A stretch of DNA of 64,000 bases from Aplysia californica. Its lineage: Eukaryota. Position 1 is the stretch's first letter. Each line of letters opens with the position of its first letter. A model generated the notes under the pieces. That model ran no database searches. It saw only the letters and a program-made list of their open reading frames with translations, and was not told the DNA's origin. The translations under genes were made by a program, and so were the position numbers. This document shows, piece by piece, positions 1 to 64,000 of the stretch. The DNA lies in the NCBI RefSeq assembly GCF_000002075.1, contig NW_004797368.1, forward strand, positions 1,017,240 to 1,081,239, written 5' to 3'.

Positions 1-12625: not shown

Positions 12626-14617
12626 AGACCCCTGCTTCTCAATGTCACCCTTGGTGTCTTTGCTTCTCAAGCTGGAATCGCTGTCTCTTTTGCTGTTTAC
12701 GACCATATTTTTTTATAGGCGTTTCCCGTCTTTCTCAAGGCACTTTTTTAGTTTATTTGCGGTTGTCTCAGATTGGTGCCTGTTGTGATATATATATATA
12801 TATATATACTTGAATTCCAAGGCTTCCTTTTGAAAACAGTTCTGACGGACCACAGTGGAATTAGGCCTATCAATATCAACACAGGAGAGTTGTGACCATT
12901 CCGGTAGACCCCAGTGCCGCGAATTGACTCTTGGTGTGACCAATGGAGTTGAAGCACTCGTTAGCTATGTGTATAGACTTGGACGCGCATCTTCTTTTCC
13001 AAATTTCTGGTTGGGTAAGCTTTTCCATAAGATCTAATTGGTCGTACAAATTTTGCTACATCTTGTCTTATATGTACGTGCTTGCTCGGTGAAGATGGTA
13101 CTATGAATTTGAAGCCAGTGGGGCAGAGATTGTGTTAAGGGTTGTCGTCAGCGCTGATAAGGGAAAAAAATTCCACTGTAGAAAGAACTATCATCCCGCA
13201 TTTGCTGTTTTGGTTGTATGGTCTTTTAGATGAGTGGGATAAGTGTCGTGTTGTTCTTGTTTTTTCTTTCAATGTTCGGCTTCGTGAGTTTTTCGTTGGG
13301 GTCTTTGTTGTTAGTTGTTGGTGTTTTTTGGGTTGTCCAGGGTGTTCAACATACTTTCGCTTATGTGATTTATAGTCCAGCCATAGACCGAGACCTATTC
13401 GTCAGTGGAAAGTACGGTGTGTAAACGCTGTTCATCACTCTCTTTGTACGGCGTGAGGGGCACTCTCACCAAATATCCGGTTTTTTTTGGTAAATTCTAG
13501 GCTTGTCTTAAGCAGGCTGTGCAGGTTGTCGTGAAAATTTCCCCTTGTCAAGCTTAACTTGTCGGCATGTTTCGCGGATCGGAGCGTGCGTTTAGAGGGA
13601 GTGACCGTGCGTTTGTACGTCTAAATTATATAGTAAAAAAACCCGTCAGATGACGAAAGCGTGCGTTTAGGCGGAGACTACTGTACCGTACTGTTGTAGT
13701 ATACGTAGATCTTCATTATTCATCATNNNNNNNNNNNNNNNNNNNNNNNNNNNNNNNNNNNNNNNNNNNNNNNNNNNNNNNNNNNNNNNNNNNNNNNNNN
13801 NNNNNNNNNNNNNNNNNNNNNNNNNNNNNNNNNNNNNNNNNNNNNNNNNNNNNNNNNNNNCACGCCGGCTTAAAGCACATTTCGGACCCAAGCACGCTAA
13901 ACGGCTCTTACCGAATTTTTGCTACATGTATATAAATTACACGCCTTTAAGCACGGTAACTTCGGCTTCAGGCACGCTTCACTTACAAGACAGTCAATAC
14001 TTTTATGATGACCCATCGAAGTTTGAACACAGTCTACACCGCAGCAGTGAGTGTGTTAAGAGAGACACAGAGAACGCAAGTGATGGAGACACACTCACAC
14101 GGCGGAGAGGAAGGCAGAGAGATGCACACAGCCGCGCGCGTAGACATAGGATCTAGCCGAGGGCAAAGTTACTTTAGTTACACACAGACAAAAAAATACA
14201 AAGAGAGTCAGGGAGACGAGAAAGGGCGACTGGCTGCATTTTCACCTTTGACCCTCGCTATCCATAATCCTGATTGTGTATCACGCGCGAGGTGGGATGA
14301 ATGTGGCACAGCGGGTAGTGGTAGGCCTACTGTACGCACAGGCAGCGTGTAGGCCCAGTGTGCTGTATCGTGAAGGGCCGTCTAAATTAGGTTTTCATTT
14401 CCCATTCGGCCACAAAACAAAAACTACCATGGCGGGTAAAAATAAGAGTGCACACTTTTGCGGGATCGCTATAGGCCTACTTACAATACAAACAAAGGGA
14501 AATAGCACGGGAAATTTTCTACCAAAAAATCTCTGGATTATGTCTACTTCGCACTCAAGCACGCTTCGGATTTAAATATTTAAGCACACCTATGCTTTCT
14601 CCCGATGACCGTGCTTA

Positions 14618-14887
14618 NNNNNNNNNNNNNNNNNNNNNNNNNNNNNNNNNNNNNNNNNNNNNNNNNNNNNNNNNNNNNNNNNNNNNNNNNNNNNNNNNNN
14701 NNNNNNNNNNNNNNNNNNNNNNNNNNNNNNNNNNNNNNNNNNNNNNNNNNNNNNNNNNNNNNNNNNNNNNNNNNNNNNNNNNNNNNNNNNNNNNNNNNNN
14801 NNNNNNNNNNNNNNNNNNNNNNNNNNNNNNNNNNNNNNNNNNNNNNNNNNNNNNNNNNNNNNNNNNNNNNNNNNNNNNNNNNNNNNN
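14618..14887. other. Assembly gap (N run)
   Basis: N runs also at 1061-1160, 3537-3698, 13727-13860 and 55158-55257. Confidence 0.99.
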
Positions 14888-15236
14888 AAGGAGGAAAGTA
14901 GCGGGAACAGCTAGATGAAGCGGAGTTTCCGCTATTTAGCGGGAAAGTGGCAGCTATGATATATATAATTTTATGACCAACAGGCACTCGAAAATGACGC
15001 AGGTGGTGGTTGCTTACACTTACAAGAGAATTTTCCTCTGGGATAATAAAGTAATTGCTACCGGTACACGAAATATGATTCTTTCAATACTTTCATAAGT
15101 CATAAACCCATAAATATGAATACACACACATATGTATTCAATTTTAAAAATAACAAGTGTCCTTTTCTTGTCTTCTATGATTTGTAACTCGTCCATGTTA
15201 CTTTTTGTACATGTAACAAGCCCAAAATGTAATATT

Positions 15237-16445
15237 CGAAGGGCATAACAAAAGTTTTTTACCTGACCATGAAGGAATAAAGTAATAAAGGTAGAAAGCT
15301 GAAATTTGGTGCTAACATTAATGATAATCTATCTCTGTGCAGTTGCCTCCCACAGTTATACATTCTTGCCATCGGTGTATGGCCTTGAAAAGACCTTGTC
15401 AGAAAACCCGACCTTCGCCGCTTCACTTTGACGTCATCATCACTTTCAAAATGCCTTCCGTTTAAATCCTTTTTCAGTTTAGGGAATAAAAAAGAATCGG
15501 ACGGGGATCGTATGTCAATTTTCAAGATAATCTGTCTTAATCTCTCCTTCTACTTCTTGCCCCCCCCCCACTTTTCCACTTGATGATGATGGCTGCACCT
15601 TTACCTTCTTTGGTGTTGGAGACGAGGGCGATTTTACGGCATTTATGCAGATTTTGACTCAGGACCGTAGTGATGGACCTATGTCTCATCCATGGTGTTG
15701 CAAGTCTTTCAAAAAATTTAGTTTTATTCCTTACATACAGACAGACCAGAGGGGGTTTACAGTCCTCTCTGATACAGACCAAACAATTCTTGACAGTAAT
15801 CCACAAGTTGCACTTTTTGAGGAGTAAAAAAAAACCGGGGACCCATCTCACAGAGACCTTGGTCATATTCAAATGTTCATTTAAGATTTGTTCAAGTTCA
15901 ACTGATCCAATGCTAAGTCAAGTCTATTTGCTCAAACGTTTGACTGTCACCCGCCTATCAGACAACACATGTTCCTTGATTTTCAACAAATCCTTTTCTG
16001 ATTCAGTTGTAGCTGTCATAATTGAGTTTGAGTGACCATCACGGTGGTCATCTTCAATCAATGTCCATGAATCCACATTTGAATTTTTGACACCAATTTT
16101 TTTTTTTATCCCAGCATGGGATGGGCAGTCAGTTCCATTTTATATACGTATATATGGCATGCATCTCGGTAAAAATATTTTGTAGTTGCTTGCCTTGCAA
16201 GAGCAAAAACTTCTTTACTGCCCTGAGCTCAATTTTCATGTTGAAACTGGAGAACATACTCCCATTCACTTACACTACAGTGCGCTGGTGTTAAAACCAG
16301 TAACTGAGTGAAAATTCCCCAGAATTTACATGCATTCTAGGAAGTAGGCCTACCGGTAGGAAGATTGTTGGCTTTCACCACAAATTTCAGCTTTTTATCT
16401 TTATTCCTTTATGGTCAGGTAAAAAAACTTTTGGTATGCCCTTCG
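15237..16445 (-). mobile_element. Decayed mariner (Tc1/mariner) DNA transposon
   Basis: Inverted termini CGAAGGGCATAACAAAAGTTTTTTACCTGACCAT and ...GGTCAGGTAAAAAAACTTTTGGTATGCCCTTCG followed by TA. Broken transposase pieces MTKVSVRWVP (WVPHEL-type) and SPSDSFLFPKLKKDLNGRHFESDDDVK. Confidence 0.9.
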
Positions 16446-17149
16446 TATGGGTTAACCGGTTAAGTGTTGCTGATTGTTATTATATTTGTAATGTATTGTG
16501 TATGCTGACAAGTTTCTATTGAGATAAATCAACTGAGTCAGAAGTCAGAAGTGCCGCCTCTTCTAAACAACCTTTGTGATGAAAGGTGTGTTCCTCTAAA
16601 TTAATCTTGCCCCATAAAATTTCCTATTAAATATTCGTTGACGTCAGTGGTGCTCATCAAAATCTTTTTCTCGGGCCCAGCAATCTATTTCTTAACAAGT
16701 CCCAGCAGGTAAGTTGAGATCCAGATGAGTCGATCTTATTTCACACCCCCAACATCAACTCTTCCGGAGCAGTGTGATCATAGTATTCTGTTTCAATTTC
16801 AAGACAGATGGGGACAATTAAAATAGTATATTGTGATTCGTAGGATTCATGCCGCTTAGAATTACCGGTAGAAGTTAGTGTTCCGGTATGACAACACAAA
16901 AGGGCATATTAAAAAGGGAGAGAAGGAACAGGAACCATAACCAGCCACTGGAAGAGTGAACTGCAAGTGCACGTCCAAACTGAACTTATTCTCTACATGT
17001 ACAAATCAAATTTAGGGACACAGAAGAACCTGCGAACAACCACATATATCCAGATGACCATGTTCACCCTAGCACTCTTTTTGGACATTTAACTTAAGAT
17101 ACCGCTCAAGGTGGTCACATTTCTTCGACAATATGTTTTTTAGTTTTAG

Positions 17150-17700
17150 TACTTTTACTTTTAGTAGAGGTTTTACGGCGCTCGCAACTGCATAAGGTCA
17201 ATTGAGCGCCAGAAGATTAGGGTAGGTGTTACAAGAGAGTAACAAACATAAAAAAGGAGGGGAGATTAGGACGATAGATGCTGGATAGGAAAGAAGAAGC
17301 AAACCACACCAGAGCACCAGCCAACCACCCACGACAATGAGTACAAGTCTCTTTTAGAGTTTTACTGCACTTGCAACACAATAAGGTCATATAAGTGCCG
17401 AAGATTAGAGGTGTTACTGTACAAGAGAGTAACAAACACAAAAAAGAGCAGAGATAAGGATGATAAAATGTAGATGTTTGAATGATAGGAAAGAAGAAGC
17501 AAACCACACCAGTGCACCCTTTGGAAAGGGTCGACTTCATTTTAATAGTAGAAACTACTTTATGTCACTCACAACATAATGTCTTTCAAGTGCAGAAGAT
17601 TAGACGTTTTACAAGAGAGTAAAACACATAAAAGGAAGAGGACAAAGAACGATAGTGTTTGAAATAAAAAAGAAAAAAGATCCAGAGCACCCCCCCGACC
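17150..17700 (-). repeat. Three head-to-tail copies of an abundant ~160-bp retroposon 3'-end family
   Basis: Unit TAGTAGAGGTTTTACGGC...TAAGGTCATAT...GTTACAAGAGAG...GCAAACCACACCAGAGCACC. Further copies near 236, 1180, 2050, 2325, 18050, 20120, 20635 and 54980, and in opposite orientation at 43820 and 49500. Confidence 0.85.
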
Positions 17701-18592
17701 GGGTTGGACTTCCAAGGAAATAAAAAGACATACCAACATTCAAACCATATTTAGTACGGGTAAGACAACCAGATACTTCCTTCAGAAAAGTAGGGGACTT
17801 CCTGGTGCCTCCACCTTATCCGAACACCCAAACTCATCTGGTACCAGCAGTGGTGGGTGAACAAATTGCTAACACCCCCCCCCCCCCCCCCCCATCTGCA
17901 GGTTTGTGCAGACCAGACCCACATCTCAGGGGTTAGGTGCTTTACCACAGCACGTAAAAGACCCGAGTCTAATTCCCGCGAGAGGGGATTTTTTTTATTA
18001 CAAGTATCGAGTTCTTTCTGCTGAAATGTCCCCAAGCTCAGGTCGTTTTTGATTTTGTAAGTGTTTTACGGCGCTCGCAACTGCATAAGGTCATATGAGC
18101 GCCAGAAGATTAGAAGTGTTACAAGAGAGTAACGAACATAAAAAGAAGAAGCGGAGATAAGGAGGATAGAAGTCTCATAGGAAAGAAGAAGCAAACCATA
18201 CCAGAGTACCCGCCAACCACTCACAGCTCAGGTTGAAGCCAGCCCCCTAAATGATATAAACTGTGTTTATGGGGACGTAAAAACATCCACATCATTGCAT
18301 GTCTTTGAAAATAATCAACAACTCCTCACACATTCCTTTGCCACACCGAGGGTCAGAAACCAGACAGATGCAGTATCATGCACTCAACAGTATTATAAAA
18401 AGTGCAGGGCCACACAGTAGTCTCAGCCTTCATTAGAAGACCACCATGTAGATTCAGACAGACAAAATGGACGGATGGGGGGAGAGAGAAAAGACAGAAC
18501 CAAAACACACCAGACAAAAGACAACCACAGGACACACAGAAGATCAGGGGGAAAGATATAAAAGACAATATTCAGTGTGGTAGTTTTCAATA

Positions 18593-18598
18593 TTTATT
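18593..18598 (-). terminator. RPS18 polyadenylation signal AATAAA
   Basis: Plus-strand TTTATT about 15 nt past the RPS18 stop codon. Confidence 0.75.
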
Positions 18599-18613
18599 TC
18601 CTCATGTGTCCAT

Positions 18614-21600
18614 TTACTTCTTCTTGGCCACACCAACGGTTCTTCCTCTACGTCCAGTGGTCTTGGTGTGTTGACCTCTCACACGCAGACTGAAAAAAAA
18701 AAGCACAAGACAATGTACTACATCAGTAAAAAGCCAATTTTACATCTCAAGTGCCAACTTGCAAAGCTTCCATATATCAAATCAAAACAAATATAAGCCA
18801 AATATACCACGAAAACAGGAAAGAAATTTTCTAACTAAAGAGAGAGAAAGGAGAGAGTGAAACCATCAGCAGAGGAAACATCTTCAAAGGCCTGTTTAGA
18901 AATTGGTAATAATGCAACAATTAGTCTAACTAAGAGCAAACAGATGTGTGCAAAAGCATGTTGTCTCCATCCGAATCAACAAGCCAAGTAGCGACCTGAT
19001 GGTGTAAAGGAAGACATTTACTGTAGCTGTCTTGATTATGGCATTGACCTGTACAGACAATGCTTTACATGCAGAGACAGCATGACATTTAAGAAACGTT
19101 CCCAACACCTGAATATTCGAGAATATACAGACAGAATAGGATTGTAACAAGTAAGCTTAAGAGACATACAAAATATAAATGTAACATGATCTGGTGGCAC
19201 CAGGCTCTCATTAATTTTTGGTCACACAGGGTTATCGGCAGCACCTCAAAGCCTGTTCATTTTCATGGCATTTAGTTTTAGTAAGACTTTTACGGCACTT
19301 GCAATACAATAAGGTCATACAGCAGAACTCTGATTCAACGAGGTCGCCGGGCCTGACCTAAAATCTCATTGAATCGGAGTGTTCGTTATAGCAAACATGA
19401 GGCTTTGAGTCAATAATTAAGGGCATTGAGCAAGTAATGTATAAAGAGAAGTCACAAGTAGTGCCTGGAAGGCCTGCATATTATGAGATAAACAAACAAA
19501 CAAACCCAATTCGTTCAAATGAACACGCCTGTACAATCTCGATTGTTTACCAAAAAGTTGTGTTGCTGTGTAGAGCCTAGCGTACGGCAACTCTTGATTC
19601 CATAGACCAGCGCACAATTCATGATGTAGATCTACGCAAAGACTAGCTTATCATTGTAATAATGATCAGTTGCAGAGGGAAAAAAACAATAAACCGACAC
19701 GTTTGTATCTGTAACGTTTAACGCCCTGACGGCTAGTGCCCCCCCCACCCACAAGTGTGCAGGCCGCCCCATCCGACCCCAACACAAGCCAGAGTAGACG
19801 TGTGCGTGTGCCAACAACGCATGAGTTGGTATGAAAAAAAAAAGGCCCCTGATTGGTCGCATGCAATCAGTTAAGTGAATAATGTTTCACGATGCAGGTA
19901 TAATGGATGGTTTCCGGGTATAAATAAAGTTTGTTCTGGAAGTAACATGAGCGAAGCCACGTCTGCAGGGGCTGTTCACCCTGGAAAGGACCTTTATTGA
20001 ACCCGAGCTTGCTAATTTCAGTGTTCGTTGAATCCGCGATATTTTTGTATATATATATATTATTTTTAAAAATAAAAAATATGGGGGAATCTATCTCATC
20101 AAATGTCCCACTGTGTAAGTGTCGAAGATAAGAGGTTACAAGAGAGTAACAAACATAAAAAAGGAGGAGGAGAGATCAGGACGATAGATGTTTGATATGA
20201 AGGAGCAAACCACACCCGAGCACCCGAAACTATTTATACGTCACAGACAGGAAACCTCTTCAAAGGGCTGTTTAGAAATTGGGAAAAGGCAACGATTATT
20301 CTAAGACTACTAAGAGCAAACAGATGTGTACAAAAACGTGTTGTCTCCATCCGAATCAACAAGCCAAGAAGCGACCTGATGGTGTAAAGGAAGACATTTA
20401 CTGTAGCTGTCTTGATTATGGCATTGACCTGTACAGACAATGCTTCACATGCAGAGACAGCATGACATTTAAAAAACGATCCCAACATCTCAACATTCGA
20501 GAATATACTGACAGAATGGGATTGTAACAAGTAAGCTCAAGGGACATACGAAATATAAAGGGGGCACAATGTAGTGGAACCAGGTTCTCGTTGATTTTTG
20601 GAACTATCTCAAAGCCTGTCAATTTGCCTTGCTTTTAGTTTTAGTAAGAGTACAACGGCACTCGAAACACAATAAGGTCATATAAGTGCTGAAGACTTGA
20701 GGAGTTACAAGAGAGTAATAAACATAAAAAAGGAGAGACCAGGACGATAGATATTTGATAGAAAAGGAGCAAATCACACCAGAGCACCCGCCAACCACCC
20801 ACGCCTCGCTTTTGAAGAAAAAATTTTCTTTTAAAAACGTAATAAGTCGATATATTTACGACAGAAGCATGTGAGGGTAGCCTAGTTTCAGAGACAAAAT
20901 GGCAGCCAAAGTTCGGTAACTCCCATACCCAGAGAGTCCCTGAAAACTGCCCCCCCCCCCCCCCGCAAGTGATTGCAGGCAGGTATGGGTGTAATGAGTT
21001 AAGGAATGTAAGTTGTCACAGGATCCTCAGTGCAGACTTGAAACCACACCAAGAGTTTTAAACAAAGTTAGTTTCTGTAGCCCTTGATAAAAAAAAACCA
21101 CAAAGACAATGTATAATGCCAGTGTGGTTGTGAGCCAGGCTGGAGAAGGAAGCAATTGCATTTATAATAGTATTAGTATACAGTCAAGATTTTACCACCA
21201 GAAAGACAACTATACCCCTTACAAACTGCTCCACTTAAAAAAAAAAAAAAAAAAAGCATGTTTCTAAACAATGTATCTCATCAGTTCACAAGACATGATG
21301 TCAGACCTTTGCAACCCAAGTATCAAATATAACATCAAGTGGTGACTGCGCATTACATTTTCATTCATCTCACAAAACACAACCGAATCCCCCGAACAAC
21401 AGAATGATAAATCTTACCCCCAGTAATGACGCAGACCCCTATGGGCACGGATTTTCTTCAAACGCTCCAAATCCTCACGGAGCTTGTTGTCCAGACTGTT
21501 ACTCAGGACCTGGCTGAAGCGGCCATCCTTGATGTCCTTCTGTCTGTTGAGGAACCAGTCAGGGATCTTGTACTGGCGGGGGTTGGTCATCACAGTGATG

Positions 21601-24600
21601 ATCCTCTCCACCTATCCATACAGGGGAGAAAAAAAAGTGATAGAGCAAAATCCAAACCTTGAGGAAAACACTGAAAATGGACAGGCAAAACCTTCAGGAG
21701 ACTAACAAGAACAAATCAACATGAGCTTTCAAAAGCCCATAGTAGTACGTAGTGAATCTATCCCCATATTGACCTTTACATCCAAATAGATATTCACGAT
21801 CGCTTGCAACTACGCGGTGGCCATTCATGCAGCGAACACCCCCCCATATGGAAATTTTGCGGGAAAAGGGAAAGAGAGGCTGCATACTATAAAGAATGTT
21901 TACAGACCCGCACTTATGCTGTGCTGATCGTGTCAATCACTATGCAGTATTTGATTGGCACGATCTCCTGTTCTGTCTCACATTGTCTTACAAAAACTAG
22001 TTATTCCACTGGTCATTTTTTTGCACCCTTAGCAACTGAAATATGACAGATCACCACAAGGAGTCACTCAAAAGCTTGAAGCCCCCTGTTCCAACTTGCA
22101 TCTCACAACAAACGTTAATTGGGGGGGGGGAAAGAAAGAGAAACACAAACAGCAACAACAGTAGTTTTACCACATTCTTACCTCCTCTTCACTCAGTTCA
22201 CCAGCCCTTTTTGTGGTATCCACATTGGCCTTTTTGCAGACAACGAAGGCAAATCTGCGACCAACACCCTGCGAAATTAACCGAAAAAATTATTGGCAAA
22301 AATATTTCCTCACAGAAAAAAAGAAAAGAAAAAGAATACATTGATTAAATTTTTGGAACCCAAAAACCTAGTATGTACCATACCGCCAGTATTGGACCAA
22401 CAGAACCCAAAACCTATTTTTATAAAGTAGAAGTTTTACAGGGCTCGCAACTGCATAAGGTCATATGAGCGCCAAGGGGTGGATGTCAACAGACAAGTCC
22501 CTACAGGGAATAATACTCTGCTCACCTCTCTAGCTTCAACAGCACAAAGTCTGCTTCGACTATCAAGGCACCATGGAAATAACAGTTCACAAGAGTGTGA
22601 CAAATATGAGCATGACATTGATGAATCAGCCCATTTATTATTCTATTGTGCATAAGAACTTGTTAATGTCCCCCCTTTGGAAATGCCCTAAAGACACTTC
22701 GGTAAGTAGCACCACCGAGAGTGAGTGTGTGTGTGTATAACACAGATCATTCTGTTAAACAAGATAATGTACCATAACCATAAAATGTATTTCCAATATC
22801 TGTAGTATACTGGGGTAATCTTGATAAAGTTGAACCAGTATGGTGTTAGCAGAGACAGATAATCACTTAACCTGACAAAAGGTCATTTCCTATGTTCTGG
22901 AAGTCAAAAAATGACCATTTTTACGTCACAAAGTGTCACTGAAAACATGACACGTCTATCTAGGCTACACATTTATCACAGGAAAAAATTTAAAACAAAC
23001 CACTCTACATATGAAATAACTTTGGTTTGTTTTTTTTTTCAAAAATGCTATAAAAGCATTATAATGTTGAAGGGCATTTACATTCCCCAATCTAACAAAG
23101 CTAATCAAGCTCAGAATATTATGGACAGAAACAAATCACACAAGCAGGGGATCAAAACTGCACCAATTTCTCTCTTGTGGTATGCATACTTGCCAGCACC
23201 AGTGAATTTTAACACATTACACCCCAACTCGCCCGTGAATTTCCTTTTATGCGCTCCACCCTAACTCGCCCGCGCCAACATAGCGCCGTTACAAACGAAG
23301 TCTCGCCATGACGAGACTCTAAGGCCGAGATTTTGATACGCAGTTATTGCAAAATGTTTTTTCTTCCGTTTGATACTGAAATGTTCGAGCCAGTTTTTAG
23401 TATCAGAGCCGATCGAAGAGAGATTGCGTTCCCGACTCTTCGAAGGTGTTGACTTGTTGAAAATTGACACAACTGAGTTTTAAAAAGGAAATAACTATGG
23501 GTTTGAGCAAAAATAAGCATATGACAAAAATGAATCAGATTTTGGTGAAAACATTTTAGCAAGAGTATGGGGCGCTTCAGATTGATTAGACATAAATTGT
23601 AGATCTAGGTCCTAACCGCGAGGCTGAGCGTGATGGGTCCGACCCCCCGATTGAACTAAGAACATTTTCCAACAGTTTGTGCATACATAAAGTTATATTT
23701 TTCTGATACTACATTCATTTTTCTTTGTGACTTATTTTTTCAGGATTTTTTTGAATTTAGTATTTCTAAAATGTGGATTTTAAACACTTATGGGTTCCTT
23801 TCCCTTGCTTAGGATCAAACAATGGGCTTCCCGTCCAGACCCTTAGGGTGTAATGTGTTAAAACCTTTTTTTTAATAGGACATGCTTTGTACACATTGGT
23901 ACATCTTGTGTGCATAATCATGACGGACTAGATATTCCAATACGGCATCAAATGAGTTTAAATAAAAATAAAAGATAAACCGTACAGCGCATAGAGAGCT
24001 TCGTGTTGAGTGGGAATGTGTAAAATACAAATCATAATTTATCAAATAAAAAGGCTGCGGTTATTCGTACAATAGTCAGACCAACCGTAGTTAGTTGTCC
24101 GTACAATAGTGCGAACAACTGTATTTAGTTGTCCGAACAATTGTGCTGTGCGAATAACTAGTTATCCGTACAATTATTCGAATTGGTTGTTGGTGAGCTT
24201 ACATATTTTGCCTAGATCTAGTTGTAGGTTCTAGTGGTGGGCAAGGACTTACATTTTGAAGAACTAGACAAGCGGGTTAACCATTTATTGAAAACTGGTT
24301 CTGACTTGGACCTGACTTAGATTTGAGCGCCCCCCCCCATCTATGTATACACCGCCTCGCCTCCGCCCCACATCTGCTAAATACGTAACCTAATTTGGGT
24401 CTAGATCTTGCAGAGAGACTTGGATTTGGCTGAGCCAGCCTCCTCATCTCACAACACTGCTCTTCCACCTCGCCACTTCTTTCTGCGTTATCCTCTCCCA
24501 ACCGCACTTCGTCCACTAGGAAAGTGGGCAGAGTTCTATCCAGATTACAATCCCGTAAACTTAAATAGGTTAAGCCACAGGCAGGAACTGGATACCCAAC

Positions 24601-24902
24601 TTATAATCCGGGTTTCCGCAAAGCACTAGAGGTTCGTTCGCAACTGTGACCGGTCAGTGAACATGCTCGCATCATAACTTAACCACCACTTTATCAAAAT
24701 TTAAATCAGCACTTAAAACGCATGTTTCAGTCCAGCTTCAATCTGTAATTTCCGACATTCCCAATACAAATATTATTAGTTCTCTCAGTATCGTTTATTC
24801 ATGCTGTTCTGTTCTGCAAGAATTTATGACTGTGTGAATTCATTAATGAGAGCGAGGGTGTCTGGGTTAACTTTGTGGGATTGTCTTTACTCAAGGATGT
24901 AC

Positions 24903-24941
<39 letters not shown>

Positions 24942-26754
24942 GTTTACTATAGGAGCTGTGCGCTTCATATGTTCTTTGTATTATTGTACAGCGCATTGAG
25001 CACTTCTTTGTGGAAATGCGCTATATAAATGCAATTTATTACTATTTTATTATTATTATAAGATAGATGGGCCCTACGCCAGACCCCGGCATTATGTGAG
25101 CACCGCTGCTGTTGGGGTCCCAAAAGTTCATGCAAAGTCTGCAAGTCGCGAAGTATGGCACCCCGGAATGAGGGGGAATTATTGATTTAAAAAAAAATAA
25201 TACACACTTATGGGAGAGAGGGTGTGTGTGTTATGAAAACACCCTGTCTCAGCTGCCTGAAATCTCATCAAAACTTCAGTCAGACACTGCTCAGCTTGAT
25301 CGAGTCGGTTTGGCGCCCAGTGCCCATTGAGCATGACCAATCCCACCCAAAATATCGCTTTTCCGGTTTTGACAAAACTCGCTGTTTCGTGCAAATAGGC
25401 CTCAGCCTAGGCTGTGCGAGTTAAGTATTGTACGGATAACTAAAGGCAGTTATTCGTACAACAATATTGTACGGATAACCAGTTTTCCGCACAATGGTAC
25501 GAATAACCATTACGAATAAAAATGTTCAGCATTGCCAATCCATAGCCATAACTTAAGATAAATTTTGAAAACTTGAACAGTACTCACCCTGATGGATGTG
25601 ATGGCGAAGGGAATCTTCCTTCTACCATCAATATTCGTGTTCATCACACGAAGAATGTGTTGAAACTTCTCAGGCAAAACGAGAGACTGAAAAACCAAAA
25701 CCAAACCAATTAGGAAAGGGGTTTATAAAAATATAGATCTAAGATCTAGAGATAGAGAGAAGACATATAACAAATCAATATAACTTGCTCCAGATGTAGA
25801 TCTTGATTCTGAAGGCTCAAAGTTACTCAAACTTCAATGATTCAATGTCTATTTTTCATTTGAATCTGCCACAACAGACCAGATCCTCATGTCCCTTGGT
25901 TACTTAAATCCTTAATATTTATGTAGCGTCAATTGCCACAGAGAAGGCCTAAATTGGAGCCCTTGCCTTTTGCGTTGGTGAGTAGGCCTACGAGTGCTCG
26001 GTGTTCTGCGTTTGTGAACTGCTTACGCACACCTCTCTGTCCCTCTAGTGTGTGTGTCTCTCTCTCTCCCAAACTCCCGTCCCCCAGGGGCCTGATTTAT
26101 GTTCCCCGATATAAATAAGTCTATTTCAGCACCTCGTCTTCTGTCCGGTCCTGTATCAGGCCGGCACCTGGCTCAGCGCATGTGCGCCACATCATCCATG
26201 CGATGACCAGGTCAACTGGGGCATGAGAGAGTTGCTAGCACCCCCCCCTCTCTTACACACTCTAGATCTACGGGGTCTGGGTGCTGAAACTTTCCGAAAT
26301 CACAAAAGATTTCTCTCCCCCCCCCCCAACTCTCTCTCACACTCACACTACTACTAAGACTACTGTGTCTGGGCGCTGAAACATTCCAAAATCACGAAAG
26401 ATTTCCCCTACACTACCGGGTCGTCTGTATACTTCGTGACTTTGTTCCCGGGTCTGTGTAGAATCTAGATCTACACTTCGATTTGCCTTTCTCACAATAA
26501 TCAATCCAAACTGTCTCAGGACATCATTCACAGTTCACCTCTCTAAACTAAACAGACTAATGGAAAATGCACTTTCATGACCAAAACAAAACTGGCCATT
26601 TATTCAATCGAAAGAATACATGAAATCATCAAAAGTCATAAATATTGGACCCTTCGTACACAACAATATACTAGAACAAAATACCCAAAATGTACCCATA
26701 ATTGCAGGATTAATTGCGATATTAAACAAGGACTTATAGTTAGGTACCCACCAT
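18614..26754 (-). CDS. RPS18: 40S ribosomal protein S18 (uS13), complete, 5 coding exons
   Basis: Exons (minus): 26752-26754 (ATG), 25588-25686 ([33 protein letters not shown]), 22182-22268 ([29 protein letters not shown]), 21418-21611 ([26 protein letters not shown]...HRGLRHYWG), 18614-18689 ([24 protein letters not shown]). All introns GT-AG with consistent phases; total 152 aa, as in known RPS18. Confidence 0.98.
18956..19085 (-). ncRNA. Box H/ACA snoRNA candidate, copy A, in RPS18 intron 4
   Basis: Minus strand reads hairpin 1 (GCTGTCT...AGACAGC, upper stem GCATTG/CAATGC), H box ACAGTA, hairpin 2 (TGTCTTC...GGAGACA), then ACA plus 3 nt. About 130 nt, sense to a ribosomal-protein host gene. 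Confidence 0.75.
20336..20465 (-). ncRNA. Box H/ACA snoRNA candidate, copy B, in RPS18 intron 4
   Basis: Near-identical core to 18956-19085 (offset 1380 bp). Same stems, H box and ACA box; flanks are more diverged than the core. Confidence 0.75.
23213..23857. mobile_element. piggyBac-like MITE in RPS18 intron 2
   Basis: TTAA|CACATTACACCC ... GGGTGTAATGTG|TTAA. Confidence 0.6.
24059..25508. mobile_element. Non-autonomous TIR element with subterminal repeats in RPS18 intron 2
   Basis: GGTTATTCGTAC and GTACGAATAACC ends, with clustered GTTATCCGTACAA-like repeats at both ends. Confidence 0.55.
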
Positions 26755-27158
26755 TTTGATGCCTACTTTGGAAAAGGAAGTTGATTTGGAGGAGGAAGCG
26801 GAAGTAGGTAAAATACCTGGATCAGGAGTAAGCCAAGACCCTGTCCTTGCCGATATTTTTTTTTTCAATGAATAGAAATAACCCATTAGCGTAATATTTG
26901 ATATGAAATATTCAACAATAAAATTTTTATGCTACAAGATCAGTGATATAATAACTTAAAGTAGATTGCCAAAAAATAAAATATCTAAATATATCTAATA
27001 AAAGAAATCCATTCCGATTAATGAATTTCCTTAGCCTACGTTATTAATTTCCAACCGAAAAGAGCACTCTCCTAAAAATTTTAGGAAGTGATGACAGAAG
27101 AAGTGAAAGAAATTGAAAGTGGAAGATTAAGAATATAGCCTAAGGTGAAGTGTCAACG
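26755..27158. promoter_or_regulatory. Bidirectional promoter between RPS18 and VPS52, including the RPS18 5'TOP/TCT start
   Basis: Minus strand from 26780 reads CTTCCTTTTCC (polypyrimidine initiator) about 26 nt before the RPS18 ATG. ETS-type GCGGAAGT at about 26798 and further GGAAGT motifs. The two start codons diverge about 400 bp apart. Confidence 0.8.
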
Positions 27159-30100
27159 ATGGCAGACCTGGTGGATACTCCAGTATCCACAGATGTAAGT
27201 TTGCCAAATTATATTTACCCGGGAGGACTTCCGTAACGATCGACCACTATGAGTCAGTATGAGACAGAGCAGAATTGAGGGCAAGACTAAGGGTTGGTGG
27301 GGTAAAAGGTAAGGACAAGGTTAGGCTGGCTTAGGGTTAGAGTTAGTGGGTTAGGGTTTGGGCCACCTCTATTCTCACCCGGAGTGAGAATAGTGCCAGC
27401 GAGTCTTGTGGCTATTCTCACCCGATGCGCGTTCACCAAATTTTGCGTTCACCCTAAACCACAAAATTCTACACTGTGATAACAGAAAAATTGTAGAATT
27501 CTGACCTCTGTGCCGTGAACACACGTTCCATTACAACTGTAGCCTACTAAAAGCGTACAATATTGTCTGTGGGCAGTGGAGAGAGAGAGGAGTAGCGCGA
27601 GAATTTCCGGGCAAAACAAAATGGCGACCCGCGTGGCGTAGTTCGGCTCGATTCGAAAAGTTAAATAGCCGTAGCATCTTTGTAGACAACCAAATTAATT
27701 TACTTTTTTTTGTGTTTTAACATCATTTTTTAACTTTGTTTTGGTCAATTTGATCGTCCACACTGATAGACAGTATTCAGAAAGAGACAGAGAGAGAGAA
27801 GAGGGGAGGAGTTGATCTTGCGAGAACTTCCGCGCGGGTGAGAATAGCCACTTTCTAGGGTTTGGGTTAGTAGGGTTAGGCCTGTTCTTTATTGTGTTTG
27901 ATGGGGTGGTCGCTCGTTACGGAAGTCCTTCCTTTTACCCTCCAATTGTCGCTAACAAAAGGCACAGAGTAAAAGAATCTCAGGTGATTTTGTAGTTTCG
28001 TTCAGTTTTAAGTTGAGAGTAGGGGCTTTCCCCCCTGACCTCCTAATAAAAATATGGAGGGGGAGGGGGGGGGTTTCAAGGGGGCATGCCCGCCTGAATT
28101 TTACCATAGTTTGATGTGTTGCAATTAGGTTGCATCCCTGTTGGGAAGAGATTGAAGAATACTGGACCACTCCGTAGATATCTAGATCTATACGTTATTT
28201 ATATTATTGCGCGAGAATGTGGACGGGTGGAGGAGGGGGTGGGGGGTTTTCAGGGGGTCACCCCCCTGACAAAATTTTAATGAATAGATCTACCGGTCCG
28301 AGATTCTCCATTGAGAGATATTAAAAACTGGGGAAAATCATGAATTCCTAAGGTAAAGAGTAGGCAAAGTCAGTCTGCTGGTCCGGTATTCTTCAATCTT
28401 ACCTCCCTGTTCTTTGGGTTGGCTATTTGGACCTTGGTCATCAAGACTTAGACTAAGACTTAGATCTAGTTCTGGATTTCTTCTCTGGATGTAGACAAAT
28501 GGATATTGGATCGTGGACTTAAACTAAGTTAAACGAACAGAACTACAAGATCACCGAATATCTATTCTAGATTATTATAGATCTAAATCTAAATCTAGAT
28601 CTAGATTTCTAGAAGAATTCTACATGAGCATCGAACCTTCTCGGATAAGGGGAAAAAAACTTGGAGGTCCCATGTGTACAAGTTGCACACGTTAAAGAAC
28701 ACTTGGTGGTCCTAAAGTCGACAAGAGTAAGCTTCGGCCACCACCCGGGCAAAATTCAAAATTCCTACTAAACTGAAAATTTGTAATGTGACCTGCACGC
28801 TCATCATGTGATGACCTTATGAAGTTGCGAGCGCTGTAAAACACTGACCACAGTGACCAAAAAAAGAATAAGACTGCACTTCACACTGTATATGTTGGGC
28901 GCGAACTGTGGATTTGCGCGATCAATCGATCGCGCATCGCGTTTGGTTGATCGAGGAAACGCGCGACAATCCATCGATTGTTGCGCATTCTGTTGATCAG
29001 CGGATCGTGCTGTGCTTTTTGTTGATCCATTTGGTTGCGCATTCTATAGATCTTAGCCCTGAGCTTTGTTATATACATTACTCTCCAAAGAACGAGGCAA
29101 CAGAACAGTGGAACAGAAACTTGCCGCAATGAAAGTCGACGGAGGTTGCGACTCAACACATATTTATTCCTTGGCCATCATGGCTTCCAAGGATTGCGTT
29201 CTGCTTGTCTGTGCATGCCACACCCTCCCCACTCATTCGCTCTGGCCTTTATTGTTGGTTCGCGTGGGCTCTCCCACAACGACTTTCTCAACTGGCGAGG
29301 TTTTATCTGTTTAATTGGTATGCTGTGCACAGCAGCAGCAATATTCCGTTATAACTGTCTTATTGCGCAAAAGTAGTATTTTATTTACAAAGATAAAGAA
29401 GGGTAAAAAACGGGGTTTTAGAACAGTGTCTTTATAACAGACTTCTCGTTATTTCAGGACTCGTTATAAGTTCACTCCACTGTACATACTTAGTGATGAC
29501 GATGTGATTGAGTTTGCTCTCATGAACAACAACTACAGGGTTCTCTTCCAGATTGTGGTGCATTTGCTGTGGCATTTGTCACATCACTGCTGTGTGGAGA
29601 TCCCATACTACTCGAGTATGACGAATGTGAAGTTCGACAGCATCTGAGGAGGTGTATCGAAACTCAGAAATTTGTGGCATTTCCAAGTCGCCCGAAATTC
29701 AGATCAATAACAGTCGTTTCTTCTTCTACAGTAGAAATTTACTGTGTTTGCCGTTGCCCAGACGATGGAAACCTGATGTTAAAATGCGATTAATGCAGTC
29801 TCTGATTCCATGCCAAGTGCGTAGGACTAAAAACACAGTGACAACGTAAAGAAGCCGTCAACAGTTGGTTGTGCTCGAGGTGCTCTTGCTCAAGGAAACA
29901 ATAAAGAAAACCATACTTGTATATATAATAAATTTTTAATCAACACACAACAATAAATCACAAGCCATTAAATCTTGACTGTATTTGGAATACCACGTGA
30001 AGTACTCAGCCAATCAAATCCTTCCATATACTGAGTACAGGTGCTCGATTTATCTGCTTCACTCAACCGTCAACACTTTAAGTTCAACACACAACTCTTC

Positions 30101-33100
30101 TTGGAAGCAATACAACAGGACGCTCAAAGACTGACATGCTCAGTAAACCAATTTTCTTTTTTTGAAAAATTCACTTCATCATCATAGTTTATCGGCAGAA
30201 TGCGCAGTAAGTATATATTTCAAGGATCGACGAAAAGCGTTGCGCGATCCGCTGCTCAACAGAATGCACAACAATCAATGGATTGTCACACCTTTCCTCG
30301 ATCAACCAAATGCTCTGCGGGATCGATGGATCGCGCAAATCGACAGATCGCGCCCAACATATATATATCGATGCCCCCGTGATCAGACCTCGTAAGTGAC
30401 AAATTTTACTAAACTTACTTTTTCTCACCATCACCTTCTAATGATTACGGTGCACACGCCAACAGAAGTTTTACGTGAAAAACTGCTTAAAAGTGTTTTT
30501 TATTGCAAGTAAACAAAACTTGTAAGTCCACCCCTTCCCAAACGTGGTTGTGATCAGAACTCGTAAGCGCGATCCAGCCGCTCGCAGCTTTGAACACAAG
30601 GGAGGGCGGTGATTTGAGACGAGTCATTGGCGCTTAGAAGTGGTCAATGCAACCCTAAGCTACCTTTTGTTCCTGATTCACCATGTTTTCCCGTTCCTAA
30701 ACGTTAAGCATCAGTGACAATCGACAAATTGTCATCTTTTATCGAATCTGCTTCTGGTCTGACTTCTACTTCACCACATCCATCTGTGCCTCTTATGGTC
30801 AATCCTGAAATATCTTCTCAACCTTTTCCAAACCGTTGTCCAATGTGATCCCTCCATAATATGTCACTCACCTCTGACCCAGGACCATCTATTGCCGAGG
30901 CTGCATTCGCTCTGAAACCTCACTTCTGAAATCTGTATGTTTAGCCGCTTTATGTCTCATTCGAGGTCGACCCTACTTTACCTTTCTGATCAGACTCCCC
31001 TGATGTGTCTGCTCATATGCTACCGATTGTGGAAGCATTGTGCATTCTAAGAGAATCCTGGGCATCTTTAGACATGAAATGGATGTTGAATATCTTTTGG
31101 AAAAAGAATGCCAGAACTTCCATGTTTGGAAAAGCCTGTACCCCATGGCAACAGCTCTTGGTGATTGATGTATTAGGAACATTGTCGTGGATTGGGACTC
31201 TTCTGTCAACAATGAAACTGCCAGTACAGAGCGTTGCCCAGACACTGCCGCAAGAGACAACCCTGAATACGAGAAAGCATCTGCGCAGAAAATATTTCTT
31301 ATAGAAGATTTCTTTGCAAAATTGTCCAAATTGGGTTCTCATTATTGTTGAAAACAAAGCAGGAAAGTTGTATGTAGAGTCAGTTATCAATAGTATTATC
31401 AAACTTCACAGAAGTATGTTGCCTTTTGTCATCTGAAAAAAAAACCGACTGGCCATTTTGGCATTCAGGGGCATTTCCCAGGAACAAAATAATATGTCTG
31501 TTAACGCGTCAGTGAGGCGAAAAAGGGCGAAACAGTCGGTAATGAGATTTGGAAACATATCGGTGAAGGAAAGTCACAAGCTCAAGCTTAGAAGGGCAAC
31601 AATAAGAAACTGGCCATGGACATTTAGTCTGCCCTCTTGGTGCCTTGTCTACAAGCTCCATCGCTTTGTTACAAAACTAAATTGTCCGTGCACAACTTTA
31701 TTATAGATAGCTTGGTGACAATGGATGTGAGATGCTACGCTTGATATAAAGGGGAGGGAGAATTGTCAGCCAGTTTGCGTTATGAATCATTGACTTTAAA
31801 CTAAAGCCAATTGTGAAACAGTGATTATCTATTTAGACGTTTGCTGTTAACATAATAGAAATGCTGTTCTAACACACTTTGAGAAGTTACCCCAAGAAGT
31901 ATTTTATTCACAATGTGTGCGCCATTACAAATAGCACTCAATTCAATCTCATCTGTTTCATTATAATTTTACTTATCCTCGTATGTGTGTGTTTGTTTTT
32001 TTGTCTGTTTGTGTGTGTGGTGTGTGTGTGTGTGTGTTTGTGACTTGGGAGGTCTTTGCCTGGTGCCAAAGTTCTCCCTTGTGCATGATCTTTATTCTTT
32101 AATTTTGACATTACTGACATATAACTTAATCTTTTGTGTTTAAATTTAAACTCAAGATGCTCTAGGGAGTTTCTTTGTAAAATGAGTAAATAAGAAAAGG
32201 CTTTTCTGAACATGCACATGAAGCGTCAGATAATTTACACGCATTGTTCGGTCAAAGGGCAACCAATCCTGGCACTTCTCTTGTCTCCTATGCAGGGTGC
32301 TAGCAGCCAAGAGACTGCAAATTATAAGGTTTTAATTATTACCCATCCGGGGATCAAACCCTAACCTCCCTGATCTCACTAAGGTGTCCTGACCACCATC
32401 TACAGAGGCCGGTTCTTCTGTCGTACGAAAATATTGTAACTTACGAGTAAGCACTTTACCGACATTTCACCATGATCAAACCTCGTAAACGGCAATAGTC
32501 GTCACTTACGAGGTCTGATCACAACCACGGTAGTGTAAACATACCTCGTAAGCATTATTACATAACAAATTCAATATTTATTTTTAAAATGTAATTAACC
32601 ACCATTTAGTTTCATTGTTTTGAGTGGTTTTATGCAAAATTGAAGAGGTTTGACATCGCTGCTTTAAAATAAATCAGTTTTGTCCTTCTCCTGAAAAATT
32701 ATCTCTCTGGCACTTACGAGGTCTGATCATGGGGGCATCGATATATATATATCAAAACAAGCCGCTAGCACAAATAACGCCTTCAAAATTCAGAATTTTG
32801 CACCTGCATCTCCACTGACACCCCCGATTTTAGTGTGGGATATTAATGAAACAACTCCAACCATATTATGAATAAAGCAAGTAGCTGTCCTTGCGTTGCG
32901 CCGGTCAATAGATTGATGGCTATTCTCCAGCTTCATGTATAGTTTCACATGTTGCTTTTCCACAGCTGTCCATCTCGTCTGTCAGCACGTTATGGCCTTA
33001 CACAAACTCTCATCAAGGTCTTCATTTCTTCAGAATGCGATTCACCGTAGGTGGACCTATGATACAGAAATTCCTCTTTCTTCCGTTGCTAGAGCTTTCA

Positions 33101-36100
33101 TTGAGCAGTGGCTGCATGTCCACCTACGGTCAATCGTATTCTGAAGAAATGCTGACCCTGATGAGTGTTTGTGTATGGCCATAACCTGCCAACCGGGAAG
33201 ATGGAAAGCTGTGGAGAACCGACCTGTGCAACTATAACTGACGCCAGAGAATTCTCCTTATTCCTCTCCCTTTCCCATGTCTGCTTCCCACTTTATTAAA
33301 TCAGACTTGGACTATTTAATTTATTTTTAGTTTAAATGCCTAGCCTAAAGGAAGACCCCCACTCCCCTTCTCATGAATTTCAGGTTCTACCAGAAATAAA
33401 TTTGAACCTGGGAGAGCTGGACTTCACATCAGAAGATTTCCTCCTGGATGAAGTTGATGGTAAGAGCTGACAAATAAGTTTTTCATAAAATGCTCTAAAA
33501 GTTTTACCAGTTTTGACACGAGACATAACTTGATTTGTCTTTATAGCACAAAAAGTGGTTTGCATATTTGGTCTTTGTTAATTACTGAATTTTAAATTTT
33601 TGCTGATTTACTGTATAAATCCAGTCGTTCATGGATGAGGGAAGTAATAGAAACATTTCATGTTAACAAGGTAACGAATCTACTTTTTATTATGTTGTGA
33701 ACTTTACCTCTGATTTAAATCAGATGATGAAAACATATTTTCATGTTTTCCTTACTCAACTGCATATTGTCAAAAAGAAGAGCTGCACTGCCATGCTAAT
33801 TTTTTAAAACGCTGCTATTAAGGGAGAAAGGCCGTTCATCCTAATGAAAGTGTTCTCAGATTTGAAGCTACAATTTAGAAAAATGTGTTACCTGCAAAGA
33901 CAACTGGAGATTATTAATGTATTGCCTGGAGAGAAAATTGGAGAGTATTATAGTTATAATATGACATCAAAGTCCTACTTTAAAGGACTGAGATGTTGTT
34001 AAGAAAATACTGCTTTAATTTTTTAATAGATGGCCTTTAGAGACCATCATCCTTTTGCTGACTTGGCTACCCCAGAAATGTTTAGCTTGTAGGGGTGTCG
34101 TGAATTTCTAACAAGCAAGACAGTCATTTTTGTTATCCTGATATAATTTAATCAAGGAAAAATATTCTTTGAACTGCATGCTGGTCTAGCACGGGAACAC
34201 AGATGGGAAGAATAGATGCAAGACCTAGCTGAAGTAAGACAACGATCTGGTACAGATGACCTTGTAATTTATTAGTTTTTAAAACTAACCCGGGAATTTC
34301 TGTGTTGTTCAGAAGGGATTCTCATAGTATTAACTAATCTTAATTTATTTGTTAGTATTCATTGTATCATTCTAGTATAACTTGATGCTTGTATGCTATA
34401 GTTTATGCAATAATCTGCTTTTTGCCACTGGCATCTCTGATAAACTGCTGTATTTGTAAGTAGAATGTTTTCCTCTGTATTGCTGAAATGATAATCGAAT
34501 ATTTAATTTATTCAGTTCACATTCAAGAAAACCTTGAAGACGACATTGTGAAAGAAGCCCTCAATAAGGTAAGATTGCAAGATACAGTGGCATGTTTTGC
34601 TTGATGTTGTTATGTCATGGTTAGTGTTTAAGTGCCGTTTCTTCTACCTTTTCTTTATAGTGACTAATCTATTGAAAATTTTGTAAAAATGAACAGGACT
34701 AAGATGTTACTAATAAATTATGTCAGTTTTATTCATTAACCTTTGTTACTGTAACATTGTAACATACAAAGTTCTGGATTGTTGTTACCTCTCAGTGTCT
34801 GTGCTGAGCGGGAGCGTCACTGGCTTGTGGAATGTACTGACCTTTTGCAGAGTCTGTTGTATACATTGGAAACTGGTAATGCCAGTTGAATAGTGTAAGA
34901 GATTGTTGTTGGTTGGTAATGTGACTGCAACACTCCTTGAGGAGACTGCCCTTTCTTTTCTATTGCAGTTTTTCCTGAAAATGGAATATTTTTTCCAGTT
35001 AACGGTCAAAATGTGTAAGGGTTGATGTTTTATTCTACTTTTGTAATGACGTGAATTGTGTTAATAGGGGTTTATATCGTTTAAATGATCGTCTGCATAT
35101 ATGATGTAAGTCGGTGTCTGAATAAGAATATTTTTCACTGTGTTGATATGTTTAAAAAATGATGCTGTATTTATTTACTTTCAGGGTGTTGACTTACGAC
35201 AGTATTCTAAAGAAATTGAAAATGATCTTCAGACAGTGGAGAACGAATCTGTTCAGGACTGTATCCTTTAATGTTTTGAGGTCGTTCTGACCTGTTATCT
35301 CTGTGTGTGTACATGTGTGCTTGTGTGCTTAGATGTGTGTGTGTGTGTAAAAGAGAGAGATGGGAGTAAAATACCTGTAAGTTGTGGAGAGATTGGAGAA
35401 TGTAAAGTTGTGATACATTTTGTATTGGGGAAGAACAGTTGGTTGCCCTTAATCTTTGACTCTGGAAGGAAAAAGAGAATTGAGGATGAAGTGACCTTTA
35501 ATTGACCTTAAGTGCATGATGTATCCTTGACTAGTGGCAAGACATCAAGGAGAGCCAAAATATTGCAAGTCTTCACAAGCAGATTGCAGCCTGCGACACC
35601 ATCTTGGAGGTATGATTCTACCTTGTTGTTTTTCAAGCCCACTCAACTGTCAGCTGAATTGTTTTAGTAATGTTCATAGTCCCGTGTCTGTTATGATAGA
35701 GTGGTTTTTATATGACTTCAAAAAAATTCTTTTCCCTATGGGATGGATATTTTGTTGTCGTTTTTGTTTGGACAAAGTGCTCATGTGACTTACCAATAGC
35801 ATCCTTATACTCATGGCTATTTTTCATCTTTTACCCGCTCCTACAGAGGCTTACAGCGGGTGGTTGGAGGGCTCCACCGGTAGTCCCACTTCTTTACTTT
35901 CCCTCTGTTGATACTGTCTGTCTATCTTTTTTTTAAAATCCAGCACTAAAAGACCATAATGGTGTAGATGTGCTTTTCTTTACTCAAACAAACAAGAGGC
36001 TTGCATGACTTCACTGTTCGGTGAAAGTTGTTTTTATTCTGGATGTAATAACTCTCCAACATTTGTCTGTCCCACCCCAGATAAAGGAATTCCTAGACGA

Positions 36101-39100
36101 CTCAAAACTAGAATTTTTTAAAGTCCGATAACCAAAAGTGGTCCCCAAGCAGCAAAACTTTTGGTTTTCCAGAAGACTGCTTTGAATCAAATGGAATAAC
36201 AAATGAAAGTATCCTGGAAGAACTTGATTCACAGCAAAGTATGTTTTATGAGATCAGCAAAAGGAGACTCATGTACCTTGGTCATGCTAACAAATGTAAA
36301 AACAGATCTGATCACATCTGTACTGGCAGGGCAAAGTAGAGGCAATGAGAAATAAGGGAATGCCCCGTACTCTGAACATTTTAAACACATAATCCGTCAG
36401 TGGTCTTCAACTTTTTGAAGTAATTCATCAAAGCAGAGATTGGGAAAGATGGAAACTTGTTGTTGCAAAGGGTGGGTCGCCTACGGACGAACTCAATCAT
36501 GATGACAGGTGACCTAAGACAGACATCTAAGCATAGATACCACCACTTTTTATATCCAATTTATTATAATTAGGCGTTAGTCAAAAGTGTGGGTGGTTGA
36601 AGGATGCCCCTGGTAGATCCCACTTCTTTACTTTTCCTCTGTTGTTTCTGTCTGTCTGTGTGTCTTACTTTTTCCTTGCACTAATTAACCATTATTGTGT
36701 CGATATGCTTCTCTTTAATCAAACAAACAAACAACACATAAACTGAACTAAAAGCCAAAGCCCGGTCTCCTACAGTGAACTGTTGTGTGTGTTTCAGAGG
36801 ATGGAGCAGATGTTGAATGGTTTCCAGGGCGATTTGAGCAGCATCAGCACAGAGATACAATCTCTGCAGGACCAGTCTATCGCAATGAACATCAAGCTCA
36901 AAAACCGACAGGTGAGAGGAGCATGTCCCCTGTACGCAGGCGTGTGTGTGGGGTGTGTATGGGTGTGAGTGTGGGAGTTGAATCTGTAACCACAAAACAG
37001 AATGTGATTCAAGTAAGATAAAATGTATGACCAGGTCCATTTAATGTGTATTTAGGTATGTTGGACATGTGTCTGGCTGGGTTTACTATGTCAAGCTGAA
37101 TGAAATGGGTGTTATGTGTGTCTTGGTATGTATGATGTGTATTCAGCTTTGCAGAATGTGTGTCAAGGTAGATGCATTGTGTGTCATGCAAGATACAGTG
37201 TGTGTTTATTGTGTAATTTCTTATGTAAAATGTATACTTAGTGAGGCTGAATGCATTTACTACCGAGAACAATGTGTTCACAGCTGTGACTGTCCAGCTA
37301 GGCAGAATGTGTATCCAACTGAGTAAAATATGTGTCTGGATTGATAGGACACGTATCGATATGGGAATAACATATGCCATGAAACGCAGACTATGCTTGC
37401 TGTTGTGTTTGTGTATGGATTGAAGGATGTTTGTCTACCTGTGTATGTCCTAGTCCTCACATGAGGAGAAGAGGCTGTTTCTGGAGGTGGCCTCAGTGAC
37501 ACCAAAGGCTGGTCTGGTTTATTGTCTAGCTGTTTTATTATGCCCCTTCGACGTAAGGTGGGGGTGGTTGAAGGGTGTCACTGCAAGAGCCAGTTTCTTT
37601 ACTGTCCGATAATTTTTTTTGTCAACCTTTCTTGCTCCTTTCCAGCACATAATGACCATCTGTATGTCGGTGTGCTCCTTTTTACTCAAACATATCAATT
37701 TTCATTATGCTCAATCGCTATTTTGTATCCTCTGGGAAAGTAGCAAAAGTGATAGATACAAAGGGAAAAGGGACTGTATTTGTAGGGGTCAAAGAGAAAT
37801 GTAAGACTCCTATAGCTAGATTGGAAATAGAAAAACATCCTGAGATTTTAGGGGAAAGTCCAGTTATGATGAAAATGTGTATAACATATACATACATGTC
37901 ATCCTCTATGTTCCAGGCCATCAGAGGAGAGTTGAGCCAGTATGTGGATGAGATGGTCATCCCAGAGTCTATGATCACGTGAGTTGCTTTCTCTCTTATT
38001 TAGTGGGGAAAGTAATCTTCAAAGGGCGTAGATTATCTTTTTAATTTCCTTTAAAATATCAACCTTGCTAACTTTAAACTGAAGCTAAGCCCAACTGTTT
38101 TAGAGTTAAAGCAGGAGGCCAGCCTATGGTTGGTGGGGACAATAGTCTGGTTGTTATTTATGCTTCTTTCTAGCCTTGTTCTTGTCCTAAACTGTTTCGG
38201 AATGTGTGACTACTAGGGTGTAGGATACAGCTCCCCTCACTCTACATGCAGTCAGCCATTGGTCAAAAGACTATGAAAACAGTCCCGTTGCCCCCACCCA
38301 CCCATCCCCCTTGTCTGACCAGCACCCACTTCTGCTCAAGAATAAGCACTGAGTGAATTCCCTCAGTATAATGAGACAGCGAGTACATTAGTTTGTCCTT
38401 GTCTGACTGCTGTCTTGGCCCGCCTCCCTCCCAGGTCCATCCTAGAGAGCCCAGTGACCGAGGATGACTTCAAGGAACAGCTGCACGAGCTCAACCACAA
38501 GATTAACTTTGTCAAGGAGCAGTCCTTCCGGGACGCCCGCGCCTGCCTCGATGTCAAGGACATTCTAGAAAAACTCAAGATTAAGGTTCGACATTTTAGA
38601 GGGGGGAATAAAAAATACTCTTCATAGGGTGGGGCTGATTGTGAATATCCTTTGAAATTCCAAGGATCCTTTACATTCTGTTCCCGGCTATAGAAAGCGA
38701 AAGATTTTGTCACTATGTTTGTGTTTGAACCCCAGTAAATTGGCTGCTTGCATTGTATGCTTCCCAGGAAGTTAGAATTGCTATCAGGTCTGCTGGGATA
38801 ATAATGTAATATTTAAAGCACATAGAACTTGCTGTTGAGCGGGAATTTGCATTATACAATTTTTATATACAATTACAATTTATCATTGTTATAAATCTTT
38901 TTAAGACAGTTGATGATGTCCTGTGTGGGGACATGATGACAGTTAGTTTGTTAACGCCCGGGAATTTCCAGATAGCGTTCAGGAATTTCCAGATGTCTTA
39001 CCGTGTCTGGATGGTCCTCCTAATTGTGATAGCAGAGACTGGGGATCTTTAGAAAACCTTCTAAATAGGAGTATTAGAAAATTAGACAGCAGAGCAGAGA

Positions 39101-42100
39101 CAGAGCCACTGACCCCACTATTGTGCAGGTAGAAAAGTGAATGTGGTTTGGGATGTCAGCCTGTGGTAACTTTATTCTTTTCCTAAGGTCCCAATGTCTA
39201 TGGTGTATTGTATACAGAAGATATGAGTTTGATTCCCACATGGGAACGTTTTTGTTATCGAGAATCTCCATTATTCTGCTTGGATGCTGTATCCCACTCG
39301 GGGCAAAACAAATTTCATCTTAAGCACATAGTCTGTGATTAGCCCATCTCCTGTTTTTTTCCTAATTTTTGTTTCATCATTGGTCCTCTTGCAGGCCATT
39401 GGAAAAATTAGGGAATTTTTGCTGCAAAAGATTTACGCCTTCCGCAAACCCATGACCAACTACCAAATACCTCAGAATACACTGCTCAAGTTCAGGTAAG
39501 AATTGCTCTTTTCCTCAAGGTTTTTGCACTCAAGAATTGTAGACAAGTGCCCTACTTAGAGCAGTTGATATCTGGTTCTAGGTTTTACTTTGTCTACAGC
39601 CGCTTAATGACTTTTTGTCTAACAAAACTAATTTGAACTTGCATGGAATATTCTGACCAGAAAAATCACACCAGCAGGGACTCGAAACTGCACCATATTC
39701 TCTCTTTTGGTATGCGTACCTTCTTGATACCAGAGAAATGATTCTCTGAGCTAAAAAAAAGAGTAAGGTGCAAAATGTATGATAGTCGGGACAATTTCTA
39801 TTACGTGTTTGTACCCCTAACCTCATAGACTGTCATCTGAGCTTTTGGAATGTTAACTATACAGCTGTATGATCTGTACATGACCCTCAAAGACAAGATG
39901 CGTTCTTTTCATTTTCTTTGTGTTGTTGATTTAGAATCTTGAAAAAAAATGGATTTTTTAAAGTTATCTCTTTAAAGAAATTTTGTTTAGCACGACAGTT
40001 ATTTTTCTGTTTTATCCCACAAACTTGTAGTGAATTCCTGATGGTTTTTGTCATAAAATCTTCAATGAATTCCTGATATTTTTGTCTCAGAATCTACAAT
40101 GAGTTCCTGATGTTTTTTGTCTTAGAATCTTCAACATTTACTTGATGCTTTTGTCTCAGAATCTTCAATGAATTCATGATGTTTTTTCTTAGAATCTTCA
40201 ACATTTTTACTTGATGTTTTTATCTTAGAATCTTCAATGAGTTCCTTTTTATTTTGTCTCAGAGTCTTCAACAAATTCCTGATGTTTTTGTCTCAGAATC
40301 TTCAATGAGTTCCTTTTTATTTTGTCTCAGAATCTTCAACAAATTCCTGATGTTTTTGTCTCAGAATCTTCAACAAATTCCTGATGTTTTTGTCTCAGAA
40401 TCTTCAATGAGTTCCTGATGGCCAACGAGCGCCATGTGGCCAAGGAGGTGCGGGATGAGTACGTTGAGACCATGAGCAAGATCTACTACTCCTACTTCAA
40501 GGGCTATTCCAGCAGGCTCACCAAGCTACAGGTAGGTCACAGCTCACAGAGTCTCTTTTAGTTCTTTCACTTCTTGGGTTAGTTTAGTTTGGCTTGAGTG
40601 AAGAGCAGCACACCGACACAATAATGAAGCAAGACTGAAGGCAAGAGAGTAAGGGGAGACCTAGCAGAAGTTGTGAACAAGATATAGAAGCATTGTTTGG
40701 AGCTGAAACGATTGAGGCTGGCAGAGTGACAAGAGACAATGTTGTTTTATTGCTGAAAGGTTTGAGAAACAACATCCAACTACTGAAAAAGCCAAAAAGA
40801 AGAAGTGGTAGAAAAGGGAAAGACTAGTAGTGAAGAGCACGAGAGGGGGGAGGGTTGAGAAGTAATGCATGTCGGTGGCACTGTCGGACCGCCTGCTCAT
40901 CTCTCAAAATTCTCGGAAGTTAAAAAATGACAAGGTATAAGAAGCTACCTATGTTCTGAGCATTTATAAGGGGTTTTGTAATTAGACTCGGTCAGCCATG
41001 TCTCTGAAATTATTATGTAAAACTGTGTCTTGCCACGTTCCTTCGTGTACGATGAAGAGAAGTGTCTGGGGTCTGCTTATTTCACAGATCTTTTTGTGAT
41101 GAACTTGATAAGTCTACTCTCTGTCAGTTAAATGTTGAAGCGATATTTCTCGTTTTTTTACGAGCTGGTTTTACTGCTTCATTTTGTAATGTGATAAGAT
41201 AACTAAACTCAATTTTGCAAGCTCTTGACCTTCTCTTCAAGCGATCTTAATTGTGGCGATTGGGGTGCTAAACATTTGCATTCATTTTCCTTTTACTAGC
41301 TATCTAGTAACAAAGAGTAAAGCGTCAAACACCAGTCTTGTACTAGTCTGTTACCATCAGGCACTGGCAGTCAGTACACAGAGGGCTCAAGTGGGCCTTG
41401 GTTCTAAATACAGTGGAACTTGTCCAAGACAACCACGCATTATCGAGGAGAAGAGTGGTCATCTTTGACCGGTGGTCCTCTTGAACAGTGTCATTATAAT
41501 GCACAAAAAGATGCAAAGTGGCTAGTGGGAAGTGGTTGTTTGTACAAGTGATTGTGTTGGATAGGGGGTTGTTGGAGTCGCTTCTACTGTACTGTGAAAT
41601 TTTATTATCATGGTGGGATCAAATAACTTGATGACTTCCGCTTTTTTTTTTTTTCAACATATATTGAGAAAAAGACATTTGTCTAGTGCTTTTAAGATAT
41701 AACTTTATTGACTTTTTAGTTGTGGGCTGACCTTGTTCATCAGTTTGATGAACCATTGTTTTTTGAGATTTTTGGTGTTGTTTTTTTTCACCATCACTCT
41801 TTCAGTTTCCGTGTGTTTGGAGATCATTTTGTTAGTGTTTTTCAAGGGGAGGAGGTGGATGAGAAAAGTCCATTATATGATTCGAACAACATTATGATCA
41901 TTTGTGGTTGAATATTCCTAGCTAATAATAGCGACTTTTCTGAACTTTCACAGTCTTTCTGTTCAGTTTAGCATCTATGTGCGGAATTTTATACATAACT
42001 AAACTATTCTGCTGTGGATGTTTTGTCATCCTGTCTTCACAGATGTGTCTCACCATGCCTTTTGATTTATAGGGAATCTATTTTCTTTTTGATTAATGTT

Positions 42101-45100
42101 CTGCAGATATTTTCTCAAGACTGTTTGCATTTATCGTTATCACTCTCTCTCTCTCTTTTTGTCTGTGCTTTTAACCAACTTACTTTCATTCATAGATTGT
42201 GAGTATATTTTACACATTTTTGTGAAATTGTTGTGAGCCATTGTTTTTCTTTTGTTTCTTTGTGCAGACATTCATTTCTCCCTTTTTTTTTATGTAGTAG
42301 ATTTTATATATGCACTTTCTGTTTTCAGAGATATGTTCACCATTGTCTTAGGTTGTATTACTAATGGGTTAGTTGTATGTTGTGGAGATATATTTCACCA
42401 TTACCATTACCATTCATCATATCACTGACTGCTTTAATGTGTGTCTTTGAAACAGTTTCTCAGGTGTTCACCATTGTCTTTCATTGCGTCACTGATCTGT
42501 TACATATATGGTGTCTAGATAAATTTGCCATTATCCTTCATATTATATCACTAACTTTTAAGATGTATTTTGTCTAGATAAGTGGTCCATTATCCTTCTT
42601 AATGTCACTGACTGGTTAGAAGTAAGTTGTCTAGATAAATCCTCCAGGTTTCATTTTTGTTCTGTTTAGTATTATTGAAAAGCTTCAGACTGTTAAGATT
42701 TTTTTTTTACTTTACTTTCTTTCATCATCCACACCACATTTTTCTTATTTCTTTACTTACGGAAAAACACAGATTTTGACAGGCGGCTGCCTTATTTGTC
42801 TCTATACATTTCTTTCTTAACCGTAGCCGTGTGATAAGTGTCGTGGCTTTGTTGTTGTGTTAAGTATACTGGAAGTTGTGCAAGGAACGAGGTAGACCAT
42901 GAACTGGTATCTCTTTAAATCTTTAAATAACATTTTTTCATCTTTTGGGGGGGGGGGGGGGGGGGGGCTGGTGTAATCTAGCTCACAAAATTCAGCTTGC
43001 ACTGTGGAAATAATATAGAGGCGAACAAGATTTGGAAATGTCTGATGAATGCCAACTGTAGATGCAGAAATCCGAGAATCTGCGGCCCTGTGTCAATATG
43101 TGTCGTGACATTGTGGAATCAGGCGCTGGTCAATTTTGGGGACATTTGGAATTACTGATATCATTGTGAAGCTTGTTCATTTGTTTTCCTTTTTATAAAA
43201 AAAATATACCCATCTATCTCAAATACAAGTCAAAGTATTTGCAATTGATTGGGGGGGGGGGGGGGGAATGGGTGTGTCTGGTGTCAGATAAAAACAGCAA
43301 GAAAATGGCTGCCTAAGTTTGGTGACTTCGAAAGCTTTGCGTCTCCTTGGAAACTGCAAGTTTATATTTTTTGTGCCTATGATTATTATTCAGTAAAATC
43401 CCCACAGAAATGTGTTTTTAAGTAGACATAAAAAGTGATGATCAAACAATGAAAAAAAAGATTAAAATTGTGCAACGGGTGGAAAAATGCTAGTTTCTTC
43501 GATTTCATTATCTTGAAGAGCACCTGATTAAACCACAATGCCACACATATGATAATAATAGATTGAATTTTCATCAGTTATGTGTTCTGGAAACTAGGCT
43601 CTATGAGCTGAACTATTTTATTATAAAAGTTTTCTGTGTTCTCTGTTGTTGCTTTATTTAGAGTCATAAAATTCTGAGCTCAAACAATGTTCCTCTGGTT
43701 AAAGTCTTGTATGTAAATGCTTAGATGTCACAGTATGTGTAACTTGACAACGTCGTTGTAGGCCTACTGTCTTGTTTATTTGTGTATGGTTTCTTATCTT
43801 GTGTGTACAGCTGCTTCGTGGGTGGTTGGTGGGTGCCCTAGTGTGATCTGCTCCTTCTTTCCTATCAAACATCTATCATCCTTATCTCTCCTCCTTTTTT
43901 GTGTTTGTTACTCTCTTGTAACATCTCTAATCTTCGGCACTTTTATGACCTTATTGTATTGCAAGTCCCGTAATATACACTTACTTGAATTAAAACAAAT
44001 ACTTGCTTCTTATTGTGTTGTTACTGCTACTGGCGGTTTTTGCATGTACAGAAAAGAATTCTTCAGTGAGGCTTTGCAGGCTTGAGTACTCTCCTGGTGA
44101 CCAGTCAGAAAATTTCCTGGGCTTTTCCTTGTGGCATGATATCTTTGGGTTTGTGGGCTCTTTGAAACACAAATAAAGCTGGGATGTAGAGATGATCTGT
44201 ATAGAACGGGACTTAACCTGTCACTTAACACGCTTGCGTTTTAACAAGTTCTCTTTGGAAAAATTCAGATGTGTGTGTGTGTGTGCATGTGTAGTTAGTT
44301 TGTTGTTTTGTTATTGTTTTTTTCTTGGATGTGAATCTTGGATCTTATGTTGGAAAAGATAAAGCCCAAACCTAACATTGCTCACACTGACATCTTTGCA
44401 TTTCTCATTCTCACTGGACAGTTGAAGCAGGAAGTCAATTCATTCTCCCATCAGTGACTTTTTTGTTACCCAAAGGAAGGGTTGTCATTCTCCCAGGAGT
44501 GACCTTTCCATCCCAGGGAATGGATGTCGGTGACTTTTCCATCCCATCCTAGGGAAAAGATGTCATTCTGATAGTGACTTTTTTTTTTATTAAGCCAGGG
44601 AATGGGAGGGGGGAGTGGGCTACTTTTCTATAACAGGGAGGGTATTATTTGCTGGGCTATAGCGTTGACTGTTGTTGTTACTGACGTATAAACTTGCAGA
44701 TTCCTTGTGAAGAGACCCCGGAAAACTTGTCCACCGTGTTACGTACCATCATTCGACCTCGATTCTTTTCTAAAATGGTAACAGCAGGATGGGATTCTTT
44801 TGTTTTGGGTTGTTTCTTCCTTTGCTATATCCGGGTTTTTCTGTTTGCCTAAGGCAGTTCTTCAGCTTTTGACTGAATGCGGTATTTCACATATTGGGAG
44901 GTTCATGCTTGCCTGTAACTGTAAATGTGGGTTCACTATGGGTTTTGAGAAATATATATTTTTGTTACATGAGGGTATTTCTTTGAAAACTGCAGTCTTT
45001 GTAGAGACATGATTTTACTGTCTGAGTCATATCCTTAGCAACACTCTTCACTGCTTCCCTATATTGGTTCAGATTAATGTCAAGAAAGCACTTACTGTGG

Positions 45101-46252
45101 CCTCTGTTCTAAACAAACTCTTGCTTATTGCACATACTGCTTTGTTCTTCTCAGTAAAAGTTTCACATGCTCATCTCTGCTAACAATGAGTGGATAGGAG
45201 GGCATCACTGATTTGTCCTACTTCTTTACCTTTCCACCTGCTGTTTCTGTGTGATTGCCCTGCTTTGTATCTCCAATCAATAGCCATTATTGTATAGAAG
45301 TACATGTAAAAGTCTCACATGTTCATCTCTGCTAACAATGAGTGGGTTGGAGGGCATCACTGATAGATACTACTTCTTTACCTTCCCCCCTGTCGTTTCT
45401 GTATGGCTGACCTGCTTTTTACCTACAATCAGTACCTGTTATTGTGTCGATGTGTATCTCTTTCCTCAAGCGAAACTAGTCTATCAGAACTCTGTTCATT
45501 TTTCCTTGTTTAATGAACTGGGAGAGTGGTTTGTGAAGATGAATGCATACATATTGAGGTATCAAATTCTTCTTTTATGGATTAATTATCATCAATTGTA
45601 TTTGATCTCTGTTCAAGATGTAAAAAAAAAGAAAAGAGGTAATATACAAAATTTAGAGAGTAAGCTTTGTTTCTCTGTTGAGACCTACGGAATCACATTT
45701 TTATGTCAGTAGAGTTCAGGAAGGTCAGGTTTGTTCTTTTTTTGTTTTTTGAATCATGAAAATCGGCATACGAAAAACTAACTAGTATTCAGTAGGCCCA
45801 GGGGCCCCCCTTCCAGTGCAGGATTGCCACTTGTACTTCTTGTGAGGAAATGTTAGAGAATAGCTATGGATGAATTTGTCTCAGAATTCTTATCGATGCA
45901 ACATGACGGCCTTTCTCTCTGCTCTTTACTGGTTGAGGTGCTTGTGCATGGCTGGCTTCTCTCGTCTTTGTCTTCATCCTCCTCCCACTTCTCCTCCTTC
46001 CTCCTTCTTCTGGCTTTGTTTTGCTTGTCCTGCATACGTCTGCCTTGTTTTTATCCCATTCCCTCCTGTGATTCTTGCTCAAAACGCATGCCGTCTTGTC
46101 TTGCATGGCAGAAAGTTGTTTTGTCTGGTGTTGGGTTTACTCTGTCGGGTCGACTGTCGTCAGAGATGAGAAAAGCAAAGCGGACAGTGTGAAGGGTCAG
46201 GAAAGAAGCGTCACTGGTCAGATGGTTGGAATTGGGTTTCTGTTGTTCATGG

Positions 46253-46318
<66 letters not shown>

Positions 46319-46586
46319 AGGAGTGTAGTGTAGTGGGGGAATGGAGAAGGGCTTTGTTTGTATAAGGGATCCGTGGGGGTCATGCAGCATGTAGAGGGAT
46401 GACTGGAACAAATGGTTTGATTTTTCAAGTTTAAAAAAAATATTTTTTTGTTAAACCCAAGGATCATTTTCCCAGAATTTTGAGACTTTAGAGTTCTCTT
46501 GTTCATTATTCGCGTCTTGTCTGTCTGTGTGTGTGATGTCCAAAAATGACTTCAGAGCACTCTTGTTTGTGTCTTGTCTTTCTATT

Positions 46587-46620
<34 letters not shown>

Positions 46621-49600
46621 TGTGTGTGTGTCAGGAAAAGACCTCTCAACCGTATGAGACTTAAAGAAAATGCCCTCTCCATTCGTGTGATGTCATCAAG
46701 CATTTTTACAATAACTTACAGTGCAGTGCATTGTCCAATTTGTTCTAGAAACCCCTGCTTCTTAAAAGTTTTGCTCCTAAGGAATTTTTTTGTTTTTGTT
46801 TTGTGATTACCTTCTTCGTTATCAACAATTTTTTTTAATTCTTTGTCATCAGAGACAGTTAGCAAAACTGGTAAAGTTTTTCCCTTTCTCCTTTTCATTC
46901 TCTCTCTCTCTCTCATCTTTTGTTATGCTGTATTATATGAAACATTTTTGTTTTGCTCTGCGGACAAGGGAGATGGGTGCTTAGTCTAGCATCCGAGCTG
47001 TGTCGACTGTCAGTCTAGTGTGTCACTGGTCACCTGGAGACTCCCTTCTTTCCCTCCTCCCCCTTATCTTACAAGACACCTCCTCTTCCTCCCCAACCTT
47101 CTTTTGCTCTTTCTCCTTTTCTACTTTCTTTTCCACTACCTTCCACCTCTTCATTTGCCCCTCCTCCTCTTCAACCATTTCCATCTGTGCTACTAGCTCA
47201 ACTTCTTCCTCCTCTACATCACCTCTTTGCCGTCCTCATCTTCCTCCTCCTCCTTCTCCACTACCTTATCTCCCTACTTCTCCTCTTCCTCCTCCTCGTC
47301 ATTCTCCTCCTTTTCCTCTCCTCCTCCTCTTCTTCACCCTTTTCCTTCTCCTTCTCTCATTCCCCCTTCCTTCCCCCTTAGTCCATACAGATCTGTGGTC
47401 CCGGAATGCTGCATTGTGGTGGTCTGGTTGTGTGTCCACCCCTTGGTTTGGAAGGTGCACAATGTAATTTTTGTTTCTTTCCCACTGCTGGGGAAGCCTG
47501 GCTCTCAATTGGTGGAAGGTTTTTTTAAAAACTTTTTTTTTCTTGTCTCTGGTGCATGGTTTTATTGTTTAAAATTATTGGTCAGTTTGTTTTCTAAATA
47601 AATACTCTACGACATTTTATTTACGACTTATCTTTACCTAGTTTGAGCCACTCAGTGTAGTGAATGTATGTATGTAAAGGTATAAGCTGTCAGTACCATC
47701 TTCCTCTGACTATGCGATGCATGTAAAAGATAAGTGGTCGACTAGAGGTGTGATGCTGTCATAGTCATTGTGAAATCTTACATAGAGTCTAACACACACC
47801 ATATAGCGAAATCAGCAGGTCACAGAAATCTTTTCATTGTGTACGAATTTTGCTATGTTTATGTTTTGAATACATGTGTGTATATATATATATATATATA
47901 TAAGAATGGCATAAAAGAAAAACGGGACCTGAAAATCGGTTCGTTTTGTGCGTGTTTGACAGTAACTTTGTTTGAGTGATGAAATACATAGGTTATTACG
48001 TGCGGGGCTTGATTGATTACAACATTAAGTGCTGGGAAACCAAGCAAGATAAACTATAGAGATACCTTGTTCTGAGGAAGTTAGACCTATTGTGTTACCC
48101 TCTAACCACTGACCCTGAAATAGATTAAGGTCATCGAAAAATTATTTGAATTTAACATTTGACTTTTAACAAAACTTTAGGAAATGTGCGGAATGGTGTA
48201 AATAGAGATAAAGGTTTGTGTGTGTCTAATCACTCTTTCTACCCTGTCTTTTAAGGGAAGGGGAGCAGTTGTGTACTGGTATCTGTGGTTTAGTGGCTAG
48301 GCACTTTGCTGTTGCATGTGGGAGACCTGAGCTTGATTCCCCAAGTGGGGAGAAAATTTTTTTCGAGCATCTCAGTCTTTCTGCCAAGATGTTGTATGCC
48401 TCTCAGCCATGGCTGGCCCTAACAGACAGAGTCAGAAGCTTTACTTCTAAATGATGTAAATTGTCTTGATTTGGGTGTAAAAATACACCTGCATTAAAGA
48501 AAAAAATGAAAGCGGTTGTATCTGTGTTGTCCAGTACATGTTCAGTTCCACTGACTGGTAGGTCATACTTTTTCTTTCCCGAATTTCTGCTTTGTTTTTG
48601 TCTGTCTATCTTTCTCCCAGCACTAAGTGACTATTTTTGTCAGTGTGCATTTCTTTACTTAAAAACTATTTAAAAAAAGAGTAATTGGGTCAGGGAACTG
48701 GAAGTAGGAAGAGATTGGTTATTAAGTAGTCTTTTTTTCTCATGAAGGTTCTTTGTTTAAAACTTGTTGCTATGGCTCTGGTTACTCATTGAACTATTTC
48801 TTCTCGTTGTGTCTGTTGGCTTATGTGTGGTTGATCATGTGGGCGATGGGTCGGGTGGTGTGTGGTGATAGTGACGTGGTGTGTGGAGTGATGGTGCTGA
48901 GTGATGTGGACAAGTGTGACAACCACTGAGAGATGTGGTAATGCACAAGATATTGTCAAACTAACATTGAGTCACTTACTCTCTTCTCTGCTAACCATTG
49001 TCGCATGGCGGGTCCTCAAGGGTTGTTATGTTGCTAGGCTGAACTGTCTCTTGTTCAAGGAGGGTCTATAGAGGTCACCCATCCAAGAGTCTCCTGTGTT
49101 GCTTGACTTTTTTTAGAAAGTTGTTCTCAGACTCAAGACCTCACTTTTTTTTTTTCTTCATCATCAAACATTTTAGAAAAATTAAATGAGCCATGCTTCT
49201 TTTCTGTTTCAGTTTGAGGAGGCGGCGACCAGAGATGACCTCATGGGGGTGGAGGACACAGCAAAGAAAGATATCCTTGACTTTGTGGTCTGTGGGATGT
49301 CCGTGTATTGAGTCTCTGTGTTACTGTCGCTGTGTGTTTTGGCCATGTGCTGAGTCAGCTGTTGTGTCCTGCTTAGTTTGTGTTTGTTTTTGTTTGAAGT
49401 CCATATGTCTGTATATTTGCCTCAAATGTGATCAAAGCCAAATACTTTCTATTCATGTCGCTCTTCACTTACGGACCAGCCGTTTAAATGAACACAGACA
49501 AGTGCTTTGGTGTGATGTGCGCCTTCTTTCTTATCCAACATCTATCATCCTTATCTCCCATCCTTCTTTTTTTATATTTGTCACTCTTTTGTAACACCTC

Positions 49601-52600
49601 TGATATTTGGCACTTATACGACCTTATTGTGTTTCAAGTACTCTAAAACTTTTACTAAAAACTAAACACAAACACACATGGGAACATGAATGGACCTTGA
49701 CCCGGCCTCAAGCTTTTTCTCCTCCAAGCCAGCCATGAAGAACCGCTCGACGGTGTTCACGCTGGGCAACAGAGGGGACGTCCTCACCACGGAGCTGGAG
49801 GCTGCCGTCATTGTGCCACACGCCGCGGCCAAGACAGAGACCAGGGTGAGGGGATGGGGGAGTGATTGTCTTGTACTGTGGAGGGGGAGGAGATGGTGCA
49901 GGAGGAGGAGAAGAAAGAAGTAGTTATGGTTCAAGAAAAGGAGGAGAAGCAGGAAGTAGTTACAGTCAAAGAGAAGGAGGATAAGGAGGAGAAACAAGAT
50001 GCAGTTATGGTTGAAGAAAAGTAGAAAAAAGAGGAGTAGCGGGAAGAAGTGGTCAAAGAAAAAGGGGAGAAGCAGGAAGACATAGTGGTTTGAAGAAAAG
50101 GAGGAGCAGCAGGAAGGAAGAGGGAGAAAAGAAGGAGGAGATCATGGACTAGAAGGAGGAGGAAAAGAGGGAGAAGAAAGAAAAGGAGTGGAAGCTGAAA
50201 GTGTAGTTGGGGGAGGGGGAGGAAGGTGTTGTGGCTGAGGAGGTGAGAGGGACAGTTTTGTGCTTTGTTCAGTGTGACAATCTTACTAGAAACAAATAAT
50301 AATAATAATGGATAGCATTTGTATAGCACAAATCCCCGCTCAACAGCAAGCTCTATGCGCTTATCTATAGTACCATGTACCAAGTCAGTTTAGTGTATAA
50401 CTGATATGCTCTCAAATGTCTTTTACACTTTTGAGTTTTTCGTTATATTTTTAAAACTGAGTAGGCTATGTATTTTTTTAATGAAAGCAACATTTATCAA
50501 CTCTTTATCCACTGAGGACGGCAAGCACCATTATTTTGTTGATACGTTTAATATTCCTCATAGGAAAAAGATTGAAGAAGATATTATATTTCATGAATAA
50601 ATATACAAAAAGCGCAAAAGTGTTTTAGAGATATGCTGTCTACATTGATTTCCGAATCGCTCATGCTCTTTACGTAATTAGCTGAGGCTGGCATTTTGTA
50701 GCCACACTAATTTAATGAAAGCTATAGACTTTGGCTATCATTTCATTGTCATCGGTACCCTGTGTGAGCTGTTGATTCTATATTTTCTTAATATTTTCAA
50801 TGTTGGCCTGTCCACAGTATTCCTTCGAGAGCATTTTCCGCAGTCTTCACTTTGCCCTGATGGACAATTGCTGCCGAGAGTATCTGTTTGTCTCCGACTT
50901 CTTCATGGTATCCGGCACTGGGGCCCAGAATCTCTTTGAGAACATCATGGGGAAAACCCTCACCATGTTCCTGGTCAGTGCCCCTACTGGCTTTATATCT
51001 TTCTAATTTGATTGTTTTTATTGGTCTTAAATTATGGTTGTTTAGATTGAGCACATTATTTTTATATTTATTTTTGCCATTATTTTTATTCTAATAAATA
51101 AAAACAGAAATGGGTGTGTGTAACAAGGATTTGGTTGGTTTTAGCATCTAGAGCTGTCTGCTTTTGTAATGTTTGCTGAGCTGTTGTCAGCCGTGGAGCA
51201 AAGTTCAAGAGTAGTCACTAAGTGTGTTTTGTGGGTCTTTTTTGTTCCCTTCCAGAAACTGGTGGAGGACAGTGTGCAGGAGTGCTATGACTCTATCGGC
51301 ATCTTCCTGTCGGCTCATGTTGTCTACCGCTACCAGAGCATCATGGCCAAGCGATCTATTCCAGCTCTGGACAGGTGAGTCAGCTCTGAAGGTCAGCGCA
51401 TCGTTCTTTCATTTGTGGGACGTTGTCAGGCTGTTTTTCACTGTCCAGTCCATTCGGTGTTGTGCTGAGGGGTGACAGGGTAGTTCTCTCTCTGTATGTG
51501 CCCAAAATACTGCAAAATCCTACTGTAGTTGTGAACAACTCCAACTCTGATGGGCTTGTTGTCAGATTTCTTGTCTTTTATCTGTATCTCCGGTCTCTTT
51601 TTACCTGCGACTCAGGTCTTTTTTTGTCAGCAACTCGGGTCACTTTTTATCTACGACTCAGGTCACTTTAATGTTGTGACTGCCTCCCCACCCCCACTCC
51701 CCAGACATGATGCCCTAGTATTACAAAAGTCAGTTCGGGTGATTTGATGTTAGCATTATTGTTAGCTATAACTCAATCTCTCTATTGTCGTCTCTTTCTA
51801 CCGCCCCCTTCCCCACCCCCTGCTGGCAGGTACTGGGAGACAATTCTGAGCAACCTGTGGCCTCGTTTTGAATACATTGTCAGCATGAACATCCAGAGTG
51901 TCCGGGAACGTGACCCCAACAAACTGGGCCACATCGACAACCGACCACACTATGTGAGTTGTAGCAGTAGCCTACCTTTGATCACCCTTTTTATTTTCTA
52001 TTTTCAAAGAGGTTCCTATTTTTTAATAGTTTCTAATTTATAAGCCTTTTTAGAGATTCAAAATATTTTGAATTGTAAAATGTTATGGATCAGTGAATGT
52101 GTGCCTTTCATCAGGATACACATTCATTTGAGAACATGTTTTGTGAGTTCTGTTGCTGTAGTTTGTTGTTTCTCTGCACAATTAAAATTTTTTTTGGTTG
52201 TATTTTGACACTTGTTTTGAGATGAAAGATTGTTGAATTGTTTTGTCTAGACTCCCCATTGGAGCATTGCTGCGACATCTTGTCAAAAATGCCTTTAAAA
52301 AAAAATTGTAATGATTTACTGTTAAAAGTTTTGAACATACTCCATGTGAAGTAGAAGTATCTGTTATTTTGACCGTTAAACACCATCATTTGTAGTTTTG
52401 GTTTGATGAAAGGAAAAGTAAGAATATTTACCATTATAGCTCCTTTCATTTTATTTTTTTGTAAAGGTCACCCGCAGATTTGCTGAGTTCTCGGCAGCCA
52501 TCGTTGGCATCAATGTGTCATATCCCAACGAGCGAGTGAATCGTGTCTTGGGTCAGCTGCAAGCCGAGGTCGAGAACTTCATCCTCAAGATGGCGGCCGA

Positions 52601-55600
52601 GTTCCCACAGCGGAAGGAACAGCTCATTTTTCTCATCAACAACTACGACATGATGCTCAGCGTGCTGGTGGTGAGGCTTCGCTCTGACTTTTTGCCCTTG
52701 CATACTGGTTTATTGTAGACTGGGTTCTTCTCAAATTGGTTCTTCATTGAACTGGTTTGTCAGACACTGGTTCATTATAAAATTGGTTTGTTACACACTG
52801 GTTCATCCGGTTTGTTACACTCCTGTCCATCATAACTTGGTTTGTCACTCACTGGTTTATTTTGAATTGGTTTTTCACATACTGGTTCATCATTATACTG
52901 GTTTGTCACTCACTGGTTCGTTTTATAAATTGTTTTGTCACGCACTTGTTTGTCACACACTGGTTTATCATAAACTGGTTTATGAAAAACTTGTTGATCA
53001 TAAACTGGTTTGTCACATACTGGTTTATCATAGACTGGTTTGTGGAATACTGGTTCTTTATAAACTGATTTGTCTCAGACTGCTTCATCATTGAACTGGT
53101 TTGTTACACACTGGTTCATCCGGTTTATCAAGCACTAATTCATTATAAGTTGGATTGTCTCAAACTGGTTCATCATAAGCTGGTTTGTCACACACTGCTT
53201 CATTATAAACTAATTTGTCATAAAATGATTTGTCACAAGAACGCTGGTTCATTATAAACTGGTTTAGTGCACACTGGTTCATCATGAACTGGTTTATCTC
53301 ACTCTGATTCATCTGAAACTGGTTTTTCATAAAAAACTGGTCCATTGCAAACTGGTTTGTCGCACACTGGTTCATCATAAACTGGTTTTTGGAAATCTGG
53401 TTCATCATGAATTGGTTTGTCACACACTGGTTTATCCTAAATTGGTTTGTCACACACTGGTTCATCCTAAATTGGTTTTTCATAAAAACTGGTCCATTGT
53501 AAACTGGTTTGTCGCACACTGGTTCATCGTAAACTGGTTTTTGGAACACTGGTTCATCACAAGCCGCTTTGGCACACATTGGTTTGTCTTATTTAATCTG
53601 TGTCATCGTTATTAATTATGTTCACTGTCAACTTCACACCATTTTATTGATTTGCCTGAAGTTACCAAAAAATGATTTAGCTCTTCAGACTATGACAGAT
53701 TTTGTACTTTGTATTTTGTACATAATATGGCTGTATGGTTGTTCTATTATTTTGTGTATATTTTTTGTGTTATGTCAGGAGCGGACATCGGACGACTCAA
53801 AAGAGGCTGAGATGTACCGGGACCTTCTGGCTGCCCGCACGCAGGAGTTTGTGGAAGAAATCCTGGCCCCTCACTTTGGCGGGCTTGTCACATTTGTCAA
53901 GGACGCCGAGGTCTGTCTGGAGAGAGGTCAGAGTGACAGACTGCAGCAGGAAGAGAGTAAGTAGTAGACTCCCAAAGCTGGATTGATTTGGAGGGGGGGG
54001 AGGGGTTGTTCAATTCAATGATTTTTTTCTTTAAACTTATTTTTGTATTGCCTGTGGTATTGGATTTTTATTTGTTAGTTTGTCAGGTTGTATGTTTTAT
54101 TTGGGGGGGGGGGTTGTTACATGTCATACTGTATAAGACGACGCCCGTCCAAACTGGCAACTTTTCTCCACTATAATGGATGGTTGTCTAAGAAAGTTTC
54201 CAACTGTAGTTCCAAGCTCGTGCCCGCCCAGTCCCAAGCGACTGCCAGCACATTTGGAACAGGCTCTGACATTTCCAGGGCAGGTGGAACCGACAGACAG
54301 AACTTTAAAAATTCGCATATATAAGCGGGACAGAATCGGCTACCTGTTGACAAGTCTACGCCTTTGACTTGGGGCTCATACGATCATCCAGCCCAGTGCA
54401 TTTCAAGGCGGATACTAGAAACTAACAGGACATGGGGTCTAGGAAGCAACGGGTTTAATTAACGCCCTCCTCATTATCGCTATTTGGTTATTTATGAGGT
54501 GGAACCTCCGAATTTAATGTCCGTCTCCGATGGGACCGAGCCAAATAAGTTGAAAGTTTTGAAAAGTTCACAAAACAGCCCAAATTCAAGGACACCCAGT
54601 CTGGAATTCGAACCATGGCCATCCCCTCTATAGTCCAGCATGGAAGGGGGCCTAAATTATACACCTTAAAACAGCCTTGAAAAGCAAACTGTAATTTTAA
54701 TGGTTAAATTGTTGCACACTAATCGACACTATTTAGATTACTTAGGAGGCATCTTCGACCTGCCTGTCAGAACCAACTCGAACGGGCTGAGCGGGATACA
54801 ACGTCCCAGCAGAAAGTGAATGAATAAAATATGTACTCGATAAAAAGTCTCCATACAGGAATCAAACTTTTAACTAACACTGACCGGTTGAAACACTGGG
54901 TATTATTTGTTCTGTTTGTTTTTTTGTTTTGTTTTGTTTTTTGTTGTTTTTTTAAGGGGGGGGGGTGTTCCTGGTTAAGCCTTTTTACGGCACTTGCAAC
55001 ACAATTAGGTCATATATTATAAGTGCCGAAGCTTAGTAAAAAGCACCAAAAAAAAAAAAACACAAAAAAGTAGTAGGAAAGATAAGGACGATAGATGTTT
55101 GATAAGAAAAAAGGAGCAAACCACGCCAAAGCACCCGCCAACCACACATCTCAAAACNNNNNNNNNNNNNNNNNNNNNNNNNNNNNNNNNNNNNNNNNNN
55201 NNNNNNNNNNNNNNNNNNNNNNNNNNNNNNNNNNNNNNNNNNNNNNNNNNNNNNNNNTTGTGTGAGTATGAGAAGAGGCCTGGTATCTCAACTTATTCAA
55301 TTTTTGTTTTATTGATGAATTTAGACTAAGACTCGTTAAGATCTATTGTAATATTTTCATTTTTCTTGTCTTTGTTGTTTTTAATATGGTAAAGAAAAAT
55401 AAAAGTTGGCCTATATAATGTGGATTTTCTAGGAAAAAAATCATTGTACAAAAAATACAGACCTGGCTGATGGTGTTTAAAAGTATTTGTTCCCTCTATG
55501 GTCATTTGATGTAATTTATGATAACAAACTGGAGCTGATGATGTGAGTTTATATTTCTCCCTGTGTCTCTGTCCACAGAGCGAGTGCAGCAGATCGTGCG

Positions 55601-56474
55601 TGGATTCAACTCAGACTGGAAGCGGGCGCTAGAGAGTATCAACCAGGAGGTCATGAGGGCCTTCACAAACTTCAAGAACGGCACTCAGATTTTACAGGTA
55701 CACTTTACCTTTGAGACTTTGGTGTTGTTTGAGAAAGTCTTGCTGTGTTGGAAGGGGGTTGGGGTTTTTTTTAGGCGGGGGGGAGATGGGGGGATGAAAT
55801 AGCATAATAGCATGTTTTTCTTGTGTGTTTTCTTCTTCTTTTTGCCCTCAGTTTTTTCCTGTCTGTTTGTCTTGCCTTTTCTGCAACACAAAAGTACCAT
55901 TGTGATATGAGTTGGTGTGCTGTGCTTCCCTTTACTTACATTATTACTATTCCTGGATTATTTCTTTCCCTAGAAATCAAATTTCTTTTATTGAGAACTG
56001 AACAACAAAGATATATTATACCTGATGTACTGAGGAATGGCATAGTGTACAAAATTAACTACTTACCTTGCCTATATGGAGGCTACTCATTTTACTTATC
56101 GCTGTTGTTTTTATTCTGGTAAAGAAAAATAAAATTGGGCTTCTGCCACTGTAATGCGGATTTCCTTAAAGAAAAGATCGTTATTTTTTGTATAGAAAAT
56201 ACAGACCTGATGACGTATTATTAGTATTAAAGCATTTGTTCCCTCTTTAGTCATTATTATAACAAAGTGGAGCTGGTGTGTTACATGTCATCGTGACTTA
56301 TCCTTGTTGTATTTTTATTGTTTTCAGGGGGCCTTGACCCTGCTGATCCAGTACTACCACCGCTTCCAGAAGATTCTGTCTCAGCCGGTGTTCCGGAATC
56401 TGCAGATCAAGCATGAGCTCATCAACATCCACCATGTGATGGTGGAAGTGAAGAAGTACAAGCCGACTTTCTGA
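27159..56474 (+). CDS. VPS52: Vacuolar protein sorting-associated protein 52 (GARP/EARP subunit), complete, 19 coding exons, about 702 aa
   Basis: Exons: 27159-27194 (MADLVDTPVSTD, least certain), 33384-33459, 34516-34568, 35185-35260, 35542-35609, 36798-36911, 37917-37978, 38435-38585, 39395-39495, 40399-40531, 49213-49270, 49712-49845, 50818-50973, 51256-51374, 51830-51953, 52467-52670, 53779-53956, 55579-55697, 56328-56474. Sum 2109 nt. Motifs GVDLRQYSKEIE, RMEQMLNGFQGDLSSISTEI, DDLMGVEDTAKKGFFS, LIFLINNYDMML and ELINIHHVMVEVKKYKPTF* match VPS52. Confidence 0.96.
27221..27932. mobile_element. MITE with GG...CC TIRs, 8-bp target-site duplication and internal telomere-like repeats, interrupted by a second element
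   Basis: GGGAGGACTTCCGTAACGATCGACCAC and GTGGTCGCTCGTTACGGAAGTCCTTCC ends; flanks ATTTACCC and TTTTACCC. The same terminus with CCTAACCCTAACCC recurs at 60181-60255. Confidence 0.7.
27361..27855 (+). mobile_element. About 490-bp non-autonomous element nested in the MITE above
   Basis: Begins GGCCACCTCTATTCTCACCC and ends GGGTGAGAATAGCCACTTTC. It is the reverse complement of 9764-10249 and has subterminal inverted repeats and (GA)n tracts. Confidence 0.8.
28893..30359 (+). mobile_element. Ginger-like DNA transposon derivative with Ulp1-protease and PHD-finger remnants
   Basis: About 125-bp imperfect TIRs with TGT...ACA ends, flanked by TATA on both sides. Internal decayed frame QQ..DCGAFAVAF...HLRRCIE and YCVCRCPDDGNLMLKCD*CSL*FHAKCVG...WLCSRC. 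Confidence 0.75.
30369..32740 (+). mobile_element. TIR DNA transposon relic, possibly Sola1-like
   Basis: 30-bp TIR CGATGCCCCCGTGATCAGACCTCGTAAGTG, flanked by ATAT, with subterminal CTCGTAAG repeats. A stop-interrupted plus frame near 31300-31380 reads IEDFFAKLSKLGSHYC*KQSRK, resembling an SHYxR transposase motif. Superfamily assignment is tentative. Confidence 0.65.
35261..35541 (+). other. U12-type (minor spliceosome) GT-AG intron, VPS52 intron 4
   Basis: 5' splice site GTATCCTTT. Branch site TCCTTGAC about 10 nt before the AG, with no polypyrimidine tract. Splicing restores QD-Y-IKESQNIASLH. Confidence 0.9.
40030..40420 (+). repeat. 34-bp tandem array of the VPS52 exon 10 splice acceptor plus exon start
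   Basis: Unit TTTTTGTCTCAG|AATCTTCAA(TGAG/CAAA)TTCCTGATG, with AG ends at 40090, 40125, 40159, 40192, 40228, 40262, 40296, 40330, 40364 and 40398. Confidence 0.92.
41411..41589. mobile_element. Tc1/pogo-type MITE
   Basis: TA|CAGTGGAAC ... CTTCTACTG|TA, imperfectly palindromic body. Confidence 0.55.
45155..45445 (+). repeat. Tandem pair of a dispersed ~150-bp repeat
   Basis: CACATG(C/T)TCATCTCTGCTAACAATGAGTGG...GGAGGGCATCACTGAT occurs twice. Related GGTTGGAGGG...CTTTACTCAAAC copies near 35860, 36590, 37560, 48550 and 61385. Confidence 0.65.
46255..46315. repeat. (GT)n microsatellite
   Basis: About 30 perfect GT units. Other simple repeats: (GA)n at 1-60 and 24905-24936, (CA)n at 7520-7552, CT-rich 47040-47380, GA-rich 49880-50230. 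Confidence 0.95.
49271..49711 (+). other. U12-type intron with AT-AA termini, VPS52 intron 11
   Basis: 5' splice site ATATCCTTG. Branch site CCTTGAC with A at 49700. The phase-1 junction AKK-G-FFS requires the intron to end ...CTCAA|GC at 49711. Confidence 0.8.
52710..53590. repeat. Degenerate minisatellite (about 15/30-bp unit ACTGGTTCATCATAAACTGGTTTGTCACAC) in VPS52 intron 16
   Basis: ACTGGTT recurs roughly every 15 nt over about 900 bp. Confidence 0.9.
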
Positions 56475-58779
56475 GCCGTCGATTGCTTGTCTGTCTTGTT
56501 TTAAGTTCTGACGTACAGTCAAGTCCACATGAACTAAACACTTTTAACCCCAAAACAACAGTAAAACAAATTTTCAAAAGAAAGAAAAATCCCTCAATTT
56601 TATTTCTCTTTTTTCTTCTTGAACAACTTTTCTAAATGAAAACACAGCTAAACCAAAGAAAATGCAGTGGTCCCACAGTTTTCAGTTGAAGCAGACTCCA
56701 CTGTATATTTATTGTCAGTGTAGTAAGAGCAATGAGAAACTTTATGGTTTCTAATTAATCATCCTGAAAAGCTAGGTAGGGAAGTAACCCTTTTTTTTTC
56801 ATGACAGTTGTGATTTGTGGGCTTGTTTATATAGCTCTGGCCTACTTGATCAGGCAGCACTGCCTGACAAAAACTTTTGGGGCTTTAAACATTTTGCTTC
56901 TGGTGTTTTGAGAATAGTGTAGTACATCGGGCCCATGTTGGTGCATGAAAGGAATGTAACGTAGGACCGAATTCTTGGTCTGTGATGGCTCACAGTTGGA
57001 GAAAAATCTTACATCTCTTTGTCTCCAGGTATTATTCTGGCCCGTCCATGGCTAACTTTGGAAGGGGAGAGTGCCTTTATTTTTGTTTAGGGCTTTTAGT
57101 CCGTCATCAGTTTTTGAATGTTCATGCATTATGCTGTCAAAATATCTGCTTTGAACAAATCCTTCAGGACATCTGTTTCAAAAATAAATCAATGTCTTGG
57201 TTTGATCTGGCAGAATTATTTTTTTCAGGCCATTCTCACAGACCACTAGATTTCAGAATCTAAAGAGTCAAATTTCAACAAAAAATTACCCATTGAATTT
57301 GTAGAGTTGGAAGTGCTACTACTACATGTATTACTAGTGTCAGAGGTGGTGGTGATTTTAGGCTTAAAGTCGAAATTCAAAATTGATGACAGGTCACTTT
57401 GAGATTTTGCACAATCAAGAGTTTGGTGGTTTTTCTCATGTACATGAGAAGTTAGTACTGACCTTCCCATTGACTTTATGTAGATGGGTTTTTTTTTACA
57501 TTAGGAGCTATAAGCATTATCCTCACGATGACTTCTTTGGATCCATTCTTTAATTAATTATACAATGGATCTTTAGTCAATGCATCTTGAAATTTAGAGC
57601 CTGGCATGGCGAATTTTGTGAGCAACAGTCAAGAATGTTCAGTCACAGAAACCTTACCTCTGTCGGAACTACAATAGATCTAGATCTAGTCCCTTCAAAT
57701 AGAACTACACATAATACCAAAATGGCTTCCCATATCTGCAGCAAGAGTAATGGGTCCAGCAAACAATGAAAGCCATGATAGGAAAACAGTCAGGACCCTC
57801 ACTTTATGAACAGCGCCAGTGATTCTCAGTGTTTTCTACTTTTACTTGATTTTTTTTTTAATGGTTTCTCTTGAGCTGAAATTTTTGTATGAAGAAATGT
57901 TTGCCTTTCTGTCGCGATCCCCTCTCTCATCACAAGTGAGTTTTACACCCCGTTTCCATCTGTGGGTGGGTGTGGGATGGTGAGTTGCTCAAAGACCTCT
58001 CCAAACACAACCATGTGTCTTATAGAACCAACAGAATGCTGCATTGAAACTGCTCTCGAAGTATGTTGAATGCTTTTACAATTTACAGTCAAGAAATACT
58101 TGAATGCGACATATACATGAAGTGGGGGGGATGTGCCGAATGAAAGTATCTTGTGGATACCTATTTATATATAATAAAAATAATATGATATACAGATTCT
58201 CTCTCTACTGTGGTGGCAGGGCTCGGTAATGTTGCAACACTGTGAACATGTATGAGATGATTGCGTGAATGCTTATAAATGATTGTTGGTTTTTTTTTCA
58301 GTGTATCTGTCACGTGCAAATGCTGTGGAAGAAAGCTCAGAAATCTCCTACTACTTGCTTTTTGTTTTCCATGTGCAATATGTATATATATATGATTCTA
58401 TCAAGAGTACGATGTTGTTTGAAAGTCAAAGGTTTCTGTTGAGAGATAAAACTTGCTGTGTGTTTGTAAAGACATTCTGCGACCGAATGTTTGTGATAAC
58501 TTTCTCAGTCCAACGTGTTGGTGATGACCAAGTGTATTCATTCCTCAACATTGTGATATGATGGGTTTTGTGTTTGCGACGTCCCAGGTTGATGTAGATG
58601 GTTTGTGAAACATAGGGGAATTTGCCACCAAAGTTTTTTAAATTTGATTTGTATATATTATGTGTACGGTGAATCTTCTCTTCTGCTAACTCAAGATTTG
58701 AAGTGTTTGCCAGTCACACAAAGAGGTATATGCTATGGAAGTGTAAATCTGTGCTGATGTGAGAATATATATGTTTTCA

Positions 58780-58785
58780 AATAAA
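58780..58785 (+). terminator. Candidate distal VPS52 polyadenylation signal
   Basis: AATAAA followed by a GT/T-rich downstream stretch. Other AATAAA hexamers occur earlier (about 57183 and 58173), so the site actually used is uncertain. Confidence 0.4.
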
Positions 58786-59360
58786 ATATAAAATTATTAA
58801 TACATTGCCTCGTTAACTTCATTACCTTTGAAATGTTTGTGTGTTTACATATCTGTCTTACGTCATTCAATTAATCTGCAGCCAGATGGATTGTGCTCTG
58901 TCGTCATTTTTAAAAGTTTTTGGAGGGTTGGGGTTTTCTTTGTAGTTTTACATGGGAACCTAAAAAACTGAATATTCTTATCAAGAAAAAATACTCTTTG
59001 CAAAATCCCAAATCAATATTTTTAGAATACACTTTTGATAATGACTTCCTTATTATCTTTAAAGCAAGAGTTGTTTTCTTGGTAACAACATTCAGTTTTT
59101 TGGCTCTCCTGCAAAATGGTAAAAACTGCATAAATACTGTACTTTAAAAAAAATGACAGCAGTGCTGGCGACACAATAACTCAGTCCACAACCATCATAA
59201 GAAGCAAAGCAACCAGTCTAGCTGAAGAATGTCACCTTCACAGGAGCTGATCAGTTGTTTTAAACTTACCAGTTACCAATACAGAAAGAAAATACTATTA
59301 CTAATAACTAAACTGCTGAAGAAATAAAAACCATCACGAGTACATTAGACATGATAATAG

Positions 59361-59366
59361 TTTATT
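59361..59366 (-). terminator. WDR46 polyadenylation signal AATAAA
   Basis: Plus-strand TTTATT about 50 nt past the WDR46 stop codon. Confidence 0.6.
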
Positions 59367-59415
59367 ATTGCATTTATATCAATTCTTGACCCAACCCAAC
59401 CCAAAACATTTCACT

Positions 59416-62400
59416 TTAAACAATCTTCTTCTTGAATCTGTCTAGAGCGGATGCCTTCTCTCCTTTCCTCTTTGCGTTCTGGGCATCAAACTTGCCCTCC
59501 GCCTGCTTGGCTCGAACAATCTCCCTGACCTTAGCCCTCATGTTCTCCTCCTGAACACCCTTCAGACGCTTCTGCACCTTGGATGCCTTGCTGCCTCCCT
59601 TCATCTTGTGGCGCGGCGTGAAGTCAATTTTGTCTGGCTTCAGGTACTGTAGAAATAAACAGTGAATGATTTAGTCAGGATCATTTCTATCATCAGTTGG
59701 CAATTTAGAATTTGAGTTGAAAGCAGATTCCCTGTGTGATGCCAGGCAAGATGATTGAGATTGGTGGAAATACCTGGCTGATGGTTGACGAGCACAACTC
59801 TTGGATCCTACTTCTTTTCTCTTCCTCTGTTTACCTTGTTTTTACTTTTTTTCCCTGCACTAATTGGACATTATTTGTAAATGTACTCTGCACTCAAATT
59901 TTAAAAAAATGTTCAGGGAATAGAGTAGAGAGCAGTCAATATGTGGCACTGGCCAGCCTCTAATAGCTTGTAACAAGAAATCAATGGAAGAAAACTCAAA
60001 AATGTCACCTAAGGTTGAGCACTTATGCCAAAAGCACCTCTCCTTCACTGATATAAGTACACGCGACATCTCTCTTTCATTAGTTTATATATTTAGACCT
60101 GCATGTGAGCCTCAACCAGATTGTCTGAAAATTTTGCGCAACCCCCCCCCCCCCATAAAGAGCTTTTGTGGGTGTCATAAGGAAGGACTTCCGAGTAACG
60201 AGCGACCACCCCAACAAACACAATAAAGAAGAGACCTAACCCTAACCCTAGGCCTACCCCCAAAAAAACCTGCAACGGGCCTCATGTAAAAAGGCCAGCA
60301 CAAGTCCAAAATGAAAAATTTTTTTAAATTTAAAAACCACACTCCAAAACAAACAAGGAGCAAAATAAGGCCTAGATTCTACATCTAAATTGCTATAATT
60401 GCCAATTATTGGGTTTGATACAATAACACAATAGAATTGGAATATGAATCCTCCATATAGATCTAGTAATCTAAATAAATCTAGATCTAGATCTTGTACA
60501 ACAAATGAATAGGAATAGGTCTTGAACTAGAAATCCGCATCCGATTCCGAACAGAGGTACTCAGCTGAGTCTAAATTCTGAATAAATAAATAATTCACGC
60601 ACCTGATGAAATGCTTTTTACCAACATTAATATTACAGCACAACCTATGATAGAGTTTGACACAATAGAATTGGAATTTGAATCCTCCATTGAGGTCTCT
60701 ATAATGATCTATATAGATCTAGATTCTATTAGAACAAGTGAGTCGGACTTGAATGAATCCACACGATCTGAACAATTGAATTAGTCAACAAATGAAATTC
60801 AAAATGCCCCTCGTGCACGAAATTGAAAGTAGATAATTTAGGTTGTCGTCCTTTTTTGTATTCGCATTTCTACTCAGGTTCCGATAATTATGTCAGAAAC
60901 GCCGACGTCGGCACGAAACGAAAGTGCCGACAAAGCCGACGGGAGAAAAAGGGGATGCTAGCAGTCGGCCAGGCCTCACACTACGCACATTGACTGATAC
61001 AGGTGGGCCTAGCGATAGCATCGGCCGGCTCGCGGGTCGGGTCGCGATTGTCGGATTTCAGACGATTGTCGGCAAACATGCAGGTCTATATATTCACTGG
61101 TTTATAACAAGTCAACATGATGTGAAGCCCATATATATCTCCTTCACTAAGACACTCTGTTACCACGGGAGGCTTACCTTCTTCTTGTTCCTCTCCTCTT
61201 GAAGTTCTTTTGCTGTTTGTAAGTCCACTTTTCCAATTTCACTGTCCAGTGTGATCATCTCAGGATGGACCTGGGACATGAGACAAACACAGAAGTTGAA
61301 AGTATGTTATGACAGACAAAAATGTCCAATCCCAGTTTTTTGTCAAACAGACATGGTTTACAGTATTCTGAGATTCAAGGCAGGTGGTTGGAGGGTATCA
61401 CTGGTAGGTCCGACTTGTATTTCCTGTCTGTATATCTTGTTTTTCCTTACACAAATTGCTTTTGCTGTGTGGACGTGCTTCTCTTTACTCAAACTAAACA
61501 GATTTAGGTGGTGTTACAATACAATAGCCATCACTGATGAATTTCTAAATAGACTGTTGGCAACATAGATCACTACAAGCAAAGATTTATCAAGTCTTGT
61601 CTAGAGTGATCATGTGACCCACCAATGTCCAATCAAAGCTATCTGGACAAAAAGTACCCTGGTGCAATTAATGACTTACCATGCAAGAGTAGTGAGCATT
61701 CTATATTTTTTCCAAAAGTCAATACCCAGTGGTTTTAAATTATTGAATGGAATAAATCATTACAGGAAACAAATGTTTGCTTGTGTTTTAGTTGGTAACA
61801 CAGTGTATTTGTATATAATATTTATGCACGACTCTGCGTTGAGTGTTCATTCTTCATTATATTTTGTGGGTTTGTCCATGAAGGTATCCAGTGTGTTGTC
61901 TTTAAAAGCGTGTACATTGTACAGTGTTTGCTGATGAATGTGTGATGCATGTTCATTCACAACTGCAGCGTGTTTGTTCATCAATATGTGTTGTGTGTTT
62001 CTACATGAATGTATGTTGAGTATTTATCCGCGAATATGAGTTTGTTTGTCTGTTCATCATCAATGATCAATACATACCTTATCCAGCAACATGCGGACTT
62101 CTGTCTGTTTCCTCTGAGCCTTGGACTGGAATGGGTTAGCCTCCAGGGCATCATAGTTGGCCTCTCCGGCACCTGGAAGAGAGACAAATCAGAGTTACAT
62201 TCCCACACATGAAACAGACACACAGGAAAATGTACAACACATAAGTCTACATATCTCCCTCTCTGCACAAATACTGTATTCATCCCGGTTTGGTCCTAAA
62301 GGCAGGGTTGGGAGCCCACCTCCTAAATGATCTAAACTGTGTCAATGGGGGAGTAAAAACACCTACATTTTTTTTAAATACATGTGATGGCACAAGTACA

Positions 62401-63983
62401 CCCTTCTCATCATTCTCAAAATCATTACTGATAACAACACTTGTTGCCAATCTCCTGACATTTTTAAGTATTCGATATTTCATGTGACATCTCCATCTTG
62501 TCTAGATAACAAGTTACCAGGGTTTATGCAACACAGAGCAATAATTTGTCTTGAAAAAATAAGGAACTATCCACGCCTGCAACTACAGGTGGATTATTTT
62601 GAGCCTTCGTGTGCATTAACATCATGACGAAATTGTGTTTATGTGTGTCTTCACTTTCCACAACACAAGCTGACTCACAAAGCCCACTAGTTCTATCTAA
62701 GACCAGCGTCTGTGGTGTAGTGGTAAGGTGCTTCGCTGTCGCACATAGGAGACCTGAGTTTGATTCCTGGGGAGAAATGTTTTATCCAAAATCTCGGTCT
62801 TTCTGCCAGGATGCTTCTTCTATCTCAGCCACAGTTGGCCCTTGAAGGCAGGATCGGACGCCAACATCCTAAATGATCTAAATTGTGTCCATGGAGGCAC
62901 AAAAACACCTACATTTTTAAAAAAAAGGTTATATCTCTGCCCATACCTGGCACAACAATGCTGGAGAAACCCCAGCTATGGCCCAAGCCCAGCACGTCCT
63001 CGTAGGGGCAGAAGGCCACGTCTGTGATGAGTCTCTCGCACCGGTGGTAGAGGTACGGCTTCTCCGGCCGCTCCGACAGTGTGGCCATGTCTCGGTACAA
63101 CTGAGGGCACAATGGGAAAAACCAAGAAAAAAGTATGAGAGACATGCTGCTATTTGAATTGAAGACTCGGTGGCTAACAAAATTACTTTTTTTTGTAGCA
63201 AATGGAAACAAATTGATGTTTCCTTTAGGGATAAATTAATTTTTCAATATTGGGGAAAAATGGTGGGAGTGGAAAGGGAAATCAAATTCATAACAATATG
63301 TATCCTTTTGGGAGAAAATGCAGAACAGTACAACTTACAGCAAGGAAAACCTCCATGGCTGGTCACAAGACAAAATAACTAAAAAGGCCTAGTTTGTATT
63401 GAGTACTTAGTTAATCAGTGCCAGCCAAACAACAACCAAAAAAAAAAGAAAAAAAGATGGTGATGGATTGGACACACACTTAGGAAGCCAGCTCAAAATC
63501 TGACAAGACAAACCCAAAGATGGAATTCCCAAAGGGAGGAGGAAGAGAGGAAGACCAAGATCCTTCCGGAAGCCACACCTGGAGGCAGCTCTCAGACATA
63601 TGGGACACAGCTAGCTGGAGGTGGAGAAGATCATCCAGAACAGAGACAGGTGGAAAGTTCTTCTTAGTGGCCTATACCCAATACCAGGATGAAAGAGGCG
63701 AATGATGATGATGAGTTAATAGAGGACATAATAGAAAGTCCTGACCTCCACTGGCCTATATCAGAATAAAAGAGGCAGACGACGATGAGTTAATTGTTAA
63801 AGTACACAATAGCAAGCCTTTACCTCCACTACGTTATCCCGACTGACGGCCAGGAGACCCTTCTGACTGAAGTCCAGCAGGCCCGGGCACTGTTTCCTAT
63901 TGTACTGGTAGCGACTCAGCTCTCGGTACATGCGCAGGTCAAACACCTTCAGACGTCTGTCCATGCTTGTGGTGGCCATGAAC
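59416..63983 (-). CDS. WDR46: WD repeat-containing protein 46 (UTP7/BING4), last five exons; the 5' part lies beyond the window
   Basis: Exons (minus): 63824-63983 ([19 protein letters not shown]...[12 protein letters not shown]), 62947-63100 (...[22 protein letters not shown]), 62078-62172 ([32 protein letters not shown]), 61178-61270 (VHPEMITLD...), 59416-59646 (...[11 protein letters not shown]). BING4CT domain signature and C-terminal SALDRF motif. Confidence 0.95.
60094..61088. mobile_element. TIR element in the last WDR46 intron
   Basis: TAGACCTGCATGT and ACATGCAGGTCTA ends with a TATATT direct repeat on both sides, and internal GCCGAC/GTCGGC repeats. Confidence 0.55.
62700..62912 (+). 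mobile_element. Second tRNA-derived SINE family
   Basis: TGTGGTGTAGTGGTAAGG...GGAGACCTGAGTTTGATTCC head. Related copy at about 48278-48490 and tail fragment at about 62285-62368. Confidence 0.6.
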
Positions 63984-64000
63984 CTGTGCACAGACAGGAC

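What the first reader, a model, noticed from the sequence alone, without database searches (positions are those of the whole stretch)
18614..63983. RPS18-VPS52-WDR46 micro-synteny: a piece of the vertebrate extended MHC class II region in an invertebrate
Seen: RPS18(-) and VPS52(+) are head-to-head, and WDR46(-) follows immediately. Established: human 6p21.3 has VPS52 and RPS18 head-to-head followed by B3GALT4, WDR46 and PFDN6. Here the same three genes are adjacent, but the RPS18/VPS52 pair is flipped relative to WDR46 and no B3GALT4 is visible. Inference: an ancient bilaterian proto-MHC linkage kept at single-gene resolution. It predicts PFDN6 head-to-head with WDR46 just right of the window, and possibly other extended-MHC genes nearby.
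Basis: partly seen in the sequence, partly recalled or inferred. Interest (0 to 1): 0.8.

Follow-up and report, generated by a model that had tools for sequence, protein, structure and literature searches.

The report
Sea-hare RPS18–VPS52–WDR46 gene neighbourhood
In the sea hare Aplysia californica, RPS18 and VPS52 sit back to back on a shared 400-base promoter, a pairing kept across bilaterian animals, while the third neighbour, WDR46, is shared only with one other snail here, so it is weak evidence for an ancient "proto-MHC" block.

Summary
The window is Aplysia californica scaffold DNA. It carries RPS18 (-, 18614-~26783), VPS52 (+, coding 27159-56474, 19 exons) and the 3' half of WDR46 (-, from 59416, running about 7 kb past the window). 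The N gap at 55158-55257 lies inside a VPS52 intron. The flanking exons join in frame and no coding sequence is missing.

- The divergent RPS18|VPS52 pair has start codons 404 bp apart.
- The same pair occurs in eight other bilaterian invertebrates (seven molluscs and an annelid at 72-307 bp, 2.1 kb in the annelid; a hemichordate at 361 bp) and in mammals.
- It is absent from the one coral and one sponge examined.
- It looks like a constrained bidirectional-promoter pair.
- WDR46 lies tail-to-tail after VPS52 only in Aplysia and Biomphalaria.
- WDR46 is not within 10 kb of VPS52 in six other bilaterian loci.

PFDN6 is on another scaffold, and there is no B3GALT gene on this 1.6 Mb scaffold.

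A DDAH gene flanks the pair in an annelid and a chiton (human DDAH2 is an MHC class III gene). That hints at a loose ancestral neighbourhood rather than a block preserved gene by gene.

The parts
18614..26783 (-). RPS18 (ribosomal protein uS13/eS18), 5 exons: 18614-~18692 (with the stop codon), ~21413-21611, ~22174-22276, 25587-25686, and 26752-~26783 (ATG only, plus a short 5'UTR)
   Evidence: Pfam S13 hits. PDB 40S S18 at E 1e-36. Exons are conserved with Biomphalaria, Plakobranchus and Pomacea. The exon 1/exon 2 splice joint 25686|26752 is seen in RNA. The 5' end is inferred from the conserved ACTTCCTTTTCC initiator 16 nt upstream of the ATG.
26755..27158 (.). Shared divergent (bidirectional) promoter interval between the RPS18 ATG and the VPS52 ATG (404 bp). 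It holds a TCT/TOP-type initiator for RPS18 at 26770-26782, an ETS-core CGGAAG at 26799, and a second TCT-like motif at about 27056-27066.
   Evidence: Read from the sequence. Function as a promoter is inferred, not assayed.
27159..56474 (+). VPS52 (GARP/EARP subunit), 19 coding exons. The first is 27159-27194, the second 33384-33458, the last ~56325-56474. There are large introns at 27195-33383 and 40532-49209.
   Evidence: Pfam Vps52_CC and Vps52_C. NCBI Aplysia protein P0194 maps with 699/702 residues identical.
55158..55257 (.). Assembly gap (N) inside VPS52 intron 17, between exon 17 (53779-53956) and exon 18 (55579-55697)
   Evidence: The flanking exons are consecutive and in phase in P0194. 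The gap was not filled.
56475..59415 (.). Convergent (tail-to-tail) spacer between VPS52 and WDR46, 2.9 kb, with no further gene recognised
   Evidence: No long ORF and no Pfam or Rfam hit here. The equivalent spacer in Biomphalaria is 1.75 kb.
59416..64000 (-). WDR46 (UTP7/BING4), 3' part. Window exons: 59416-59670 (with the stop codon), ~61169-61273, ~62075-62176, ~62945-63109, ~63821-63985. Eight more exons follow to the right, up to about scaffold C98:1,088,483 (L001 ~7244).
   Evidence: BING4CT hits. PDB human WDR46 and Utp7. Exon-by-exon collinearity with the Biomphalaria BING4CT gene.

Best explanation
The window holds three ordinary housekeeping genes of Aplysia californica.

The RPS18|VPS52 pair. 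The two genes are transcribed divergently from one compact promoter interval of 404 bp between their start codons. This arrangement is an ancient, selectively kept unit. A breakpoint between the genes would cut a shared promoter, so rearrangements can only move or flip the pair as a whole.

The flanks. They have been reshuffled freely.
- WDR46 came to lie tail-to-tail behind VPS52 no later than the common ancestor of Aplysia and Biomphalaria (heterobranch gastropods).
- The likeness to the vertebrate order (WDR46, B3GALT4, RPS18, VPS52) probably reflects, at most, descent of these genes from one ancestral chromosome neighbourhood.
- It does not reflect an unbroken three-gene block.

Shown here: gene identities, orientation, spacing, conservation of the pair, and absence of PFDN6 and B3GALT.
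Inferred: promoter sharing as the constraint, and the age and origin of the WDR46 adjacency.
For: The pair is conserved. RPS18(-)|VPS52(+) occurs in every bilaterian locus fetched. ATG-to-ATG distances:
- Aplysia 404 bp, Biomphalaria 307, Plakobranchus 271, Pomacea 79, Haliotis 77, Pecten 116, Liolophura 72, Glandiceps 361 and Capitella 2141 (loci; RPS18 exon check).
- Bat gene ends lie 47 bp apart (PMC5437515).

Promoter elements.
- The RPS18-strand motif ACTTCCTTTTCC lies at the same distance from the ATG, starting about 27 and ending 15-16 nt upstream, in a mollusc-to-annelid range of species. A variant occurs in the hemichordate.
- An ETS-core CGGAAG/CTTCCG occurs in the interval in all 5 gastropods. 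Its background rate in these loci is one per 2.6-22 kb.
- RNA confirms the RPS18 exon 1/2 joint. One RNA contig runs upstream to 27055, about 100 bp from the VPS52 ATG.

General rule. Conserved ancestral microsyntenic pairs are mostly 5'-5' with short spacers (PMC3514665).

Flanks vary.
- WDR46 is adjacent only in Aplysia and Biomphalaria.
- It is absent within 10 kb in seven other bilaterians.
- DDAH sits on opposite sides of the pair in Capitella and Liolophura. This shows the pair flipping as a unit.
- PFDN6 is elsewhere.
Against: - Only 10 kb on each side of VPS52 could be seen in other species. WDR46 could lie just beyond that in several of them, which would favour an older neighbourhood.
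- Vertebrates also have WDR46 two genes from the pair, with its 3' end facing it. One inversion of the pair relates the two layouts.
- Promoter sharing and co-expression were not measured.
- RNA depth over RPS18 was almost nil, probably because conserved reads are filtered out. No transcription start site was mapped.
- Absence of the pair outside Bilateria rests on one coral and one sponge.
Confidence: 0.65

Rival explanations
1. One reading: RPS18-VPS52-WDR46 is a urbilaterian proto-MHC block kept at single-gene resolution. One inversion of the pair separates the heterobranch and vertebrate layouts, and the other lineages lost the block secondarily.
For: - All three genes are neighbours in Aplysia and Biomphalaria. 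They lie within four genes of each other in mammals, and in both cases the WDR46 3' end faces the pair.
- DDAH, whose human counterpart DDAH2 is an MHC class III gene, abuts the pair in an annelid and a chiton. This suggests that MHC-region orthologues were close together early on.
Against: - WDR46 is not within 10 kb in Pomacea, Haliotis, Pecten, Liolophura, Capitella, Glandiceps or even Plakobranchus. That needs five or more independent losses, against two gains.
- PFDN6, WDR46's head-to-head partner in vertebrates, is on another scaffold.
- No B3GALT gene is on the scaffold.
- A recent amphioxus study finds proto-MHC genes scattered along a chromosome, with compaction later in vertebrates (PMC13012124).
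- Post hoc caveat (my inference): among about 20,000 adjacent gene pairs in a genome, a few are expected to be near neighbours in human by chance, and more if both lie on the same ancestral chromosome.
Confidence: 0.2
2. The WDR46 adjacency is pure chance. WDR46 was unlinked to the pair in the mollusc ancestor and was brought next to it by a random rearrangement in heterobranchs. The likeness to the MHC is coincidence.
For: - The adjacency is restricted to two heterobranchs.
- Side and partners differ from vertebrates.
- No further MHC-region orthologue was detected on the 1.6 Mb scaffold.
Against: - Two independent juxtapositions of the same gene with the same pair, in heterobranchs and in vertebrates, are unlikely unless the genes were already on one chromosome.
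- The DDAH neighbours point the same way.
- This rival cannot be told apart from the best explanation without chromosome maps.
Confidence: 0.13
3. Assembly artefact: the three genes were joined wrongly in a fragmented scaffold that contains gaps.
For: The scaffold has N gaps, one of them inside VPS52 (55158-55257) and several more to the left of RPS18.
Against: - Exons on both sides of the gap are consecutive and in phase in the annotated protein.
- There is no gap between RPS18 and VPS52, or between VPS52 and WDR46.
- An independent chromosome-level Biomphalaria assembly has the same order.
Confidence: 0.02

Closest known systems
Vertebrate extended MHC class II segment: PFDN6 / WDR46 / B3GALT4 / RPS18 / VPS52 / RING1 (bat and human order, PMC5437515; human gene list PMC1309616)
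   Same: - The same three orthologues lie close together.
- RPS18 and VPS52 are head-to-head with a very short spacer.
- The WDR46 3' end points towards the pair.
   Different: - In Aplysia, WDR46 lies on the VPS52 side, so the pair is flipped.
- No B3GALT4-like gene lies between them or anywhere on the scaffold.
- PFDN6 is not next to WDR46.
- No RING1, RXR, DAXX or BRD2 was found nearby.
Conserved ancestral microsyntenic pairs with bidirectional promoters (Irimia et al. 2012, PMC3514665; for example HSPE1-HSPD1)
   Same: - Two unrelated housekeeping genes in conserved 5'-5' orientation.
- The spacer is far under 1 kb.
- The pair is kept across phyla while its surroundings are shuffled.
   Different: - I found no paper in the searchable library that names RPS18-VPS52 as such a pair outside vertebrates.
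- Co-expression was not tested here.
- The pair was not found in the coral or the sponge examined.
Proto-MHC regions described in amphioxus and other invertebrates (PMC13012124 and works cited there)
   Same: Orthologues of human MHC-region genes are linked in an invertebrate. DDAH next to the pair in an annelid and a chiton adds a class III counterpart.
   Different: Proto-MHC is a chromosome-scale linkage, and amphioxus shows the genes dispersed along a chromosome. Here only a two-gene unit is conserved. The third gene is conserved only within heterobranch snails.

Membership tests
RPS18 / uS13 (cytosolic) | Ribosomal_S13 domain, with eukaryotic 40S S18 as the nearest solved relatives | tested here: met
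   PF00416 at 80.9 bits on one exon. PDB 40S S18 at E 1e-36. It is the only S13 hit in the genome.
VPS52 (GARP/EARP subunit) | Vps52_CC plus Vps52_C domains over a protein of about 700 aa, in single copy | tested here: met
   The NCBI Aplysia VPS52 protein maps onto the window with 699/702 residues identical. It is 62-89% identical to animal VPS52 proteins.
WDR46 / UTP7 / BING4 | WD40 propeller followed by the BING4CT (NUC141) domain | tested here: met
   BING4CT at 49.8 and 55.3 bits, the only hits in the genome. A WD exon hits human WDR46 (7mq8) and Utp7. The N-terminal exons lie outside the window.
Conserved bidirectional-promoter gene pair | 5'-5' orientation conserved across distant phyla | tested here: met
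   9 bilaterian invertebrates from 3 phyla, plus mammals.
Conserved bidirectional-promoter gene pair | Spacer under 1 kb | tested here: met
   ATG-to-ATG distance is 72-404 bp in 8 of 9 species. The Capitella annotation gives 2.1 kb.
Conserved bidirectional-promoter gene pair | Shared regulatory elements and co-expression | tested here: inconclusive
   A conserved TCT/TOP initiator and recurrent ETS-core motifs are present. No start sites were mapped and no expression correlation was measured. RNA depth was too low or was filtered.
Extended MHC class II / proto-MHC block | Same gene order and orientation as in vertebrates | tested here: not met
   The pair is flipped relative to WDR46. No B3GALT gene is present.
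Extended MHC class II / proto-MHC block | PFDN6 head-to-head with WDR46 | tested here: not met
   There are four prefoldin-beta loci and none is on C98. The PFDN6-type one is C1601:44504-44653. There is no gap in the 40 kb to the right of the window.
Extended MHC class II / proto-MHC block | Three-gene adjacency shared by distant invertebrates | tested here: not met
   It is shared only with Biomphalaria. It is absent within 10 kb in seven other bilaterians. Distances beyond 10 kb could not be seen.
Extended MHC class II / proto-MHC block | Further MHC-region orthologues nearby on the same scaffold | tested here: inconclusive
   The BET-domain gene (BRD2 type) is on C776. No Galactosyl_T hit is on C98. 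The RAWUL, Daxx and DDAH models hit nothing anywhere in the genome, so those searches are uninformative. One nuclear-receptor exon on C98, 536 kb away, looks NR5A-like rather than RXR-like.

The most novel reading that the evidence does not exclude
RPS18|VPS52, WDR46 and DDAH are remnants of a tight urbilaterian gene cluster. Its descendants became part of the vertebrate MHC framework: extended class II plus class III. Within it, the divergent pair behaves as an unbreakable cassette that has been inverted in place several times. If so, a core of the MHC framework predates vertebrates at near single-gene resolution.
Probability: 0.2. Interest if true: 0.55.

Novelty: new member of a known kind. 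Interest (0 to 1): 0.35.

Why it matters
This is a clean example of how gene order survives: a shared promoter locks two unrelated housekeeping genes together for more than half a billion years while everything around them is reshuffled.

For MHC evolution it sets a limit. The rest is lineage-specific or unresolved.

The record coordinates listed in the report make the remaining question directly testable: how far WDR46, PFDN6 and DDAH lie from the pair in chromosome-level invertebrate genomes.

Tried and rejected
- **Rfam scan of the window:** no RNA family, so no snoRNA was recognised in the RPS18 introns.
- **Failed look-ups:** Aplysia VPS52 (P0194) and Haliotis rufescens isoform X2 (P0171) returned nothing. 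The window's own genome is left out, and only the longest isoform of a gene is indexed.
- **Family searches of the genome:** DDAH_eukar, RAWUL, Daxx and DUF4487 hit nothing anywhere. These say nothing about absence, because the exons are short.
- **Supplementary pair lists of Irimia et al. 2012:** not held in the library.
- **Literature:** no paper in the library links RPS18, VPS52 and WDR46 outside vertebrates.
- **Full-length WDR46 or PFDN6 proteins of other species:** I could not obtain them. Single exons are too short for the length window of the word search. So WDR46 could not be placed on other species' chromosomes.
- I did not build or search a joined model. The only full-length proteins used were ones the tools returned.
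- **RNA reads:** depth over RPS18 exons was 0-2 reads, probably because conserved reads are removed as human-like. No start sites or expression levels were obtained.
- **Intronic duplicate in RPS18:** a 390-nt tandem duplicate was checked as a possible snoRNA host. It is not conserved in other gastropods, and its tail is a common dispersed repeat.
- **Earlier notes of this scan:** nothing relevant.
Full report
**Where the window comes from**

The window is G000:C98:1017240-1081239, in a genome of 927,310,431 bases in 4,332 contigs. Scaffold C98 is 1,635,546 bp long. [quoted passage not shown] Its longest contig is also 1,635,546 bp. P0194 maps onto the window with 699 of 702 residues identical. 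The three exceptions are codons split by introns. The sequence is therefore from the sea hare, a heterobranch gastropod, so the refutation 'it is a vertebrate' does not apply.

**The three genes**

*RPS18 (minus strand).* The Ribosomal_S13 model hits one place in the whole genome, window 21414-21611. Exons also score on Pfam and match 40S S18 in solved ribosomes at E 1e-36. The five exons are:
- 18614-~18692, which contains the stop codon
- ~21413-21611
- ~22174-22276
- 25587-25686
- a first exon that contributes only the ATG (26752-26754) and a short leader

The exon 1/exon 2 joint (25686|26752, GT..AG on the minus strand) is seen in an RNA-derived contig and in two raw RNA reads.

*VPS52 (plus strand).* It has 19 coding exons from the ATG at 27159 to the stop at 56472-56474.

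*WDR46 (minus strand).* It ends with a stop at 59416-59418. It carries the BING4CT domain at about 62.0-63.1 kb, the only hits in the genome. It continues for eight more exons into the next 7 kb to the right of the window. A WD exon there matches human WDR46 and yeast Utp7.

I searched these spliced genes exon by exon, by reference.

**The assembly gap**

N 55158-55257 lies inside VPS52 intron 17.
- Exon 17 ends at 53956, one base into a codon, followed by GTAAGT.
- Exon 18 starts at 55579, after an AG, and supplies the other two bases.
- The two exons are consecutive in P0194 and also in a sponge VPS52 used as a ruler.

No coding sequence is missing. Only the intron length is uncertain.

**The head-to-head pair**

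The two start codons are 404 bp apart. On the RPS18 strand, the pyrimidine initiator ACTTCCTTTTCC ends 16 nt upstream of the ATG. An ETS-core CGGAAG follows 45 nt from the ATG.

I fetched the VPS52 locus, with 10 kb on each side, from eleven other animals. RPS18(-)|VPS52(+) is present in every bilaterian among them:

| Species | Group | ATG-to-ATG distance |
|---|---|---|
| Biomphalaria glabrata | heterobranch gastropod | 307 bp |
| Plakobranchus ocellatus | heterobranch gastropod | 271 bp |
| Pomacea canaliculata | caenogastropod | 79 bp |
| Haliotis rubra | vetigastropod | 77 bp |
| Pecten maximus | bivalve | 116 bp |
| Liolophura sinensis | chiton | 72 bp |
| Capitella teleta | annelid | 2,141 bp as annotated |
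| Glandiceps talaboti | hemichordate | 361 bp |

RPS18 exon 4 was confirmed by tblastn in seven of the eight. In Pecten the gene runs off the end of the locus.

In a bat, the gene ends are 47 bp apart (PMC5437515).

The initiator motif sits at the same distance from the ATG (starting about 27 and ending 15-16 nt upstream) from molluscs to the annelid. A variant occurs in the hemichordate. The ETS core occurs in the interval in all five gastropods, against a background of one per 2.6-22 kb.

The coral Porites lutea has a Niban-like gene upstream of VPS52. The sponge Sycon ciliatum has acyl-CoA dehydrogenase and eIF3m genes around it. Neither has RPS18 within 10 kb.

This is the pattern described for conserved ancestral microsyntenic pairs: mostly 5'-5', with short spacers, explained by shared regulation (PMC3514665). 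That the promoter is truly shared is an inference. RNA depth over RPS18 was almost nil, most likely because conserved reads are filtered out, and no start site could be called.

**WDR46 and the prediction**

- In Biomphalaria, a BING4CT gene lies on the minus strand 1.75 kb after VPS52. It is collinear with the Aplysia gene exon by exon. The three-gene layout is therefore real and at least as old as the common ancestor of these two heterobranchs.
- No Aplysia WDR46 exon finds a match within 10 kb of VPS52 in Plakobranchus, Pomacea, Haliotis, Pecten, Liolophura, Capitella, Glandiceps, Porites or Sycon.
- Pomacea and Pecten have other, unrelated genes downstream of VPS52.
- In mammals, WDR46 lies on the RPS18 side, with B3GALT4 between them, and PFDN6 lies head-to-head with WDR46.
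- In Aplysia, the Prefoldin_2 model finds four loci and none is on C98. The one on C1601:44504-44653 matches only prefoldin subunit 6 among solved structures.
- There is no N in the 40 kb to the right of the window.
- The next gene to the right appears to lie on the minus strand. One of its exons gives only a weak DUF4487 hit, which the genome-wide search did not confirm.
- None of the 43 Galactosyl_T hits in the genome is on C98.

**How to read the likeness to the MHC**

Parsimony over the sampled species favours two gains of a WDR46 juxtaposition, one in heterobranchs and one in vertebrates. The alternative is one ancestral adjacency lost five or more times.

There is also a look-elsewhere effect (my inference). 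Among about 20,000 adjacent gene pairs, a few will be near neighbours in human by chance, and more if both genes descend from the same ancestral chromosome.

- One inversion of the RPS18|VPS52 unit converts the heterobranch layout into the vertebrate one.
- A DDAH gene abuts the pair in Capitella (after VPS52) and in Liolophura (after RPS18). Human DDAH2 is an MHC class III gene (PMC1309616).

Both fit a picture in which these genes were loosely neighbouring early in bilaterian history and the pair flipped in place more than once. A recent cephalochordate study likewise finds proto-MHC genes spread along one chromosome, with compaction later (PMC13012124).

With only 10 kb of flank visible per species, and a fragmented Aplysia assembly, I cannot measure how close WDR46 is to the pair elsewhere. 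That is the decisive missing datum.

**Other MHC-region genes on the scaffold**

- The BET-domain gene (BRD2 type) is on C776.
- The RAWUL, Daxx and DDAH models hit nothing in the genome, so those searches are uninformative.
- One nuclear-receptor zinc-finger exon lies on C98, 536 kb to the left of the window. Its best solved relatives are NR5A2 and SF-1 rather than RXR. With about 90 such hits in the genome, one on this scaffold is not surprising.

**Verdict**

The window shows a deeply conserved divergent gene pair plus a heterobranch-level third neighbour. It is not a demonstrated urbilaterian three-gene block. This is a new, well-documented member of a known kind of feature and is of moderate interest.

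Noticed in passing
window 30366-31053 (within VPS52 intron 1) and 30000-30367: Two dispersed repeat families. A 1.2 kb probe from here found more than 50 copies at 75-89% identity on many scaffolds.
   Followed up: no
window 18929-19319 and 20309-20682 (RPS18 intron 4): A tandem duplicate of about 390 nt (85-91% identical, 1,380 bp apart). It is not conserved in the RPS18 introns of Biomphalaria, Plakobranchus or Pomacea. Its last ~50 nt belong to a common dispersed repeat. No Rfam family matches.
   Followed up: yes
window 27056-27066 and 26752-27055: A second TCT-like motif (CTCTTTTCG on the RPS18 strand) lies about 95 bp from the VPS52 ATG. One spliced RNA contig carrying RPS18 exons 1-2 runs upstream exactly to 27055. 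This could be a distal RPS18 start site at the spacing seen in other molluscs, or a chimeric contig end.
   Followed up: partly
G000:C1601:42289-48059 (L020 2289-8059, + strand): The Aplysia PFDN6 gene lies on a separate 73 kb scaffold. Just after its first recognisable exon there is a run of tandem copies of an exon-like piece (SENTLVKEVSQDS...).
   Followed up: partly
L025 15251-22149 (Capitella teleta) and L015 1-1250 (Liolophura sinensis): A DDAH gene is the direct neighbour of the RPS18|VPS52 pair in an annelid and a chiton, on opposite sides of the pair. The DDAH_eukar model found nothing in the Aplysia assembly.
   Followed up: partly
L002 8623 to L003 8893 (C98 about 1,099,860-1,110,130, minus strand): A row of minus-strand ORFs that read like exons of one gene to the right of WDR46. 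One exon gives a weak DUF4487 (C1orf112/FIRRM-type) hit at E 9e-4, below the cut-off. The genome-wide search did not confirm it.
   Followed up: partly
G000:C98:481494-481634 (L027 4495-4635, + strand): A nuclear-receptor second-zinc-finger exon. Its best solved relatives are NR5A2/SF-1, then NR4A, NR6A, RAR and RXR. It lies in a stretch with unusually long open frames in several frames and on both strands.
   Followed up: partly
window 15262-15917: The ORFs read like remnants of a mariner-type transposase. This is by eye only and was not tested.
   Followed up: no
window 26214-26361 and 27324-27600: Short stretches with RNA-seq cover on both strands. Many reads fit only partly, and loose ends show CA-repeats and poly-A. 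They behave like transcribed dispersed repeats rather than exons.
   Followed up: no
window 1-18600 and L007-L009 (30 kb to the left): No convincing gene within 18 kb to the left of RPS18. This side of the scaffold is rich in N gaps (5-6 kb of N per 10 kb in L007-L008, about 4 kb in L009).
   Followed up: partly

Follow-up and report, generated by a model that had tools for sequence, protein, structure and literature searches.

The VPS52 Gene and Its Tenth Coding Exon

The 64,000-nt window of Aplysia californica DNA analyzed here carries VPS52 on its plus strand. Nineteen coding exons between 27159 and 56471 translate exactly to P0002, the NCBI protein "Aplysia californica VPS52 isoform X2," and the 44 residues encoded by 40400-40531 match that protein with 100% identity. 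The earlier note on this DNA had named the gene VPS52 and the exon under study exon 10, and the exact exon-chain translation bears out both assignments. A protein search with the exon-10 translation returned 70 candidates, 69 of which passed an E value of 0.001. At the domain level, exon 9 matched the Pfam family Vps52_CC (E=5e-11), and exon 10 gave a subthreshold match to Vps52_C.

We then compared proteins across the exon 9/10 junction. An alignment of 12 sequences that extends to sea urchin, fish, and fly is gap free at this junction. Within the set of 70 proteins, 41 matched a motif across it, and in every one of these the length is that given by the 39495-to-40399 join, with no indel. This uniform length makes 40398 the sole acceptor that yields the conserved protein. 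VPS52 isoforms X1 and X2 differ by one residue located after exon 10, and both join exon 9 to 40398.

Intron 10 (8.7 kb) contains a candidate 3-nt microexon at window positions 42196-42198 (+), a single Ile codon with a long pyrimidine tract and AG upstream and a GT donor downstream. Intron 10 has no other site of this kind, and the codon explains the additional Ile in isoform X1 (P0070). The contig of run X18 described below includes these 3 nt between exons 10 and 11. The molluscan VPS52 proteins P0009, P0017, P0019, P0021, and P0022 have inserts of 5-6 residues where X1 has its extra Ile.

Two further introns were recorded. Intron 11 (49271-49711, +) has an AT-start donor with an ATCC core and a branch-like motif near its end, and AT-AA termini were required to reproduce P0002; these features mark it as a minor-spliceosome-like (U12) intron. 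Intron 4 (35261-35541, +) is a GT-AG intron that has the same donor core and branch-like motif as intron 11 and lacks a pyrimidine tract; it is a second U12-like intron. A literature search for VPS52 together with minor introns or U12 found no paper. Elsewhere in the window, the A-over-T skew is positive in most bins of positions 1-24000 and negative across VPS52; the positive skew suggests that a minus-strand gene may lie upstream of VPS52.

A Minisatellite Built from a Splice Acceptor

Tandem Repeats Finder reported a single array at 40031-40420, with a period of 34, 11.4 copies, 79% matches, and a score of 455. Cut at its AG positions, the array resolves into ten full units, U1-U10 (40057-40398), each 33-36 nt long, with a 5′ partial copy before them and a final 22 nt after them that are the start of exon 10. 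Each unit combines exon-10 nt 1-22 with the 12 nt that end VPS52 intron 9. The repeat finder and the unit cutting agree, confirming the previous description of a 34-bp unit that joins the intron end to the first 22 nt of exon 10 in about 11 copies. The features of the locus are as follows.

39395..39495, plus strand: VPS52 coding exon 9, 101 nt, from the exon chain that translates to P0002; its GT donor begins at 39496
39496..40398, plus strand: VPS52 intron 9, 903 nt, GT..AG, from the skip in the X18 contig and the exon chain
40031..40420, plus strand: 34-bp minisatellite "mirage," 11.4 copies, from Tandem Repeats Finder and unit cutting
40031..40056, plus strand: 5′ partial copy, a 12/13 match to exon nt 10-22 followed by an intron-end copy with AA
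40057..40228, plus strand: units U1-U5 with decoy AGs at 40090, 40125, 40159, 40192, and 40228, from the pairwise matrix and scores
40229..40364, plus strand: units U6-U9, a duplicated 68-bp dimer with 1 difference; decoys at 40262, 40296, 40330, and 40364
40365..40398, plus strand: unit U10 (same sequence as U9), holding the acceptor in use (AG at 40397-40398) and a 32-nt AG-free zone
40399..40531, plus strand: VPS52 coding exon 10, 133 nt, from the exon chain; its GT donor begins at 40532

The AG is intact at the end of ten copies (40090, 40125, 40159, 40192, 40228, 40262, 40296, 40330, 40364, and 40398), and the eleventh copy position, 40056, has AA in place of AG. The AG is kept in nine of the ten upstream copies, the partial retention of splice signals that is a trait of mirage arrays. 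Tandem units that span an exon-intron boundary define mirage, or splice-junction, minisatellites, and the unit length of 33-36 nt falls inside the 10-160 bp range given for published mirages (PMC3087553). Past the array, exon 10 nt 23-133 are unique sequence with a G+C content of 0.55, against 0.30 for the array.

A 20-nt pattern across the unit junction had five exact matches in the 927-Mb genome, every one within the array; within the limits of the search tool, the unit is therefore local, with no dispersed family. The surrounding 611-bp region had one match in the genome, the tool's repeat counts being lower bounds. Two other arrays in the window, 24066-24141 and 33882-33950, have the same 34-bp period as 40031-40420. 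The three sequences are unrelated, and the common period is probably a coincidence.

Splicing to the Last Acceptor

Four runs were examined over 38400-40600, of which one was informative (X18, which consists of contigs and whose run kind is not on record). A transcript-like X18 contig of 3135 nt and depth 26.3 joins 39495 to 40399 across 903 nt with GT..AG borders and continues into exon 11. X18 held no contig on 40028-40394, though a depth-3 contig from intron 8 was retained. Because rare variants are lost from contigs and transcripts with premature stops would be depleted by NMD, X18 informs on the major form alone. The three runs of raw poly(A) reads, X21-X23, yielded 10-12 reads each, all at an unrelated repeat (38741-38773), and were uninformative because exons 8-10 were uncovered. 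Normal splicing is thus the major form in the one informative run and in both database isoforms, with rare or NMD-degraded forms outside detection. The X18 contig and both isoforms use 40398 only, and that site stands as the productive acceptor, as had been proposed.

Separately, 38741-38847 in intron 8 is a fragment of an abundant repeat, on which X18 contigs stack to a depth of about 2800-7700.

Acceptor Strength and Site Choice

We scored the acceptors with a weight matrix trained on the 15 other VPS52 acceptors, a small set with a leave-one-out median of 7.8. The real acceptor at 40398 scored 7.4. The decoys of U1-U5 (40090, 40125, 40159, 40192, and 40228) scored 7.2, 4.8, 7.7, 1.2, and 2.8, respectively, and those of U6-U9 (40262, 40296, 40330, and 40364) scored 11.4, 7.4, 10.7, and 7.4. 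By this 15-site matrix, five of the nine decoys score at least as high as the real site, two of them at 10.7 and 11.4 compared with 7.4, and three are clearly weaker. Since 38 of the 1429 other intronic AGs of VPS52 also score as well as the real site, decoys that go unused are ordinary in this gene.

The decoys resemble the real site to very different degrees. Those at 40296 and 40364 are identical to 40398 over 32 and 45 upstream nt, respectively; on the downstream side, the match to it ends after 18 and 9 nt. Decoys 40125, 40192, and 40228 have only the AG in common with the real site upstream, and they score lower. The earlier note had called all of the skipped acceptors near-identical, a description that suits 40296 and 40364 and fails for these last three. 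The same 32-nt intronic module precedes 40296, 40364, and 40398, so the intron side offers no basis for a choice between them.

Skipping the upstream acceptors had also been described as contrary to first-AG selection. First-AG scanning, however, starts at the branch point and not at the start of the intron (PMC1431707). A YTNAY branch-like motif lies 12-20 nt upstream of the AG, in an AG-free zone, in all ten modules (predicted by motif only), and the real site has its own at -15 within its 32-nt AG-free zone, where the motif predicts the branch point. With scanning that runs from the branch point and a branch-like motif in every module, the first-AG rule is unbroken, and the question becomes which module is engaged.

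Only 40398 precedes the unique exon body, at 133 nt from the donor. Use of a decoy would give exons of 167-441 nt, whereas the 17 internal exons of VPS52 measure 53-204 nt. Given the unique G+C-rich exon body, the nearness to the donor, and these exon sizes, we infer that exon definition, one of the explanations offered in the earlier note, is the likeliest selector of the last acceptor. RNA folding of 40031-40531 gave no structural masking of the decoys beyond that of shuffled sequences (z=+1.58).

History of the Array and the Role of Chance

Units close to the real acceptor are almost uniform. U9 equals U10, U6 equals U8, U7 differs from U9 at one position, and the pair U6-U7 differs from U8-U9 by one base. 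U1-U5 differ from one another at 4-10 positions. Neighboring copies have been homogenized, as in tandem-repeat turnover, and the 5′ units are more diverged; from these sequence comparisons, turnover appears to have been recent near the acceptor, and the upstream copies would be older. Repeat arrays can begin by slippage between short direct repeats, and the 13-nt near-copy of exon nt 10-22 that opens the array is as expected if such slippage started it. The 5′ flank of the array ends in a pyrimidine-rich run with an AG at 40030, right before the first partial copy; use of this AG would lead to an immediate stop. It may be what is left of an earlier intron end, or it may be there by chance.

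The 29-kb VPS52 gene holds 11 arrays with a period of at least 15, and seeding them uniformly places an expected 0.56 on one of its 36 junctions. This figure flatters chance, because 0.19 of it is due to one array with a 152-bp period and because long arrays are rare. Five or more copies are found in 2 of the 11 VPS52 arrays and in 3 of the 53 arrays of a 138-kb sample (200 kb of the same contig with 138,201 non-N bases, used for array density only, its exons being unannotated). A longer, degenerate array of 15/30/60-bp periods at 52737-53585 fills most of VPS52 intron 16; it starts 67 nt past the donor and spans no junction.

Comparison with Known Junction Repeats

The VPS52 array is a member of a published class, the mirage or splice-junction minisatellites, and not a new puzzle. 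In amphioxus (lancelet), "mirage" minisatellites occur in the globin gene BflGb6, Adh3, troponin C, and PGBD5 (PMC3087553, PMC3902484). Like the BflGb6 mirage, the VPS52 array repeats in tandem an intron 3′ end together with the 5′ part of the next exon; as in the amphioxus mirages, the splice signal survives in many of the copies but not in every one, and normal splicing was seen there (PMC3087553). The two differ in host, a gastropod vs. a cephalochordate, and in build, with 11 short copies here compared with 3-6 copies of 150-160 bp in BflGb6 (PMC3087553). Length polymorphism has been shown for the amphioxus mirages (PMC3087553).

Human genes offer similar cases. In the CBS allele 844ins68, 52 intron nt and 16 exon nt are duplicated, the downstream acceptor is strongly favored, and the mRNA is normal (PMC7490669, PMC2630376). 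The VPS52 array likewise duplicates an intron end with the first exon bases, and in the major form seen the downstream acceptor is used and the mRNA is normal. However, 844ins68 has two copies and is a segregating human allele whose mechanism has been studied, whereas the VPS52 array has ten. Human junction minisatellites include the F7 intron-7 37-bp VNTR, IFI6 (6-16), CBS intron 13, LMNB2, and PDGF (PMC1557585). As in the F7 VNTR, the terminal unit of the VPS52 array spans an exon-intron boundary, a row of pseudo-sites is present, and the site beside the unique exon body wins. The F7 repeat, which was dissected with 50 constructs, is on the donor side, and the VPS52 array is on the acceptor side (PMC1557585). 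IFI6 and CBS intron 13 additionally use two pseudo-sites, those nearest to the real site (PMC1557585), whereas no use of the VPS52 decoys was seen in X18. In the part of PMC10078293 available, we found no acceptor-array case.

Interpretation of the Array

We consider it likely that the array is a neutral mirage minisatellite in which the last acceptor is used and the spare ones are likely ignored via exon definition. Slippage or unequal exchange would have generated it at this locus, and turnover may be continuing near its 3′ end. Each unit would form a complete module of branch-like motif, U tract, and AG, and the module chosen would be the one that lies closest to the exon-10 donor and has the 111 nt of unique, G+C-rich exon sequence after it. 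Rare mis-splicing would be cleared by NMD at little cost, so that the AGs would decay at the background rate. The BflGb6 mirage, CBS 844ins68, and F7 VNTR precedents behave alike and support this neutral reading. Counting against it are the five of nine decoys that score at least as high as the real site, the normal-sized exons that the two nearest decoys would give, the rarity of long arrays, and the use of the nearest pseudo-sites in human IFI6 and CBS intron 13 (PMC1557585).

The predicted products of the decoys bear on two further readings. Of the nine upstream AGs, 40125 and 40296 are in frame and seven shift the frame; all nine lead to predicted premature stops, which lie 113-386 nt before the exon-10 donor, in the position expected of AS-NMD targets. 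The in-frame decoy 40125 runs into a stop at 40169-40171, and the TGA at 40382-40384 is reached only from 40296. The claim that each upstream AG either shifts the frame or reads into that TGA was therefore correct as to the seven shifts, with all nine ending in stops, but the TGA serves a single decoy.

One such reading, which we regard as unlikely, is that splicing leaks with no selection involved: decoys 40364, 40330, 40296, and 40262 would take a measurable share of splicing, their products would be degraded, and the cost would be tolerated. These four decoys score 7.4-11.4 compared with 7.4 for the real site, and every decoy stop lies at least 113 nt before the exon-10 donor. The two nearest decoys give exons of 167 and 201 nt, inside the 53-204 nt range of the gene, which makes some leak plausible; exon length on its own does not bar these two. 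The pseudo-site use in IFI6 and CBS intron 13 would be a human parallel. However, X18, at a depth of 26, has no contig on the array yet retained the depth-3 contig of intron 8, and mirages are reported as not disturbing splicing (PMC3087553, PMC3902484).

Less probable still is the NMD rheostat raised in the earlier note, in which copy number or tissue factors would determine how much of the VPS52 pre-mRNA goes to NMD, with the decoys kept by selection; we think this very improbable. Premature stops from all nine decoys, an intact AG in nine of ten upstream copies, and young, identical copies adjoining the real site would all suit it. However, the stops are no sign of design, because the 34-nt period moves the reading frame on from one copy to the next and the unit has a TGA in it; they are presumably an unavoidable result of such a repeat. 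The survival of nine of ten upstream AGs compares with 8.0 expected at 10.7% substitution per site (P=0.37, a test of low power on nonindependent copies) and fits neutral-like retention, with no sign of selection for or against the decoys. No decoy-derived transcript was seen among the steady-state X18 contigs, and RNA structure, as noted, did not exceed that of shuffles. We found no positive evidence for the rheostat. Its strongest form, in which the four strong decoys would divert a copy number-dependent share of VPS52 pre-mRNA to NMD and act as a heritable dial on the dosage of the GARP/EARP trafficking complexes in an animal that serves as a neurobiology model, is equally hard to credit.

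That the array is false or much inflated by assembly is less probable again. The assembly is the sole source of DNA sequence for the array, U9 and U10 as well as U6 and U8 are identical, and the number of such identical copies could be miscounted. However, most unit pairs differ at 3-12 positions, indels included, which misassembly would not create, and a search for an N gap in or near the array found none. The substitutions and indels that separate the units make it unlikely that the entire array is an artifact.

Recursive re-splicing, in which the tandem acceptors would be used step by step to reach the normal mRNA, was also proposed before and can be dismissed with near certainty: although on paper there are 14 mini-exon routes that stay in frame and avoid stops, the array contains no AG/GT ratchet point, no GT arises where exon 9 is joined to a decoy, the 21 GTs of the array all score -1.9 or less compared with 0.9-11.9 for 16 true donors, and no two-step route recreates the exact mRNA.

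As a likely neutral mirage, the VPS52 array extends the amphioxus-type arrays to a gastropod. It also provides a natural test substrate for splice-site choice: with the same 32 intronic nt before three of the acceptors and two decoys that outscore the real site, the choice can depend only on downstream context. This choice on the acceptor side mirrors the F7 model on the donor side. If it were true that an NMD leak scales with copy number, the array would matter more.
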